IMG/VR virus record: IMGVR_UViG_3300017971_000238
Source: an uncultured virus (IMG/VR IMGVR_UViG_3300017971_000238)
Taxonomy: Duplodnaviria; Heunggongvirae; Uroviricota; Caudoviricetes
DNA length: 64,000 nt
Reading direction: 5' to 3' (one strand)
Position numbers and translations under genes: made by a program. The notes beneath the pieces are model-generated. The model was not told the origin of the DNA. It did no database searches and worked only from the letters and a program-made list of their open reading frames with translations. Shown piece after piece: positions 1 to 64,000 of the stretch (its first letter is position 1; the number at the start of each line of letters is the position of its first letter).

Positions 1-2828
1 CATCTCCTCCAAACCCGAGAAATCTTATTCTTGATTTCGCGTTCACCAGTCCAAGCCCGTTACCAACGGTAAATATTGCCATGGAAGTGGACTTCGAGAT
101 ACGTGCCATCACGTCCCCTTCTCCCGGATGGACGACATTAGACCTGCGTGATGAGGAAGATGATGAAATGTTCGGTGTGAGATGGGAGGAAGGTGTTGGC
201 ATAGAAGTTAGTAATGATGGTGGATATATACTCGTGAGTGTGCTTACTCTCGGACAGGATTACCACGTGAGGCTGGCAACATTTGGCACGAACCAGCATC
301 AGGTATGGATAGATGGGGATTTCAAGGGCACGTTCACGTCACGCATCACCTTCAACAGTGGCGTGAACTCGATACATATCGAAACGAATAATGTTTCCAC
401 GGCATACACGTACATCGACAATATCGAGGCAGACTGGACGAAGACACCTCCAGTGGCAGATGCGCCATTCGTTCACAGGAGAGTCGTCACCAGTCCACAA
501 TTAAGGAAAATATATGACAATCATCTATTGGTAGAGGAGATTACAAATCCCCCAACTTCATACGATCTCAAGACCTGCATCATCTCCGGTATCACGATGT
601 CAGATTACCCGTACATGAACATGTTTGGTGGGAGATCGCTGGAATCGTACAGGACGCAAAGAACATTACCAAACGAGTTCACGTTGCATGGTATTGATAT
701 TGGAATAGTGGACGAATGGAAGGGAATTTCCCTCCCGTATTGCATCAGATCCAACAACACGGTCCCACATTATATAGAAGATGCGGTGGATACTGGAAAC
801 GAGAACGGATCGTGGGAGGCATGGGTCCACGTGGACCCCGCATACAATGCAGAATTTTCCGTGGAATTCCATGGGTCTGGAGGGCTTGCATGGAGATGTT
901 ACCTTCTCAATGGCAACCTGTACAACAATTCCGACACGTTGCTATGCGCATTTGGAAACAAGGCATGGCACCATCTCCTGATAGATTACAATGTTTCTAC
1001 ACATCTCGTTGATATAACAGTAGATGGTGTGCTTCTCGTGACCAATGATACATTCACGAATAATACGGAACCATTCACCAAGATATTAATCGGGTGGATG
1101 TCTCCATGCAACGATAGTATCGTGTACATTGCTGGGATGCAATGCTCCGAGATTTCCAACGTCGATGAAAGCACGTCTGAACTGAGTGGTGATGGTATTG
1201 ATCTACAATCAGCAATTTCATACAGGACAAACGGTATAGATTGCCAGTCTCGCCAACAATCACCAGAGAAATTCCTCGTTGGTCATCACCGCACCGGGCA
1301 ATCACTATTGTCTATTCTTGCCCAAGAAAAAATGCCATCCCGGAAGTATGCGCTATCGTGGATCGGTGACAAGTTAATATCATTCAACGAACCAGCAAGC
1401 TTATCCAAGTGCCACAAGGCCACGTATAACTTTGATAGGGACATCGTGGGGGAGCATCCGAAAGGTTGTTTCCAAATATTGGAAACAGGAAACGTGTATG
1501 TTCAAGTAATACAGTCCTTGTCTGGACACGAAAAGGTACTGAAGATCTCGGATTCTGATGCGAGTGGTTCAGCGTATAGCATCCTGCGATTTGAGAATCG
1601 TGTTGAAGGTGTTATAGAGCTGTGGATAATGAGTTCCTCCGTGGAAGCAAGCAAGATAATATATATCAGTATAGGATCTTCGGTCACGGAGGCCTCGTTG
1701 ATAATGAACACCGGCCATTGGACATCCCATCTGGGGGCATTCGATGGCAATCCCGCATACGAAGCGAATAGATGGTATCACGTGAAGATACAATTTGATT
1801 GTGTGACAGACGTGGCAAATATATGGATAGATGGTGTGCAACTACTATATTCGGCGAGTGCTGATATACCATTTACAGGTACACCATCAGCCATAAAAAC
1901 ACTCGATATTCACACCGTCCTATCACATGTGAATTATGATTGCCATATCGATGCCATCGGTTTTTCTTGGGATCCATTGTATAATATAGGCGATAATCTC
2001 AAGTACGACGTGGAAATAGTTGAACGGATGCTCCTGCAACCAAGGGAATTCTCCAGTGATTTCACCACGAAAGATTCGATATTGTGGACGAGGAGACCGA
2101 TAGATATTATAAATCATGAGGAGGTTCCGTTGCTTTACAAGGCTCCCGGTGGAACGGGACCGCTATACATGGAATTCTCTGCTAGTGATGAGATGTTCGT
2201 GGAATCAGTGGTTGGTGGGCACAAGACTGCCATGAGAGTGGAATCTGGAGAGTACGTGTACAGGACGTTTACATCACACACGTCAGGTGTCGTGGAAATG
2301 TGGGTTTATGATTCCGGTGACGACACGCAGTATTACGAGGTGGCTTTCATGGAAGGTAGCACGGATAGATTCACCATGCAGGTGGACAATACCAACAGGT
2401 ACATGAGATATAATACATCTGCACAATTTCGATTGGATGTATCCACGTATGTAGTATCGGGTACGGGGTGGCATCACTTGTACATGGATTATGATGGTAG
2501 TAATGTGGTAGTATACATGGATGGTGTATTATTGTATGACTCTTCCATGAATAGTTATATATCGTATATATCAAGTGGAGATGTCGATAGGTTGGAACTG
2601 AGGTGCTTGGGCACGTCTGGATATGATGCGTATTTCGATGCAATCGGAATTTCGGAAGATTCGTTGTATGCCATTGGAGGGAACAGGTATCCTTGGGAAG
2701 GAGAGAAGGCTAACTCCATCGTGGCGTACAACAAGAATATTGTAGTTGATGGAAAATCATTACCATATAAAATATGTGAAAAAGACAGCATATTGCTGGT
2801 CTCGAAAGGTTTAAATAACATAAGTTAG
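1..2828 (+). CDS. Large virion/tail protein with repeated LamG/concanavalin-like beta-sandwich domains (probably 5'-truncated by window)
   Basis: 915-aa ORF from 81; the frame appears open upstream. Repeated W(Y/H)H-x-x-(I/M)...(I/V)xxDG units and DAIG(F/I)S ends. Lies upstream of tail-fibre genes. Confidence 0.6.
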   Translation, partial: SPPNPRNLILDFAFTSPSPLPTVNIAMEVDFEIRAITSPSPGWTTLDLRDEEDDEMFGVRWEEGVGIEVSNDGGYILVSVLTLGQDYHVRLATFGTNQHQVWIDGDFKGTFTSRITFNSGVNSIHIETNNVSTAYTYIDNIEADWTKTPPVADAPFVHRRVVTSPQLRKIYDNHLLVEEITNPPTSYDLKTCIISGITMSDYPYMNMFGGRSLESYRTQRTLPNEFTLHGIDIGIVDEWKGISLPYCIRSNNTVPHYIEDAVDTGNENGSWEAWVHVDPAYNAEFSVEFHGSGGLAWRCYLLNGNLYNNSDTLLCAFGNKAWHHLLIDYNVSTHLVDITVDGVLLVTNDTFTNNTEPFTKILIGWMSPCNDSIVYIAGMQCSEISNVDESTSELSGDGIDLQSAISYRTNGIDCQSRQQSPEKFLVGHHRTGQSLLSILAQEKMPSRKYALSWIGDKLISFNEPASLSKCHKATYNFDRDIVGEHPKGCFQILETGNVYVQVIQSLSGHEKVLKISDSDASGSAYSILRFENRVEGVIELWIMSSSVEASKIIYISIGSSVTEASLIMNTGHWTSHLGAFDGNPAYEANRWYHVKIQFDCVTDVANIWIDGVQLLYSASADIPFTGTPSAIKTLDIHTVLSHVNYDCHIDAIGFSWDPLYNIGDNLKYDVEIVERMLLQPREFSSDFTTKDSILWTRRPIDIINHEEVPLLYKAPGGTGPLYMEFSASDEMFVESVVGGHKTAMRVESGEYVYRTFTSHTSGVVEMWVYDSGDDTQYYEVAFMEGSTDRFTMQVDNTNRYMRYNTSAQFRLDVSTYVVSGTGWHHLYMDYDGSNVVVYMDGVLLYDSSMNSYISYISSGDVDRLELRCLGTSGYDAYFDAIGISEDSLYAIGGNRYPWEGEKANSIVAYNKNIVVDGKSLPYKICEKDSILLVSKGLNNIS
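2803..2817 (+). promoter_or_regulatory. Archaeal-type BRE-TATA promoter
   Basis: CGAAAGGTTTAAATA about 20-30 nt upstream of the 2838 ORF. Confidence 0.55.
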
Positions 2829-2837
2829 AAGAAGAGC

Positions 2838-3461
2838 GTGAAAAATGCCATGAAATTAAAAGGAACAGTGGAACTCTACCAGATCGATCGCAAGACCGGG
2901 CAGATATATAACAGGAATGTTGGCCCGAATATGATTGTTGAGACAGGGAAGGAGTTCATGCTTGACGAGGCCTTGGATAACGACAAGTGGAATAGTGGTA
3001 GTGGCGTGTCTGCTATCGCGCTTGGAATTTCCACGGATACCAATGATGGAGTGCTAGGGCCTAACGTGGGAAGAGAAGTGGACGTTAGTGGACCATGGCA
3101 GGGTGTTTCCGAGGATGACTGGAGATTAACATCCGAAATTGCCAGATCTTCGATAATTAAGAATGCCACGAGCAGTATTGACCAGAGGATAGATATATTT
3201 GCCCAGTTTGTCGATGCGCAATTTTCCGGGTACGAGAGTGGATCTTTTGCACCGATACGCGAGGTTGGCCTATTCTTGCATCCTACCACCCCTCCGGCAC
3301 AGAATCCACAGGATTATCCTGCCAATAAACCATATGCCATGGTTGGCAGGAGATTGTATTACGGGAAGAACGTGGTCACCGGGAAGTTCGTTGATGCGCC
3401 GTATTGGAAGCCCATCGATGGAAACCCGTTGATGATGAAATATACACTGGAGATGTTGTAA
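2838..3461 (+). CDS. Phage tail-collar/baseplate-associated protein
   Basis: NMIVETGK...AIALG...LTSEIAR...IREVGLF pattern typical of tail-collar fibre attachment proteins. Confidence 0.6.
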   Translation: MKNAMKLKGTVELYQIDRKTGQIYNRNVGPNMIVETGKEFMLDEALDNDKWNSGSGVSAIALGISTDTNDGVLGPNVGREVDVSGPWQGVSEDDWRLTSEIARSSIIKNATSSIDQRIDIFAQFVDAQFSGYESGSFAPIREVGLFLHPTTPPAQNPQDYPANKPYAMVGRRLYYGKNVVTGKFVDAPYWKPIDGNPLMMKYTLEML

Positions 3462-3462
3462 A

Positions 3463-4077
3463 ATGCCAATTGGACCGTATGAAAACTTTGGAGAATGCGT
3501 GGCCGCGCAGAAGAAAAAGGGAAAGAGTGATGAATCCGCAAGGAAGATCTGTGGTGCCATGGAACAGAAGATGAAACAGAAAAAGGAGATCGAGGATAAG
3601 ATATTCGAGATCCAGTCAGAAATCGTAGACGAGAAACTTGCCAAGCTGAGCTCGAAAGCGAGGAAGGACCTTCCAAAGGGCGCATTTGCCATACCTGAAA
3701 AACGGGCGTATCCCATTCATGATAGGGCGCACGCGGCGAATGCCCTTTCACGGGTATCGCAACACGGGACACCATCCGAAAAGGCCCGTGTTAGGGCAGC
3801 GGTGTGCAGGAAATACCCTGATCTTCCAGCATGCAAGAAAGAGAAGAAGAAAAACGAGATCGTTCTCAAGGCAATGGAAATGAACATTGACCTGAATATC
3901 ATAGAGGAGATGCTCAACGAGAACACCTTGAAGTCAAAGGTGGAATCCCTGCTTGGTGCAATCATTGACAGGTGGGTGAATAGCGGTGCGAAAAAATCTG
4001 ACATCGATGCATTCAGGGAAGCCATGTGGCTCTACAGGGATCTCAATATTGACGATAAAAAAGGCGTGATAATGTAA
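3463..4077 (+). CDS. Basic virion-associated protein (DUF6582-like)
   Basis: ARKDLPKGAFAIPEKRAYPIHDRAHAANALSRV motif; N-terminal PYENFGECV...ARKICG. Confidence 0.5.
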   Translation: MPIGPYENFGECVAAQKKKGKSDESARKICGAMEQKMKQKKEIEDKIFEIQSEIVDEKLAKLSSKARKDLPKGAFAIPEKRAYPIHDRAHAANALSRVSQHGTPSEKARVRAAVCRKYPDLPACKKEKKKNEIVLKAMEMNIDLNIIEEMLNENTLKSKVESLLGAIIDRWVNSGAKKSDIDAFREAMWLYRDLNIDDKKGVIM

Positions 4078-4078
4078 A

Positions 4079-6844
4079 ATGGCGAACAGTAAATGGGAAC
4101 GCGATTTCCATGACTATTCCGGGCTTCCGGGAAGAAACAAGATAGTCCCGGAAATATTCAACAACGAGGAATTGCTTGATGGAAATCCCGGTCTACAGAA
4201 GGCAATACGCGAAATATTCCACTCGTTGCATTACAACAGGATACTGCATGACGAGGGAACTGGAGACCTTGCACCGAGTGGCGTGTACACGAATGTTTCC
4301 ACTGCCAGCGGGTACATCATGGTGGTGAATGATGATGGCTTATCCGAAATCAAGTACGTGGCACCAACAACGGGAAACACGCTCGCCGGTGGGACGGAAA
4401 ACATTCTTGTCTGTACCAAGGATGGGACCATTACCGTGAGGACAAATCGTGCATCATGCTTGGATACAGACATTCCGATTGCTGGAAGAAGGCCAGCCGA
4501 TAACGCGTTGGTGAATTTCCGCAACATGGAAAAAGGAGATAGGAAAATTTACAAGGCGTTCGATGCCATCGACGTGACGCAAGGCATCACCATTGGTGGA
4601 GAATTGCGCACACCAAGAATTTACAACGCGTTTGGCACTAGCGTGATCTTTGATGACAACATCAACATGGGAGAGCATGCAATATCGAACGTGACCGAAC
4701 TCTATGCCACGACTTATTATAGTAATGATAATGATGATGATTTCATCGCCGCAGCTGGTAGCGATGATGACGTGTTGTTGAGGACAAACCAAGCCATGCG
4801 GATACAAACGATTGCGCAAGCTGACGAGTTCGTGTTCGATACCGTGACGGATGCGATCTGGCAGACTACCGATTCCGGCAAGCTTGGAAAATCTGGTGAT
4901 GATTGGGTTGAATTGTGGATACAATCCATTAGAAGGACAGCAGGGAACATAGCATTCCAAAATGGCATTGAAATGAATGGCAATGATATTGATCTCCAGA
5001 ATGGCGTGCTAAAAAGTGGTGGAGGAGACATTGATCTTGGCGATAACTTGGATATGAATGGACACACGATAATAAATACCCTTGGCGCGGTTAACCTGAA
5101 TGACGATGTTGACATTAATGGCACATTGGACATGGCCACGAACGATATTAACATGAATGGAAATGCCGGTTCTGGAGGCGGGATCATCCGGATGGATAAT
5201 GGGAGCATCACGGATGCGTCTCAGGTGAACACCGCAAACTTGAGATCGCAGGATGGCGCAGGTACTGGCATCATCATGGGATCGGAAATGAACATGAACG
5301 GGTATGATCTCCAGATGAACGAGGTCGTGACTGGTGGTGGTGACATTCTCATGGCTGGAGGTTCCATCGAATACCTCACCAAGATCAACGGGAACGTGTA
5401 CTTCTGCAACACCGAATCAGAGCTCACGGCCGCAATCACTGCAATCGGCTCTGGAACAGGTATCATCATCCTCCACGGAGAAATGAACATCTCCACGCAA
5501 ATCACTATAAACAATGCATATGCACGAATAACAATGATGGGAGGCACGGAGGGATGCAGGATAACATCGTCCAATGCGACTCCATTTCATATACAGAGTT
5601 GTGGATCGTTTTGCTTGAGGGATGTAGCGATTATATCATCCAATTCCACGAATACCACGGCAGGAATATTACATATCGGGAATACCGCAAGAAATATTCT
5701 TATCCATAATGTCACGGTTCAATGCATCGCAGCATCATCAACGAGAACTGGTATATGGAGTCAAATAAATGTACATACAAGATTGGTAATAAGGGATTGT
5801 TACATATTTGGTGTACAACATGGTATAAATGTCGATCAGCCCCCACCATCAACAGGAACTCCATCTTTAATATCTGGAAACAAAATATCTTTAGCTCCGT
5901 CGAGTACAGGAAGTTCAGTAGGAATAGGGTGTGCTCCCTTTAGTAGAGTAGAGGGAAACAGGATAACGTGTTCCACAAGTGTCGCGGCGGAAATATACGG
6001 AATATCTACCGATGAACAGTCCACGATGATAGGCAATGATATAAGAATTATTTATAGTGGTAGTTCCAATGGTATAGTTGGCATACTTGGCGGTAGTACA
6101 GATATTTGTATTTCCAGTAACAGGATACATATAGAATCTGGAGGAACGCAGGGTATTGGAATATCAGTTGTAAACGACACGGCGACAGTTGTTGGAAATT
6201 TCATATATGTAAGCTCTCCTTCAATATCATCCGTTTCATCTGGAGGCATTTTAATTAAAAGTAAATATAATGTCGTATCATCAAATAATATCGAGGTGAG
6301 TAGTGGTCATGGTGCAATTGGTATATGGATATTTGACGGTGGTGATGATTATAATACCATTTCTAATAATACCATTCACAATATATCTGGCGGAGATGCA
6401 GTTTATGGTATAAGATGTAATAGCAATTTCTGTACAATTACTGGAAATAATATTAGAGCCATCAGCACTACTGCCAATGGATTGTATGGAATAGCTGCTG
6501 ATACTAATAACAACATCAATGGTAATTCCCTGATCGATTTAGATGGAGGAACTGTTAATACATATGGAATATATTCTCTAGGTATTTCTGCCATAACCGG
6601 TAATTCTGTTTTTGGCATAACTGGTGGCACGGAATACGGTATATACGTGAGTGGAAATTGGGCAACTATTACTGGTAATATGTTGTACATAGCAACAGGG
6701 ACAAATGCTATATATTCTGGTCAATATACAACAGCGGTTGGAAACATAGCAGACGCAATTACTGTAGGGACAAACAGCGAACCGGAAAATGGCTCTGGCT
6801 CGTCTGAGTCTCCGGGAGTCACAGATGTAAACGTGATACATTAA
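4079..6844 (+). CDS. Tail fibre/spike with C-terminal right-handed beta-helix (receptor-binding protein)
   Basis: 921 aa; DMNGxxI repeats, then many I(S/T)GNxI...GI beta-helix repeats. Confidence 0.7.
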   Translation: MANSKWERDFHDYSGLPGRNKIVPEIFNNEELLDGNPGLQKAIREIFHSLHYNRILHDEGTGDLAPSGVYTNVSTASGYIMVVNDDGLSEIKYVAPTTGNTLAGGTENILVCTKDGTITVRTNRASCLDTDIPIAGRRPADNALVNFRNMEKGDRKIYKAFDAIDVTQGITIGGELRTPRIYNAFGTSVIFDDNINMGEHAISNVTELYATTYYSNDNDDDFIAAAGSDDDVLLRTNQAMRIQTIAQADEFVFDTVTDAIWQTTDSGKLGKSGDDWVELWIQSIRRTAGNIAFQNGIEMNGNDIDLQNGVLKSGGGDIDLGDNLDMNGHTIINTLGAVNLNDDVDINGTLDMATNDINMNGNAGSGGGIIRMDNGSITDASQVNTANLRSQDGAGTGIIMGSEMNMNGYDLQMNEVVTGGGDILMAGGSIEYLTKINGNVYFCNTESELTAAITAIGSGTGIIILHGEMNISTQITINNAYARITMMGGTEGCRITSSNATPFHIQSCGSFCLRDVAIISSNSTNTTAGILHIGNTARNILIHNVTVQCIAASSTRTGIWSQINVHTRLVIRDCYIFGVQHGINVDQPPPSTGTPSLISGNKISLAPSSTGSSVGIGCAPFSRVEGNRITCSTSVAAEIYGISTDEQSTMIGNDIRIIYSGSSNGIVGILGGSTDICISSNRIHIESGGTQGIGISVVNDTATVVGNFIYVSSPSISSVSSGGILIKSKYNVVSSNNIEVSSGHGAIGIWIFDGGDDYNTISNNTIHNISGGDAVYGIRCNSNFCTITGNNIRAISTTANGLYGIAADTNNNINGNSLIDLDGGTVNTYGIYSLGISAITGNSVFGITGGTEYGIYVSGNWATITGNMLYIATGTNAIYSGQYTTAVGNIADAITVGTNSEPENGSGSSESPGVTDVNVIH

Positions 6845-6855
6845 AGGAGATAAAA

Positions 6856-7656
6856 ATGTACAAGACAGGAAAGATAGCAATAATAGCATGCGCCATTGCT
6901 GGCGCGTTTCTATGCGGGTTATTCATAGATCTAAATGGATGCCCTGATGGAGACGTACTCGTGAATAATGATTGTATCTCCATAACTTCCGTGAAGGATG
7001 GACAGGAGGTGCATTCCAAGGTGGTCATAGATGCGCACGTCACCGGGAACGTCACGGCAATCACGGTTGACGTGAATGGCACCGTGATAGCAAACTACGT
7101 GCCATATACATGGAATAACATAGAGGCACGGGCAGGCAATTACAACATCACGGTGACGGCAACCCTGTGGAAAACAAATTCCACCATCCGGAACAAGTCA
7201 TTCGAGCTGAACATCACCAGAAGCGTCATGGTGATCATTCCCGAGAAAGAGATTTATATTGGCGACAGGAACAACTTCACCGAGCCGCATGTTATCCACG
7301 AGGGACAAGACGTGATATGGGCCAATGGCACAGTGAACTTTACCCGTGTCGAGGTGAGGAATGGAGGTAATCCGTACAACACGGTATCAGAGCCGGTTGA
7401 CGTGTATGGTAATCTAACGGTAATAAATTGCACCATCGTGGCGGAGAGATATATATTTATCAGGAAAAACTCATCTGTATCTTTTTACAATTGCACGGTA
7501 CATGGACAAGTATGCACTTGTGATATGTCTTCCATGACAGTCATGGACTCTTTCGTGCATGGTGTATCGGCATTTGGACATTCAAGGATAGAGATGATAA
7601 ATTCCACATATCAAACTGGCGGATGGGAAGATAATGGAACACTGGTGATTTTGTAA
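6856..7656 (+). CDS. Secreted/membrane-anchored glycoprotein (Ig-like plus short beta-helix)
   Basis: N-terminal hydrophobic segment; 15 N-x-S/T sequons in 266 aa. Confidence 0.6.
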   Translation: MYKTGKIAIIACAIAGAFLCGLFIDLNGCPDGDVLVNNDCISITSVKDGQEVHSKVVIDAHVTGNVTAITVDVNGTVIANYVPYTWNNIEARAGNYNITVTATLWKTNSTIRNKSFELNITRSVMVIIPEKEIYIGDRNNFTEPHVIHEGQDVIWANGTVNFTRVEVRNGGNPYNTVSEPVDVYGNLTVINCTIVAERYIFIRKNSSVSFYNCTVHGQVCTCDMSSMTVMDSFVHGVSAFGHSRIEMINSTYQTGGWEDNGTLVIL

Positions 7657-8216
7657 TGGCAACAAGAACAGGACCAGAAGAAGTTGTAGAAAAACCGGAA
7701 GTAAAGCAACCGATTCCACCGAAGCTTCCAGCAACGGTGGACACGGTAAAGGAAAAGTTGTTCGATGATATACATGCCATCATCGACAGCCTCATGCCAG
7801 ATATTGTAGGCGGGGCGAAGAACAGCATGAAGGAAGAGCTGAAGCGTAAGGTGGACTCTTGGGAAAAATCCATCAACAAGAACGCCGCCGGTGCCTTGAA
7901 CGAGATCCAAAAGCAAGTAACTGATGCTATCAGGGAAATCCAAAAGGACAAGGAAGCAGCTGGTAAACTCTTCCTACAGAGTTTAGACGATTGGGCAAAG
8001 GCCACTGGAGCTGGGAGCTCGGTGGTTGATGGACTTGCCCTTCTCGGTGAACCGGAGACGATAGATGCAATAAAAACGCTCATCAACCTCTGGAAGGACC
8101 GGGAGAAAGGAAAACACGAGATTACAGTGGACGCACCGAAGCTCATATACCAGCTAATCCTTCTCATTAGTGGTATCGTAAGCCTCGTCGTGTGGATCAT
8201 GGGAATGGTCTCGTAA
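7656..8216 (+). CDS. Coiled-coil protein with C-terminal transmembrane helix
   Basis: Helical K/E-rich body; LIYQLILLISGIVSLVVWIMG tail. Confidence 0.55.
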   Translation: MATRTGPEEVVEKPEVKQPIPPKLPATVDTVKEKLFDDIHAIIDSLMPDIVGGAKNSMKEELKRKVDSWEKSINKNAAGALNEIQKQVTDAIREIQKDKEAAGKLFLQSLDDWAKATGAGSSVVDGLALLGEPETIDAIKTLINLWKDREKGKHEITVDAPKLIYQLILLISGIVSLVVWIMGMVS

Positions 8217-8229
8217 TTCTCCCATTTTT

Positions 8230-8973
8230 TTGATCACCATGGACATATTTTCTCTTGAGTTCTGGAATGAACTCTTTTCCAAGGGGGGCTTAGCCCTAAC
8301 GGTCCTCGGGCTTGCCATCGTATTCGTCGTGAAGGTATATACCTTCATCAAGAAACTACGACGCGGAAAAGAGGAAGTCTGGAGCGAGCGCATGGTACGC
8401 AAGATTGTCAAGCATCTTGGAGCAGGGCAGTTCCTAGATGCAATCATAATTGTTAACGATCTTCTCCGTATCATCCCTGCCGAAGACATGGTAAACCTCC
8501 TCATCGAATTTCGAGACAAGTTTGATCTCAAGATGGAAATGAAAGATAGCATGCTGGACCTCAAGAACCTCCTCACGTTTGAGAAAAACGTCATTTCCAA
8601 TCCAATCCACGACATCCTCTCCGAGTACAAGAGAATGAAACAAGTGGCCGTCATGAAAAACAAGAAACGTTGGAACCGCCTGAAGAAGAAAAAGAAAGTG
8701 AAGATGGCAATGGAAGGCATTCTCTCGCACTACAAGATCCTAAGAAAGAATGCGATTGATGAGGCACGAAGGAAGGGGCGAGTGGAGATGATAGAGAGAA
8801 AGATAGAAGCCATCGTCAATGAGAATAATATAGAAAGGAACCGGCGCATACGCCATAAGATAGAAACGTTCAACGAGGAAAAGCGCATCAAGGAAGACGA
8901 GGAAAAGAAAAAGAAAATGAGGGAAGATCTTTACGAGCTGTTTGGTGGTCAGAAATCGGCGAACGGGTCATAA
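8230..8973 (+). CDS. Membrane-anchored basic coiled-coil protein (possible lysis/egress role)
   Basis: N-terminal TM GGLALTVLGLAIVFVV; K/R-rich; last gene of the + strand structural block. Confidence 0.5.
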   Translation: MITMDIFSLEFWNELFSKGGLALTVLGLAIVFVVKVYTFIKKLRRGKEEVWSERMVRKIVKHLGAGQFLDAIIIVNDLLRIIPAEDMVNLLIEFRDKFDLKMEMKDSMLDLKNLLTFEKNVISNPIHDILSEYKRMKQVAVMKNKKRWNRLKKKKKVKMAMEGILSHYKILRKNAIDEARRKGRVEMIERKIEAIVNENNIERNRRIRHKIETFNEEKRIKEDEEKKKKMREDLYELFGGQKSANGS

Positions 8974-9449
8974 TCGCCTTCAATTTTAACATTCGCATTT
9001 TTCTTGGGCACTGGTAATGGTTCGGGTGGAGGTTTCGGCCCGATGAGTTTTTCCAAGTATGCTGGTATTTTTTTTGTATTTTCCGGTTGCTTGATGTCGT
9101 GGAGCTGCTCCTTGAGGCGCGCTATCTCTGCCCACAAGTCGTTCTCGCTGGGGGCTTTCTTCCCTTTCTTCAACCCGTATTCCTGTTGCTTTACCGATTT
9201 GATCCTCGCAATTCTTGTCGCTTCTTCTGGTGTCATGTCGTGCGGGTTGAATTCTTTCGTGTTGAAGATTACTGCCATGCCACATCCCGGCATCTGGCAC
9301 GTATTTTCTGAAATGCAGTCCAACCCGCCACAATAAGGACACTCGTTCTTGGTAACTACCGGGATGTTGTTGACTGCTTCCCTTTCAGGTTGTCCCCTGT
9401 CACCACGTTCGGTTATGTATTTTTGCATCAAGTCTATTTCTTCAGCCAC
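8949..9449 (-). CDS. Zn-finger protein ending in DPFADF
   Basis: CPYC...CQMPGC; shared C-terminal motif. Confidence 0.6.
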   Translation of the reverse strand: MAEEIDLMQKYITERGDRGQPEREAVNNIPVVTKNECPYCGGLDCISENTCQMPGCGMAVIFNTKEFNPHDMTPEEATRIARIKSVKQQEYGLKKGKKAPSENDLWAEIARLKEQLHDIKQPENTKKIPAYLEKLIGPKPPPEPLPVPKKNANVKIEGDYDPFADF

Positions 9450-9834
9450 GTATGATCACCCTAGGCATGGGGGGAATTATTTTATTGAACGGGTCTACTT
9501 CTGTTTGGTGTGGAAGTACGATAGTGAGTCCTTGAAAGGGGGTCTTCGCGCCATTTACATAAAACTCTGTGAGGAGACCCCAGTCAAGTGGTATTGGATA
9601 TTCCTTTACCTGCGAGTTCGCGTGGAACCTTTCCTTCAGTGCTATTGTGGGAGGAATGCAAAGGACATACTTGTACGCTTTTATTGGTATGCATATGAAT
9701 TCTTCCCCATTATCGTTTTTTATAATGGCTACTCTCGATTTTATTTGCACCGGGGGATGCGGTAACTGCTCCACGGCATCGTCTTGGACATCGATTTCAT
9801 CGATTTCCTGCCCGGTTTCATCTTCTTTAGTCAT
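9442..9834 (-). CDS. Hypothetical protein
   Basis: 130-aa ORF overlapping the downstream gene in operon style. Confidence 0.5.
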   Translation of the reverse strand: MTKEDETGQEIDEIDVQDDAVEQLPHPPVQIKSRVAIIKNDNGEEFICIPIKAYKYVLCIPPTIALKERFHANSQVKEYPIPLDWGLLTEFYVNGAKTPFQGLTIVLPHQTEVDPFNKIIPPMPRVIIRG

Positions 9835-9870
9835 TGCCTGCGCACCTTTAAAGTCGTTTCCCTGTCGAGC

Positions 9871-10161
9871 CTATTTCCCGTCCTCGTTAATTTTATCGGG
9901 TTTCTCGTGGAGTGCATCAATATCATCCTTTGACATTATGAACATTACCACTTCACCTTTCTGTCCAAACTCGTCAAGAAAGTCTTGGACATAATCTTTC
10001 TTGATCTCCACACGTATTCTCCATTTCTCCTTTCCATTTTTGGTAGTGGTGAGATACGTGTTGATCCTTCCGCCATACAGGGAGGAGATTGGGAGATGTG
10101 TTTCTCCACTGCCGACGCACACGGGACATATATTGGATTCCGCTTCTTCTTTCACTGCCAT
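9871..10161 (-). CDS. Hypothetical protein
   Basis: Likely start MAVKEE; tiles with neighbours. Confidence 0.45.
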   Translation of the reverse strand: MAVKEEAESNICPVCVGSGETHLPISSLYGGRINTYLTTTKNGKEKWRIRVEIKKDYVQDFLDEFGQKGEVVMFIMSKDDIDALHEKPDKINEDGK

Positions 10162-10163
10162 GT

Positions 10164-10397
10164 TTAACCGCCTAGTTGTTGTATTTGTACAAGCAGGTTC
10201 GTTTTCTCCGTTTCCCATGCTTCCTTTTCCTGCAGGTACAGCTCTTCTGCTCTGGTGATATTGGATATTGCGTTGACAATATCCTCGTGTTTTATTTTCA
10301 TGAAATCTCCAGCCTTCGAGATCCTATCACCTTTTAGATTTTGTGCCTTCGCTATTAACTTGCAGGCATAATCCAGATAATTTTCGACGTTTACCAT
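10164..10397 (-). CDS. Hypothetical protein
   Basis: Likely start MVNVENY overlapping the nrdD stop. Confidence 0.45.
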   Translation of the reverse strand: MVNVENYLDYACKLIAKAQNLKGDRISKAGDFMKIKHEDIVNAISNITRAEELYLQEKEAWETEKTNLLVQIQQLGG

Positions 10398-12457
10398 GTT
10401 ATTTTTGACCTGTGTCTTTTCTTCACGTCTAATTGTAAACGGGGAGTATTTATATTTAGGTGTGGAACCATGTATCCCACGACACGTTCCTCGTGATGGA
10501 TGGTCTCGTGCTTGCCACATTTGGGGCAATACTCGTGTATGCCAACGAACTCCTCGTCATTTTGATACTTTGGACTGCACTCGCTGCAAACAGTCCATCC
10601 GTGACTTACACAAAATTGATTAATACTATAGTCACTCTTCTCCATTACCGCACGATGAAACTTCACAGATTGCTCCGGGGACATCATCTTGTTTAGCGAG
10701 AGGAATGTCATCGATCCCCCTGTTAACTGCTTAGAGAGGCGTCCTTCTACACGCACCCTGTCCCATATGGAGCATTCTTCTTCAAGAGGAACAAACTGGT
10801 TTGAATATTGCTTGTCTCCAAAGAAAGAAGCCATCACGTAGCTCGCGGATTCCGCGGGAACCTGTTCGACGTTGAATGCCATGTAGATACCGTCCTTTGT
10901 CCATGCGGGTTTGTTGAACATCGTACCGTACTTGTTGAACTCGTGGACTATATGTGCCATTAACCATTCACCAAGGCGCATTCCACGATCCTCCATCACG
11001 TCTTCACCAAGCAAGTACACGACATCTGGAGCACCATGCACACCACCAGTGGAGAATAACATGTTCGGGTGAAGCCAAGGGCCTATCAATATATCGTTTT
11101 TCTTGATGGGTCTTCCTATCTGGTCTATGAAATGTGAGAAAAACTTGTTGTAACCGATGTCAAATCTCCTGCCAAGCATCCCGTGTTTATGGGAGTATAG
11201 TGTTTTCGCGGACCATTCTATGGTATCATCCATCAGTTTCCTGAAATGTTTGAGCATGTTCGTCTTATCTTCAACGGTGTGTGCAATGCCGGGAAGGTTT
11301 TGTGTTATTACCCTATGGGAGCCAATCTTGAGACCACCGCTCCCATTGGAGTAAAACTTGAACTTTGCCATTTGTTTCCAATCAGAGAGAAGCCTGCAAC
11401 ACGAGGAGAACATCTCCGCGTGGCAGATGTTGAACACTCCCTTATGGTTGAGGCCCATGATGTAGTTCCACCATGGAGTTCCCACGTCAGATGGTTTAAA
11501 GTTAGCGGTGATTACAGGGAACCTGTACTGGACACCACCTTTCGACGGGTCTCCACGATACATGAACTCCGCGATGACCTGCTGGATTTTCATTATCGTG
11601 TCGAGGTGATCAAGCACCTTGCTACCATCCGGGAATACGTAGTTGTCAAACATATCGGCCACCACTGCAGGGGAATTGATGGATATGTTCGTGTAAGGCG
11701 GGTCACCATCGGCACGGTACTTATTATGCACGATGTGTACCGCATGTTGCCAAGACTGTTCCACACTCACAAGGCTATGTTTCGTGACGAGCCTTTGGAA
11801 TTCTTCCCAGTTATCTCCCACCAGTTTATAGAGTTTGTTGTACAGATCGCCAGATTTCATCGGTATACGTTCCTTGTCGACATAATATGCCATGCAAGGT
11901 ATCCAATCAGACACGGCGACGGCACCGGCAAATTCACCACTTAGGTTCATGATGTATTCCACTACCTGTCCCATGAACGCGGTGAAATGTTTTGGAGGTA
12001 TGCCTCGAACGTCTGCATATGGTCTACCCTCAAGCATTATATCCATCGCGGATACGCCAATGCAATATGGACGGTCAAGCTTCGTGCTATCGTGCATGTA
12101 AGCAAGCCCGTGAAAAATAGGATCGAGATTGTAATCCTCCCCGAAGTATCTTCTTCCGTCATCAAACAGTTCTTCAAAGTCTACGAACTTCAACCATGGT
12201 TTAGCCAGTTCCGATGCTCGGTTAGTTGTGGACTTTCTATTGCCCACGTTTGCATTGTAATCCTTGGTCAAGTGCTCCAAATCGTCACGGAGATACCTGC
12301 GTAAAAAATCCAAGGGGGACTCCGTAGGGAACCCGAGAATCTCAAGAACGTTATCATCGAACTGGTCCACGTATCGTTCAAAATCCGTCCTGTTTCCAGT
12401 TTCCCATTTAGATGTGATTCTGGAAAGTATGTTTTCTGCCATTACCATAATTATCAT
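10391..12457 (-). CDS. nrdD: Anaerobic (class III) ribonucleoside-triphosphate reductase
   Basis: PYC, EFAGA, SCCRL catalytic Cys, C-terminal CxxC...CxxC Zn site and RVVGY glycyl-radical loop. Confidence 0.92.
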   Translation of the reverse strand: MIIMVMAENILSRITSKWETGNRTDFERYVDQFDDNVLEILGFPTESPLDFLRRYLRDDLEHLTKDYNANVGNRKSTTNRASELAKPWLKFVDFEELFDDGRRYFGEDYNLDPIFHGLAYMHDSTKLDRPYCIGVSAMDIMLEGRPYADVRGIPPKHFTAFMGQVVEYIMNLSGEFAGAVAVSDWIPCMAYYVDKERIPMKSGDLYNKLYKLVGDNWEEFQRLVTKHSLVSVEQSWQHAVHIVHNKYRADGDPPYTNISINSPAVVADMFDNYVFPDGSKVLDHLDTIMKIQQVIAEFMYRGDPSKGGVQYRFPVITANFKPSDVGTPWWNYIMGLNHKGVFNICHAEMFSSCCRLLSDWKQMAKFKFYSNGSGGLKIGSHRVITQNLPGIAHTVEDKTNMLKHFRKLMDDTIEWSAKTLYSHKHGMLGRRFDIGYNKFFSHFIDQIGRPIKKNDILIGPWLHPNMLFSTGGVHGAPDVVYLLGEDVMEDRGMRLGEWLMAHIVHEFNKYGTMFNKPAWTKDGIYMAFNVEQVPAESASYVMASFFGDKQYSNQFVPLEEECSIWDRVRVEGRLSKQLTGGSMTFLSLNKMMSPEQSVKFHRAVMEKSDYSINQFCVSHGWTVCSECSPKYQNDEEFVGIHEYCPKCGKHETIHHEERVVGYMVPHLNINTPRLQLDVKKRHRSKITW

Positions 12458-12512
12458 CCAAGCGGCGTGAACCTAATAGAATAAAAATGTATTTTAGTAG
12501 AGGAAATCTACT

Positions 12513-12527
12513 TATTTAAATTTTCCG
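12513..12527 (-). promoter_or_regulatory. Archaeal-type BRE-TATA promoter for nrdD
   Basis: Minus strand CGGAAAATTTAAATA in the intergenic gap upstream of nrdD. Confidence 0.55.
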
Positions 12528-12532
12528 ACGGT

Positions 12533-12919
12533 TTAGGATATTTTGTCGTGTATCAGCCGGTTTATTTTCTCCAACCTACCACGAAATACCCCACTCTTCC
12601 ACATCTTCTGTAACGAGGGCCATACTTCATCCCACACGTCTATTAGAGTTTCGTCACGCACCTCTAACATGGCCCTTACATCTTTCTTGAAAGCCTCGTA
12701 TCTTCTCGCTTCTTCCTTCCATTTGGCAAGCATCTCTTCCTTGAACTGCACGAATTGCTCTGGCCAGTACTTGTTTAATACGTCGAGTAATATCTTCTCA
12801 TCTACCACTGGTTGAGGTTTTGGCTTTCTCTCTTTTGGCTTCTTCTCCGTAATATCGTTCTCTTCTTTATCCACTTCAGGTTCATCCATGGAACCGTAGT
12901 TGCTGAAATCGAATCCCAT
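12533..12919 (-). CDS. Hypothetical protein
   Basis: 128-aa ORF with GGTGAT SD-like site upstream. Confidence 0.55.
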   Translation of the reverse strand: MGFDFSNYGSMDEPEVDKEENDITEKKPKERKPKPQPVVDEKILLDVLNKYWPEQFVQFKEEMLAKWKEEARRYEAFKKDVRAMLEVRDETLIDVWDEVWPSLQKMWKSGVFRGRLEKINRLIHDKIS

Positions 12920-12923
12920 TATA

Positions 12924-13205
12924 TCACCAGTTTCCGGTTTCTTCCAGTGTTTTCTTTAACTTGTTTCTCATCTGGATGATCCCTGTCCTTACCTTGTAAT
13001 CCTCGTTGGCATTTCCGGTACGGACAGAGAGATTATCGAGATCCTTCCACACTTCTCGCATGGTATCTCTCATCGCTCTCATATCTACCATGCATCCAAG
13101 CGCTGCCTCGAATCCCTTCATCTCCACCATCAGGGTCTCTATTATCCTTCCATGTCCTTCCACGATGGCCTGCAGTTCATCCACGTTTTTCTTCTCGCTA
13201 ACCAT
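12924..13205 (-). CDS. Hypothetical coiled-coil protein
   Basis: 93-aa ORF with GAGGTG SD, overlapping the upstream gene. Confidence 0.5.
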   Translation of the reverse strand: MVSEKKNVDELQAIVEGHGRIIETLMVEMKGFEAALGCMVDMRAMRDTMREVWKDLDNLSVRTGNANEDYKVRTGIIQMRNKLKKTLEETGNW

Positions 13206-13479
13206 TTTTCAACACCTCGTTTCTTATTATCTTGTCAAGGAGGGTTGCTTCCTCCTTGTTGAAATCCATTTTAATCCTCTTCTTGATAAATATCTTGCAC
13301 ATCTTCACCAGTATACCATGTTCAATGCCATCGCTGCCACCACTTCCAGTCTCCTTATCTCTCAAGGCCTTGAAAGCGCGTTCTATGAATTCCGTCTTCG
13401 TTTCATGCTTGCCCTTGAATTGCATGAACACCGGGTCTATTCGTCCTTCGACTCTGATTTTTGCTGAAATTTCCACCAC
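13198..13479 (-). CDS. Putative ribbon-helix-helix DNA-binding protein
   Basis: Beta-strand then ETKTEFIERAFKAL pattern. Confidence 0.4.
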   Translation of the reverse strand: MVEISAKIRVEGRIDPVFMQFKGKHETKTEFIERAFKALRDKETGSGGSDGIEHGILVKMCKIFIKKRIKMDFNKEEATLLDKIIRNEVLKNG

Positions 13480-13560
13480 CTACACCTGTCGCACTGGATG
13501 ATGTACCGATCCAGTGTCTTCGTCACCTTGTATAATTTAACTACCATCTTGCCTCCACAT

Positions 13561-14343
13561 TTAGGGCAACTCGTGTCCTTCGAGGTCATACATCTTCACC
13601 TTATCCCTATCACATCCAGCGCACTCGTGCCTTACACCACACATCATTGCCATGTCCAGTTTCTTGAATGTCACGTCGAAGATGTTTCCAAGTTTGGTGC
13701 TTTTTCTTAGGCATGTTCTCACGCTACCGTCCGGGTAGATCACGCAATGGTCACTACCAGCGGTGCAAAGCACCTGCATTTTCTCAAGGGGTTTCCTGTC
13801 CTTGCCAACCGTTCCGAATACAATTTCCTTCTCTTCTTCCGTGTAATCATACCCGGAACACGGGTCTTTATGAAACCTCACGTCTATCTTTTCCGCCATC
13901 ATCTCGTACTTGTCCATGTCTCCCATCTGCGGGGGATACATCACGAAGTTTATGGCAGTGCCGTTTGCATATTCCTTGGCACGTTCCACCTTCTCGAAGA
14001 ATTCCAACGTTTCCATCTTCTGCGTCGGGTGAAGCGAGCATGTCAACGAGTTCAGCTTGCCTTTTTCCACGTGGGATAGTTTCTCCACGTCGAACGTGAG
14101 GTTCGTGGTCATGGAGATCATGTTCTTCTTCGATAGCAATCCTATCATCGGGAAGAAGTCCTTCACGACGCTCGGCTCACCACCGGTGAAATCTATCCAG
14201 TCATCCTCGAAGTTCTCCGATAGGGCCTTGTACCATTCCTTTCCATCGTGCATGGGATACTTTTTCAATTCCTCGTCGCCACGTTGCCAGCAATACGGGC
14301 ACTTGTTATTGCAGTTAAACGTTATGAATATCAACACGTTCAT
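13561..14343 (-). CDS. Radical SAM protein with C-terminal SPASM/twitch domain
   Basis: CNNKCPYC, TGGEP, CTAG...IYPDGSVRTC...C...C. Confidence 0.85.
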   Translation of the reverse strand: MNVLIFITFNCNNKCPYCWQRGDEELKKYPMHDGKEWYKALSENFEDDWIDFTGGEPSVVKDFFPMIGLLSKKNMISMTTNLTFDVEKLSHVEKGKLNSLTCSLHPTQKMETLEFFEKVERAKEYANGTAINFVMYPPQMGDMDKYEMMAEKIDVRFHKDPCSGYDYTEEEKEIVFGTVGKDRKPLEKMQVLCTAGSDHCVIYPDGSVRTCLRKSTKLGNIFDVTFKKLDMAMMCGVRHECAGCDRDKVKMYDLEGHELP

Positions 14344-14506
14344 GCCAATTCCTCCTTTATATCAAGTATTATCTCGTCCAAGGTGATGGTGGTGTTACCG
14401 AGCCTGATGGTACACACGTCTATTTTCTCCAGAACGTATGGCGTGTTTATTTCAAGATGACCCCAGTATTCCCCACCATTCTCCTCGAACCTTATCGTGT
14501 ATTTGT

Positions 14507-14701
14507 TCATTTTTTTATCACCACTGCATCTTGACTATAATGAGATTTAAGAAATTCTTCCGCTTCTTCCTTTACATGGAACGTATGAAATTCTTCATTG
14601 CCATGCCATCCACAATAATACACTCCAAATGGAAGCAACATTATATCTCTAAATTTTTTCAATTGTTTATTATTTATAGTCATCTTCTCACCTCGAACCA
14701 T
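14507..14701 (-). CDS. Hypothetical protein
   Basis: Short ORF tiling the operon. Confidence 0.4.
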   Translation of the reverse strand: MVRGEKMTINNKQLKKFRDIMLLPFGVYYCGWHGNEEFHTFHVKEEAEEFLKSHYSQDAVVIKK

Positions 14702-15429
14702 GGAACCGATCTTAGTATTTCCTCGAACCCCTCGTTGTGGCCATATACACCACCTTCACCAAGGAGCTCGCCGTGGTCTGCCGTGATGACCACCTTCCCC
14801 TGTATCAAGTCTATGAACTTCTCTATCCACTCAAACGCGTATGCAAGATTTTCCATGTACATGACTTTTGGAATATCCCACCCGTTCTTGTTACCGTAAC
14901 TGGTTACCTTCTCGTAGGCGGTCATGTTTCCCTCTCCTTCCGTGGTATGAGGGTTAATCACGTCCAGTTGTTGCATGAACTTCTTGCCGTTCCTGCCCAA
15001 GAAAGGGAGATGGGGAGGAATTATGTGGACTAGGAATTTCTCGTTTGGATACAGGTCTTGGTATTCCAGCAATTTCTTGAAGTTCTTTTCTGGATATATC
15101 CAGTCTTTCCTGTTCTTGTCGAAGAAGCCGTATGGACGCTTGAATCTCTTGTGGATGGAGAATTCCTCAAGCCAGAGTATACCATGACCCGAGATGAGAT
15201 TCACGTCGTTCTCCATCTTCCAGTTGTTGTTGTACCACATGGCTGTATGGAGGGCTTGTGAATCTACCTGCGAGTACTGGCCAAGAATGTCGAGCTGCCC
15301 TGCAGAGACCAGCTTCTCGAACGTGTCGAACCGGCAGGCGTCAAGGACGATCATCACGTCCCAATCCATGCCGGATATGAGATCTTTTTGTAGCATCATT
15401 CTATGTTCACCTGATGTTGCGGGAGCCAA
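14680..15429 (-). CDS. Alkaline phosphatase/sulfatase-superfamily enzyme
   Basis: WDVMIVLDACRFD, PPHLPF, ITADHGELLGE...GH metal-binding motifs. Confidence 0.75.
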   Translation of the reverse strand: MAPATSGEHRMMLQKDLISGMDWDVMIVLDACRFDTFEKLVSAGQLDILGQYSQVDSQALHTAMWYNNNWKMENDVNLISGHGILWLEEFSIHKRFKRPYGFFDKNRKDWIYPEKNFKKLLEYQDLYPNEKFLVHIIPPHLPFLGRNGKKFMQQLDVINPHTTEGEGNMTAYEKVTSYGNKNGWDIPKVMYMENLAYAFEWIEKFIDLIQGKVVITADHGELLGEGGVYGHNEGFEEILRSVPWFEVRR

Positions 15430-16478
15430 ACCATTTCAGGTCCATACTTGTTTATCAATGCTTCCACGTACATCTGCCGTGTCATGCCAGACTCAAACCT
15501 TTCATCTGGTAGGGTTCCCTTGTTTGCGTTGTAATCCTTCCATGTCAACACCGTGGTTCTTAGCGGGAGATTGTGGTGCATCGTGGAGAGATTCTCGATA
15601 AAGTTCACGATCTTCTCGTTCACTTCCCATGGATTGGAGGGAAGCATGACCTCTGGAACGCTGAAAAATATATCAAATTGTAATGCCCTGCAGTCAACGA
15701 ATAACTGGTGCGCATTATCCCACTGTTCTTGATATTTCCCCTCGTTCTCACCAGTTAACCAGTGGAAATCCTCGAACGATATGCCCTTGAAACATCCGGA
15801 AATGCCAATGTTATAGAAATTAAGCTCGTCCATCTCGATCATGAAGTCCATGTATTCCGTGCCAAGAAGGTTCGTTTCTATCCATATGTACGGGTTGCAC
15901 CTCGGGGTTTTAATGATCTCCTTTATAATGAGTATTATCGCATCACTGTTAAGGAATACTTCTCCACCACTAATCCGCAAGACGCCCGTGTGTCCCATCA
16001 CTTTCATGAACGTGGATATTATTTCTTGGGGATGCACGTACTTGGCATTCTTACCATCTATCAATTCTCTATCAACATAACATCCCTTACAGTTGAGGTT
16101 GCAGTATGGTAGTTGCACGGTGAATACCCGGTTCACGTGGTTCCACGTGAGGTCCATGAGGCCTCCTATATCCATTAGTCTACTGCGCGCCACCATGTAC
16201 GGTTCAGAGAAGTCCCTGTACCTGTGGTGATGCATCATCTGTTGCGGTTTTATGTAGTTCTTCACGCGGTAGAAATCCTGTATCTCGAAACTCGCGTCCT
16301 TTTCCATCTCGCTTCCCTTGAAATGGGTCAAGAGAATCTTACCATCTTTAACTACTTTCATTTTCTCTCGTACTCCTTGTTGAATCTTTTTATTTCCGTG
16401 TGTAGTATGTCCGAAAGGACCTCGATGATCAGGTTCCAGTTCTCCTCGCCTGCTATGACATCGTACATGGCAGCACAT
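15396..16478 (-). CDS. Radical SAM protein (likely start near MKVVKDG)
   Basis: CNLNCKGCYVD, RISGGE, IETN motifs. Confidence 0.75.
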   Translation of the reverse strand: MCCHVRCHSRRGELEPDHRGPFGHTTHGNKKIQQGVREKMKVVKDGKILLTHFKGSEMEKDASFEIQDFYRVKNYIKPQQMMHHHRYRDFSEPYMVARSRLMDIGGLMDLTWNHVNRVFTVQLPYCNLNCKGCYVDRELIDGKNAKYVHPQEIISTFMKVMGHTGVLRISGGEVFLNSDAIILIIKEIIKTPRCNPYIWIETNLLGTEYMDFMIEMDELNFYNIGISGCFKGISFEDFHWLTGENEGKYQEQWDNAHQLFVDCRALQFDIFFSVPEVMLPSNPWEVNEKIVNFIENLSTMHHNLPLRTTVLTWKDYNANKGTLPDERFESGMTRQMYVEALINKYGPEMVWLPQHQVNIE

Positions 16479-16540
16479 AGTTCCCGTTTCCTCTTGTCCC
16501 TTTCAACATCTTCATTTGTCCGTTGGATCATTTCCATCAC
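16358..16540 (-). CDS. Small hypothetical protein
   Basis: 60 aa; overlapping stop/start tiling. Confidence 0.4.
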   Translation of the reverse strand: MMEMIQRTNEDVERDKRKRELCAAMYDVIAGEENWNLIIEVLSDILHTEIKRFNKEYERK

Positions 16541-16767
16541 TTTTTAAATTCTATGGTAACCTCTCCTTCATCGTGTCCATCACGCAAGAGATTTTCGAGA
16601 CTTTCGTCATTGATGAATCCAACGAGATGGTCGAAACAGCAGAACTCGTAACACTCGTAATCGTGGTCATCGTAATCCCTCGTCTCTATGGTGATGGTGT
16701 TGTTTTTATTCTTCACGTCCTTATCGCAACCAGAATAATCGCATTTATACCAGCTCATGGGTTCCAT
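16537..16767 (-). CDS. Small Cys-containing hypothetical protein
   Basis: CDYSGC...FCCFDHL. Confidence 0.45.
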   Translation of the reverse strand: MEPMSWYKCDYSGCDKDVKNKNNTITIETRDYDDHDYECYEFCCFDHLVGFINDESLENLLRDGHDEGEVTIEFKK

Positions 16768-16927
16768 CCTCTTTTCGTGTTATCGTCATGTTGTCCCTTA
16801 TCTTGCCACACTTCGGGCATTTCACAATGATCGTGACTGTAACATGGTAATCGTGGTCACATGCATTTCTCTTGGCCGCGATCTTCTCCATGTGTTCATC
16901 AATCATCCCGAGTTCCAGTATCGGCAT
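16745..16927 (-). CDS. Small Zn-ribbon protein
   Basis: CDH...CPKCG. Confidence 0.4.
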   Translation of the reverse strand: MPILELGMIDEHMEKIAAKRNACDHDYHVTVTIIVKCPKCGKIRDNMTITRKEDGTHELV

Positions 16928-18029
16928 GTGTTTCCACCAGTTCGATTATTTGCTTGGCGGCTTTCTCCCAAGTGAATTCTTCACGTATCTTGACCGCTTC
17001 CCTCACGCGGGATGTTACATCTCTACCACCATTGAAGACGCTTCGCATGGCGGCCTTCATCCCGTCGATCCTTGGAGGGCGGTGCTTGAACCACGGTTCC
17101 ACGAGCGGTTCAAGGATGTTATGCCCGATAATCTGCCACTCCTCGACGGGAACGATGAAGGAGTTCTTGTCGTTCATGAATTCCATGTTGCCGCCATTAC
17201 TCGATCCTATCGTCGGGAGGCCACAGGCCATCGCCTCGCTTAACGTTTCACCCCATCCCTCGCCCGAGCTGCACGATATATACCCGTCCGCCGCCCTGTA
17301 TAACGTAGACATGTCGTCTACATAACTTTTAAGCAAGAACACGTTCGCATCTCCCACTAGATCGGAGATAACGTGTGTTATCGCTTCGAGATTTGAATAT
17401 GTCTTGAGGATGAGGCACACGTCCTCGTTTTTGTCGAATTCTTCCACGAATGCTTTGATAAGTCTGGCACCACATTTCCTTTCCACCCACTCAAACACAC
17501 TGAGGAATTTGAATTTTGGAAGTGGCTTGGGCTTCATGATCTGTACTAAGAACTCCTGACCGTCAACTTGTTGCGGTTCGCCATCAGGCTCTTGTTCTCC
17601 CATGAGAAGCTCGAATTCTACCTTGTCTCCTTCGGGGGAGAACTTCGGGTCGATGCCATGATGCACTACGTGTATCTTTTCAGGGGGACATATGCTTGAA
17701 AGCGACCGCTTGCTATACTCCGAGGGCGTCATGATGAACTTGTCACGACGAAGCAAGGGTCCCCATTCCGCTGGTGCCTGATCCATCTCGTAGACCGTGT
17801 AATGCGCATCCGCCCTGTGGACGGGTATCTCGTGACAGATATGGAAATATCCGGTATCATCCTTGGTTGCTGTCTCGGCCATCCACGAGTGGCTAACTGG
17901 AAACACGTTCTCGAAATCATCACATATGAGATCGACATCTGCATCCCTGAGTGCCGTGCAGTATGCCCTCGTTGCCACCGAATAACCGGAATTGCCACGC
18001 ATGTGCGCGGACCATTTAATATTTGCCAA
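16899..18029 (-). CDS. Glycosyltransferase family 4 (GT-B)
   Basis: SGY N-terminus, RKC, EGWGETLSEAMACG (Ex7E) motif. Confidence 0.88.
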   Translation of the reverse strand: MANIKWSAHMRGNSGYSVATRAYCTALRDADVDLICDDFENVFPVSHSWMAETATKDDTGYFHICHEIPVHRADAHYTVYEMDQAPAEWGPLLRRDKFIMTPSEYSKRSLSSICPPEKIHVVHHGIDPKFSPEGDKVEFELLMGEQEPDGEPQQVDGQEFLVQIMKPKPLPKFKFLSVFEWVERKCGARLIKAFVEEFDKNEDVCLILKTYSNLEAITHVISDLVGDANVFLLKSYVDDMSTLYRAADGYISCSSGEGWGETLSEAMACGLPTIGSSNGGNMEFMNDKNSFIVPVEEWQIIGHNILEPLVEPWFKHRPPRIDGMKAAMRSVFNGGRDVTSRVREAVKIREEFTWEKAAKQIIELVETHADTGTRDD

Positions 18030-18246
18030 TTCTTTTCACCTTTATCATTACCTTCATTTCGCCTTTGTCCACTACATTGTCCAGTATCTCTCGTAAAATA
18101 TCCACGTGTTTTCTGGAAAGCATCGGAATAATAGTGATACTTTCCATGTCCATCGCCAGCGTTTCCACGGGAATGTCCAATACTTCCCAATATTCTCCAT
18201 CACGTACATCCATGGTCAATATTTTATCATTTTCCCAGTTTGCCAT
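18016..18246 (-). CDS. Hypothetical protein
   Basis: 76 aa, translationally coupled to neighbours. Confidence 0.45.
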   Translation of the reverse strand: MANWENDKILTMDVRDGEYWEVLDIPVETLAMDMESITIIPMLSRKHVDILREILDNVVDKGEMKVMIKVKRIGKY

Positions 18247-18686
18247 TAGAATCCACCTACATCATGTGCTTTATTTTCTTCTCTTGGTATGTGTTTCACG
18301 AGTATTTCCACGTCCTTGTTTGGATCGTTGCAGATCCTGCCCATGATTTCCCATATCTTTGCACGTATCACTTGTATGTGATCAAAGTTGCACTTCCACT
18401 TGTCGCCTATCCAGTTCTGGGCGAGCTTGCTGTCCGTATGCAAGACCACGCGCACGTATTCATCACGAAATATTTCCTTTTCAAGCCATTTCATGGCCTC
18501 GAGGATACCAAGCATCTCGGCCGTGTTGTTGGTGCCTACTTCGTCACCGGAATTAAAGCTCTTGATGGTGGGGCGATGTATATTTCCAACCTCATCTGAT
18601 ATGAATCCCCACCGCATCGGTCCGGGATTTCCAGATGCCCCTCCATCTGTCCATATACTAATTTGTCTAGGCAGTTGCACGTACAT
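18246..18686 (-). CDS. rnhA: Ribonuclease HI
   Basis: TDGGASGNPG, TNNTAE, TDSKL, HIPREEN...D. Confidence 0.9.
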   Translation of the reverse strand: MYVQLPRQISIWTDGGASGNPGPMRWGFISDEVGNIHRPTIKSFNSGDEVGTNNTAEMLGILEAMKWLEKEIFRDEYVRVVLHTDSKLAQNWIGDKWKCNFDHIQVIRAKIWEIMGRICNDPNKDVEILVKHIPREENKAHDVGGF

Positions 18687-19857
18687 CCTTTATCCCAACC
18701 TCCTTGACCATGCATCTCTTGAATACTTCCTGCCACTTGGCCGTCACGACCTCGCGGGAGCAATGCTTCAACACCCAATCCCTGAAAGCAGATCCCATCT
18801 TGAACGCCTCCATCTCGTCATCGAGCAGGTAGTCCACGTTCACCGCAAACTCCCTGCAATCCGGAATGGGACGTTGAACACCAAGCATCTTCCTTGCGGT
18901 TTTTGGCATGATGGCAAAACCATGCTTTCCCCCATTACTAAACTCTTCCGTCGTGGTGTAATCGGTCATCACGAATGGTTTCTCGCATAGACCTGCCTCA
19001 CAAACTGGCATTCCAAACCCTTCACCGGAATGCGCGGAAACGAACACATCGGCCACGTTATACACCTTGTTCAATTCCTCCTTGGAAACGCCCGTGTGCC
19101 ACTGCATGTTAGGGGTCCATCGCACGAAATTCATTATATCCCTCGTGACGCATTCTATTATTGGCTCGCTGCTCCTCGTGATGTCCATGGGATCGCTATG
19201 CAAGAGAAGAACGAAATCATCCCTCTTCTTCCTGAGATGTTGGACCATGCCATACAACGCCTCGATGTTTTTTCTTGGGAACATCCTTCCAACATACAGG
19301 AGTACTTTCTTGTTTGGAGGAATGCCAAGTACTTCCTTCTTGTACTTGTCCACGTCTTTTTGTGGAAGCGGTTTGAATGCCACGTCATCTATATAACAGG
19401 GTATCCTGTCTATCTCGTATCCATGATCCCTTACCAGTTGTTGCGTGTTCTTGGACTGTGTTACAGGGAATTCAGCCATGTTTATCGTCCTTTCTATACT
19501 TGGTATCCACTCCTCGTTGTCCCACGGGAACCAGCAAATTCTAGGCCACCTGCTTTTCTTTTCAAGTGATAGATTCAACCACTGGCAATCCTCTATCATG
19601 AAGATGCAATCCGGTTTTATATCACTCGCCACGGTATATAGGTTCTTTGCCACGTGTTTCTCGTGGCCACCACCGGGATACTCCAAGTACTGTACCACGC
19701 CTGTATTCTTCGGGGTAGCTTTTCCTTTTTCCATTCCAAGCGCCATGTAATGCCAGTCAAATCCATTGAACTCTTCCATTAACATCCTCGCAAGTATGGA
19801 ATAGCTCGTGTTAATGATCTGCCAATCTGCGCTGATTTCTACTCTAAATTGTCTCAT
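18667..19857 (-). CDS. Glycosyltransferase family 4 (GT-B)
   Basis: VGRMFPRKN, YNVADVFV, EGFGMPVCEA. Confidence 0.88.
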   Translation of the reverse strand: MRQFRVEISADWQIINTSYSILARMLMEEFNGFDWHYMALGMEKGKATPKNTGVVQYLEYPGGGHEKHVAKNLYTVASDIKPDCIFMIEDCQWLNLSLEKKSRWPRICWFPWDNEEWIPSIERTINMAEFPVTQSKNTQQLVRDHGYEIDRIPCYIDDVAFKPLPQKDVDKYKKEVLGIPPNKKVLLYVGRMFPRKNIEALYGMVQHLRKKRDDFVLLLHSDPMDITRSSEPIIECVTRDIMNFVRWTPNMQWHTGVSKEELNKVYNVADVFVSAHSGEGFGMPVCEAGLCEKPFVMTDYTTTEEFSNGGKHGFAIMPKTARKMLGVQRPIPDCREFAVNVDYLLDDEMEAFKMGSAFRDWVLKHCSREVVTAKWQEVFKRCMVKEVGIKDVRATA

Positions 19858-20192
19858 TTTCTTTCTGCCGGGTTTACTTGTTGCACGTTGTACGCATTCG
19901 TGTAACTATCCTTTCGTATCTTTATGCCATAATCCAAGCAATACTTTCTAAACGTACCGTTATCTGGATTCCCAACCAACTCTCTCATTACCGTTCCCGG
20001 ATACACCCAGTGTTCCGTGTTATTCATCCTGAATAATTTAAGCATGTTCCTGCAAAAATCCTGCGCTATCTGTTTCCATGTCCTTCCACCCCTTGCCTTC
20101 TTTTCCATGGACTTCGGCACAGGTATATGCCTCGTGTATATCTTATTCCTGCGTTTTTCCATTATCTTTTTAAGGTCTTCCATATCTACCAC
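19854..20192 (-). CDS. Hypothetical basic protein
   Basis: 112 aa, tiling. Confidence 0.45.
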   Translation of the reverse strand: MVDMEDLKKIMEKRRNKIYTRHIPVPKSMEKKARGGRTWKQIAQDFCRNMLKLFRMNNTEHWVYPGTVMRELVGNPDNGTFRKYCLDYGIKIRKDSYTNAYNVQQVNPAERK

Positions 20193-22020
20193 CCATGTAA
20201 ACTAAATCCTTGTGCGCACACATTCTGCTCAGCATGCGCTTCACCACTGTTGGCATTTCCACGTTCTGCAATATCTCTATCTTTTTCTTGGGGCCGTCTT
20301 CCACGTAATCAAGAATGGCATTCCTGATCTTCACGTCGTTCCTGCTTGCTATTCCTATGTGCCCCGTTTCCACGAAATAATGTAGCGATGCCCTTGTCAT
20401 CAGGTAATGTCCCCCATCACGTACCTCACCCTCGTTAAATATCTGCTCGTTTGAAAATATGTAAATCTCCACCCTGTCCCTGCCACGCTCGTTATCTATC
20501 GCATCCTTCACCACGACCATGTTTTGTCTTACCCGTGCAAGTGCCTGTATCATCTCGTCCCGTATGAAGAACCTTTTCCATATATCCTCGTCCCACCCGC
20601 TAAGCTGCGCATATGTCTTTATCTGGTGAACTGGTGGGGAGGGGCGCATCATCAATATCACCGTGTCGCAGTCTTGGTAGTTGTTCTTGCTTCTCAGTGA
20701 ATAATACAACCCGTATTTATAATTACTTATCCCCTTCTTCTTGGCACGGGTCTCGAAATGTGGCATGAGCCTCTTGGAACCGACCACGAGTGTCTTTCCC
20801 GGTCTCCTTTTCACGATCTTCAATGCTATATCGACCAGTTTCTTCCCTGATGGTTGCAGCTCCTTGCTCTTCACTAGCGTGGATATGGGATACCCTCCAC
20901 TACTAATCTGGTACACGTTATTGTACTTGTAACCTATTTCCACGAAATTACAATGTTTCCCGAGCATCTTTGTCCATACCGTCTTGTTTGCGGTCCCGTC
21001 AAGCCCTATGGTAAGTAATGGCACGTTCCTAAGAATGTCCCCATAATAATAATTCAACGTGATGAAACGTTTCTTCCTCTCCGACCACGTGTCGTTCACG
21101 ATACCGATATGGTATTCCAAGTTCTCCCTGTTTGTCGTGGAGAATATATCGTTCAATATCTGGTATATCATCTGGGGCGGGTTGGTCATTCCCTGCTCAC
21201 GTATGCGTATGACGAGGAACTTGTCCCACATGTCCATGAAAGGCTCCCATTCGAGATCACGCCATTGCACTGCAATCTCCCATAACTTGTCGACATCTAT
21301 TCTCAGCTTCTGAAGCCCAAGAATGAACTGGTCGATCAGGTCGAAGAGCAGGTGGCAATGCATCGTGAACATCTCGTCCTTGTTGAAATTGGGAAGGAAA
21401 TTGTCGTTTATCTCCCGTTCCAGTCTCACGAGGTCGGAGCTGGTGAGAAAATTCCTGTTCATCAACGTGGCTATCGGGTTCTCCTCCATGATGATGAGAT
21501 CGAACTGGTCTATGAATCTCCTATCATCCTCCTCATCAAAGAGGTAATGCTTAAGATACGTCGCTATGTGCGCATGGACACCTGCCCAGCTCATCGGGTT
21601 GTTGGATTCTATTTTTCTTCTCACCTCGTAGTACGGGCACCCGTTATCCTTGTGTTCGCATATCCCGCACAAGGGTTTTATGGGCATCCCGTATGTTTCC
21701 GCGTTCTTCCTGTAATCCTCATTCAGGCACACGCGGGCACGTCCCTTGAAATGCTCGAATGCGCCCACGTAATCCTCCAACGGGTGGAATTCGAGGTTTT
21801 GGTGTATCACCTCGTGCGTTGGTGATAGATAGATGAACTTCAATCCCGTGCTCATGGCAGCTTGTATCACGTTCACCGTTTTCCCGCCACCGGGATACAC
21901 GTCGAACACCAGTGCCTCGTTCGGCAAGCCATTTTCCATATAATCCATGGACATGTCATGTATTTCCTTCCATTCCTTGGTCATGATGGCGCATTCCCCT
22001 TCAACACGTGGTCTATCCAC
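20170..22020 (-). CDS. Superfamily 2 helicase with putative Fe-S cluster (XPD/DinG-like arrangement)
   Basis: PGGGKT Walker A, YLSPT motif Ia, C...CGIC...CPYY, IIMEE motif II, QALARVR motif VI. Confidence 0.7.
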   Translation of the reverse strand: MDRPRVEGECAIMTKEWKEIHDMSMDYMENGLPNEALVFDVYPGGGKTVNVIQAAMSTGLKFIYLSPTHEVIHQNLEFHPLEDYVGAFEHFKGRARVCLNEDYRKNAETYGMPIKPLCGICEHKDNGCPYYEVRRKIESNNPMSWAGVHAHIATYLKHYLFDEEDDRRFIDQFDLIIMEENPIATLMNRNFLTSSDLVRLEREINDNFLPNFNKDEMFTMHCHLLFDLIDQFILGLQKLRIDVDKLWEIAVQWRDLEWEPFMDMWDKFLVIRIREQGMTNPPQMIYQILNDIFSTTNRENLEYHIGIVNDTWSERKKRFITLNYYYGDILRNVPLLTIGLDGTANKTVWTKMLGKHCNFVEIGYKYNNVYQISSGGYPISTLVKSKELQPSGKKLVDIALKIVKRRPGKTLVVGSKRLMPHFETRAKKKGISNYKYGLYYSLRSKNNYQDCDTVILMMRPSPPVHQIKTYAQLSGWDEDIWKRFFIRDEMIQALARVRQNMVVVKDAIDNERGRDRVEIYIFSNEQIFNEGEVRDGGHYLMTRASLHYFVETGHIGIASRNDVKIRNAILDYVEDGPKKKIEILQNVEMPTVVKRMLSRMCAHKDLVYMGGRYGRP

Positions 22021-22445
22021 TTTGAATCATCGGTATCCTTGAATGCTGGCCTGAGTATCAATGCCATCACGGAATATATTGCTAGGTCGAGGAGCGTGTC
22101 ATCAAGTCCCTCGTCATTCACGAGGTTTATTCCCTTCTCGCTCACGGACAGGAACCGCTTGAACTTGTCGTGCATCCTCAACATCACGCCAACCACGCCA
22201 TGCTCCTCGAAGCTATTACCGTAATCATGGTTCTTCTTCTTGAATGTGTTTATCATGACCCTTGTCATGGCCTCGAACACCGGGAGGTAATCCTTCTTTC
22301 CTTCCCAATCATCCCGTTCGTACCATCCACTTGGTGATTCGCAATTGGGACAGCATTCTGCCCATTCATTATCTACATACTCTATTTCCACCGGTTTTGA
22401 AAAATACCATCCGCACGCTTCACAATAATATCTATCCTTAGACAT
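21981..22445 (-). CDS. DUF1599/nucleotide-modification-associated domain 1 protein with N-terminal Zn ribbon
   Basis: KKNHDYGNSF...RMHDKFKR...DDTLLDLAIYS; CEAC...CPNC. Confidence 0.75.
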   Translation of the reverse strand: MSKDRYYCEACGWYFSKPVEIEYVDNEWAECCPNCESPSGWYERDDWEGKKDYLPVFEAMTRVMINTFKKKNHDYGNSFEEHGVVGVMLRMHDKFKRFLSVSEKGINLVNDEGLDDTLLDLAIYSVMALILRPAFKDTDDSKWIDHVLKGNAPS

Positions 22446-23274
22446 CGATTACCTCACCTTTTTCAACCATTTCCTCAAGTATCTTGTTTCGCACGTCTTC
22501 CCGCCAAAAGTTTATGAATTCCGTGGCGGTCTTATCTCCTATACCGGGGAATGCACATAATTGCGAATGTGTCATGGAGATTACCTTCTCCACGCTTCCA
22601 AATGCCAGTAACAGGTTCTTCGCGGTTTTCTCTCCAACCAACGCTGGTAGTGATACTGCATCCACCTGCCTGCACTTGGTGGATAGTTTTCGCTTTCTCC
22701 TTTGCGTCTTGTATGGCTTGTACGCCTGCTTGCGCTGTGCCTCGAAGTACCTCAACATTCCTTCCTCGTCCTCGCACCACTTGAACCCTATCCCGAACTG
22801 GTGGAATGCCTTCGGTTCTATGCTCGCTATCCAGTTCTCCTGATCGGGGTGATCCATTATCACGCTGCTCTCGTACCCGCACACTGCCACCGAGAAGTGG
22901 TTACCGTATGCAACTGCGCCAGTTTCCATCTGGTCATACAGGTACTTGTTTTTCAATGATTTCCAAAAATCTGCCTCGCTCCACTTGAACTCTATGGCCC
23001 ATTTACCAAGCTCGCTGCAAGCATCTGCCACCCTCCTCACGTGATCATTATCTTTCGGTATGTCGGCGATATGTGTCCCGCAAGTCGGGCATCTTTCGAG
23101 CAACCCGTGAAACCATGTACCACAACAGTAATACACCCGCAACAGCGCGCGCTTCACGAGATACCCCATGTCTTCAAGCGCTTTTATGAAAGCCGCAACC
23201 GCTGGATTCTCCTTGTCCTTCTCGCCACTATCGATGTACACCGTGTACATCTCGTGATTCGTGTAATCAGTCAA
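22438..23274 (-). CDS. ERCC4/XPF-family structure-specific nuclease with Zn-ribbon insert and HhH pair
   Basis: IDSGE, AD...AIEFK...DF catalytic motif, VGEKTA and PGIGDKTA helix-hairpin-helix. Confidence 0.75.
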   Translation of the reverse strand: MTDYTNHEMYTVYIDSGEKDKENPAVAAFIKALEDMGYLVKRALLRVYYCCGTWFHGLLERCPTCGTHIADIPKDNDHVRRVADACSELGKWAIEFKWSEADFWKSLKNKYLYDQMETGAVAYGNHFSVAVCGYESSVIMDHPDQENWIASIEPKAFHQFGIGFKWCEDEEGMLRYFEAQRKQAYKPYKTQRRKRKLSTKCRQVDAVSLPALVGEKTAKNLLLAFGSVEKVISMTHSQLCAFPGIGDKTATEFINFWREDVRNKILEEMVEKGEVIDV

Positions 23275-23452
23275 TCTCCATCACCTTTATTGGTGTTCCA
23301 ATTACCACTATTTTACCAGACCCCTTGCATGTTCTACATGCAATTCTACAGACGGCATCTCCATATTCATCACGTCTCGTTACTTCCCGTCCAGTGCCAT
23401 CACACTTTGGACATTCTATGAGCATTGCCACCTTATCCTTTTTTGCCATCAT
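23267..23452 (-). CDS. Small DnaJ-type Zn-finger protein
   Basis: CPKCDGTG...CRTCKGSG. Confidence 0.6.
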   Translation of the reverse strand: MMAKKDKVAMLIECPKCDGTGREVTRRDEYGDAVCRIACRTCKGSGKIVVIGTPIKVMEID

Positions 23453-23699
23453 TTATCAACTCCAGTATTCCCCTTGCGAATTCCCTGTCCTTCTCCTTGT
23501 CCTCCTCAGACAAATCCTTGTATAGAGTACTCGCTTGTTTTGTCCACCGCTCATCATTCCTTGCAGCTAAATCAAAATTCGCCGTGGCCATTTCGTTCAT
23601 CAACAGGAAATCATTATGCGACTGCACAATGTACCAATTACCCCAAACATCATGCATGTAATCTGCCAGTTTCTCTATAATCTCTTTCTCATTTTCCAT
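23433..23699 (-). CDS. Hypothetical protein
   Basis: HDVW...RW...YKDLSEEDKEKDR pattern resembling a small phage family. Confidence 0.5.
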   Translation of the reverse strand: MENEKEIIEKLADYMHDVWGNWYIVQSHNDFLLMNEMATANFDLAARNDERWTKQASTLYKDLSEEDKEKDREFARGILELINDGKKG

Positions 23700-24018
23700 C
23701 TGGTATCCTCTCCTTCGGTAACATCGTTACCTCCAATAAATCATCATGGAACTCCCCGGTCTCGATGTCCTTCTTTCTAACGAATGATATGGAAATGCCA
23801 ACCGGGTTCTTATCGTTTATTGCCAACTTCCTCGCGGTCCTGTCATGCACGTACACTTCCGCCATGACCTTCCCATCAACAAGTTCCGCGTGGTTCACCT
23901 TCCCTATAACATGGCCCGTGAACCTCCACGTGAGTGGCATGTTCACGAGCCTTGCAGGGTCCACATTACTATCTCCAACGTACACGTCAAACTTCATCGT
24001 TTCCTTGCCTCCTTTCAA
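23689..24018 (-). CDS. Hypothetical protein
   Basis: 109 aa, tiling. Confidence 0.45.
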   Translation of the reverse strand: MKGGKETMKFDVYVGDSNVDPARLVNMPLTWRFTGHVIGKVNHAELVDGKVMAEVYVHDRTARKLAINDKNPVGISISFVRKKDIETGEFHDDLLEVTMLPKERIPDGK

Positions 24019-25075
24019 GACATCGCGTGCAATCCTCCGGGCATATGCCCATCTTCTTGAGCTTGTACGGGTGGAACCTTGAATCCCTCTTGTACACGCA
24101 CTCTGGTTCCCTGTACTTGATGCAATGCTTGGCCTTGTTCTTGTTATCCATCAGGTTATAAATCAAGTTATTCACTGTCTTGGTATCGTCCAATATATCA
24201 ACAAACGGCACCTTCAACACGTCCTTGATGTACTTGATAATGAATATCCGATCATGGTTACCCGGATACTCCTTGGTGAGAAGGTATTTCATGGTATCGC
24301 AAAAATCAAGATCCCAGTCAAGTCCATACTCCATCAACACATCCTCCTTCTCACTCGGCACGAGCTTTCTCGAATATTTCCCGAGGTCTACTCTTTTTCT
24401 TGGGCAAGTAACGCTCACGTCTCCAAAATACCACGTTTCCTCGCCACTTTTAATTACTTCTTTCCTTTTTTCCGTTGCCAGTTCTTTCAATTGTGCCCAA
24501 GAAAAAGCAGATATTTCGTCTATGGACACGGGTATCACGAATGTCCCATGTTTGGTGTTCGTGGAACCCAACAATCTTCTTGTTGAGTCCAGTGTCATGG
24601 AGCCAGCATCAATTGGAGCTCCCGTTGTATTCATCATGTACATCACAGCATCATCCATCTTACTCGCGGGGCCTTCCGCGGAGATGAGACAGTGAAAGCC
24701 TCCGCCAGTGAAATGCCACCGTCGCTTGATGTTATCTTTTCCAAGGAGGTTATCAATGTCGATTGCTCCCTGTCGTATAGAATTTTCATTAGTTCGCACC
24801 AGCTTTCCTTTTTGATAGATTCCAAAATCGAGATCAAGGAAGATAACCCTAACGTCCGCGCTGTTGTAATTCGGAAGGGTTTCCCGCTCGTAATTAAAAG
24901 ATTTCCCGTCATGGAGCAGTTCCTTGTACCCGTTATTTGAAATGTAGGCATCAGTGCCACATTTTGCCCACCAAACTGCATTTTTATATGCTCGCCTCCA
25001 TCCCGTGAACCATCTTCTTGGTTTCGGTCTTGCTGGCACGTATGTTTCCCATATGAGGTCTTCCGCGCCTATCAT
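23987..25075 (-). CDS. priS: Archaeo-eukaryotic primase: PriS catalytic domain fused to PriL-CTD-like Cys-rich domain
   Basis: FLDLD and TGGGFH AEP motifs; C-terminal C...HDR...C...CPEDCTRC. Confidence 0.75.
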   Translation of the reverse strand: MIGAEDLIWETYVPARPKPRRWFTGWRRAYKNAVWWAKCGTDAYISNNGYKELLHDGKSFNYERETLPNYNSADVRVIFLDLDFGIYQKGKLVRTNENSIRQGAIDIDNLLGKDNIKRRWHFTGGGFHCLISAEGPASKMDDAVMYMMNTTGAPIDAGSMTLDSTRRLLGSTNTKHGTFVIPVSIDEISAFSWAQLKELATEKRKEVIKSGEETWYFGDVSVTCPRKRVDLGKYSRKLVPSEKEDVLMEYGLDWDLDFCDTMKYLLTKEYPGNHDRIFIIKYIKDVLKVPFVDILDDTKTVNNLIYNLMDNKNKAKHCIKYREPECVYKRDSRFHPYKLKKMGICPEDCTRCLERRQGNDEV

Positions 25076-25084
25076 ATAACATCA

Positions 25085-26167
25085 TCAATAATCCTCTTCC
25101 ATGTAATCCCTCATTTGAATATCCACGCAGTTTGCACCATGTGGACACATTTTACAATTCCAATCGCTTTCAGATCGTGGGAAAGGACCGCCAGCGACCC
25201 AAGCATCACGCATTTCCTTGATTTCGCCAAACACGTTTTCCATGGTTGTTTTATTGGGAGTGCGCGGGTCACAATAATACGGGCGATCTTCCCCAAGAAA
25301 TACCATGTTGATCATCAAGTCCTTGTAAGATTCCACATCTGGAAATACTTTCTCGTAGATTGGCATCTCCACTTCACCATTCAGGGTCATCACCGTTTCC
25401 GTGCCAGCACGAACATCCGCCTTGGAAACAAGCCATGCATAGAAATGTAATTCCATGAGCCTGTCTGTGGGTATTCCCTCGTTTCGTTTTACAGTTGCTT
25501 GTGCATTCCCCGTTTTCCAATCGATGAGTATGTACTTGTATTTCCCGTATTTCCCTCCTTTCTTTAACCAGTAAGAGGGGTTCTTGTACAGTGCGTCGAG
25601 GGTGCCATACCACATTCCTTCGTATTCGAGGTCTCCATCTTCTGTTATCTTGGCACCGTGCCATTCGAGAAATTCTTCCACGTTACATGGCATCCAGTAA
25701 TCATTATATATCTTGCGATACGTTCCGAAATGCTGGCTCAAATATAGCCAGTATTGGGTCTGGTATTCCGCGAAGTTGGACACGATCATTTGCATCTTTT
25801 TATTACCACGTAGTGATTGTGGCATTATCTGGTTACAGATGTCATAGAACGCGTAGTACAGTTGGGAATTCTTGAAGTTTATTTCGAGTGGCATCTTCAT
25901 GAAATGTTTTATGAGATCCTCGTCCTTCACCACCTTGAAGAATAGAGAGAAAATCAGGTGCCCGTTCGTTCCCCTATCCCTGAGCATTTCCATTATCCCG
26001 TCTATCGACTTCTGTTCCATCTCGTACACCACCTCGAGCTTGAAACCGTACTTGCATTTCCGCCAGCTGTACACCCTTGACTTGCTTACCCATGGCATGT
26101 CGTGGTACTTGTAATAGTCCACGACCGCGCCTTCTTTTAAATATTCATGCGGTCTTATTTGAAACAT
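25085..26167 (-). CDS. Cas4-like PD-(D/E)XK exonuclease
   Basis: SKS...CKY, GTLD, IDWKTG, ELHFY, C-terminal CKMCPHGANC. Confidence 0.8.
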   Translation of the reverse strand: MFQIRPHEYLKEGAVVDYYKYHDMPWVSKSRVYSWRKCKYGFKLEVVYEMEQKSIDGIMEMLRDRGTNGHLIFSLFFKVVKDEDLIKHFMKMPLEINFKNSQLYYAFYDICNQIMPQSLRGNKKMQMIVSNFAEYQTQYWLYLSQHFGTYRKIYNDYWMPCNVEEFLEWHGAKITEDGDLEYEGMWYGTLDALYKNPSYWLKKGGKYGKYKYILIDWKTGNAQATVKRNEGIPTDRLMELHFYAWLVSKADVRAGTETVMTLNGEVEMPIYEKVFPDVESYKDLMINMVFLGEDRPYYCDPRTPNKTTMENVFGEIKEMRDAWVAGGPFPRSESDWNCKMCPHGANCVDIQMRDYMEEDY

Positions 26168-26351
26168 CTTCCTTCTCCAGTATTTTCATTATTCTCTCCT
26201 TGTCTATCCTGCCCGGGGAGCGTCTTTTATTAGTAACGGGTTCGTTAAATATATCCATTAAATCGCAGGCCTCGTGCATGTGAATATGATGGCGATAGTT
26301 CTTATTATACCAGTCTATAACTTTTTCTATTAGTCTAATAGGTCCATCCAT
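26145..26351 (-). CDS. Small hypothetical protein
   Basis: 68 aa, coupled to neighbours. Confidence 0.45.
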   Translation of the reverse strand: MDGPIRLIEKVIDWYNKNYRHHIHMHEACDLMDIFNEPVTNKRRSPGRIDKERIMKILEKEDVSNKTA

Positions 26352-27025
26352 TAAAAATCACCAAACGGGTCTAATGTGTTGTTTAGTATATCTTCCATGC
26401 AGAAGACTGCTTTTATATCCTCTTTTATTTCCTCATCGAAGTCGAGACCTCCTAGGTCGAGCTCTGGCCAGTCTTCCTTTTCCTCGATAGGGGATGAATC
26501 GAACGATGCTATGCACAAGCAATCACCAGAGGCATTTATAGCCACGAATACAAACAGGGTTTTCTCCACCATCTTCGATTCTACTTCCGGTTCCTTGTCA
26601 TCATTCAGGTCCATGTCGGTCACGTCTTCCCCGCCAACCGATATAAATCCAATAATCTTCCATTCCTCAACCGCGACTATGGACCCGAGTATATCATGCA
26701 CTCCATCGAGATACGTTTCACAGTACAGGTGGTCGTTATATTTAAAATACACTGGCGGTTTCATCCTTCCTATGATGGACTTGTCATACACGAACCCGTT
26801 ATCATCATGTTTCAATATTTCTAGGCTAACTATGTTTGGATTGTCCTCGTTCCATTTCTTATATGCATCGTAACTACCATATCCATGGAACGCAGACTGG
26901 ACAAATTCTCCATCACATACCACGCTCACACCTGCTCCCTCTTTCTCGTGGAAATTCCGCGCGGACTTGTTTACTATTTCCATTTCACTCGTGCAGTTCA
27001 ATGCCATATTCATCAAAATATTCAA
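26351..27025 (-). CDS. Acidic hypothetical protein ending in DPFGDF
   Basis: 224-aa ORF; shared C-terminal motif. Confidence 0.55.
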   Translation of the reverse strand: MNILMNMALNCTSEMEIVNKSARNFHEKEGAGVSVVCDGEFVQSAFHGYGSYDAYKKWNEDNPNIVSLEILKHDDNGFVYDKSIIGRMKPPVYFKYNDHLYCETYLDGVHDILGSIVAVEEWKIIGFISVGGEDVTDMDLNDDKEPEVESKMVEKTLFVFVAINASGDCLCIASFDSSPIEEKEDWPELDLGGLDFDEEIKEDIKAVFCMEDILNNTLDPFGDF

Positions 27026-27620
27026 TCATTTTATGTATCATTTCTTTTCCAGCCTTCCCCAAGTTTTTACCCCTTCCATGACCAGAATTATCCATCAATC
27101 GTATCTTTCTTATGCCGGATTCTGCCAGTTTCTTCATACCATACGGGTTCTTGTAATACATTCCCTTGTATGCTACCATCCTGAACCTGCACTTGTTGAA
27201 TATCTTGGCACGTTCCAGTGATTGCTTGGTGCGTGCTATCATGTACGGGTCAAGATACTTTATATCCACACTAACACAATCCAAGAGTGGAGCAACTTTA
27301 AGTAGAAGGCTTTCTTTTCTCATATCCCCATAGTACCCGTTTGTATCGAGATTGACCCTCACCCTCTCTTCCCGTGCGTAGGAGAGCAGGGACACGAGTT
27401 GGTCCCCCTGATACCCGCTAGATACCGAGTATAATGGCTCGCCGCCGGTGAGGCTCAACCAGTCTATCACGTCCCATTCCACTTCTTGCGCCACGTCTTG
27501 CCAGTCCATCACCTCGCAATCCTTTCCCGTTATCAGGTCGGGATTCTGGCAAAACTGGCAGTTCATGTCACACCCGCAGAAAAATACCACGCTGGTGATG
27601 CAGTCCTTGAACTCCGCCAT
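26985..27620 (-). CDS. nrdG: Anaerobic RNR activating enzyme (glycyl-radical activase, radical SAM)
   Basis: VFFCGCDMNCQFCQNPDL, TGGEP, LDTNG, VDIK; NrdD present in the window. Confidence 0.8.
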   Translation of the reverse strand: MAEFKDCITSVVFFCGCDMNCQFCQNPDLITGKDCEVMDWQDVAQEVEWDVIDWLSLTGGEPLYSVSSGYQGDQLVSLLSYAREERVRVNLDTNGYYGDMRKESLLLKVAPLLDCVSVDIKYLDPYMIARTKQSLERAKIFNKCRFRMVAYKGMYYKNPYGMKKLAESGIRKIRLMDNSGHGRGKNLGKAGKEMIHKMIEYFDEYGIELHE

Positions 27621-27651
27621 GGCACAATTATCAATCTTCGCTATCCTCGTC

Positions 27652-27888
27652 TCATATCAACTCCGGTGTACCGACATGTTCCGATGTCCTGATAGGAATG
27701 CCCCTGTACTTTGGCATTTCCAGTATAGATGGAGTAATTCTCATGTACTTCATTTCTTCTGCCATCTCCTTTAATAATGCATCATGGAGAATAGGATGTA
27801 CTAATATTGCCACAGGTTTTTCCACGTGTGTTTCCATCCATTTTTCTATCAAGCAATCAATTTCATATATTCCCATTCTAATCATCAT
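27652..27888 (-). CDS. Hypothetical protein
   Basis: 78 aa, tiling. Confidence 0.45.
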   Translation of the reverse strand: MMIRMGIYEIDCLIEKWMETHVEKPVAILVHPILHDALLKEMAEEMKYMRITPSILEMPKYRGIPIRTSEHVGTPELI

Positions 27889-28513
27889 CCGGCCCGCTTA
27901 AGTGCCAGTCGTTTTCTTTCACACCCCATGGATCATAATCGTTGAGTTTTTTCTGCGCATCCCTGATTGCCCTTCTCGTGTCTGGATCGCTTAAATGCGT
28001 ATATTTCATCCTTTCCAATGCGATCTTTTCCAATTTCTCAAGTAATTGTTCCTTTGGAAGACCCGTGCAGTAGCAACACGTTATCACCACGAACTCGTTG
28101 TTCCATATTCGCACCGCTTCTTCCCTCGTGATGGCACGCGCCCTCCTGAAATCTTGTAGCCAGTGCAGGAAGTTCACCGGGCCATCACAGTACATGCATA
28201 TCCTGTGTATCGGTTCCTCCGGTTTCTCGTAGTGTTCCCACGGCCCGTATTTTATCTTGGACATGCCTTCCTTCATGACCTCGTACTGCTCCCTTGTCAG
28301 TCTCAACGCTAATTTCGGACCTTCAAACCGGTTAATCGCTTCTATTGCATCATCTAAATCTTGCGCCAGATGTGCAAAATCCGTGCTATCCACGTCTTTC
28401 CATTGAGGAGGGGGTCGTACCTGTAATAGAAACCGTTTCTCGCTTTTCGCTTGTTTTATCAACACATTGTATATCGATTTCCACCATTTTTCCCGCATTT
28501 CCATCCTAGACAT
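27878..28513 (-). CDS. Zn-binding hypothetical protein (CxxC...WxN...CCxC domain)
   Basis: CMYC...IWNNEFVVITCCYC. Confidence 0.55.
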   Translation of the reverse strand: MSRMEMREKWWKSIYNVLIKQAKSEKRFLLQVRPPPQWKDVDSTDFAHLAQDLDDAIEAINRFEGPKLALRLTREQYEVMKEGMSKIKYGPWEHYEKPEEPIHRICMYCDGPVNFLHWLQDFRRARAITREEAVRIWNNEFVVITCCYCTGLPKEQLLEKLEKIALERMKYTHLSDPDTRRAIRDAQKKLNDYDPWGVKENDWHLSGPDDD

Positions 28514-29030
28514 GGTATCCCATTCTCCTCAATTCTTCTTTCACTATCTCCATTACCTCGTATGGTGGTTTCATCCTGCCCATTTCCATCAACACTCGAA
28601 TAAGATTTTCACGTATCTCCTTCTTGGCAAGAATGTAATCTATCCCGTGTCTTTTTACCTCTGCCATGCACTTACAACAAAGTAACTCCACATTATCATT
28701 GTACCACATGCTGTACATCACCTCTTCCTCAATATCCCTATGTAATTTAGACCATTCGTACACGTGGTGCCTGAAGATGATCTCCTCGTCGCAACAAAAA
28801 CATCTCCTCTCGGTCGTCGGCTCCGGGTAATCCTGAGGATTACACTGGGAACCCACGTACAATGGACCCGACACGCTGGGAAAGAACGATAAAATTGGCA
28901 TGTCCTCACAGTCTATTTCAATGCCACCGGGATCTATCGACACCATATAATGTCCACCATCAAGACGGTTCCTGTTTGGGCAATTATCGCCCGTGCATCC
29001 AAACCCCCTCGGCCATGGCAAGAAAGGCAC
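28506..29030 (-). CDS. Zn-binding hypothetical protein (same CxxC...WxN...CCxC domain)
   Basis: CFCC...MWYNDNVELLCCKC. Confidence 0.55.
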   Translation of the reverse strand: MPFLPWPRGFGCTGDNCPNRNRLDGGHYMVSIDPGGIEIDCEDMPILSFFPSVSGPLYVGSQCNPQDYPEPTTERRCFCCDEEIIFRHHVYEWSKLHRDIEEEVMYSMWYNDNVELLCCKCMAEVKRHGIDYILAKKEIRENLIRVLMEMGRMKPPYEVMEIVKEELRRMGYHV

Positions 29031-29245
29031 TACTCTCCATCACCAAACAACTTTTCAAATTCATTCTCTTCTACACAATCATCGCAAATCGGCATCCAAT
29101 CGTATTTCGTATTACAGTTCTTGCAGAACCATCCAAGACGTATAATCTTGATAAGTTTCCATTTCGTTAGATTATCTAGGTCGATTTTCTTGCCACAATT
29201 CTTGCATTCCAATACCGCCATGTTAAAATACCTCCAAGTTATCAT
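29030..29245 (-). CDS. Small Zn-finger protein
   Basis: CKNC, CKNC, CDDC. Confidence 0.5.
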   Translation of the reverse strand: MITWRYFNMAVLECKNCGKKIDLDNLTKWKLIKIIRLGWFCKNCNTKYDWMPICDDCVEENEFEKLFGDGE

Positions 29246-30002
29246 ACACGCCGGGGAATAACTGCTTGAATCTCTCCAGCAACGGGTACATCAATTGTTG
29301 CATGTTCGGGTGGGCCTTGGGACTTGCCCGCATCTTGAACACGTGTCCCCATTGCCGCAGGTTAGCGGTCATCACTATCTCCGTCTTCACGTCAATTGGC
29401 AATACACCACGTGCCACTTGTGGAGGTGCGCCCCATTCTCGCATGCTCATGTACAACCTTTCCGCCTTTTCCATCGCAGTTATCCAGTCACCGACAGCCT
29501 TGAATGCGTGTCCAACATCCACATCTTTCCATACTGGAAGGGATCTCATGTCGGTCATGCCGACCTCTCTCTTGAGATACTCCCTTATAGTTTCGATTCC
29601 CCAATCCTCGAAATCGAACATTGGTAGCATCTCCTTGATTATCGTGGCACGCTGGTCTATCACCGTGATTTCCTTACCATGTTTCCCGCTACCATAATCA
29701 CAGTACCTCGTGCTTTCTTGGGAATAGCTGCATGGCCGGTGCCTCACCAGCTCGTGGGTGAACCCGCGGTTGCACACGAACTTCACCGTGACGTTCACGT
29801 GCTCTATCACTGAAAGGTGTCCACGTCCTACTATCATCTTCACGAACTTGCGGGCACTATCCTTCGTTATGTTACCTTCCGACTTGTAGCACGTCCTTCC
29901 AGCCTGTTCTATCTTCTCGTAAGCCGATTGCCCGTACTTCTCGTGGATACTCTCGTTGAGAATCGTGAAGCTTGGTTCCACGTACCTGACCATTTCATCC
30001 AC
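29223..30002 (-). CDS. thyX: FAD-dependent thymidylate synthase
   Basis: GHLSVIEH, THELVRHR...SQESTRY, ARGVLP, NLRQW. Confidence 0.93.
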   Translation of the reverse strand: MDEMVRYVEPSFTILNESIHEKYGQSAYEKIEQAGRTCYKSEGNITKDSARKFVKMIVGRGHLSVIEHVNVTVKFVCNRGFTHELVRHRPCSYSQESTRYCDYGSGKHGKEITVIDQRATIIKEMLPMFDFEDWGIETIREYLKREVGMTDMRSLPVWKDVDVGHAFKAVGDWITAMEKAERLYMSMREWGAPPQVARGVLPIDVKTEIVMTANLRQWGHVFKMRASPKAHPNMQQLMYPLLERFKQLFPGVYDNLEVF

Positions 30003-30209
30003 CTGCGATGATGGGAAGAATCACGACACTCTGGCCTTCCTTGATCACGTCATCCATCGAAACCTTGACACCATCAACCAATACAGCAAGTGCCAGTCCT
30101 TTCAGCTTCATATCTTCCAGCAATTTTTCGACCGTCTGCTCTTCTTCTACCTTGAATTCCTTGAAGGCTTCAACAGAAGCCACCTGTTCGATACTGTTTA
30201 TTTGTTCCA
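29995..30209 (-). CDS. MoaD/ThiS/SAMP-like ubiquitin-fold protein
   Basis: TVEKLL...VLVDG...IKEGQSVVILPIIAGG C-terminal di-Gly; likely start MEQINS. Confidence 0.8.
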
Positions 30210-30285
30210 TTTTAACCACTTGTTTTCGTTTTAATTTTACCTCGTCTACATACGTAGACGAACTAGCATTTAAATACTTTTGCAC

Positions 30286-31122
30286 TCAAAATTCCTCGAA
30301 TGGATTTTGTGTGGTTGTAACGTGTCTTTCTACTGGTTCATAGTTCATCACGAGGGTCTCCCTGTTGGGATTGTTTTCTGCCCTCGTTTTCTTCCTTTTC
30401 TCTATCTCCATCAAGTGCCAATCGTGCCCAAGAAAAAACTCACCATTGTCGATAGAGATCATTACTTTTGCTTTCTTAAACGACCAGACGAGATCCCTAA
30501 GCCTGTGGAAATCATGCTGGGACCACATCTTACCGCCAACTATTTTCTCGTAAGCCCCGCCTCCGTGGAAATAGGGCGGGTCAAGATATATGAACACGCC
30601 ATCTTGATCCACGTTGGAAAGTAGGTCGAAGATGGATTCATTCTTGAACATCACGTCCTTGATGCGATCATGAATGGCTTCAAATATCTCGAACTTGTTT
30701 CTAAATGACTTGTTATGCTGGTTCTCACGGGTGAACGCGATGCCATGGTAACCCAGCAACGTGCTGGAAAACGAATGGGCGTTCATGTAGAAGAATCGAA
30801 ATGCCTTTTCCACCTCGTCACAATCACTCCACCCATTCTTGTAATACTCGTCCCTGTACCTGTAATAAAGGTCGTGCGAGTCCAACACGTACTCGCACCT
30901 CTCCTTCAGGAGATCCTTGCTTTTTCTTAGGCACTCCCATAGATTGATGAGAAGCCCGTTGATGTCGTTGACAACCTCGAACCGGGATGGTGGTTTGTTG
31001 AGCGTGAACCAAGCACCGCCAGCGAATCCTTCTATCGATGTATCGTGCGGCGGGATCAACTTGTTGATGGTATCCACGAGCCAGCTCTTACCGCCATACC
31101 ATCCGATTATACTATACAGCAT
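30286..31122 (-). CDS. Dam-like (D12-class) N6-adenine DNA methyltransferase
   Basis: YGGKSWL, EGFAGG, NDIN, YLDPPY; ends QNPFEEF. Confidence 0.88.
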   Translation of the reverse strand: MLYSIIGWYGGKSWLVDTINKLIPPHDTSIEGFAGGAWFTLNKPPSRFEVVNDINGLLINLWECLRKSKDLLKERCEYVLDSHDLYYRYRDEYYKNGWSDCDEVEKAFRFFYMNAHSFSSTLLGYHGIAFTRENQHNKSFRNKFEIFEAIHDRIKDVMFKNESIFDLLSNVDQDGVFIYLDPPYFHGGGAYEKIVGGKMWSQHDFHRLRDLVWSFKKAKVMISIDNGEFFLGHDWHLMEIEKRKKTRAENNPNRETLVMNYEPVERHVTTTQNPFEEF

Positions 31123-31513
31123 CGATTTCCCTCATTTGTATGCTATCCCATCCATTGCACACTAGGAAAGGACCATCCCTGTATATCCTTGCATTATCAT
31201 CCTTGAACCATTCCACTATTTTATCCAGTACTTTTTCCTTTTCCACCCATTTATTGACCACGTATCTCGGTATTGATTCCATTTGTAGTAACATCAATGC
31301 CGTGTCCTCCTCGAATTCTGGAGTATTATCTGGCATTTCCTGCAGTTTAACTTGTGGATGGACGAGCTCGTAACACCTTATCAGCTCCTCCACATCTACG
31401 TCTCCTATTTCTCCAACAATGAAGAGCTTTTCGTCCTCGAGTTTTTTGATGTATTCCCTGAGAATATCGTTCTCGTGCTGGAGAGATTCCACGTGTTCGT
31501 TTTTATCCATCAT
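31112..31513 (-). CDS. Hypothetical protein
   Basis: 133 aa, tiling. Confidence 0.5.
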   Translation of the reverse strand: MMDKNEHVESLQHENDILREYIKKLEDEKLFIVGEIGDVDVEELIRCYELVHPQVKLQEMPDNTPEFEEDTALMLLQMESIPRYVVNKWVEKEKVLDKIVEWFKDDNARIYRDGPFLVCNGWDSIQMREIDAV

Positions 31514-31920
31514 ATCAACCTCCTCAGGATTCGGGTCGGGTTCTCCTTGGCTATTCTCCAGTCAATGAAGTTTCCTCCACGACTGTCGTTCATTATGATG
31601 CGTTCGATGTCGGCAATGGTCATCTCCATCTTGCGGCACCTGTGGGGATGTCCTTGCGGGTTCGATATTGATCGTTCCAAGTCCCCTATTCTGGATATTA
31701 TTCTGGAGAATGCGTCCATGGCCCTGAAGCTCTCGCTCGATGCCATCAACACCGCATTCTCTTCCGCCAATTTCTTGATGGTTCTTTCAGCGGCGGTTAG
31801 CTTGCCATAGAGCATGTCAGACACGTTTACATGGATCCTAACAGCTTCTTCCAGTTCTTTTATCCTGTCCTCGAGCTCGTCTATCTCTCGTTCATACGGG
31901 TAAGTATCGTCATCATCCAT
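31510..31920 (-). CDS. Hypothetical coiled-coil protein
   Basis: 136 aa with heptad pattern. Confidence 0.5.
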   Translation of the reverse strand: MDDDDTYPYEREIDELEDRIKELEEAVRIHVNVSDMLYGKLTAAERTIKKLAEENAVLMASSESFRAMDAFSRIISRIGDLERSISNPQGHPHRCRKMEMTIADIERIIMNDSRGGNFIDWRIAKENPTRILRRLI

Positions 31921-31926
31921 GGTTTT

Positions 31927-32127
31927 TCATATCTCCTTGCGTGCCCTTCTCGCCTCCGCATCGAACTTGAGATTTTCCAGTCTTGATTCCAAGCATGGCA
32001 ATGCCTCTTCCACGACGGCAGAGGCATGCTCAAATTCTCCAGTTTCTATCAGCTCTTCCATGATGCGTTGGCCATTCTTGCTTAAATATACCGTGTATAG
32101 TTTTTTAGACATTTTAAAAATCTCCAA
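31927..32127 (-). CDS. Ribbon-helix-helix protein
   Basis: TVYL...LIETGEFEHASAVVEEAL. Confidence 0.55.
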   Translation of the reverse strand: MEIFKMSKKLYTVYLSKNGQRIMEELIETGEFEHASAVVEEALPCLESRLENLKFDAEARRARKEI

Positions 32128-35100
32128 ACGGGTTCATGATTGATTCCGCTTCCACGAGATCCCAGTAGGTACGGTTGTACCTGACGAGTATCTCGTCCAA
32201 CGGGCCTTCAAGTGCCCTGCTTTCCAATAACCCATAATCAAATATAATTCCGGATTCCATGATGTCATCCAAGATGGTCTCGTCAAAGGCAATCACGTCC
32301 CCCAATCGTGTATCGACCGTCCTGCCCTTTATCGTGTTCGGGCAATACTTGAGAGGCGCGACGAAGTACCTGTCCCCCACCTTCACATCTAGGCCGAAGT
32401 ATTCCTGTGCCAGCCTGAATGCCTTGTATTGCTCGCTGGATTCGGAGTACTTGTGCCATGGTTTTTTCACCGGTAGTACCTTTGAGAGGTCTTGAATGGG
32501 GATGTCGCCGAACTTGTCGTGCTGTTCTTTCACGTATCTCGCCGCCTCGTCCACGCTACCACCAGTCATCATGATTTCTGCACATTCTTCCTGCACCTTC
32601 TCGCTGAGTGCCGCGGTCTCGCGCCTCACCTTCTTGAGTCCCTTGTAGAAGATCTTCGGCTTCTTGAGGATCTCACCCTCCTTCCAAATCCAGTGCATCA
32701 TGTAAAACTTCTTGTTACGAATCCAGAAGTAGTCGGAGATGTTCTCGCATTCCAGCGTGAACATGGACACGTCATCCATGTTAAATTCTTTCTTGCAGAA
32801 TTCCCACACGTGGTGTTGTATTATATCGTTTATCTCGTCTACCTCTTCACACGTATGCCATTCCTTCTTCTCCCCGCTTTCCGGATCGATCTTCTCGTGA
32901 TGTATCCATTTTATCTCGTGCTTGAGCGGGACGTAGAATGAATCCGTGGCACCCAGTACCACCTCGTAACCAAGAACCTGTTCCATGTAACGGACGCATT
33001 CGCGTATGATGATTTGACACGTGAGGGTGATAGTATTGAACACTTGAAGCATGAATAACCTATCCGCTTCCATCCCTTGAACTCCAAACCTGCCGTTCAT
33101 GAATCCCTTGAAGCTGAACTGCCGCTGGTCTGCAACCATGAAATCGAAATGATACGGGTCCAGCACCATTTTCCAGATGGCTTTTGCTATCTTCTGCAGG
33201 TCCTTGCGTCCTTTCAAAAGATCCCAGAAAGCCTTCACGTTCTTTGCCACTATTTCCTTGTTGTAGAACGCGCTGGCTGTCCATATAACATCGTCCCATC
33301 TATAATACGTGTACTTCCAACCGATGAGTCTATCGGTCACCACATCCTGCATCTCGATGGCATTGGCCGCCGCTTCCAATCTACACTCTTCAATAAATGC
33401 ATCCCAATTCTCAACTTCCATCTTCAGGTACGGGCGCTTGTCAACTACGAACCACCCAATTTCTCTCTTGTCATTGATGAAAGTCATGTGGTCTATGTTG
33501 AGATACGTTTCCGGGCCAGCGTTTGCACCAATGGCACTCATCGGGTAGAACTTGTTGAAGTCAAATCCCGCAACATTCCTCCACATCCCGATCCTCGGTT
33601 CCGGGTTGTATCCACCTACCTTCACCGATCCATCTTCACTATATCCCTTGCATATCTCCGGGAACCCACTATTAATCCAGTTATCTTCCAGCCATTCCCG
33701 TGTCCACTTCCCTCCCTCCTCATTCTTCTGGTACTTGGTATCAAGGTAATACTCGTTAAGGTATAAATGTAAATTGACTTGGTCATGGAGCTTGCTCGCG
33801 CTCATCCCGTCCTCCCATTTCGCACCTGCAAACATGGCCCTGTTGAACATGTCCTCGTGGGGTCTAAACATCTCGGTGAGAGCCGCCGTTCCTTCCACGT
33901 CAGCCTGACAATACCATCGTTCATGCTTCGGATCTTCCATCCAATCCTCCCACACGTGGCCCTCGTGAATCACCTTCCCTATCCCTAGGTACTGGTCCAT
34001 GAACGTGTCGAGCTTCTCGTTCTTGAGCTTATCTTTCTGGTGATACTTGAAGAAGGCCATGCAATGCCATAAATCTATACTCGTCACGAGTTTAACCACG
34101 ATGCTATACCTGCCGAACGCATTTCTCTGGTAAACGGTCCCCAGCGGGGAAATCCTATGCACTGGCAATTTCAAGTACAGGCATCTCCGGTAAAACCACG
34201 GCATGTCGAATGCATTTATCCATCTCCGCTCGGTGCCTATACCGTGCCACCCGCTAAACGCATTGAACCCGATATTCGCATCCGGCTTTATCTCTGACCA
34301 CCAGTCTATCACCCCCATAAGCATATCTTTCTCGTTCGTGTACGCGTGTACCTTCACGTCGTACTTGGCTGGCATTCTAGGTATCTTTTCCCTCGCTTTC
34401 TCCGAGATCCTGCTAAGATGTTCCTCCATGAAATTACTATCCTTCTTCACCCTAGGGTGCCACGTGAACGCGTGAAACGTCCAATCATAGCTCTCCAAGA
34501 ATACAATCGTTATAATGCTACATTTCTCGTATTTTTTCTCCTTGATCGCATCCTGCCCCGTGTACACCCTCCCGTACTTGTCCGTTATCTTTTCCATGTT
34601 CCACTCCGTATCCCAGTACACGATGAGCTTGTCAACGTGGAACTTCTCATCTCCCTCATCCAACGGGCGCACCGTGTTATCATCCAAGTACCCGTATTCT
34701 TCCACGGTATCCCCGTCAAACTTCATGTACCCCTCCCATATACCAAGAGCATTCGCTATCTTCTTCTCGAACTTGATGTCGCCTTGATACGAGTGTGACA
34801 CCATGTCCCTCAACGGGGACATCCCCTTCCTTTGCTTGTACGTCCTGTTACCCCCAATATCTTCAGGAACCTTTGCCACCACGTGCATCACTGGTTCCCC
34901 GAAAGGTGAATCAGGTCCCCTACAAAAATCAACTATCCTGTTATCCCCATGTATCTTCCAGTATTCCTCATACGGCACGCCAAAAGAAGGTATCACCCTA
35001 TCTCCATATATTCTCAAGTCCCACCGTGTCCTATCCTTCTCCCTTCCACTCACTATCCAATGTGGAACGTTTCCTTCGACTTCGTAATCCATGTTGATTA

Positions 35101-35128
35101 CTTGTATCGTGACATCTCCACTTGCCAT
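32114..35128 (-). CDS. polB: Family B DNA polymerase with 3'-5' exonuclease
   Basis: Exo WDTE, FDMP, YCQAD; Pol DFNKFYP, KGFMNGRFG, GATDS, KKFY, KGL..VRR; ends NPFGDF. Confidence 0.92.
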   Translation of the reverse strand: MASGDVTIQVINMDYEVEGNVPHWIVSGREKDRTRWDLRIYGDRVIPSFGVPYEEYWKIHGDNRIVDFCRGPDSPFGEPVMHVVAKVPEDIGGNRTYKQRKGMSPLRDMVSHSYQGDIKFEKKIANALGIWEGYMKFDGDTVEEYGYLDDNTVRPLDEGDEKFHVDKLIVYWDTEWNMEKITDKYGRVYTGQDAIKEKKYEKCSIITIVFLESYDWTFHAFTWHPRVKKDSNFMEEHLSRISEKAREKIPRMPAKYDVKVHAYTNEKDMLMGVIDWWSEIKPDANIGFNAFSGWHGIGTERRWINAFDMPWFYRRCLYLKLPVHRISPLGTVYQRNAFGRYSIVVKLVTSIDLWHCMAFFKYHQKDKLKNEKLDTFMDQYLGIGKVIHEGHVWEDWMEDPKHERWYCQADVEGTAALTEMFRPHEDMFNRAMFAGAKWEDGMSASKLHDQVNLHLYLNEYYLDTKYQKNEEGGKWTREWLEDNWINSGFPEICKGYSEDGSVKVGGYNPEPRIGMWRNVAGFDFNKFYPMSAIGANAGPETYLNIDHMTFINDKREIGWFVVDKRPYLKMEVENWDAFIEECRLEAAANAIEMQDVVTDRLIGWKYTYYRWDDVIWTASAFYNKEIVAKNVKAFWDLLKGRKDLQKIAKAIWKMVLDPYHFDFMVADQRQFSFKGFMNGRFGVQGMEADRLFMLQVFNTITLTCQIIIRECVRYMEQVLGYEVVLGATDSFYVPLKHEIKWIHHEKIDPESGEKKEWHTCEEVDEINDIIQHHVWEFCKKEFNMDDVSMFTLECENISDYFWIRNKKFYMMHWIWKEGEILKKPKIFYKGLKKVRRETAALSEKVQEECAEIMMTGGSVDEAARYVKEQHDKFGDIPIQDLSKVLPVKKPWHKYSESSEQYKAFRLAQEYFGLDVKVGDRYFVAPLKYCPNTIKGRTVDTRLGDVIAFDETILDDIMESGIIFDYGLLESRALEGPLDEILVRYNRTYWDLVEAESIMNPFGDF

Positions 35129-35541
35129 TTAAACAGATCCCTCGCGCCTTCCAAGCTTATCTCTTTCAACACGCCATCGGCATGCACGAACACCTGACAC
35201 AAGTACCCGGGGTGTTCCTCCACAAAGGCATGCGCCACGCTCAACGGATACAATCCCTTGTCATCTATATCAATAATGGCGTAGCACTCCGTCCCGTATT
35301 TCACCATCCTGTTATTCCTATCAATATATGCCTGCGCCTTGCTATCGAACATCGTGAAGACTGGCGTGTAAACGACTATCTTATCAGTGCCCAAGAAAGA
35401 ATCGATGCCTTTAATGGTTCTTCCCATGATAAACACTGCACCAATGTAGGAGTTCCCTATTTCCCGTATCTTTCTTTCTATGGCACCAACATCGAGTTTC
35501 TTGCCTATGCTGTACGATAATGACAATACCACGCGGTTCAT
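35098..35541 (-). CDS. Possible SLOG/YspA-like nucleotide-binding protein
   Basis: AYIDRNNRMVKY motif in an alpha/beta pattern. Confidence 0.35.
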   Translation of the reverse strand: MNRVVLSLSYSIGKKLDVGAIERKIREIGNSYIGAVFIMGRTIKGIDSFLGTDKIVVYTPVFTMFDSKAQAYIDRNNRMVKYGTECYAIIDIDDKGLYPLSVAHAFVEEHPGYLCQVFVHADGVLKEISLEGARDLFKWQVEMSRYK

Positions 35542-35706
35542 TTCAACATCATTTGTATGTATAGATCGGAATATTTGACTTCTGGATTCTTTTTAACAAT
35601 TTCCACGGCTTCCGATAAACTATCATTCGGTTCCATGTCTAGTGCAAGGTCTTCCAAGTATCTAATAACCATTCGTTTTAATGTCATGTTTTTCACCATT
35701 TTAAAG

Positions 35707-35858
35707 TTGCAGGGGGTGGATTTGCACCACCGATCTCAAGGTCTCTCTCCGCCACGAAGGGGGGTTTCCCAAAGCATCGTGCCACGAAGTTCCCAACCTG
35801 TGGGCCGGACGTGGAAGCGGTCATGAGCCTCGCGGGTTATCTCCTTCCCTACCCTGCA
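35707..35858 (-). tRNA. tRNA with CAT anticodon (Met or Ile2) carrying a 79-nt intron at 37/38 (35743-35821)
   Basis: Acceptor TGCAGGG/CCCTGCA, anticodon stem CGAGG/CCTTG, loop CTCATG^A, T arm GGTGG-TGCAAAT-CCACC; relaxed bulge-helix-bulge at the junctions. Confidence 0.75.
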
Positions 35859-35954
35859 GTATTTTTGAATATAATTACCAGCACATTTGCTATGGATGCC
35901 GCCAGTATCATGGATAAGAAAAATATAATGATGCGACGAATGCCATCTCCAGAT

Positions 35955-36281
35955 TCATTCTTCATCATTTTCACCTTTCCAAGTTATTCCGGGGCCGTGT
36001 GGAGTATCCCTGCGCAACGCGTCTATACTCGGTAATGATCCACCATGCGGAAGTTTCGTCGCTGATTTCAATGGTGGCAATTTCACTGGTTTTAGTGGAG
36101 GTCTCCTTTCTTGTAGTGTCATATCTATTATTTCCTTATCGGTGATGATGGTGCAAAGTTTCATGTCATCTGGTATAGTTATGGTTAGTTCCGCGTTTGT
36201 GGATTTTTCCACGGTCATGTCTGGCATGACCTGTTCCTTTGAAATTGTCTTCTGTTTGAAGACCAACATTACTTTTGCCAT
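35955..36281 (-). CDS. Hypothetical protein
   Basis: 108-aa ORF. Confidence 0.45.
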   Translation of the reverse strand: MAKVMLVFKQKTISKEQVMPDMTVEKSTNAELTITIPDDMKLCTIITDKEIIDMTLQERRPPLKPVKLPPLKSATKLPHGGSLPSIDALRRDTPHGPGITWKGENDEE

Positions 36282-36455
36282 GCTATCCAGCCATCAAAAG
36301 TAGCGGGGGAAATGTTTGCGGGATGAAGCTTACAATCCAAATGGATAAAGGGTGTGTGATTTTGATGGTTTCTGGTGCATGCCCTATGCGGGCAAGTTAA
36401 ATGCCCCTTTTATTTATTCTCCTCGGGGCGTTGGAGATGTTCGACTCCGCGTGGA

Positions 36456-37382
36456 CTATTTCTCAGGAGGAATAAGGTAGTTCAGTTCAGCTTCAGTACC
36501 AACCGCGTGTATCCAGCATATCCACCCTCCAAGTAGATGAATGAAATGCAGCTCCACCGCAAGATCATCTTTCAAGTTTTGCAGTATGGCATAGAACCCG
36601 TGAAAGTAATTGGCTTCTATTATTTCATCCTTCGGGTATTCGGCGGACCATTCACCATTTTTCAAGTACATGCGGGTGAATTGTAGCAGCTCGCGGCTTC
36701 CCTTTTTTTGTGAAACCTTGTCACCAAGATTGAACGTGATCTTACCAGCAATCCTAACATGTACCACTTTCTTCTTGACAAAGTTCTTCATGTCCTTCGC
36801 AACCTCGCTCAGTTCGGATGGAATTACTACCACCTTGTGTTCCCAAGGCAGGTACTTGTCTTGTTTTTTAGAGTACGAGTGGACATACTTACCTTCCACA
36901 TTCCAGAAGTGTTTAATCTCATCCACCTTCTCAAGAGACGTGATGTCTCCCTCACCGGACGTGGGGAACGAGAATGCCGTATCGGTGCCCATCCTCGTCA
37001 CCCTGATATTACCATCTTTATCCGGGTACAATACTTCCATGCGAACGTTTTCTTTCTTGGTGCCTCCAAGTCTTTTCATTGCCGTGACAAAGTCTTTTGT
37101 ATTGGTTATGGGAATTCTTCCCTTACCGAGTATCTTCACGCCCTCTCCTTTAAAGGAGTGCTGTGCGATGACCCGGTTCTGCTTCGTATCCGTTGCAGTA
37201 ACCTCCAACATATCATCCTTCGCCTCGATCAAGAAATTCTCGAACAGGACACCACTCTTCACTTTCTCGTTATCAACATGAATAACCCCCTTACATGCAA
37301 CATCCTTGATGAATTCCATGAAGGGATGCTTGTTCACGATGAACCGTATCTGTTTTTTTTCTTCTTCGCTCGTGGCAATCAC
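36456..37382 (-). CDS. Divergent DNA sliding clamp (PCNA-like)
   Basis: PCNA-like pattern (FMEFIK...LEVTATD...RVIAQ; C-terminal LNYLIPP); 308 aa; near PolB, with RFC genes in the window. Confidence 0.65.
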   Translation of the reverse strand: MIATSEEEKKQIRFIVNKHPFMEFIKDVACKGVIHVDNEKVKSGVLFENFLIEAKDDMLEVTATDTKQNRVIAQHSFKGEGVKILGKGRIPITNTKDFVTAMKRLGGTKKENVRMEVLYPDKDGNIRVTRMGTDTAFSFPTSGEGDITSLEKVDEIKHFWNVEGKYVHSYSKKQDKYLPWEHKVVVIPSELSEVAKDMKNFVKKKVVHVRIAGKITFNLGDKVSQKKGSRELLQFTRMYLKNGEWSAEYPKDEIIEANYFHGFYAILQNLKDDLAVELHFIHLLGGWICWIHAVGTEAELNYLIPPEK

Positions 37383-37591
37383 CTTTTAATTTCATAATAA
37401 ACCCGCGGGCGCCCCACGCTACCCTCGAGGTACTTGTTTCTCTTGAGGGCACCGTGATGTACAAGTTCCTCTGCCGCATCACGGAAAGTATTTGGATGAA
37501 GTCCCGCTTTCTTAACTTCATCCGCCCCTTTCCACAATGGTTCGTGGTTCCTGACCAGATTGAGGACCTTGAGCAGGTTTCTTCTCATCAT
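37379..37591 (-). CDS. Winged-helix DNA-binding protein
   Basis: GLHPNT...ELVHHG...GRPRVYY. Confidence 0.6.
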   Translation of the reverse strand: MMRRNLLKVLNLVRNHEPLWKGADEVKKAGLHPNTFRDAAEELVHHGALKRNKYLEGSVGRPRVYYEIKR

Positions 37592-38838
37592 TCATTCGCC
37601 TTTTCTATCTCATCGTCCAGATTCCTTGCCTGCGCATACTTACCCCACATGGCTTCCTCCTCCTCCGGTTCTACCTTCTGCAAGAGGGCAGGTGCCATGT
37701 CTTCTATCAGGTACATCATTGCCATCCTATCCCCTTGCGGGTACGGGAACAGGCAATCTTCCTCGTGTTTTTCCTGAAGATCGACGCTATCTAGGTCGGA
37801 GAATTGCATCGTGCTGTGCCTGTGCTTGTACCAGTCCGTCCGTATCATCGGCTTGATCGTTCCAGTTTCCATGTCATACCAGTCTCGGATGGCATATCCT
37901 TGATCCACCCTGTACTCCGTCTTGCTCACCCACACTGGATATTCCGCGGGAAGTCTTATTTGGTGCGTCACGAATTTATCATAGTTGTCTGGAGACCTGT
38001 ACTTGACCTCCTTCCATCGCCATTCCTCGTCCCGCTTTTCCATCTTGTACGTTTCTACAACCCACGCACCGCTGGTCCGCAGTTTCATCAGTACATTTAT
38101 CCACCACTTGTTGCGGTATCGATAGAACTTCCTGTCGAGGTTGGTTTCCTCGTCTTCCTTTTCTCCTCGCTTCTTGAACTTCCTCGTGATCGTCTTCCCG
38201 AACATCTCTTCCTGTTCGTCGGTGATGCTGTCCTTGTAGTCACTCATGGAATCTATGATGATAAGGGTCTCCGGGCCATAGTCCTCCGCTGCATGCCACA
38301 CGGCCGCCTCGAAGTTCTCCCTCATCTTGTCAACATCGAAGTCCTTGGAAACGTTCACGATCTCACCTTCCTTCACTTTCTCTCTTTTTCTTAGGAGAGG
38401 CGTGGATTCGATCTTTATCTTGATGTCCGATTTTATTATCGGTTTTAGTATCGTGCCAAGATAACCATGATCGAGATCACGTTTCCATGTTTCTTCAGTG
38501 TCCACGACAAGTATCTGCTCTATTTCCGGTAACGTTCCAGTCGTCAGCACTTCCCTTGTTTCCGGTCCCATGTACTTCTTGAAGAGGGAATTAAAAAATG
38601 CCCACAGGCTAGCGCCGATGCTCTTCCCGTTCTTCCAAAGAGAAAGTAGGCCTATAACAAGCCCACCAGAAGAGACACTATCACCACCATTGTATTCCTT
38701 GAACTGTATAGGACGTTGCCTGATGATGTGTTCCTCGTATTCCTTCTCCGTGGACGATAGTTCCATGTCACCATCTATCGTTTCGTGTGTTGAAGGTTTG
38801 GGTTTTTTCCTTCGTGGTGCGGACGCTGGCATTGCCAT
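37588..38838 (-). CDS. RecA-fold AAA ATPase, Sak4-like annealing protein
   Basis: Degenerate Walker A KNGKS, VVDTE, Walker B IIIDS; adjacent to SSB-like gene. Confidence 0.55.
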   Translation of the reverse strand: MAMPASAPRRKKPKPSTHETIDGDMELSSTEKEYEEHIIRQRPIQFKEYNGGDSVSSGGLVIGLLSLWKNGKSIGASLWAFFNSLFKKYMGPETREVLTTGTLPEIEQILVVDTEETWKRDLDHGYLGTILKPIIKSDIKIKIESTPLLRKREKVKEGEIVNVSKDFDVDKMRENFEAAVWHAAEDYGPETLIIIDSMSDYKDSITDEQEEMFGKTITRKFKKRGEKEDEETNLDRKFYRYRNKWWINVLMKLRTSGAWVVETYKMEKRDEEWRWKEVKYRSPDNYDKFVTHQIRLPAEYPVWVSKTEYRVDQGYAIRDWYDMETGTIKPMIRTDWYKHRHSTMQFSDLDSVDLQEKHEEDCLFPYPQGDRMAMMYLIEDMAPALLQKVEPEEEEAMWGKYAQARNLDDEIEKANE

Positions 38839-40487
38839 TAGACATCAGGCTCCTCGTCGTATTCTTCCTCTTCTTCCCCTTCCTCTTCCTCTTCCTCTTC
38901 CTCGTGTACGAATATCGTGAGGAAGTTTACCACGTTTAGATTGATGTCTCCATTTCGCCCATCAATATCTGGAACGCTGTCTCCGATCTCCCGGTCGTAA
39001 AAGTTTTCTGACTTGCGGGTGCTGACTATCATCAACACGTCGGCAGATCCTGCAAAAGGTAGGGATTCGTATGACCGTGGTAGGAAGCCATTGAAATTAT
39101 CCAGATCAGAAAAAGAGTTGTCTTGCACCGAAACCCGTATGGATTGTCCTTCCTCGGGTTCGGCTTGCGGCCGTATCGTGCATTCAAGCAGGGCGAACCT
39201 GTTATAATTCCTCCCTTGGTGAATGTTACCATCCTTGTCTTTCCATACCACGGGAGAACCATCTGGTTTAACCGCTTGGCATTTCTCGTGCCATTCCCGC
39301 ATCGTGGATAAATCGAAAGACCCAAACGGGAACCTGACGATCTGGTAATTATCCTTCCAATCATCCTCTTTCATTATATCCCGCCAGTTCTTACCATCCA
39401 CGTATTCATTCTTCTTCTTGTCGAGCACGAGAACCATTGCATCTTCCCAGAAGGAAACGATCTCATCTGTATGGTATTGTTCCTCCTCACCGGGCGGTCC
39501 ATCCATCAAGTCGAACGGGTTTCCCGTGTATTCGAGGAACCCGCACCATTGCTCCGTGAATGCCGTGGCAAGATCGAAATACGCTTCCCCGTCTTCAGGG
39601 AACACGTTGTACAAGGATTCAGGAACGTCTATATTCTGTATCGCATACCCGTTCTTGTCGGTGACCTTCAAGTACCACATATCTCCAACGGATTTCTTCT
39701 CGTCCATTTCGGCCTTGAATTTCACCATTTGTGCCATCTCCGGTAGTTTCTTGAGGATACAGGACTTGTTACCCGGATCTGCATAATCACCATACACCCT
39801 GATAGTAGTGATATGCGGCACGACCATCCCACTTCCATGGTAGAATACCGCAAGCAGGTTAACACCCCAGTTTGGTCTCAACGTGTTTGTATAATTCCAA
39901 TTGGCTGTCTCACCATCGCTTAAAAATTCTTCGGTGTCGAGAGGAACCACGTCATCACCGGGTTGCCACAATTCATATGCTTTCTTGGTGCGGTCCTTGT
40001 CCATCCACAATTGGACCTCGTATTCTCCACTATCCTTGTTCTTCTTCATGCGCTTGTACAACTTGGAGACGGCCTTCTTGACCTTGCGAATGTTTCCATC
40101 TTGTTCCACGACCTCCTCCACATGCGCTATCTTTTTCTCCCGCACAAGCTCTTGCACTTTCTTGGGACCTTCCTTTGCCAAGTCCTGTATGGTATTATAA
40201 TCATCCGCGTTCCAATCCTTGGCTTGCCCCAATTGTCCTATAATCCAGCCAGTAAAAGTCTGCAAATTACCAATACCTTTCACATCCAGCTGAACTTTGG
40301 AGTAGACCCGATTCATGATGAACTTCTTTGGTTTATTCTTTAAAGACTTGAGACCTGAAAAATAATCAAACTTGTCTTTTATCTTATCCAGAACTTCATC
40401 AACTGTAATATCGGCACTCCTTGCCATTTTTTCAGCCCAAGGTCTTACTTTTTGTAAGTCCTTGTCTGTTAGAGTCCGTGTTTCCAT
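38838..40487 (-). CDS. Putative single-stranded DNA-binding protein with acidic tail
   Basis: Beta-rich segments, C-terminal EEEEEEEEGEEEEEYDEEPDV, replication-module context; likely ATG at 40487. Confidence 0.45.
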   Translation of the reverse strand: METRTLTDKDLQKVRPWAEKMARSADITVDEVLDKIKDKFDYFSGLKSLKNKPKKFIMNRVYSKVQLDVKGIGNLQTFTGWIIGQLGQAKDWNADDYNTIQDLAKEGPKKVQELVREKKIAHVEEVVEQDGNIRKVKKAVSKLYKRMKKNKDSGEYEVQLWMDKDRTKKAYELWQPGDDVVPLDTEEFLSDGETANWNYTNTLRPNWGVNLLAVFYHGSGMVVPHITTIRVYGDYADPGNKSCILKKLPEMAQMVKFKAEMDEKKSVGDMWYLKVTDKNGYAIQNIDVPESLYNVFPEDGEAYFDLATAFTEQWCGFLEYTGNPFDLMDGPPGEEEQYHTDEIVSFWEDAMVLVLDKKKNEYVDGKNWRDIMKEDDWKDNYQIVRFPFGSFDLSTMREWHEKCQAVKPDGSPVVWKDKDGNIHQGRNYNRFALLECTIRPQAEPEEGQSIRVSVQDNSFSDLDNFNGFLPRSYESLPFAGSADVLMIVSTRKSENFYDREIGDSVPDIDGRNGDINLNVVNFLTIFVHEEEEEEEEGEEEEEYDEEPDV

Positions 40488-40607
40488 GTCTGGCTTCAAC
40501 TCGAAAATTGAACTAACGAGCAATTAACACGAGGCGCCCCCTCGTATAAAAGTTTTCTATCAAAATCCTTCGCATTCGTGTGTTAATAGGTAGCTGCCGC
40601 TAGAACG

Positions 40608-40670
40608 TTTCCGAAGCGAAATATTTAAATACGTGCGCACCTATTCTAAAAATGCGAATCGCTTCGGAAA
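40608..40670. repeat. Perfect 12-bp inverted repeat flanking a TATA box in the divergent intergenic region
   Basis: TTTCCGAAGCGA (40608-19) / TCGCTTCGGAAA (40659-70) around TTTAAATA. Confidence 0.8.
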
Positions 40671-41781
40671 AGTGACGAGCACGATGGATAAAGCCAGACG
40701 AATCAAGAAGCTAGTGTGGTCAAATCGATACACCATCGAGCAAATTTCTCGCATGGTTGGCGTGCCGATACCAATGATCGCCGAGCTTTACAAGGAATAC
40801 ACGGGACACGATATGCCAGAATCTCTTTATGTAGTCGGGCGAGAAAAAGAAATAGAATCTATCAAGCTGGCAATATCCACGAATGAGCATGTGATTCTTC
40901 ATGGCCCTCCCGGTAGCGGGAAGACCATCTCTGCCATCAAGGCAATCCACGAGCAGGGAAAGATAATGAAGATGATCAACATCTCCGATAACAGGACAGG
41001 CTCTCTCTTGGGCGAGCAACTCTTTGGTTGCCATCGCACCAAGTCAGACATCGTGTACCTGTTTGACGAGATAGATTCATTTGACTGGAGAAGCCATGCA
41101 TACTTCAAGAAAGTCCTGCAGGAATCTGAAGTACCTATTATCATGACCTGCAACGACATGGACAAGGTCGGAACGTCTACCGTGAATTACGTCAAGAAAC
41201 ACGGCACGGTAATCAAGTACAAGCCACCGACACTTCAAGACCTTGAGGATTTCATCACCAAGAAATTTCCCATGTTCGAGGGACGTGCCAGCGACGTGTA
41301 CTGTCCCGATTTTCGAGAAGTAATACGTAGGATAGTCTTCGGATGGCGCACTGAAATAGAAGAGAGCGTGGAAGTAAATGTTCAACACGTTGTCGGTGCC
41401 ATCTTCGGGGAGAAACGATTCCCAAGAAAAAGACTCGACATCATAAAGGAATCCAAGGACCCTCTCATCTGGGCGATAACGTGGGCTGATTACAATGCCC
41501 CGAGATTTGCCAGAGATGCGAAGCAATTGGAAAAGATTCTTGACTGCCTGTCCCAAGCAGACGAGTGGGCAAGGAAAACATCGCCGCAGTACCTTGCCAC
41601 CATGTTGGCGGCAATGCCCTGCCCGGGTAGGAAGGGTAAACTTGACTTCCCGGCAGCGCTCTTCAACGCGGAGAAAAAGCCAAAGAAAGAAGAAGAGGTT
41701 GATCCCGTGGTGAAGGTAGAGATAGTTAAACTGGAAGAGGCGGAGATACCGACATCCGCCGATCCATTTGGTGATTTCTAA
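40633..41781 (+). CDS. rfcL: Replication factor C large subunit-like clamp loader with N-terminal HTH (likely start 40684)
   Basis: GPPGSGKT, NISD.R, LFDEID, PIIMTCND; ends DPFGDF. Confidence 0.8.
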   Translation: MRTYSKNANRFGKVTSTMDKARRIKKLVWSNRYTIEQISRMVGVPIPMIAELYKEYTGHDMPESLYVVGREKEIESIKLAISTNEHVILHGPPGSGKTISAIKAIHEQGKIMKMINISDNRTGSLLGEQLFGCHRTKSDIVYLFDEIDSFDWRSHAYFKKVLQESEVPIIMTCNDMDKVGTSTVNYVKKHGTVIKYKPPTLQDLEDFITKKFPMFEGRASDVYCPDFREVIRRIVFGWRTEIEESVEVNVQHVVGAIFGEKRFPRKRLDIIKESKDPLIWAITWADYNAPRFARDAKQLEKILDCLSQADEWARKTSPQYLATMLAAMPCPGRKGKLDFPAALFNAEKKPKKEEEVDPVVKVEIVKLEEAEIPTSADPFGDF

Positions 41782-42132
41782 ATGACAACAATAGAATATA
41801 AAAGGTTTGCCTCGTGGCGGGAAGTTTACGAGGAGGAGAAAAACTTCAGCGATAAGATGCGACTGGAGCACAACCACAAGATCATGGATAGTGATGATCT
41901 TGTAGGTAAGGCAGTGGAACGTGCCCTGAATCGTCTTGGAGATGAAGGATGGTTGCTCATCTATTCTGCTTCGCATGGCGTGTATTTCTATCGCACGACC
42001 ACGGAAAAACAAAAGAAGGATAGCTGGGGCAATCCCACACTCGAGGAGATTTTCGCCGCGGAGCCGACGAAACCGGATATAAACGAGTTAGAAGGACTCG
42101 ATGACGACGAAAATGGAGAAGACGATGACTAA
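41782..42132 (+). CDS. Hypothetical protein
   Basis: LNRLGDEGWLL pattern; acidic tail. Confidence 0.5.
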   Translation: MTTIEYKRFASWREVYEEEKNFSDKMRLEHNHKIMDSDDLVGKAVERALNRLGDEGWLLIYSASHGVYFYRTTTEKQKKDSWGNPTLEEIFAAEPTKPDINELEGLDDDENGEDDD

Positions 42133-43087
42133 ACTGGTAGCCAAGTATCGCCCAAGGAGTCTCGATAACATGATCGGGCAAGAAAAAATCATGGAGATTA
42201 GCAGGCGATGGCTTGATCGACAGGAAATGCCAGACGTGCGTCTAATCGGTCCATCAGGAACCGGCAAGACCACGTGGGCATATGCATTCTTCTCTGAACT
42301 GGCAGGTGGATTTGATATATGGAACGAGAAACACCCGTACCTCCTCGAGCTCAATGCCAGCGATGATCGCGGCATAGAGGTGGTAAGGGGAACGATAAAA
42401 GACTTTGCGATGGCAAGTCTCAATCCTTCGATAGATATGCCATTCAAGGTGGTTCTCCTAGACGAGGCGGATCAAGTGACACACATCGCGCAGAATGCCC
42501 TTCGCAACACGGTTGAAAAATACGAGGACAGGTGTAGGTTCTGGTTCCTTGGCAACGAGGACAACTTCATAGACGCCATGGTATCTAGGTCTGCCCTGTT
42601 AACGTTCGCACCGCTTCCAAACAAGGTGTGCTTCACCGAGTTCAATCGCATAGCGGAGGCAGAGGGCGTGAAATTTGCCGACCATGAAACGATTCAGGAA
42701 ATCGTGGACCACTACCATGGAGACCTGCGCAAGATGCTAAACGACCAGCTGGAGAAGCTGATTGGCATAGATTACCCGGTCACGATTGACGATCTGGATT
42801 TCAGCGACTCGATGGCAATGCTCGCCGCGGAATGCCTCGGCAAGCTTGTTGGAGATGGCGATGCAAGGAAACGATACCTCGATGCAAGGAAATGGTTCAC
42901 CAAGAAACACGCTTCCATGAAGTTCGACATACGGGATTTCATCAAGGAACTTCATGGGATAATGGGACCAATGTCTTTCGACATAGCCAAGACATTCTCG
43001 GAGGTAGATGACAGGATTCGTGGCGGTGGTATCAAGGACATCCACGTTGGATACCTGTTCTCGGTGATAGCGAATGCTAAACCTTAA
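42101..43087 (+). CDS. rfcS: Replication factor C small subunit
   Basis: KYRP, GPSGTGKT, LELNASDDRGIEVVR..IK.FA, LDEAD, AQNALR, GDLRK. Confidence 0.92.
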   Translation: MTTKMEKTMTKLVAKYRPRSLDNMIGQEKIMEISRRWLDRQEMPDVRLIGPSGTGKTTWAYAFFSELAGGFDIWNEKHPYLLELNASDDRGIEVVRGTIKDFAMASLNPSIDMPFKVVLLDEADQVTHIAQNALRNTVEKYEDRCRFWFLGNEDNFIDAMVSRSALLTFAPLPNKVCFTEFNRIAEAEGVKFADHETIQEIVDHYHGDLRKMLNDQLEKLIGIDYPVTIDDLDFSDSMAMLAAECLGKLVGDGDARKRYLDARKWFTKKHASMKFDIRDFIKELHGIMGPMSFDIAKTFSEVDDRIRGGGIKDIHVGYLFSVIANAKP

Positions 43088-43385
43088 AACTATCGATCAA
43101 ATGACCCGTATAGGCAGGATTCTTGCCAACTATAACAAATCAAAGCTGTTAGTGGAACTAAGGAAGGGCCCGATGCCAAAGAGCAAGATGCTTGAGGTAC
43201 TCGGGATCAAGAGCGCTGGAACAATTAACGGGTATGTTGCAGAAATGCTGGACGAGGGCCTCGTGGAACAGGACATCATCCCGAAAGACGGGAAGTGCCT
43301 CATCCACATGGTACGTCTCACTGTTGATGGTATCGCGCTCGATTTTTCAAAAATAGAAGAAGAAAAAGGTTGGAAACATGACTGA
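43074..43385 (+). CDS. ArsR-like winged HTH regulator
   Basis: LLVELRKGP...LGIKSAGTINGYV..MLDEGLV. Confidence 0.6.
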   Translation: MLNLKTIDQMTRIGRILANYNKSKLLVELRKGPMPKSKMLEVLGIKSAGTINGYVAEMLDEGLVEQDIIPKDGKCLIHMVRLTVDGIALDFSKIEEEKGWKHD

Positions 43386-44028
43386 AGAAAAGAAAATATC
43401 CAACAAGATGATCCGCTCCATCGTGAACACCATGAAAACCCTCAAGGAAAAGGTGGAAGCGCTGGACATCCATCTCTCCAAGGTAGATGAAAAACTAAAC
43501 CTTGTTGATTTCCAGATGGTAAAGGATCGCCTCGATAAAATGGACCTAGATAAAATAGCCGCCCTCTCGGAGAAAATCGATGGACTGGTTGGACTCGAAT
43601 CGTTGCAGGACGTGTTCAAGCTCATCGATCTCAAGACGGACATCATATTCGTGGCCACCCTCGTCAGCGAGTGGTTCACCAGCGCGGACATGCTTGCCGC
43701 GCAAGCAAAGGAAATGATAAAGGCAGTAAAGAGCCTTGCACCCGGTAATGAGAGGGAATCGTTGAAAAAGAAATTCGCGGAGTACCAAGCAGAGGCCAAC
43801 AAGTTCCACATGATGGGACAGGGCGGGTCCATGGTGCTGGAGAAAATACTGATAAATGTTGCCAACGAGGAAGAGAAACGATACCCGATGCTTGGCAAGC
43901 TTCCAGAAAGACCTCCAAAAATACCACCGGAGAAACCAATGAAACCGCCAATCGTTCCCGGCGCACCCAAGTACGACCAGAACAATCCACCTCCACGAAT
44001 GTCCAAGATGGAAGACCAGAGGGACTAA
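43378..44028 (+). CDS. Coiled-coil protein with Pro-rich tail
   Basis: 216-aa ORF followed by a T-tract. Confidence 0.55.
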   Translation: MTEEKKISNKMIRSIVNTMKTLKEKVEALDIHLSKVDEKLNLVDFQMVKDRLDKMDLDKIAALSEKIDGLVGLESLQDVFKLIDLKTDIIFVATLVSEWFTSADMLAAQAKEMIKAVKSLAPGNERESLKKKFAEYQAEANKFHMMGQGGSMVLEKILINVANEEEKRYPMLGKLPERPPKIPPEKPMKPPIVPGAPKYDQNNPPPRMSKMEDQRD

Positions 44029-44059
44029 CCCTCGATTTTTTATTTTTTTTGGTGATACC

Positions 44060-44224
44060 ATGCCCAATTTAAGAACGGTTAAATGTTGTTGTAATTGTAA
44101 ACACTGGCACGAGTACATGAGCTACGAGTATGACAAGTTCGGTGACCATATTCAATATTGTGACCTGAAAATAAAGGGAGCGTCTCCCGAAAAGATTTGT
44201 GATAACCATGACGACGGATCTTGA
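44060..44224 (+). CDS. Small Cys-rich protein (54 aa, not in ORF track)
   Basis: GGTGAT SD, then MPNLRTVKCCCNCKHW...C...ICD. Confidence 0.5.
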   Translation: MPNLRTVKCCCNCKHWHEYMSYEYDKFGDHIQYCDLKIKGASPEKICDNHDDGS

Positions 44225-45266
44225 TTTCACGGATGAGACCACGAATTACGGCGTCCACCGGATTTACTCGTATCCCGCCCGCTTTATTCCGCAAATCCCC
44301 CGCCACTTCATTAATAAATACGAGCCAGCCACAGTATGTGACTGTTTTGGTGGATCAGGCACCACCGTGGTGGAAGCAAAGCTCGCTGGATGCCATGGCA
44401 TCCACATGGACATCATGCCAATATCACTCATGCTGGCATTAGTAAAAACACACGAGTTCTCTACCATTGAATTCCATAGAGGATTCGTGAAGATGGAGGA
44501 AGCACTATCACGCCCCGAACTAGGGGACCTTCCTACTAACATAGCACGGGAGCTATCTCGAAACGATGACCCGGAATTTCTCTTCCCGTCCCCCGTACAA
44601 AGGCAAATTCAAGCAGTACGCCATGCGATAAAAAACTTGGATTGTAACCATCTGGTAAAGAAGTTCTTCGCCATATGTGCTGCCCAAGTACTCCGGACAT
44701 GTTCCAAAGCGAAAAGCGGCACTATGGACTGGTCGCCACGACCTAACGCAACATGCGATACCGACTTCATTGGTCGATTTCGTTCAAAATATACCGCCGC
44801 GCGGTCGGATTTTGTCGGGTTCTACCAGACGCATCCAGAATATAAAAACAAGAAAATTACCACCGTCATCAACACTAGAGATAAATGGCTACACGAAACT
44901 GTTGATCTGGTTGTCACCTCCCCTCCCTATGGTGCCTTAGAAAAAGTCATTAATTATCCAGACATCCACAAATACACGCACATGCTTTTTTCTTGGGCAA
45001 GAATGCCAGTGAAGGGTGATTTTGTCCAGACACATGCGCAGCTTAACCTGTACTTGACAAGAGTAGTAGAACATTTGCGGGAAGGAGGACATTGCGTGGT
45101 GGTGGTAGCGCCATCATCTTCGGATAATTGGGTGGTTGGCACGAGGAACATCCTGAAGATGAATGGCCTTCATAAAGTGGAGGAAATAGAACGGGTAATA
45201 GATCCCACGAAGAAATTCATAGCTGGAAATATAAAAACTGAATGGGTGCTTGATTATGAAAAATAA
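44199..45266 (+). CDS. Amino-methyltransferase, probably N4-cytosine DNA methylase
   Basis: YSYPARFIP, DCFGGSGTT, VTSPPY. Confidence 0.85.
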   Translation: MITMTTDLDFTDETTNYGVHRIYSYPARFIPQIPRHFINKYEPATVCDCFGGSGTTVVEAKLAGCHGIHMDIMPISLMLALVKTHEFSTIEFHRGFVKMEEALSRPELGDLPTNIARELSRNDDPEFLFPSPVQRQIQAVRHAIKNLDCNHLVKKFFAICAAQVLRTCSKAKSGTMDWSPRPNATCDTDFIGRFRSKYTAARSDFVGFYQTHPEYKNKKITTVINTRDKWLHETVDLVVTSPPYGALEKVINYPDIHKYTHMLFSWARMPVKGDFVQTHAQLNLYLTRVVEHLREGGHCVVVVAPSSSDNWVVGTRNILKMNGLHKVEEIERVIDPTKKFIAGNIKTEWVLDYEK

Positions 45267-45741
45267 GATAATGGAAGTGGTGGAGATACTGGACGAGATA
45301 GTTAGGAAAAGAGCGCCGATGACGCCTACCATGATGGTGAAACTGGTGAACGAGAAATGCGAGGTTTCGAGAAGTACCGTGTACAATGCCATCAAGAAAA
45401 TGGGCCTCGTGAAGGTGAGGCTTCCCATGGAACGTGGAAGAAGCATGGTGGCGTATGCGAGGAAACCAATGGCCAAGATGGAGAAAATTAGGGGCGTGTA
45501 TTGCTGGGTGGCGGAGGATGCCTTCACCGGGAAGGATCCAATGGAGTTTTTCAAGTACGTGTTCATTGGTCCAACCACCAAGTACTCGGTGTTCGTCGCT
45601 CCATGCTCGTACAGCTCGTGTTGTAGATGTGGCCCCGGTAGAAACAGTTGCTATGGAGCGAGCAATTGCCCGCACCCGGTATTCAGGAACTATGGTAGCT
45701 GCTTGGAGACCGGCGAGATGATCGCCATCGTTTATGTATAA
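45250..45741 (+). CDS. HTH plus Cys-rich protein
   Basis: VSRSTVYNAIKKMG HTH; multiple Cys in the C-terminal half. Confidence 0.5.
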   Translation: MIMKNKIMEVVEILDEIVRKRAPMTPTMMVKLVNEKCEVSRSTVYNAIKKMGLVKVRLPMERGRSMVAYARKPMAKMEKIRGVYCWVAEDAFTGKDPMEFFKYVFIGPTTKYSVFVAPCSYSSCCRCGPGRNSCYGASNCPHPVFRNYGSCLETGEMIAIVYV

Positions 45742-45782
45742 AAATAGCAAGATTTAAATACCTTCTTTTTTTCTATATTATC

Positions 45783-45859
45783 GCCGGGGCTAAGCATGTC
45801 TTTGGCGGCATGGCCGCACTCCTACCAGTGGAGGTGGCATGGCCCTCGGGTTCCCCGGT
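45783..45859 (+). ncRNA. Candidate tRNA-like cloverleaf RNA downstream of a TATA box
   Basis: GCCGGGG/CCCCGGT closing stem with three internal hairpins; TTTAAATA at 45753-60. Confidence 0.4.
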
Positions 45860-45878
45860 TATTCTTAACGTGATAATC

Positions 45879-46094
45879 ATGGAATTCGATATACATGAAA
45901 TTTATGGTAGAACCAGATGTGCCATGAATGAAGGCGTCATTATAAGAAATAGGGACAAAGGAGTGGAAATAAGGCTCCATTGTGATGATAATCCGGGAAT
46001 AGTCAATATTCTCCTCAGGTTTGCCCAATTTCTCTTTCCGGAGGAAAAACCAGTTACATCTGGAGACCATGCCATAAAAAACATGTATCATTAA
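45879..46094 (+). CDS. Hypothetical protein (71 aa)
   Basis: GTGAT SD before ATG 45879. Confidence 0.45.
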   Translation: MEFDIHEIYGRTRCAMNEGVIIRNRDKGVEIRLHCDDNPGIVNILLRFAQFLFPEEKPVTSGDHAIKNMYH

Positions 46095-46098
46095 CCAT

Positions 46099-46170
46099 GC
46101 TCCCGGAGATGCTCTGACTTGGATTCCTTCGTTGGGCGTTGGAGAACAGGGAGTAAAATCCCCCGGGAGC
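46099..46170 (+). ncRNA. Candidate degenerate tRNA-like element (72 nt)
   Basis: GCTCCCGG/CCGGGAGC closing stem; degenerate T-arm GGGAG-TAAAAT-CCCC. Confidence 0.35.
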
Positions 46171-46195
46171 CTATCAACTTTCAAGGCGATAATCC

Positions 46196-46330
46196 ATGGC
46201 AAAAGGACAACCAAAAAGAGATGGATCTGGGAAAGGCGTCAGGGCGAATAAAGGACGTGGAGGATGTTCGCCACCACGCAACACGAACTCCTCGTCCAGA
46301 AAAAACCAGCAATCTGGTAAACGGCGTTAA
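46196..46330 (+). CDS. Small basic Gly-rich peptide (44 aa, not in ORF track)
   Basis: MAKGQPKRDGSGKGVRANKGRGGCSPPRNTNSSSRKNQQSGKRR. Confidence 0.5.
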   Translation: MAKGQPKRDGSGKGVRANKGRGGCSPPRNTNSSSRKNQQSGKRR

Positions 46331-46357
46331 CAATCATTTTTCCAATTTTTCTTTCAA

Positions 46358-46585
46358 TCATTCCCATGCCTCCTTCCTGCTTTCTTTCTCCGCTATCATG
46401 CGGTCGAACCGGTCATCGTTCTCGATTGGTGTTGTTGGTAATTTTTCTGGCCATATGCACGTGCTCTGGCATTTGGGGCATGCATCGAACTCTGCCGGTG
46501 GTCCATGATGCTCCGGTATGGTCAGTATATATGGACGTTTGAACCTGTGACCACAATCCAAGCACATGTATCCATCACTGGTCAT
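46358..46585 (-). CDS. Zn-ribbon protein
   Basis: YMCLDCGHRF...CPKCQS. Confidence 0.55.
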   Translation of the reverse strand: MTSDGYMCLDCGHRFKRPYILTIPEHHGPPAEFDACPKCQSTCIWPEKLPTTPIENDDRFDRMIAEKESRKEAWE

Positions 46586-46859
46586 TTTTCCTCGTCTCCA
46601 GTATCGATACCACGAAAATCCACGTGCTCATCACGAGCAATATGGTTCCCGTTATTGCCATGACACCCGTGTACCGTTCGATGGGAGCGATCCCGTTGTC
46701 CACCATGATGGAAATGACGATGGCAGAGATCCCGAGAATGATGCCAAAGAGTGAGACGACGAACAGCCCGTGCAGCTCGTCCACGAGTATCTCTCCAAGT
46801 TTCCTCATTGCATCACCCTCACGTCGAATGGTCCAAGCCTTCCACCATAATACACGCAA
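46575..46859 (-). CDS. Small two-TM membrane protein
   Basis: Two hydrophobic helices. Confidence 0.5.
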   Translation of the reverse strand: MRVLWWKAWTIRREGDAMRKLGEILVDELHGLFVVSLFGIILGISAIVISIMVDNGIAPIERYTGVMAITGTILLVMSTWIFVVSILETRKNDQ

Positions 46860-46938
46860 TAAAGGGCGTCCTTGAATTCCTCCAAGATCTCTATAATCTT
46901 GTCCATTTTCTCGGCCAGTTTGTCCAGATCTTCCTCAT

Positions 46939-47526
46939 TCATGTGGTATCTTCCTCCAGCAGGTTTTCCTTGCATCTTTCACAAGTATAAAGTCGTTTTC
47001 CATCGTGATATAGTTTAGAGTTGGCTGGTTGCCCGCACACGTGGCATGGTGGCATGTCCCTGCTTTCCATGACAATGTGGTATTGCTTCCCACGTTTTCC
47101 ATCGCTAACGCCTATGTACACCTCGCCATCATGCGTGGCAACGGTTATCGCCCCTTCGTTGCCGAAGGTGTCCTCGATCTCGTTTTCCCCGGACGTTTTC
47201 ATGTATGCCGACCATTCCACGAGATGCGGGAGATCTATCTCGAAATCCCTGCTGATGTCCACCAGCACGTTCACGATGGCCTTGTTGATGGTATTGATCA
47301 TTGGATAGGTTGTTTCCATGAATGCCTTCATCATGGATTCCTTGTCCATCCCTTCATTATCCATTACCTGCATGTTCTCGAAGATGCTATTCTGCAGGCG
47401 ACAATATCCTGTTTTCCTATTGTACAGCGCGCAATCCTCGTGCGGGAAACAGTTCGGGCACCGCATGTCGGCAATTGGACACGTTTCAGCGGTGCATGGT
47501 CTATTCTTGTTTACTATTAATTCCAT
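46939..47526 (-). CDS. Cys-rich hypothetical protein
   Basis: N- and C-terminal Cys clusters. Confidence 0.5.
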   Translation of the reverse strand: MELIVNKNRPCTAETCPIADMRCPNCFPHEDCALYNRKTGYCRLQNSIFENMQVMDNEGMDKESMMKAFMETTYPMINTINKAIVNVLVDISRDFEIDLPHLVEWSAYMKTSGENEIEDTFGNEGAITVATHDGEVYIGVSDGKRGKQYHIVMESRDMPPCHVCGQPANSKLYHDGKRLYTCERCKENLLEEDTT

Positions 47527-47899
47527 CTGGTAATCCTCCTTTTAATGTTTTCTTGAAAAATTTCACGTACTTTTGTATAACACCATCCGAGCAATCCATC
47601 ACTTCCTTTATTTCGGACTGCGTGATGGTAGATTTAGTACCCTTGCCAGAAATAACCCAAAAAATGTAGTAAAAGATGGCACCCGTCAATGCAGGGCGAT
47701 GAATGGCAATCCCGCACCTGCCCTCGAGGTAGAGGCGACGGCATGCCCTGAATATATCCTTCAATATGCCCACCGGTATGTAATTGACGATGGTATCGCC
47801 AAACTTCTCGATGAGCCTTTCCAGTTCCTCGTCCATCCTGTCGCACACGATCATCCTACAGGCTTCAACCCTTGTTATCTCCATTATCATCCAAACCAA
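47501..47899 (-). CDS. Single cyclin-repeat TFB/TFIIB-like protein
   Basis: RPALTGAIFYY...ITQSEIKEVMDCSDGVIQKYVK resembles the TFB C-terminal cyclin repeat with its HTH. Confidence 0.5.
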   Translation of the reverse strand: MVWMIMEITRVEACRMIVCDRMDEELERLIEKFGDTIVNYIPVGILKDIFRACRRLYLEGRCGIAIHRPALTGAIFYYIFWVISGKGTKSTITQSEIKEVMDCSDGVIQKYVKFFKKTLKGGLPDGINSKQE

Positions 47900-48296
47900 G
47901 TATTTTTCTTATGGCTTTCGGGATGTCTCCTATCGGGATGCCTATTCCCCTGACCTCGAAACCATGCGCATTCTTTACCATGTTTGCCGCCAGCTTCGCG
48001 AACTCCGCGTGCTCCGACATCTCGTCCATCACCATTATCATGTCCCTTATGACGTATTGAGCCTCCCTCACGCCATTATGGTACATGGCAACCATCTCCA
48101 CGGCCCTTCGCATGACATTTAGAAATGATATGAGGAAATCCTTCTCCATTGGATTATCGAGATCTGGCTCGTATGGCAAGTCTTCCTCTATACTACCAGT
48201 CAAGGCGATGCCAGCGACTTCCATTATCTTGTCCGCCCACCGGGAGAATATTTTCCGTGCATCCCGTGCAACTTTCTTCGATCTTTTCTCGTCCAT
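47865..48296 (-). CDS. Hypothetical protein
   Basis: 143 aa, coupled. Confidence 0.5.
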   Translation of the reverse strand: MDEKRSKKVARDARKIFSRWADKIMEVAGIALTGSIEEDLPYEPDLDNPMEKDFLISFLNVMRRAVEMVAMYHNGVREAQYVIRDMIMVMDEMSEHAEFAKLAANMVKNAHGFEVRGIGIPIGDIPKAIRKILGLDDNGDNKG

Positions 48297-48751
48297 TATT
48301 TTTCATCTCCGCCTCCATACGGGCACGGTTTTGGATATATGCCGCATATCCACACGGGAAACCCGAACTTCGATACCTTGTCCGACTTGATATTTTGAGG
48401 GCAATGGTAACACGGGTGGCCTTCCTCCGTGCGCCAGTACGCGTCCGCATAGTCGGCATCGAAATCGAATTCATCTCGTTTACCTTCAACGATGTCCACC
48501 GCCTCCTTGAACCGATCCTCTATTTCTGGAGGTATCTCGTCAGGGTATTTCTTGCATTCATGACCCTGCTCGAACGGTACACCGCATGCGATGCAGTAAC
48601 CATCCTTGTCCGGTTCCGATTCAACAAAAATACGGAAAGACGAGGGATTCCCGCAGTCACACACCGCGAATCCAGTGCTGGTGTTGAAATCCTCCAGCGG
48701 CCCCGTCTTCCCGCAACCATTACACACTATACGTATTCCCATTAGTATCAC
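48296..48751 (-). CDS. Cys-rich hypothetical protein
   Basis: Several CxxC motifs. Confidence 0.5.
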   Translation of the reverse strand: MILMGIRIVCNGCGKTGPLEDFNTSTGFAVCDCGNPSSFRIFVESEPDKDGYCIACGVPFEQGHECKKYPDEIPPEIEDRFKEAVDIVEGKRDEFDFDADYADAYWRTEEGHPCYHCPQNIKSDKVSKFGFPVWICGIYPKPCPYGGGDEK

Positions 48752-49665
48752 CAGAATGTCACTGGCTTTCCACAGAATCTACAATTTACGGAGTTATCTT
48801 CCTCCTTGCACACGATGCAATCTGAAATTTCTTCCACATCCTCAAGTGGATTCACCGTCTCGTCATCGAGGGACTTTTGCACAATCCCCTTTGCCGCCCA
48901 CTTGTCCACGTACATCAATATTTGTTTCTCGTTGAAGGTATCATTGCACCAGTTGTACCCTGCGTCATCGGACCAGAACCTCCAACATCCACCATCGCAG
49001 CTCGCGGTGATGTCCCGCATACCGAAAGGAAAATCTTCAATTACCACCTTGAACACCTTCGGTTCCGTGTAACCCCCGCGGACATCGCACCCACCATGCA
49101 CTTGAAGGAGTATCCAGCATTCATCGTTCCACTCGAAGTACGTGTACTGGAGCACTTGCGATAGCAGGTTCTCGCCGTTGTACGTGTTTTCTCCCCACAC
49201 GTCTCCAAGATCACCGCGCCCGTTGTCGAGCCACTCCGGGAAATCTTCCATGCATCGTATCCATGGTTTATCATGCATTTCTCCCATGCTCGCCCACGCC
49301 TTGAATAATTCGGTGAGCCGCTCGCATTCCTCGTCGTACACGAGATTATCCACGAGGTAATGGTACGTGGATCTTGATATGGACAACTGGCACTTCTCCT
49401 CGTCCCACACGGATACTATAACTGCCGGTATCTCGTCCCAGTTCGTGATGGCCCTGTTTCGTTGCCAACTGCGCCCGTAGGCACCACCAGAATCCAACAT
49501 GTGGACCCCGGTGTTTTCAACCAACATCTCTATTACCGCTTTTTTGGTGGGAGACAACTCTTCTACCACCTCTTCCGGTTCAGGCTTCGGATTTTCCTCC
49601 TCGGCCTTCCTTGTCTCCATCTTGTTACTGGAGTTTATCATCATTTCTATTAGCGGGTGTGGCAT
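48748..49665 (-). CDS. Conserved viral hypothetical protein
   Basis: ENTGVHMLDSGGAYGRSWQRN and QVHGGCDVRGGY motifs; C-terminal Zn ribbon. Confidence 0.6.
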   Translation of the reverse strand: MPHPLIEMMINSSNKMETRKAEEENPKPEPEEVVEELSPTKKAVIEMLVENTGVHMLDSGGAYGRSWQRNRAITNWDEIPAVIVSVWDEEKCQLSISRSTYHYLVDNLVYDEECERLTELFKAWASMGEMHDKPWIRCMEDFPEWLDNGRGDLGDVWGENTYNGENLLSQVLQYTYFEWNDECWILLQVHGGCDVRGGYTEPKVFKVVIEDFPFGMRDITASCDGGCWRFWSDDAGYNWCNDTFNEKQILMYVDKWAAKGIVQKSLDDETVNPLEDVEEISDCIVCKEEDNSVNCRFCGKPVTFW

Positions 49666-49681
49666 GTGTTCTCACTTCTCT

Positions 49682-50608
49682 TTACTTTCCATACAGGAAT
49701 GCTATTTGAGTTCCAATGGAATGCGCTACCAGTTTCAACCCACGGTTGTAATCATCGAAATTTATCACCGTGTCGTTTCTCTCTAATAGGGCATTAATCG
49801 CCGCGATCTTAAAAATGTTTCGCTCGCCGCGCTGCCACATTCCATACACCGAATCTCTCGATTCGGACACAGTTAACATCATTCCCGCATGGCTCTCCTT
49901 TACTTCATCGGAAATCGTCAGTTCAGGAGACCGCTCTGCGATGTAAGGCTCCCAATCGTCCAGTACCTCTGGCATTTCCACGTCTTTCAAATCCCAAGGC
50001 GGGACATAGCTCGCCGTCGACGGCATGATTATCAGCATCCTCTTGAACAGTCCACCTTCAAGAATTTCCTTGCTTGCGTTTTCTTGAAATGCATCGGGTG
50101 TTATCGATGCAACGAGACTAACCCGGACACCGTCAACATGCACGGACTTCCCTCTCGTCGACGGGAAGCTATAATGCTTGCAGGCATATAGACTATTCAA
50201 CACGTCCACCATCAATTTCCAACCCACGTATCCCGACTTGCTTGACTTCAAGAACTGGCCAAACTCGTCATGCACCAACACTATATCATTTCCATTCGGA
50301 GCAGTCCACCAACCCTCATCATCCGGGCCTATATTGTACTCGTCCAATGCCTTCGCCAGCGAATCCATCGTACCCATGGAATGCGTGTTCGACACGCCCT
50401 CCAACATCTTGCTAATTGCGCTGGACTTGTGTGTTATTGAACTTGGCCCGACAACAAGCATGTAGAAATTAGTTGGACCTCCTAACACCCGTATATCATT
50501 CCGGGTGCCCAAGAGAAAGAATGCTAATGCTTCCGCAAGGATTGGATCTACTGTGGTGGATTTCATGATGATGTCTATTACCCTACTCACTGCATGCATT
50601 ACCTCCAT
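49682..50608 (-). CDS. DUF3987/MCM-like AAA+ ATPase domain protein
   Basis: NFYMLVVGPSSITHKSSAI, VHDEFG, ITP, GGLFKR. Confidence 0.6.
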   Translation of the reverse strand: MEVMHAVSRVIDIIMKSTTVDPILAEALAFFLLGTRNDIRVLGGPTNFYMLVVGPSSITHKSSAISKMLEGVSNTHSMGTMDSLAKALDEYNIGPDDEGWWTAPNGNDIVLVHDEFGQFLKSSKSGYVGWKLMVDVLNSLYACKHYSFPSTRGKSVHVDGVRVSLVASITPDAFQENASKEILEGGLFKRMLIIMPSTASYVPPWDLKDVEMPEVLDDWEPYIAERSPELTISDEVKESHAGMMLTVSESRDSVYGMWQRGERNIFKIAAINALLERNDTVINFDDYNRGLKLVAHSIGTQIAFLYGK

Positions 50609-51017
50609 CGTCTTCGCGGTAATTCAGCTCTTTGGCTACTTCATCTTCTACCCATTCGATCTCCACTGGAGAGACTTCTACTGGTTGGATATGTAACTCG
50701 TGCTTTTCCTTCCCGTTCATTCTTGGGCACTTCGTGGCGTGTATCATGCCATCGTCATCCATGCAAAGATTGTTGAGATATTTTGCGATGGTGATGAAAC
50801 TGGCACGACTGCCATCGAGGGAATTGAACATTTTTCGGTTGCTGGAGAAAAGCTGCGCTACGCATTCATGTACCCTGTAATAGTTGCCGTTGTATTCGCC
50901 GGTATCCTTCATTTCCTTCAATATCGTGGTTAGTTTTTGTTGAAGTCTCAAGTCATGGTTCCTCCAATGGTAGATTTCGACCAAACCGAACCATTTCATA
51001 AAAGCTTCCCAAAACAT
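50583..51017 (-). CDS. Hypothetical protein (likely start MFWEAF)
   Basis: 3' part of the 388-aa track ORF; the 5' part overlaps another gene. Confidence 0.45.
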   Translation of the reverse strand: MFWEAFMKWFGLVEIYHWRNHDLRLQQKLTTILKEMKDTGEYNGNYYRVHECVAQLFSSNRKMFNSLDGSRASFITIAKYLNNLCMDDDGMIHATKCPRMNGKEKHELHIQPVEVSPVEIEWVEDEVAKELNYREDDGGNACSE

Positions 51018-51073
51018 ATTATAATTAAGCTGGGTTGGGAGACCAAACCGAAGTGATTCGGAAAGGTCGGGAC

Positions 51074-51117
51074 CGGGAAGGAGGGGTTTGAACCCTCTGT
51101 GGTAGGTTATCTTCCCG
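51074..51117 (-). ncRNA. tRNA top-half (acceptor + T-arm) minihelix-like element
   Basis: CGGGAAG-13nt-GAGGG-TTCAAAC-CCCTC-CTTCCCG. Confidence 0.55.
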
Positions 51118-51163
51118 TTAAATAAAAAGAAAAAAAGAAAATTAGGTTCATGTGGTGGGCCGT

Positions 51164-51574
51164 TCAAGCGTTTACTTCCGACGCAAGTTCTTGGATGGCT
51201 GGATGTTTGTTGGTGGCGAGTAACCACTTGAGCATGACCTTCATGGAGGCTTTTGCGTTGCCCTTGATTTGCTTTTCGAGCTTCTCCTTTTGCCCTTGGA
51301 GAATCTCCAATTTGGTCTGATCCTTGATACCCTTCATCGTGTTTGCGATATTGTCCACGATTAATTGGATGGATTCGTTCTTGGCCTTGTTTTTCTCGCT
51401 GCCAGCAAAGTAATCTTCCAAGATCTCTTCTGTTTCTGGTGTCTTGATCATCTCGTCCAAGATGGCGTTGTATGCCTTCGCACTTGGTAGGGTGAGGTAT
51501 TTCTTTTTCCTGGCCGATTCGCTTGACTCCCTGATTTCTTCCAGAACATCTGCTACGTTTACCATTTTTAGCAC
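51164..51574 (-). CDS. Hypothetical helical protein
   Basis: 136 aa; upstream TATA and 10-bp hairpin (51587-51611). Confidence 0.55.
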   Translation of the reverse strand: MLKMVNVADVLEEIRESSESARKKKYLTLPSAKAYNAILDEMIKTPETEEILEDYFAGSEKNKAKNESIQLIVDNIANTMKGIKDQTKLEILQGQKEKLEKQIKGNAKASMKVMLKWLLATNKHPAIQELASEVNA

Positions 51575-51636
51575 TCCGCGTGTGATATGCGAGGAAAATC
51601 ATTCCTCGCATGGTATATTCAGGGGAGGCGTAGTAT

Positions 51637-52773
51637 TTAAATTTTTTGCTGTACTTCAAGTAACCACCTGTTGAATAGACGCTCGTCATCGGCATCCTTT
51701 GGATGGATAACGCGGCGAAGGAATGCCGTGAGGTTCTGGATCTCTTCATTCCGCAGTATTTGTGTCTTGTTGACGGATTCTAGTACAACGACGAGGGATT
51801 CGGCGTCGTTGGCCTCCGCGTCGAAGAGGTAGGTCGCTGACCCGTACTTGGGTTCCTCCCACACGTAGGCATCATTTATGCGAAACACGAATCCCGTATC
51901 GCTGTAATATATCGGGTCGACATCGTCGTGGGCTTCCTTGAGTGCCCTGAAGAAAGCTGGCTCGTAATCCTTGCGCAAAGTGATGGATTCTAATAATTCG
52001 CCAGCATTCTGGTCTTCAATTCCTGCTTCCACGAGCATGCTCTGGACTGCACTGGTTGCCATGAATGCGCCTTCCCGCATGGCCTCCTTTATCTTCCCGA
52101 TTATCTCCCGTAACTTGTCATTTGATAATTCTTGGGTCACGATTTGCTCCAGAAGAGCGAGATCGCTTTGGGATTTGTCGAAAGAGCCTTCCTTGTAATC
52201 GTAGGCCGTGAACCACTCTCTGGTTCGAGATTCACGGTCGTAGACAGATCGTAGACGGTGTTCAAATTCGCCGAATAGACGAACAGTGCCTTCTAATTCG
52301 ACTTTATTGAGTCCCTGTGGGAAATACTCGAACCCAAGGGTTTGGGCGTTTATTCGTATGCCAGTTTTCTCGTCGGAAAGGTATTCGTGGTGGAAGTAGA
52401 CATTATTGAGGTCCATGTCTACCATCATGAACGTGGAATACCTACCGACGGCAACTATCTCATTTTGCTTGAAGCCATTTACCCATCCCATGGTGGCGAA
52501 GGGGGACCCATCGAGATTCTTGTCCCACCGCTCGTTCACCTCGCTCTCCCGGTAGCTCCGCATCGGAACCTCGATGACGGAGTAGGTGAATACATCCGGG
52601 TACTCTCCAGTAGTATAGTCTGGATAGATAGCGAGTGAATAGCCAGTAGTGGGGTCATCGTAGTCTTGGCAGGTGAGGTATCTCACTCGGTATTGTTTTC
52701 CTTTCTTGGAGACTTTCTCCTTCTCGCCAGATTTCCTGACGACTATCATCTTGATGTTTGGCATTGTACTCAC
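51637..52773 (-). CDS. Hypothetical protein (possible N-terminal OB-fold)
   Basis: 378-aa ORF immediately downstream of tRNA-Glu. Confidence 0.55.
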   Translation of the reverse strand: MSTMPNIKMIVVRKSGEKEKVSKKGKQYRVRYLTCQDYDDPTTGYSLAIYPDYTTGEYPDVFTYSVIEVPMRSYRESEVNERWDKNLDGSPFATMGWVNGFKQNEIVAVGRYSTFMMVDMDLNNVYFHHEYLSDEKTGIRINAQTLGFEYFPQGLNKVELEGTVRLFGEFEHRLRSVYDRESRTREWFTAYDYKEGSFDKSQSDLALLEQIVTQELSNDKLREIIGKIKEAMREGAFMATSAVQSMLVEAGIEDQNAGELLESITLRKDYEPAFFRALKEAHDDVDPIYYSDTGFVFRINDAYVWEEPKYGSATYLFDAEANDAESLVVVLESVNKTQILRNEEIQNLTAFLRRVIHPKDADDERLFNRWLLEVQQKI

Positions 52774-52788
52774 TTGTTAGCAGTTTCA

Positions 52789-52863
52789 TGGGGGTGGCGG
52801 CGGGAGTTGAACCCGCATCCCGGGGCTGAGAACCCCGAATCCTTACCGTTAGAATACGCCACC
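52789..52863 (-). tRNA. tRNA-Glu(CTC) with encoded CCA
   Basis: GGTGGCG/CGCCACC acceptor, CGGGG-TTCTCAG-CCCCG anticodon arm, GCGGG-TTCAACT-CCCGC T arm, C-CCA end. Confidence 0.9.
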
Positions 52864-53295
52864 TTATTTTGTCCAGATATATGGGAGATTGTCTGGAATG
52901 TCTGGAAATAGTTTTGTATAATGCTCTGGCTTTTTTCTCACGAGATTGGACTGGTGAGAAAGTATCAACTCGTCGGTTATCCATGGAGGCTTCACCGGAT
53001 CATCTGCCTTGAATATTTCCATGAAGGCCTTGAATTGGTCCTTGCATTTAATATTCTTATATCCTCTGGCCTCCCACTCGTCCATTATAGATTTTAGGTA
53101 GACCTTGAGCAGGTATGGCTCGTATCCTTTCCACATCTTGACTATTGGATGATGTTGCCAACCCTTCGTGATGCCAAGGTTCTCCTTGATGATTTGCAGG
53201 GCTTCGACACGTTGCTTGCCCAGCCTTTTCATGTCGAGGTTGCTGGCGTTTTCTTTCATGTCGTGGCTTGTTATGAATGTTTGCATGGTGATCAC
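52864..53295 (-). CDS. Pyrimidine-dimer DNA glycosylase/endonuclease V-like (MSMEG_6728 family)
   Basis: MQTF...LDMKRLGKQRVEALQI...HP..KMW.G...SHQSNL.RK.P.HY. Confidence 0.8.
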   Translation of the reverse strand: MITMQTFITSHDMKENASNLDMKRLGKQRVEALQIIKENLGITKGWQHHPIVKMWKGYEPYLLKVYLKSIMDEWEARGYKNIKCKDQFKAFMEIFKADDPVKPPWITDELILSHQSNLVRKKPEHYTKLFPDIPDNLPYIWTK

Positions 53296-53334
53296 AAAAA
53301 AAGGTAAAAAAATGAAGGTTATAAACTGGCTGGT

Positions 53335-53913
53335 TTATTCCTCGTATTCGTCTTCTTCCTCGCCGTTCACGTCCTCGCCAGCTGCCTTCTTGCGGTCGTA
53401 TTCCTCTTTCTCCGCCTTGGTCATCGATCTCTTGGGGCCATACTCGATAATGTCCGCGATGATGCCATCGATAGCATCTGCCGCCTTCACTGCTTCCTTG
53501 TTGAAGGAATCATCATTCCTCATGCGGAAGGCAAGGGATTCGATGAGCAGTGACTGGAACGCCTTGGTAACGCCATCGCTAACGATGACTTGTTGACTGG
53601 CGTTATCGATGCGCTGCTCGATGGAGGCGAATACTTTCTTGTCCTTCACGCCCTCTGATTCGAGGATTTGCTTCAGCGCTTCCAATTCAGCAACTGCCTT
53701 ATTGGTGGTGGCCCGAACTTCAGCTGGTGCCTCGTAACCGATGAGATTCATGATCTCACGGGCGAGGTCTTTCTGGAACGTGCAGTTCGAGGAACTCACA
53801 CGATCCTTGTATCCTTGCTCAAGCACGTTGGACAGTGCTTCAGCATCACCCTTTTTCAGCGCCGCTTCCAATTTCTTGGAATCCAAGTGCGCCGTTTCTT
53901 TGCGTTGTGGCAT
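53335..53913 (-). CDS. Hypothetical helical protein with acidic tail
   Basis: 192 aa; GAGGTGA SD. Confidence 0.55.
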   Translation of the reverse strand: MPQRKETAHLDSKKLEAALKKGDAEALSNVLEQGYKDRVSSSNCTFQKDLAREIMNLIGYEAPAEVRATTNKAVAELEALKQILESEGVKDKKVFASIEQRIDNASQQVIVSDGVTKAFQSLLIESLAFRMRNDDSFNKEAVKAADAIDGIIADIIEYGPKRSMTKAEKEEYDRKKAAGEDVNGEEEDEYEE

Positions 53914-53914
53914 T

Positions 53915-54226
53915 TTAGTTCACCTCATCAACGGCGTCGACATGCCCGGCGAAGCCATGGAAACCTTTCTTCAGCCAATCCCTGCGTGTCATGCCATTGA
54001 TGGAGAGTTCAAATAAGTTCGTGTCGAACCGGAGGCTTACTGAACCATGACCATCGTTATCCACCTCCACGCCGACATAAACTTTTACATCCGATTCATC
54101 CTTCAGATCCACGTTAAACTCCACCTCGGCAGAATCTATCTTGGAACGGGAACCTGCAGTGGTGGTCCGGAGGAGTTCTCCTTCCTTGTAAACACGAATC
54201 TTTGGATATACCTTGTGTCGTGTCAT
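53915..54226 (-). CDS. Hypothetical protein (likely start MTRHKV)
   Basis: 3' part of the track ORF. Confidence 0.45.
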   Translation of the reverse strand: MTRHKVYPKIRVYKEGELLRTTTAGSRSKIDSAEVEFNVDLKDESDVKVYVGVEVDNDGHGSVSLRFDTNLFELSINGMTRRDWLKKGFHGFAGHVDAVDEVN

Positions 54227-54348
54227 GGTTATCGCTCGTCGGGGAGATATACTCCCACAAGGGTAAAGAAGGGAGGGGAGGCTTCGGTTCCTCCCGCCCA
54301 CGGGAAATTCCCGTCCGAAGTAGGCTACTCCCTTGTAGTTTGGAAAAA

Positions 54349-54380
54349 GTGGAAGGCCGGGATTGAACCGGCGCTTCCCC
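54349..54380 (-). ncRNA. Second tRNA minihelix-like element
   Basis: GGGGAAG-C-GCCGG-TTCAATC-CCGGC-CTTCCAC followed by a T-tract. Confidence 0.5.
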
Positions 54381-54384
54381 GACA

Positions 54385-54516
54385 TCAATAACAATCCTTG
54401 CATACCTTCACCTGATATATTTTCGTGCCGTCTTTCAACACGTCATCGATAACCCGCCTTTTTCTTAGGCGCTTGGCGGGCAACCCGCAAATTTCACAGA
54501 ATTTCGTTTTCGTCAT
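54385..54516 (-). CDS. 43-aa Zn-finger protein (not in ORF track)
   Basis: MTKTKFCEICG...VCKDCY; TATA-like CTTAAATA upstream. Confidence 0.5.
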   Translation of the reverse strand: MTKTKFCEICGLPAKRLRKRRVIDDVLKDGTKIYQVKVCKDCY

Positions 54517-54573
54517 CTAAATCACTAATAGAGGTCGTGATATTTAAGTTTTTCGCAACTGGATGCGCCGTCT

Positions 54574-54831
54574 TCAAGGTTCCGAGATCCACATGGATTT
54601 TATTTGTGCCACGGGAAAAATGTTTACTACTTCATTTCTCTGGCGCGGTTTCGAGATAACGACAAGTGCCTTGCCCAAGAAAGTATCATTTGTGGTAACT
54701 TGGAGTGGACGGTCGTATCCTTTTGGATTGAAGGTGTGGAAACCTTCCGTGTCGTCGTTGGACTGGAGCATCTGGACGGAGAAGAGATAGTTGGAAAGCA
54801 TCTCCGGGACAGATAGGACATCCAGATTCAT
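54574..54831 (-). CDS. Hypothetical protein
   Basis: 85 aa; GAGGT SD, coupled. Confidence 0.45.
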   Translation of the reverse strand: MNLDVLSVPEMLSNYLFSVQMLQSNDDTEGFHTFNPKGYDRPLQVTTNDTFLGKALVVISKPRQRNEVVNIFPVAQIKSMWISEP

Positions 54832-55478
54832 TTTTCTACCTCTTTTGTTTTCAATAAACAGTCAAGGCGTTTCTTGGCCTCGCAGTAGTCGGATGATGCC
54901 CAGATGGCGAACAGCTCCGCGGAGATCTCGTCGTGTAATATCCCGGTGAGCGGGAGGACGAAGTTCCCGGAGCAGGCAACTGCCGCCTTGATGGTATCCC
55001 AACATCCAATCGCGTATTCCTCTACACGCCCGTCCATTTCCATCTGGTAGACGTAGTCATCATTAACTAACCGTAGATTGTCGAACGGGTACGCGAACTT
55101 GAGGTTGTGCACTATTTCCTCTTCCGCGTCAGAATGGAAATCCGATTGCTGGTTATTTTCGATGAATTCATCGATGTTGATAATGGTGATGTCATCATCA
55201 TCATATTCCTCTTCATCGTAGGCGGTAAGGTCGGCTTCCTGCGGGGAAACGAGGGATACGTATTCCAACAGCCATGTCTTGAGGATGTCAAGACATATGG
55301 ACTCTTCCCTACGGTCGAGGTATATGGAAATGAATTCATCATAATTATCGGTGGGTATTATCAGGTCGAACTCGTTATTCTGGAGGAGTTCGGCGGCTTT
55401 CATGGCATCTGCAATGGTGGATGCATCGATGAAAGTACGCATCCCCTTGAATATACATGATAGTTTTTTCCATTTCAT
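54828..55478 (-). CDS. Acidic hypothetical protein
   Basis: 216 aa; CACGAGTGA leader. Confidence 0.55.
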   Translation of the reverse strand: MKWKKLSCIFKGMRTFIDASTIADAMKAAELLQNNEFDLIIPTDNYDEFISIYLDRREESICLDILKTWLLEYVSLVSPQEADLTAYDEEEYDDDDITIINIDEFIENNQQSDFHSDAEEEIVHNLKFAYPFDNLRLVNDDYVYQMEMDGRVEEYAIGCWDTIKAAVACSGNFVLPLTGILHDEISAELFAIWASSDYCEAKKRLDCLLKTKEVEK

Positions 55479-55780
55479 GGTTTTTCACTCGTGTGGACAA
55501 CCCCACACCACCCCGCCAAGTCGGCCAGCAAAAAAAACAGAATAAGTAAATCATAATAGGAAAGGAATTAGTAGGATGTGCTGGTGATGGTGGTTTGGGT
55601 TGCTTGTCTTGGTCAAGGGGAGGCATGGGCGGCCTCTACCCGTTGGCTTATTTATTCAGGACTGTTTCTATGTTGTCCATGATGCCTTCAAGGATTGAAC
55701 GGCGCTTCTCGATGTCGTACTCGAATGGAGGGTCTATCTGGTCCTTGCTGGCTAAGAGCAGGCCAATCTCGTTCCATACC

Positions 55781-56041
55781 CTATGAAGAAGGGTCATTCT
55801 CCATCGTCTCCTTGAAGTGGTTCCAGTGCTCGATGGCATCTATCACGTTCCCGTTGCAGGCCTTCTCGTACATGTCTCCTTTCTCCATGTGCGATTTATA
55901 ACAGAAATCGTGGTACATGGCGTAGGAACCATGGGCGAACGAATCGTCAGGTGTTATCTTGCCACGTATTACTTGGACGCATTTATCCGGGCAGGTGATG
56001 AGATGCCCGCATTCGCTACACACGTAGGTCATTAGATACAC
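55781..56041 (-). CDS. Small Cys/His protein
   Basis: CSEC...HDFC. Confidence 0.45.
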   Translation of the reverse strand: MYLMTYVCSECGHLITCPDKCVQVIRGKITPDDSFAHGSYAMYHDFCYKSHMEKGDMYEKACNGNVIDAIEHWNHFKETMENDPSS

Positions 56042-56259
56042 CCTCCACAGTGCAGGTGGTCACCGCATTCATCGCACTTTTCCCACCCGCAGTAGTCACA
56101 AATTTCGCAATAGTCGGTGCAACGTTTCTCGTGGTAGGATGCGCCACAACAAGGGGAGCATTTCTCCCCGCATTTTGGGCATTTCCATGGTGGGCATGGC
56201 CCACAAGGGTAGAAACCTTTGTATGTAAACGCATGTCCACATTGTTGGCACACGGTCAT
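56032..56259 (-). CDS. Very Cys-rich small protein (17 Cys in 75 aa)
   Basis: Repeated CxxC. Confidence 0.55.
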   Translation of the reverse strand: MTVCQQCGHAFTYKGFYPCGPCPPWKCPKCGEKCSPCCGASYHEKRCTDYCEICDYCGWEKCDECGDHLHCGGCI

Positions 56260-56598
56260 TTACTGGTCACCCCAGAACAGGTCTATCTCGGAGTCGGTGA
56301 AGCCTTCGTTGATGGCCTCGTCACGGAACACCTCGAAATCATCTCCGTGATCGTCGTACAGCTCGTGGAGATGGAGGAGGCGGTCGTTCCCGATGTATTC
56401 GATAAGTTCCTCGTCTCTTTGGCTCATTTACCATCTACCTTTTTCCATTGCTTCCTTGATGCGGGAGAGGGAATCGATGGCATCATCGATGCTTGGTTCG
56501 CACATGTCATCGAGAAGCTGGATTGCGACGCATTCAACGTTTAGGCGCTCGCATTCCAATTCCAGCTCGCATCTGGAACATATGTTCTTGTCCATCGT

Positions 56599-56805
56599 TT
56601 AATCACCAATCATGTTTAGTATATCACGGCGGATCTTGGCGTATGTGTCCATGTTCATTGTCGGTGGCAGGCTATTACCTAATTGCTCTTTGATACGCTC
56701 CAGCACGTTCATGGCGCTGCAATAGTAATCCTTGCCACCGTATTCGTCGCAACCTTCTGCCATGTCACATTCCGAGCAGATGGCTTGTTTCCAATCAAGA
56801 TTCAT
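56599..56805 (-). CDS. Small hypothetical protein
   Basis: CSEC...C...C; coupled. Confidence 0.45.
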   Translation of the reverse strand: MNLDWKQAICSECDMAEGCDEYGGKDYYCSAMNVLERIKEQLGNSLPPTMNMDTYAKIRRDILNMIGD

Positions 56806-57206
56806 TTCAGGAGGGCCTCCATCTTTTCAACGAGAATGTCATCCACGTCGCCATGTTCCACGAGACTCCGGAGAATGTCGAGGAATGTATCCATTACTAG
56901 CGGGAAGTTAGCCATCGCATCATCCACGTAGATGCAACCGTCACCGAGGAATAAATTCACCGCGGATGGCCATTTCCCTCCAAATATAGGATCATGTTTT
57001 GTTCTCCAAGAAAGATGATTCCATGATCCACTCATGTCGCACAGGCATGGTGGGCACAGGCACGTCTGGCATCTCTTGCGGTATGTTTCTTTCCTGTCAA
57101 CGGCATCATCGCAGAAGGCGCATGTATCGTTTATCTCGCTATACGGTTCATTCCATTTATCCAGAGCCATGGCGGCGAGGGTCTTGATGTGTTTTTTCAG
57201 GTTCAC
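56802..57206 (-). CDS. Cys-rich hypothetical protein (likely GTG start at 57206)
   Basis: GAGTGAG leader before GTG; CAFC...CQTCLCPPCLC. Confidence 0.5.
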   Translation of the reverse strand: MNLKKHIKTLAAMALDKWNEPYSEINDTCAFCDDAVDRKETYRKRCQTCLCPPCLCDMSGSWNHLSWRTKHDPIFGGKWPSAVNLFLGDGCIYVDDAMANFPLVMDTFLDILRSLVEHGDVDDILVEKMEALLK

Positions 57207-57455
57207 GGTTTTCTCACTCAGTTTGGTGGTACACAGGAAGGCGGGAATGAGCCGCCAGTGCCCATCTCCATTCCAACGAATGCGAGGAGGCGGTGGCCTC
57301 AATTGGGCGTCGGGAATTGAACCCTTTTCCTGCATGGTTTGGGAAAATGCTCAACCCAACCGGAGGGTAATCGGGGCAGGCCGTGAAAGGGGGGTGAATT
57401 TTCCGGTTGAGTTGAGTGAGTTGGTTTTTGGGTTTAAGGCCCGCCCCGCATGGTT
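57207..57455 (-). ncRNA. Candidate structured intergenic RNA
   Basis: 15-bp imperfect inverted repeat (57350-64/57402-16), several short hairpins, T-loop-like GGGTTCAATTCCC. Confidence 0.4.
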
Positions 57456-57677
57456 TTAAGATGGTATTGTTTGCATACCGTCCAGCGTCATTTCCTCCTT
57501 CTCCTCTTCCGTGAGGACTTTAAGCCACGGGTAAATGGAGTAGGCGTCATTTTTCTTGTCTTTCCAGAGCTCGCATATAACGTGCTCGTCTTGGTCCGTC
57601 TTGACGATAATGAGCATGTCGTTTACCAGCATGGCTCGTAGACGGTCAAACAATTCCTGCATTTCGGTTTCATTCAT
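57456..57677 (-). CDS. Hypothetical protein
   Basis: 73 aa; box and leader upstream. Confidence 0.55.
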   Translation of the reverse strand: MNETEMQELFDRLRAMLVNDMLIIVKTDQDEHVICELWKDKKNDAYSIYPWLKVLTEEEKEEMTLDGMQTIPS

Positions 57678-57756
57678 GGTATTTCACTCGTTTTTCTTGG
57701 GATCGATGGTTCACCCGTGTATTGGAAAAAATGGGAGGGTTGCTCCCGTAAATGGT

Positions 57757-59706
57757 TTACATTACCGCCTTGTACAGGTCCTTGAGAAACGTGGGATGCG
57801 TGAGCAACCTCACGAGGGTACTCTCGAAAAGGAATGCAAACTGGCGGTCGTGCCTCTTGTGGTGGCGATGGCATAGCTCGTGGACAACGTGGATGAACAT
57901 GACGAGGGCGGCCTTGCGCTTCGATTTTGGAAGCTTCGTGCCGTAGGCGTTGAGAGAGATGTGGTCTCCTTGTGACATGGCGATGACGTTCTTGTGGAAC
58001 TTGTTCTTGGACAGGAACAGCGTGGGAATCACGACCTCCCCGAAATACCCGTCCGAGTAATCCATGATGACGTTGGTGACCGCGAATAACGTGGCCCACT
58101 TGTGTCGCTGGATGGAAGGCGTGAATCGAACGGAATCGAGGTCTCCCACGGATTCATGGACGAGAACCGGGATTCCTTCTATTTCCTCGAATTTCCATGA
58201 TGGCTCGTCTTCAGGTTTTGCGTAATGGCCCTTGTTGGCAGCGGCCTTGAACATTTGAATGAGGGATGCCATGTCACCTTCCGCGATTGCCTTGAGTGTC
58301 TGGATGGTTGCTGGTCCTGCCTCTGCGCGGATGAAATTGCGGAAATCTGGCGGGGGACCGGGTAAGCGGCCAGCCATTCCTTTGTCACGGAGTTCATCGT
58401 GGATGTCTACCCAGTACCAGTCGGTGGAGATTAACTCCAGAAGCTCGTCATGGACGTAGGTGGCGATGAACGGGTCCATGAACTCGACGGAGGTGGTGAA
58501 GGCTTCAGAGATTTTAATAACACGCCAGTTAACGACGGATGCGGCGTCCTCCACGGTGGCACTGCCGAAAGGCTCGCCGTTTTCGACGTAGACGCCGATG
58601 ACCACGTTGGAAAATATCTCGGGTAATGGTGCGCCGAAGAAGATGGTGCCGAACGTGCGCATGTCCGAATTGTAGATGCGGGGCATGAGACGCCGGTACT
58701 GGCGTTGGTCGTCTGACTGGTAGGTGTTTAGGTCCTCGGTGAACGGTTCCATGCCCGCACGAAGGGCGATTTCGGTCATGGTGTCCATCCACTGGGAGAG
58801 CATGACGACCTCCCGGAAGGATTCCACCTTTCCAAGGGAGAGGCGGGGCGTCCCGAGGGTGAGCATCACGTTGTCGATGTACTCCTTGGCGAGGATGATG
58901 TAGGGCACGATGTCCTCGATGTCATCAACGGCGTCCTCGAGACGGTTGCGCTGCTGTTCTTCATACCAGCTCTTGATGTCCGACTCGATGTGCCACTTGA
59001 GGGAGGTGCGCTCGGTGTTGACGTACCTGATGTCCCCGATTATGATGGAACAGTTCAAGGTGGTGCCGCTGTACTTCACCGGGGAAACGGACTTGCCATC
59101 GGCAAGGAGGAACCCGTGGTACCGGGTGCCGTATTTTACCCAGCAATCGCTTTCTATTTCGGTGTAATCGTCCTTGTCGAAGGACAAGGTTTCGATTTCC
59201 CTGTCGTTGAAGACGATGGAAACGTCGGTGAGGAACTTGCGAAGCCAGACAGTTATTTCGGCATCCGACTTGGCGAGAATTTCGGAATCTGGCTTGAGGG
59301 ACACGAGGACCGACGTGCCATCGAGGGCCGTGTCAGTCCTTTCTATCGAGATGTTGTCCCACGTCTTCGCATCCATGATGAAGTTCCCGGATTTGACGAT
59401 GGTGTACTGTTCGAGGAACACCGCGGAGAAGCCCTTGCCGAAGTTCACGGCCTCGTCCTTGCCCGTGGTGCCGATTTCGAGAAAGAACCTGTCGAAGTCA
59501 TCCTCGTTTTCTACTGGATTGCCGTCGTTGGTGATGGTGAGGGTCTCTGCCTCGCGGTCGAGCTCGATGGTAACTTGCGTGGCGCCCTCTGCTTCTATGC
59601 CATTCTTGACCAGCTCGGACAGCACATCGCCGTCGAGCTGGGTGTTCACGTATCGCTCCATGTTCATGCGGAGCGCGGTTTTCTTGATTGTGGACATTTT
59701 ACTCAC
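57757..59706 (-). CDS. GHKL (Hsp90/MORC-type) ATPase fused to C-terminal HExxH metallo-domain
   Basis: ELVKNGIEA, ITNDG, GTTGK, FGKGF, GT.V; C-terminal HELCH...HDRQF. Confidence 0.75.
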   Translation of the reverse strand: MSKMSTIKKTALRMNMERYVNTQLDGDVLSELVKNGIEAEGATQVTIELDREAETLTITNDGNPVENEDDFDRFFLEIGTTGKDEAVNFGKGFSAVFLEQYTIVKSGNFIMDAKTWDNISIERTDTALDGTSVLVSLKPDSEILAKSDAEITVWLRKFLTDVSIVFNDREIETLSFDKDDYTEIESDCWVKYGTRYHGFLLADGKSVSPVKYSGTTLNCSIIIGDIRYVNTERTSLKWHIESDIKSWYEEQQRNRLEDAVDDIEDIVPYIILAKEYIDNVMLTLGTPRLSLGKVESFREVVMLSQWMDTMTEIALRAGMEPFTEDLNTYQSDDQRQYRRLMPRIYNSDMRTFGTIFFGAPLPEIFSNVVIGVYVENGEPFGSATVEDAASVVNWRVIKISEAFTTSVEFMDPFIATYVHDELLELISTDWYWVDIHDELRDKGMAGRLPGPPPDFRNFIRAEAGPATIQTLKAIAEGDMASLIQMFKAAANKGHYAKPEDEPSWKFEEIEGIPVLVHESVGDLDSVRFTPSIQRHKWATLFAVTNVIMDYSDGYFGEVVIPTLFLSKNKFHKNVIAMSQGDHISLNAYGTKLPKSKRKAALVMFIHVVHELCHRHHKRHDRQFAFLFESTLVRLLTHPTFLKDLYKAVM

Positions 59707-59768
59707 TCTGGTGTTTCTTGGGATGGTATTGCTTCACCCGTGGTTTGAAAAAAAGGGGGTTCTTCCCC

Positions 59769-60065
59769 CTAAATGTTTATGCCCAAGAAAGAGCAGTCAC
59801 GGCAGAAGTAGAGCCAGCCGTGGCCGTCTTCAGGGTCTCCCGTGTCCTGCTTGTGGACAAGGCACGTTTCTCCCTTGTTGATTTCCTTGTTGCAGTCCGC
59901 GCACGTGGCGCGGTGGGAGATGGCATCTATGAGGCGTATGTTGAATGGTGGCACTGGGTTCACCTTGATTCCGTGCTTGGCGATGTCGTGCAGGGAGTTG
60001 CTGATGTCCTGCAGGTTCATCTCGTAGGCGTCGAGCTTGTGGAGGAGGACGCGGTCAATCGGCAT
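59769..60065 (-). CDS. Zn-finger protein
   Basis: CADC...FCRDC. Confidence 0.5.
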   Translation of the reverse strand: MPIDRVLLHKLDAYEMNLQDISNSLHDIAKHGIKVNPVPPFNIRLIDAISHRATCADCNKEINKGETCLVHKQDTGDPEDGHGWLYFCRDCSFLGINI

Positions 60066-60354
60066 GGTCGATGTCCACCGCCGTTATGGTGAGGTAGAGC
60101 GTTGAATCCTTGGCGAACACTTCGGTGCTGATGATGCCAGCCTGTTGGAGTGCGGTGAGGAATTCCATGGTCTCGGTGGTAACGGTGTCGAGACCGATGG
60201 CTTCCTTGAGCGTGGAGGTGAAGAAATGCTCTTCACCGTCCTCGGTGTGTTTGAACGTGTCGAGGATGGATTGCTTGGACCAGTGGTGCGGTGGGAAGCC
60301 AAGGAATCCCTCAACGGCGTTGAGGGTATCGGCGAGTTCTCGTGGTACGTCCAT
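60055..60354 (-). CDS. Hypothetical protein
   Basis: 99 aa, coupled. Confidence 0.45.
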   Translation of the reverse strand: MDVPRELADTLNAVEGFLGFPPHHWSKQSILDTFKHTEDGEEHFFTSTLKEAIGLDTVTTETMEFLTALQQAGIISTEVFAKDSTLYLTITAVDIDHAD

Positions 60355-60582
60355 TCAGAACACCTCGTCTTGGCATGATGGGCACATGCCAGATATGTTG
60401 TATTCCCGGCGATATACCGGGTCCTTGCCCTTGAAAAGGGAGGGTGTTATTTCCCTGCGACAGGTGGTGCAGCGGTTGTTCCAGATGAGCTCCTTTACCT
60501 CGGGGTTGAAGCGGGCAAAGGGGCGCTGGCATAACTCGTACTTGCGGTCATCCGTCATGGGGATGTCGGTTGGTACGGACAT
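60355..60582 (-). CDS. Small Zn-finger protein of a common viral family
   Basis: CTTC...REYNISGMCPSCQDEVF. Confidence 0.6.
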   Translation of the reverse strand: MSVPTDIPMTDDRKYELCQRPFARFNPEVKELIWNNRCTTCRREITPSLFKGKDPVYRREYNISGMCPSCQDEVF

Positions 60583-60666
60583 TTTTACTCAGCTCGTGGT
60601 GTTAAAGGTGATGGAGATTCACCCGTGCGTTGTAACGTGTATAAAAAAAAGAGGGGGACGAGGTAT

Positions 60667-60813
60667 TTAAACTTTTGCTTTTTCCTCGACGGCGTCCTCG
60701 TCGCCAACGAGGTGGTGATGTTCGGGGTATATGCAGGCGATGCACTCGTGACGGAAATCGAGTGCGAGTGGACAGGCATCGTCGCATTCCCAGATGGTAC
60801 GTCCTTTAGTCAT
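60667..60813 (-). CDS. Small Cys/His peptide (48 aa)
   Basis: MTKGRTIWECDDAC...CIAC; overlaps the upstream stop. Confidence 0.35.
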   Translation of the reverse strand: MTKGRTIWECDDACPLALDFRHECIACIYPEHHHLVGDEDAVEEKAKV

Positions 60814-61432
60814 CGTCATCATCATACCAGTCATCGTCGTCGTCATCGTAGTAATAATCATCGTCGTCATCCCAATCGTCAAAATCATCATCGTCGTCGT
60901 CGGTGATGATTGGTTGGGTTTGTGGTTCGGTGGGTTTGATGACGGTGGAGACGAGCGATTCGAGGGCCTCGATGGTGGCGGTGGGGTTGGTGTGGACGGC
61001 GAGATCGGTGAGGTCACGGGCCTTGCGGCGGGTGTTGATGGATGAGATGGTGTTGAATGCGTCGGCGGCAGCGATTTGGGCGAATGGCCCGTATTGGGCG
61101 ATGGCAGCGTCACAGTGGAGGTTGGCGTGCAGGAAGTTCGCCGCCTCTATCTTGCAGTTGAGGGACTCGCGGAGGGCAACGACGAGTATTTTTTCGGTCT
61201 CGGGGACGGTTTCATCATCGAGACAGCAATTGAAGACAGGGTGGACATTCAGCTGGACGAATTCTCTGGCATCTTCAAGCATTTCCCCCAACTCGGCGAG
61301 CATGCCGAGGGTGGTGGATTCACCAGAGAAGTTCGTGGCGATGAAGTCAAGGGCTTCATCTGCTTGGAGGTTAGCCTCCCGGAGCATCTGGGCGGCCAAC
61401 AGGGTCTGGTTGGTGTTGTTTTGACTCAACAT
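60806..61432 (-). CDS. Helical protein with Asp/aromatic C-terminal tail
   Basis: Start MLSQNN after box and leader; tail DDDDDDFDDWDDDDDYYYDDDDDDWYDDDDD. Confidence 0.6.
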   Translation of the reverse strand: MLSQNNTNQTLLAAQMLREANLQADEALDFIATNFSGESTTLGMLAELGEMLEDAREFVQLNVHPVFNCCLDDETVPETEKILVVALRESLNCKIEAANFLHANLHCDAAIAQYGPFAQIAAADAFNTISSINTRRKARDLTDLAVHTNPTATIEALESLVSTVIKPTEPQTQPIITDDDDDDFDDWDDDDDYYYDDDDDDWYDDDDD

Positions 61433-61478
61433 GGTGTTCAACTCACTACTTGTGGGATGGTGGTGCTTCACCCGTGGA

Positions 61479-61736
61479 TTAAAAAGGGGAAAAAAGGGGA
61501 GGGTTATTTGATGCCACGGTGTTCGTGGGATGTTCTGGTGATTCGGCGTAGGGCATGAGCTCGGGTACGAGCTCGGACGGGAAGCCCACCTCGACTTCGT
61601 GGTAGTCATCGAGGTACGGGAGGTTGGTGCGCGGCGAGCAGTAATTGTCTTTGCTTCCTTGGACGGACATGGTGAGGCCGTCCGCGCAGGTGATGAGCGG
61701 GAAGTAATACCCGCTCTTCTTGATGTGGAGGCTCAT
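61479..61736 (-). CDS. Conserved viral hypothetical protein, possibly C-terminally truncated
   Basis: CADGLTMSVQGS...YCSPR...EVEVGFPS. Confidence 0.55.
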   Translation of the reverse strand: MSLHIKKSGYYFPLITCADGLTMSVQGSKDNYCSPRTNLPYLDDYHEVEVGFPSELVPELMPYAESPEHPTNTVASNNPPLFSPF

Positions 61737-62113
61737 GATATGTCGACCTCGATGGAGAGGCAGGGGTCGCCATCGTCGTCGGTGGTGGGTGCAATCCAGA
61801 GACAGCACGTCAAATCGACGGCGTCGCATCGCTCCTTGATGGAGGCGAGGAGGGCGACGTGTGTTTCCCGGATAACGTTCTGGAAAAACTGGACATGCTG
61901 GGGGAGGGAGTTCGGGCAAGAGGGAGTGGTACACCCGGTTGCCCCGTCGGTGCGGATGAATAACGGAGAGAAGCATTCATCACAATACCCGGGAATCGGG
62001 TCTTCGATGAGGAGGACGAGGTCCTGTTGGGCGCGGTAGATGCCGGGCAGTTCCTCGTTATCTAGGAGGGCGGAGAATTCCTCGGCGGCGATTTTCGCCA
62101 ATTGGTTTTTCAT
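61733..62113 (-). CDS. Hypothetical Zn-ribbon protein
   Basis: Start MKNQLAK; CDEC...CTTPSC. Confidence 0.5.
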   Translation of the reverse strand: MKNQLAKIAAEEFSALLDNEELPGIYRAQQDLVLLIEDPIPGYCDECFSPLFIRTDGATGCTTPSCPNSLPQHVQFFQNVIRETHVALLASIKERCDAVDLTCCLWIAPTTDDDGDPCLSIEVDIS

Positions 62114-62265
62114 GGTGTGCTCAACTCGTGCGGGATGCCAGAGTGGATGCATTACGGGGACGCACGACGGCTTTGCGGGGACACGTTGCCTTACCATGCA
62201 CGGACCCGTCTTTCCCGTGCATTCACTCTGGTATTTTCACCCGTGAATTAGAGAAGGGAAAAAGA

Positions 62266-62826
62266 TTAAAGATGGAGGGAATGCGCCTCGAGGAGGGCGA
62301 TTATGTATCGGGTGGTGATGCCCTCGCGGATGCGCTTGATTATGTGGGCGACTTCCTCCTCGGGAAACATGTTGTCGAGCTCGTCGAAGGCGCTGTCGAG
62401 AAGTTCTTTCTCGTGGTCTACATAGCAGGTGTTCCCGTGAATAGGGCGGGAGCACTGCGGGCAGCGGTTGATGCGCTCGATGAGATGGCACGAGGGGCAG
62501 TAGAGAACCTCGCCGCCTTGAATGTGTACGGGAGTGAGGGGGGAATGGGCGCATGATGCGCACTTGAGGGCGACGGGCTTCGTGTATCGAACGCCCTCTT
62601 GAAGGCGAGAAATGTCCTTGGGAGACATTTCTACCTTGTCTCCCGGTTCCACGTCCCAGAAGAGGCGGTCCCGTTGTATTTTCTTGGAGCGATGGCCCGT
62701 TGATTTCTTGGGAGTGGTGGTACGTGTCGGCTTGGCGGTCTCCTCGACGAGGCGCAGGAGGTAGGCGATTTTTTGCTCGTCGTCGGTGAAGGTGGCGAGC
62801 TTGTCGGATATTTGTTTCCTGTTCAT
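62266..62826 (-). CDS. Multi-CxxC Zn-finger protein
   Basis: Start MNRKQ after box and leader; CASC, CPSC, CPQC. Confidence 0.55.
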   Translation of the reverse strand: MNRKQISDKLATFTDDEQKIAYLLRLVEETAKPTRTTTPKKSTGHRSKKIQRDRLFWDVEPGDKVEMSPKDISRLQEGVRYTKPVALKCASCAHSPLTPVHIQGGEVLYCPSCHLIERINRCPQCSRPIHGNTCYVDHEKELLDSAFDELDNMFPEEEVAHIIKRIREGITTRYIIALLEAHSLHL

Positions 62827-62891
62827 GGTACTCAACTCGTGGTGAGGTGGTGCTTTCACCCGTGAATTAAAATGGAAAAATAAAGAGGGAT

Positions 62892-63746
62892 TTAGTTTTC
62901 GACGAGGAACTTGAAGGCGTCGTGCTGTTCCTCGTAGGCGTCTTTCTTTCGCTGGCGACTTTCTTTCGTGGAAGAGGTTCGGTGCAAGAGATGGAGGCCC
63001 GTCTCGTTGAGGACATTCCACTTGTCGCCCAACTGGAGGGCGATGCCTCGGTAGAGGAGGTATTGGGTGCAGTAGTGCAGGATTTTCCAGAGGTCGACGG
63101 GTTCCCGGGGTTGCTTGTCCGCATCCTTGTCGTTGTTGTACTTCTTGAGGTCGGTGTTGTACTCGGCCCACTTTTTCTGGGCCGCCTTCACGGCATCGAA
63201 TGCCTCGAGTGGCCCGAGCTTTTTGTAGAGGGCCTTGATAGCGGCCTCGCGGTTGGACTTGATGGTGAGGTCCTCGTTGAGGGCGTCTAGCTCGAAGATG
63301 GGAGGCGTGGGCATCGAATCAACGGAGCGCATCCCGCTCGGGTCGTACTCGGAATAGACCCACTTGGTTATCATGGCCTCGGTGATGATTTCCGCTTCGA
63401 TGGCTTCCACTGCCCACATGATCTGTGAAAATTTGGGCACTAGGAAGTCAAAGAACGAACCGTCGTTCATTATGAGCTCGGATGCGATGGCGAGGGACAG
63501 TTTTTGCATGTCCCCGGTGTTGTAGGCCTCGATAGCAGCGCTGAGGCGGTCGGCTTGGTCTAGCTGGATGATTTTCTTACCCCAAGTGCGCCCGCTGTAG
63601 AGCTCGGCGGGTGATAGGTTGTACGTTTCACCAGCGACGGTGATGGACGAGACGAAATAACTGAGGGCGGCGAGTAGCTCTTCCTTGTTGATGGTGCGGT
63701 CCTCGCTCATTATAGAGGAGGTGAATGTTTCTTGATAGGTGTCCAT
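62892..63746 (-). CDS. Hypothetical protein
   Basis: 284 aa; box and leader upstream. Confidence 0.6.
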   Translation of the reverse strand: MDTYQETFTSSIMSEDRTINKEELLAALSYFVSSITVAGETYNLSPAELYSGRTWGKKIIQLDQADRLSAAIEAYNTGDMQKLSLAIASELIMNDGSFFDFLVPKFSQIMWAVEAIEAEIITEAMITKWVYSEYDPSGMRSVDSMPTPPIFELDALNEDLTIKSNREAAIKALYKKLGPLEAFDAVKAAQKKWAEYNTDLKKYNNDKDADKQPREPVDLWKILHYCTQYLLYRGIALQLGDKWNVLNETGLHLLHRTSSTKESRQRKKDAYEEQHDAFKFLVEN

Positions 63747-63836
63747 TTTTAACTCAACTCGTGTGCGGTGGGTTAGACCGCGATTTCACCCGTGTATACG
63801 AAATGGAGGGGAGAAAAAAAATTACTTGAAAATAAA

Positions 63837-64000
63837 TCACGGGACGCGTTTTCCGGCAATTCGGGATGGGGAGACAGTGATCCCGGTAAGCAACCAGCGC
63901 TGGATGGTCTCGCCGGCTGCGTTACAGGTTTTCACCTCGCAGTGGAGGTGGCCGCCGATCCAGCAATCTGGATCGACGTAGATCACGATCGAGGGATACT
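63837..64000 (-). CDS. 3' end of a gene extending beyond the window
   Basis: Open frame ...YPSIVIYVDPDCWIGGHLHC...KRVP-stop. Confidence 0.4.
   Translation of the reverse strand, partial: YPSIVIYVDPDCWIGGHLHCEVKTCNAAGETIQRWLLTGITVSPSRIAGKRVP

Follow-up and report, generated by a model that had tools for sequence, protein, structure and literature searches.

In archaea, the family B DNA polymerase (PolB) and the large subunit of replication factor C (RFC-L) bear, at the C-terminus, motifs that bind the clamp, as described in two reports (PMC4929162, PMC2737543). The archaeal C-terminal PIP box has the form QxxhxxAA and occurs on PolB, the RFC large subunit, Fen1, NucS, and NreA. In phages T4 and RB69, the C-termini of gp43, gp33, and gp55 bind the gp45 clamp, according to PMC2988020, and the motif of gp55 is termed SCBM (sliding-clamp-binding motif) in PMC7892883. 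Every replisome is wired by short clamp-binding motifs of this kind.

The locus described here exemplifies how a virus may re-code this wiring. In the window, i.e., the whole analyzed stretch of 64,000 nucleotides, five proteins end in [DN]PFx[DE]F. This C-terminal peptide is probably a sliding-clamp docking tail that is read by the virus's own clamp. Our literature search found no paper describing such tails in archaeal tailed viruses.

One C-terminal peptide on five proteins

The motif [DN]PF[GAE][DE]F-stop ended five open reading frames (Table 1), and the 21-base intervals assigned to it in the original prediction (six codons and the stop) were correct. Among the 658 stop-to-stop reading frames of at least 50 aa in the 64-kb window, the pattern [DN]PF.[DE]F was C-terminal in five. 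When the complete 64 kb were translated in six frames, the motif appeared five times, each time immediately before a stop. Based on amino acid composition, 1.1e-4 C-terminal matches were expected by chance in the 658 frames (Poisson P for at least five, ~1e-22), and chance was therefore rejected as the source of the motif. A DNA repeat was rejected as well, because the codons differ between the copies and both strands are used (four copies on the minus strand, one on the plus strand). The predicted sharing of the tail at the protein level, far above random (5 vs ~0.0001), was thus confirmed.

Table 1. Tail-bearing proteins, untailed neighbors, and the proposed tail receptor in the window
Feature	Length (aa)	Coordinates	Strand	C-terminal tail	Tail codons	Remark
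Zinc-ribbon protein	166	8949..9449	-	DPFADF	GAC CCG TTC GCC GAT TTC	
224-aa protein	224	26351..27025	-	DPFGDF	GAC CCG TTT GGT GAT TTT	Database record begins at residue 7 (218 aa)
Dam-family N6-adenine DNA methyltransferase	278	30286..31122	-	NPFEEF	AAT CCA TTC GAG GAA TTT	
Family B DNA polymerase (PolB)	1004	32114..35128	-	NPFGDF	AAC CCG TTT GGA GAT TTT	Tail codons and stop at 32114-32134
Divergent PCNA-fold sliding clamp, proposed tail receptor	308	36456..37382	-			AF2 and Foldseek
p416 and p561	416 and 561	37588..40523	-	none		Conserved genes between clamp loader and clamp
AAA+ clamp-loader large-subunit-like protein (RFC-L-like)	382	40633..41781	+	DPFGDF	GAT CCA TTT GGT GAT TTC	
RFC small-subunit-like clamp loader ATPase (RFC-S-like)	328	42101..43087	+	none		

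Three of the tail-bearing proteins were assigned to families. PolB matched PF00136 (1e-9) and phrog_262 (2e-62), and Dam matched PF02086 (8e-25) and TIGR00571 (2e-23). The RFC-L-like protein matched phrog_11838, 'clamp loader' (1e-12), and in NCBIfam it came closest to NF003229, the archaeal RFC large subunit (1e-9); neither match reached its curated cut-off. A profile of six RFC-L-like orthologues, compared with the PDB, matched an archaeal RFC small subunit best (2chg, 1.8e-9) and T4 gp44 at 3.6e-6. For the 166-aa zinc-ribbon protein and the 224-aa protein, searches of Pfam, PHROG, and NCBIfam gave no family, and the ESM Atlas gave no usable match. The cysteines of the former (CPxCGGLD...CQMPGCG) are conserved and are followed by a variable linker and then the tail. 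The AF2 model of the 224-aa protein had a modest core (pLDDT 59) and no Foldseek match at E<=0.001. In a wide VIA-align search, clamp-fold chains filled most of the top 35 rows at Z 6.1 or lower. Since this is under the tool's bar of Z 8, the likeness of the 224-aa protein to clamp-fold domains is kept as a weak lead.

In all five proteins, the tail occupied the last six residues, at the extreme terminus behind a variable linker; the regions upstream varied in length and sequence, as seen in the alignments of the 224-aa, RFC-L-like, and zinc-ribbon families. When unrelated proteins have a short C-terminal peptide in common, it can be a degron or a targeting signal, and the tail could likewise serve in turnover, as a C-terminal degron, or in sorting, as a signal that directs packaging into a compartment or the virion. 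We consider this very improbable: the tail-bearers that could be identified (polymerase, clamp loader, and methyltransferases) all act on DNA, none of the structural or lysis proteins of the window carries the tail, and a degron would leave unexplained why the clamp accepts the tail in the complex model described below.

The tail was also absent from ten further conserved families of this gene block (RNase H, ThyX, PD-(D/E)XK, NrdD, Hef-like, RFC-S, a second methyltransferase, p416, p561, and p116). The RFC-S-like protein matched the archaeal RFC small subunit NF001679 (3.3e-55; 187 bits, with a cut-off of 303 bits) and phrog_168 (3e-39), and its orthologues are untailed. Its gene lies near that of the RFC-L-like protein, with a conserved 116-aa reading frame between them, and only the larger protein is tailed. 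Sequences resembling GGTGAT and GGAGG were found upstream of many genes; as these fit archaea and bacteria alike, the assignment of a host domain from ribosome-binding sites was dropped.

The viral clamp and a modelled docking site

The 308-aa protein, predicted to be a clamp in the original prediction, is a PCNA-fold sliding clamp as judged from its modelled structure. The AF2 model, built from 10 sequences, had a pLDDT of 86 and a pTM of 0.86, and showed the two-domain beta-alpha-beta-beta-beta architecture with a linker. Foldseek returned at least 500 matches at E<=0.001; those listed were all PCNAs, with target TM 0.69-0.78 for most, and the best was Pyrococcus abyssi PCNA (6t7x; E 1.3e-11, TM 0.78). 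Also among the matches listed was PDB 1isq, 'PCNA complexed with RFCL PIP-box peptide', in line with the archaeal reports cited above on PolB and RFC-L as carriers of C-terminal clamp motifs. At the level of sequence profiles, the protein had no match in Pfam (PCNA_N/PCNA_C), PHROG, or NCBIfam, and its own profile matched a clamp in the PDB with E 0.14 at best. Similarly, a PF00705 search of the related genomes G001 and G002 found nothing, though both encode clamp orthologues. Five related loci extend over this region, and each of them has such an orthologue.

For docking, the clamp was modelled with residues 185-224 of the 224-aa protein, i.e., with one of the five tails. The complex scored 0.73 (0.65, 0.73, and 0.77 in separate runs), whereas the best control scored 0.10, and it passed a mark to which 116 of 157 solved complexes, but 2 of 215 mismatched pairs, attain. 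At least 59% of the contacts agreed between runs, and the pLDDT of the partner was low (47). The score may partly come from likeness to solved PCNA-peptide complexes. The partner made contacts only through its last nine residues (216-224), and the clamp through residues 68-72, 152-158, 169-173, 260-261, 283-288, and 303-308. Mapped on the secondary structure of the model, this site would correspond to the interdomain-linker/C-terminal surface, i.e., the canonical PIP groove. Better conservation of the clamp interface was not seen, with 42-58% for the modelled interface residues and 41-48% for the rest of the protein. The predicted reading of the tails by the viral clamp was thus supported by the model for one tail, that of the 224-aa protein.

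The receptor could also be another viral hub, such as a single-strand-binding protein, a helicase, or a primase. In phage T7, acidic tails of gp2.5 and gp4 that end in Phe bind the polymerase and not a clamp, which provides a precedent. Candidates in the window would be p416 and p561: both are conserved and flanked by the genes for the loader and the clamp, with orthologues at the same position in five relatives (L001, L011, G1, G2, and L009), none of them tailed, and neither has a family in Pfam, PHROG, or NCBIfam. Nevertheless, we regard this alternative as distinctly improbable. Clamp tails are expected precisely on the polymerase and on the large subunit of the clamp loader, the single complex modelled passed with the clamp, and no single-strand-binding protein was identified in the window.

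Tails in relatives and in cultured haloarchaeal viruses

A single PolB query found no close relatives in IMG/VR, and an alignment-query search yielded 2 viral and 13 metagenome loci. A profile search made to name the 224-aa and zinc-ribbon proteins added, apart from the record of the window itself, three homologues, among them the orthologues in G1 and L001. Orthologues of the tail-bearers, at 27-49% identity, kept a C-terminal aromatic tail in lineage-specific flavours: [DN]PFx[DE]F in the window, xTxG[DE]F or DPFGDF in G1 and L001, DP[FW]xF in G2, and FDP[FL]x[FW] in L009. All eight PolB homologues with a complete C-terminus ended in F or W (NTHGEF, DTFGEF, DTTGEF, NTHGDF, DPFGEF, DPWEF, DPFAW, and DPTAW). 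RFC-L-like orthologues ended in NLDDF, DPFDF, STFGEF, FDPFSF, and DIFGDF. Dam orthologues ended in DTGGDF (G1), DPWYF (G2), and FDPLQF (L009), and 13 of 15 database homologues of Dam had F or W as the last residue, 9 of these within a [DS]P...F/W tail. Dam was thus tailed in L001 and L009 as well as in G1, G2, and the window; G2 has a second tailed methyltransferase, and the haloarchaeal virus HVTV-1 has one. In the 224-aa family (G1, G2, L001, and P0029), T217, D219, P220, F221, D223, and F224 are invariant, together with a GDC motif, and the zinc-ribbon orthologue in G1 (E 7e-14) ended in DPFKDF. The expected conservation of the tail was therefore observed, also for the two uncharacterized proteins, and each of G1 and G2 encodes five to six tail-bearers.

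Tails of unrelated proteins within one genome were more similar (3.44 of 6 residues) than those of orthologues from different genomes (2.08 of 6). This comparison covered four homology-defined families in five related genomes that represent only 4-5 lineages, and permutation gave p=1e-4 (0.0011 without L001). These data show concerted evolution of the tails within a genome. Since each tail is passed on together with its gene, and the tails of a genome drift jointly, 'convergence', as the original prediction had put it, is not the most fitting word for their origin. Their near-identity within a genome is compatible with tails that would be interchangeable between clients.

Contrary to the virus-specific code that the original prediction had proposed, the tail is not unique to this virus. 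Six proteins of HCTV-1 and seven of HVTV-1, two cultured members of Druskaviridae that infect haloarchaea, share the tail [VP]L[DESG][FWY] (e.g., DPLDF and VLDF), for which we found no published description. It is carried by PolB and RFC-L, in HVTV-1 also by a DNA methyltransferase, and by small proteins of no known family; PolB of these viruses is the nearest cultured relative of the window PolB (22% identity). Related tails of the same architecture in such distant viruses indicate that the window tail is a lineage flavour of a widespread device and not a private invention.

A viral clamp was not detected in HCTV-1 by the clamp-orthologue profile, by PF00705, or by hhalign against 109 reading frames (best probability 4.5). 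Host PCNA could thus be the receptor, at any rate in these haloarchaeal viruses, and the window tails might also dock on host PCNA, instead of or besides the viral clamp, with the motif serving as a minimal archaeal PCNA-binding tail. The near-match of the haloarchaeal DPLDF to FDPLQF and DPFDF of the window's relatives would fit this reading, which we nonetheless judge unlikely. The window virus and all five relatives covering the region encode a clamp of their own, and the complex model docked the tail on this viral clamp with clean controls. The failure to detect a clamp in HCTV-1 is weak evidence because the proven clamps of G001 and G002 likewise escape PF00705. In addition, haloarchaeal host polymerases keep the canonical, Gln-containing PIP box, according to PMC2737543. 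The concerted drift of the tails within viral lineages is explained most simply by a receptor that is inherited with the virus, but a lineage-specific host would also explain it.

Proposed function and comparison with known systems

Docking on the viral clamp, the reading that we prefer, suggests the following mechanism. The virus, which is uncultured and tailed, has an archaeal-type replication set: PolB, two clamp-loader subunits that resemble RFC large and small, and a clamp of PCNA fold, which presumably forms a ring on DNA. Each clamp subunit would offer a groove to which its own C-terminal strand, one strand of domain 1, and the last part of the interdomain linker contribute. The tail, carried on a flexible linker, would sit in this modelled groove via its Pro/Phe and the terminal Phe, so that the clients are held at newly made DNA: PolB for processivity, RFC-L for loading, and also Dam, the zinc-ribbon protein, and the 224-aa protein. 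These clients would compete for, or alternate on, the three sites of the ring. A likely result of Dam tethering would be methylation of the viral DNA right behind the fork. The maintenance of the tail on DNA methyltransferases leads to the prediction that viral DNA is methylated in step with replication, which would be a plausible way to counter restriction.

The tail can also serve as a sequence tag by which viral proteins that defy annotation, here the zinc-ribbon and 224-aa proteins, are linked to the biology of the DNA fork. More tentatively, and as a possibility more than a probability, each lineage of archaeal tailed viruses may have its private, co-evolving pair of clamp and tail, which would amount to a layer of their biology not described before. 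Such a pair would recruit to nascent viral DNA the replisome, DNA methyltransferases, zinc-ribbon proteins that may act in transcription or priming (cf. T4 gp33/gp55), and a half-clamp-like adaptor, and would insulate replication, as the original prediction had it, and also epigenetic protection and perhaps late expression from the PCNA network of the host. The cultured pairs of HCTV-1 with Haloarcula californiae and of HVTV-1 with Haloarcula vallismortis make predictions about the tail testable.

Compared with the archaeal PIP box, the window tails share the carriers (PolB and RFC-L), the extreme C-terminal position, and the fold of the clamp (PMC4929162, PMC2737543), and a groove at the interdomain linker would, as modelled, be alike too. 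The hallmarks of the box have been lost. The conserved Gln of position 1 has a counterpart, seven residues from the end, in only one of the five tails (QNPFEEF of Dam), and the others have M, L, Y, or A at this place. The hydrophobic position is Phe or Trp after Pro, and instead of the double aromatic at positions 7-8, all five chains end after a single Phe. Accordingly, the canonical pattern Q..[LIVM]..[FYW][FYWL] was found at no terminus among the 73 window proteins, and twice internally. What distinguishes the window tail is this loss combined with at least five carriers and with concerted change across unrelated proteins as lineages diverge.

The likeness to T4 and RB69 comprises a virus-encoded PCNA-fold clamp, short hydrophobic and acidic peptides that follow a variable linker and form the very C-terminus, and a peptide common to the polymerase and functionally unrelated small proteins (PMC2988020); in the window, such a C-terminus was found on the polymerase and on non-polymerase proteins, five in total. 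Furthermore, the window PolB and RFC-S-like proteins match T4-type PHROGs (phrog_262 and phrog_168). The tail sequence differs from that of T4, the fold of the window clamp is nearest to archaeal/eukaryotic PCNA and not to gp45, the loader consists of two AAA+ subunits of the RFC-L/RFC-S type, and among the putative clients are DNA methyltransferases and a zinc-ribbon protein. No homologue of gp33 or gp55 was found, and a link of the window tail to transcription is speculation.

A methyltransferase tethered to a sliding clamp is known from eukaryotes, where the PIP box of DNMT1 binds PCNA and methylation follows the fork. The putative tether of Dam would resemble this arrangement, but DNMT1 belongs to the C5 maintenance family, has an unrelated motif, and acts in a cellular setting. 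HCTV-1 and HVTV-1 resemble the window virus in that PolB, RFC-L, a methyltransferase (HVTV-1), and small proteins end in one peptide, and they differ from it in their halophilic hosts, the flavour of the tail, and the lack of a detected viral clamp. Taken together, the window tail is best read as a variant of a known docking system, like that of T4 gp43, gp33, and gp55 on gp45 and the C-terminal PIP boxes of archaea, with DNA methyltransferases and a zinc-ribbon protein as its notable putative clients.

The C-terminal tail and its bearers

A mechanical scan of all 658 stop-to-stop ORFs of at least 50 aa in the whole window found [DN]PF.[DE]F at the C-terminus of exactly five, and these were the five proteins of the original prediction. 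By composition, ~1e-4 C-terminal matches are expected. The six-frame translation likewise held five copies of the motif, each followed directly by a stop codon. Because the codons differ among the copies and one copy lies on the opposite strand, the motif is, as had been proposed, a protein-level feature and not a DNA repeat.

The tail-bearing proteins (see table) included a divergent family B polymerase (PolB; PF00136; phrog_262 at 2e-62) and a Dam methyltransferase (PF02086 at 8e-25). The best named matches of the AAA+ ATPase were clamp loader phrog_11838 (1e-12) and the RFC large subunit NF003229 (1e-9, under the NCBIfam cut-off), and in the PDB the best matches of a profile built from six RFC-L-like orthologues were archaeal RFC small subunit and T4 gp44. 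A conserved 116-aa ORF separates its gene from a clear RFC small-subunit-like gene (NF001679, 3.3e-55; phrog_168, 3e-39). Other genes encode tail-fibre-like proteins, NrdD, ThyX, RNase H, a Hef-like nuclease, radical-SAM enzymes and glycosyltransferases. The closest cultured PolB relatives were haloarchaeal tailed viruses (22% identity), followed by T4-like cyanophages. The window thus belongs to a tailed virus, as yet uncultured, whose replication set is of archaeal type.

Features of the window and of related loci
Feature	Coordinates	Strand	C-terminus
166-aa protein, no known family	8949-9449	-	DPFADF
224-aa protein, no known family	26351-27025	-	DPFGDF
71-aa double zinc-ribbon protein	29030-29245	-	EKLFGDGE
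ThyX	29223-30002	-	
Dam methyltransferase, 278 aa	30286-31122	-	NPFEEF
Family B polymerase, 1004 aa	32114-35128	-	NPFGDF
Clamp, 308 aa	36456-37382		
416- and 561-aa proteins	37588-40523	-	acidic (561 aa)
RFC-L-like AAA+ ATPase, 382 aa	40633-41781	+	DPFGDF
116-aa protein	41782-42132	+	
RFC small-subunit-like	42101-43087		
PF01555 methyltransferase	44199-45266	+	no tail
tRNA-Glu (CTC)	52789-52863	-	
T4 endonuclease V-like glycosylase	52864-53295		
GHKL-ATPase-like protein, 649 aa	57757-59706		
267-aa protein	60806-61609		poly-Asp
ThyX of G002	G002 7804-8598		
61-aa zinc-ribbon protein of G001	L018:17520-17705		NTFGDF
PF01555 methyltransferase of G002	L026:9107-10387		DPWDF
HCTV-1 replication region	L027:10642-28904		
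HVTV-1 region	L030:8803-27209		

The 416-, 561- and 116-aa proteins, conserved and of no known family, lie within the clamp-loader/clamp block. The first two were present in all five relative loci spanning the region, and the third in locus L001 and the IMG/VR relatives G001 and G002. They are probably unrecognised replisome parts, e.g. primase, helicase or SSB. ThyX is 84% identical to that of G002, compared with 28-59% for the other shared proteins, which suggests a recent exchange between lineages. The sole tRNA gene adjoins the pyrimidine-dimer glycosylase gene. GC is 0.53-0.55 at 56001-64000 and 0.44-0.49 in the remaining window; the former region, where the GHKL-ATPase-like and 267-aa proteins are encoded, may be a separately acquired module.

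Lineage flavours of the tail in relatives

The relatives came from 13 metagenome loci and two IMG/VR loci; both IMG/VR relatives, G001 (71 kb) and G002 (88.6 kb, with terminal repeats), were scanned whole. All eight PolB homologues (40-48% identity) with a complete C-terminus carried an aromatic tail there (NTHGEF, DTFGEF, DTTGEF, NTHGDF, DPFGEF, DPWEF, DPFAW and DPTAW). Database homologues of Dam ended in Phe or Trp in 13 of 15 cases, and the two exceptions include the most distant homologue. BLAST grouped the tail-bearers into orthologous sets of RFC-L-like, PolB, Dam, and unknown proteins of ~200 and ~165 aa, and the tail was absent from ten other conserved families in the same gene block. 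The tail is thus kept in orthologues, as lineage flavours: [DN]PFx[DE]F in the window, xTxG[DE]F or DPFGDF in G001 and L001, DP[FW]xF in G002, and FDP[FL]x[FW] in locus L009.

Tails were compared in four homology-defined families from five genomes, which represent few and mutually related lineages. Unrelated proteins within one genome shared 3.44 of the six tail residues, and orthologues across genomes shared 2.08. When tails were shuffled among genomes within each family, the observed value was never reached in 10,000 trials (p=1e-4; p=0.0011 without L001, a member of a close pair). Such likeness within a genome is predicted by a shared receptor that drifts along with the lineage.

Single relatives had additional tail-bearers: G001 the 61-aa zinc-ribbon protein, and G002 a second methyltransferase (PF01555, 6e-32). 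The different PF01555 methyltransferase of the window and its orthologues lack a tail, and the putatively clamp-tethered methylase therefore varies among lineages. The 71-aa double zinc-ribbon protein ends in a near miss of FGDF, with two additional residues and the terminal Phe missing.

The viral clamp and predicted docking

The proposed 308-aa clamp had no family match in Pfam, PHROGs or NCBIfam, and an exhaustive search found 14 homologues. An AlphaFold2 model built from ten sequences (pLDDT 86, pTM 0.86) was matched by Foldseek to P. abyssi PCNA as the top hit (E 1.3e-11, target TM 0.78). At least 500 matches had E<=0.001, and those listed were PCNAs only. At the level of the modelled fold, these results confirmed a divergent clamp.

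One of the five tails (residues 185-224 of the 224-aa protein) was modelled with the clamp. The predicted complex scored 0.73 (runs 0.65, 0.73 and 0.77) and the best control 0.10; the complex passed the score mark, as had 116 of 157 solved complexes and 2 of 215 mismatched pairs. Agreement between runs covered at least 59% of contacts, and the partner pLDDT was 47. Contact was confined to the last nine residues (216-224), which touched the clamp at residues 68-72, 152-158, 169-173, 260-261, 283-288 and 303-308. In the model, these residues lie on a domain 1 strand, where the interdomain linker ends, and in the clamp's C-terminal strand and tail, apparently the same three elements that are contacted in PCNA-PIP structures. 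Two papers place the PIP pocket of PCNA at the interdomain connector loop (PMC4929162, PMC2737543). The pass may come partly from the predictor's memory of PCNA-peptide complexes, and the model supports, without demonstrating, tail binding to the clamp. Among clamp homologues, I72, H158, S171, H261, G286 and P305 of the modelled interface are invariant, and interface residues overall were not better conserved than the remainder of the clamp. Position 283 is Phe in the two shorter-tail lineages and Leu or Ile elsewhere, an anecdotal observation.

The two proteins of no known family are credible as putative clamp clients. The 166-aa protein consists of a conserved four-cysteine zinc ribbon, a variable linker and the tail, and in the 224-aa protein a conserved core that contains a GDC motif is followed by an acidic linker and the tail. 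The best structural neighbours of this core, whose protein model was mediocre (pLDDT 59), were for the most part clamp-fold domains (PCNA, beta clamp, UL44 and gp45) at Z ~5-6, a lead under the tool's confident-fold bar. The core could be a half-clamp-like adaptor or merely a common beta-alpha arrangement.

Haloarchaeal viruses and known clamp-binding devices

The motif had been proposed to be specific to the window virus, which is argued against by analogous tails in the cultured haloarchaeal tailed viruses HCTV-1 (NC_021330) and HVTV-1 (NC_020158). Six annotated proteins from the HCTV-1 replication region end in [VP]L[DES][FWY]: gp64 (VLDF), RFC-L (VLDF), gp84 (DPLDF), PolB (VLSW), an HNH protein (DPLDY) and gp94 (VLEF). 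HVTV-1 has seven tailed proteins, among them a DNA methyltransferase (DVLDF). The joint form, [VP]L[DESG][FWY], occurs on PolB, RFC-L, the HNH protein and small unknowns, and the device is therefore widespread. The clamp profile, PF00705 and hhalign detected no viral clamp in HCTV-1, and a rival, less likely reading is that such tails can use host PCNA. The negative is not evidence of absence because the clamps of G001 and G002 likewise escape PF00705. HCTV-1 and HVTV-1 are cultured systems in which use of host PCNA can be examined. A clamp-docking role is the best-supported reading of the tails, and we consider it likely. Its most interesting implication would be replication-coupled DNA methylation across a broad group of archaeal-type tailed viruses.

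The canonical PIP box (QxxhxxAA) has a Gln and a double aromatic, whereas only one of the five window tails has a Gln and none has the double aromatic; none of the 73 window proteins ends in a canonical PIP box. In the literature searched, we found no account of multi-protein tails in archaeal tailed viruses. Kazlauskas and Venclovas searched viral polymerases for C-terminal clamp motifs and report them in some groups (PMC3201878). By analogy, the window tail appears to resemble the T4-family device in its working. It would extend a known C-terminal clamp-binding device by a new sequence and new clients.
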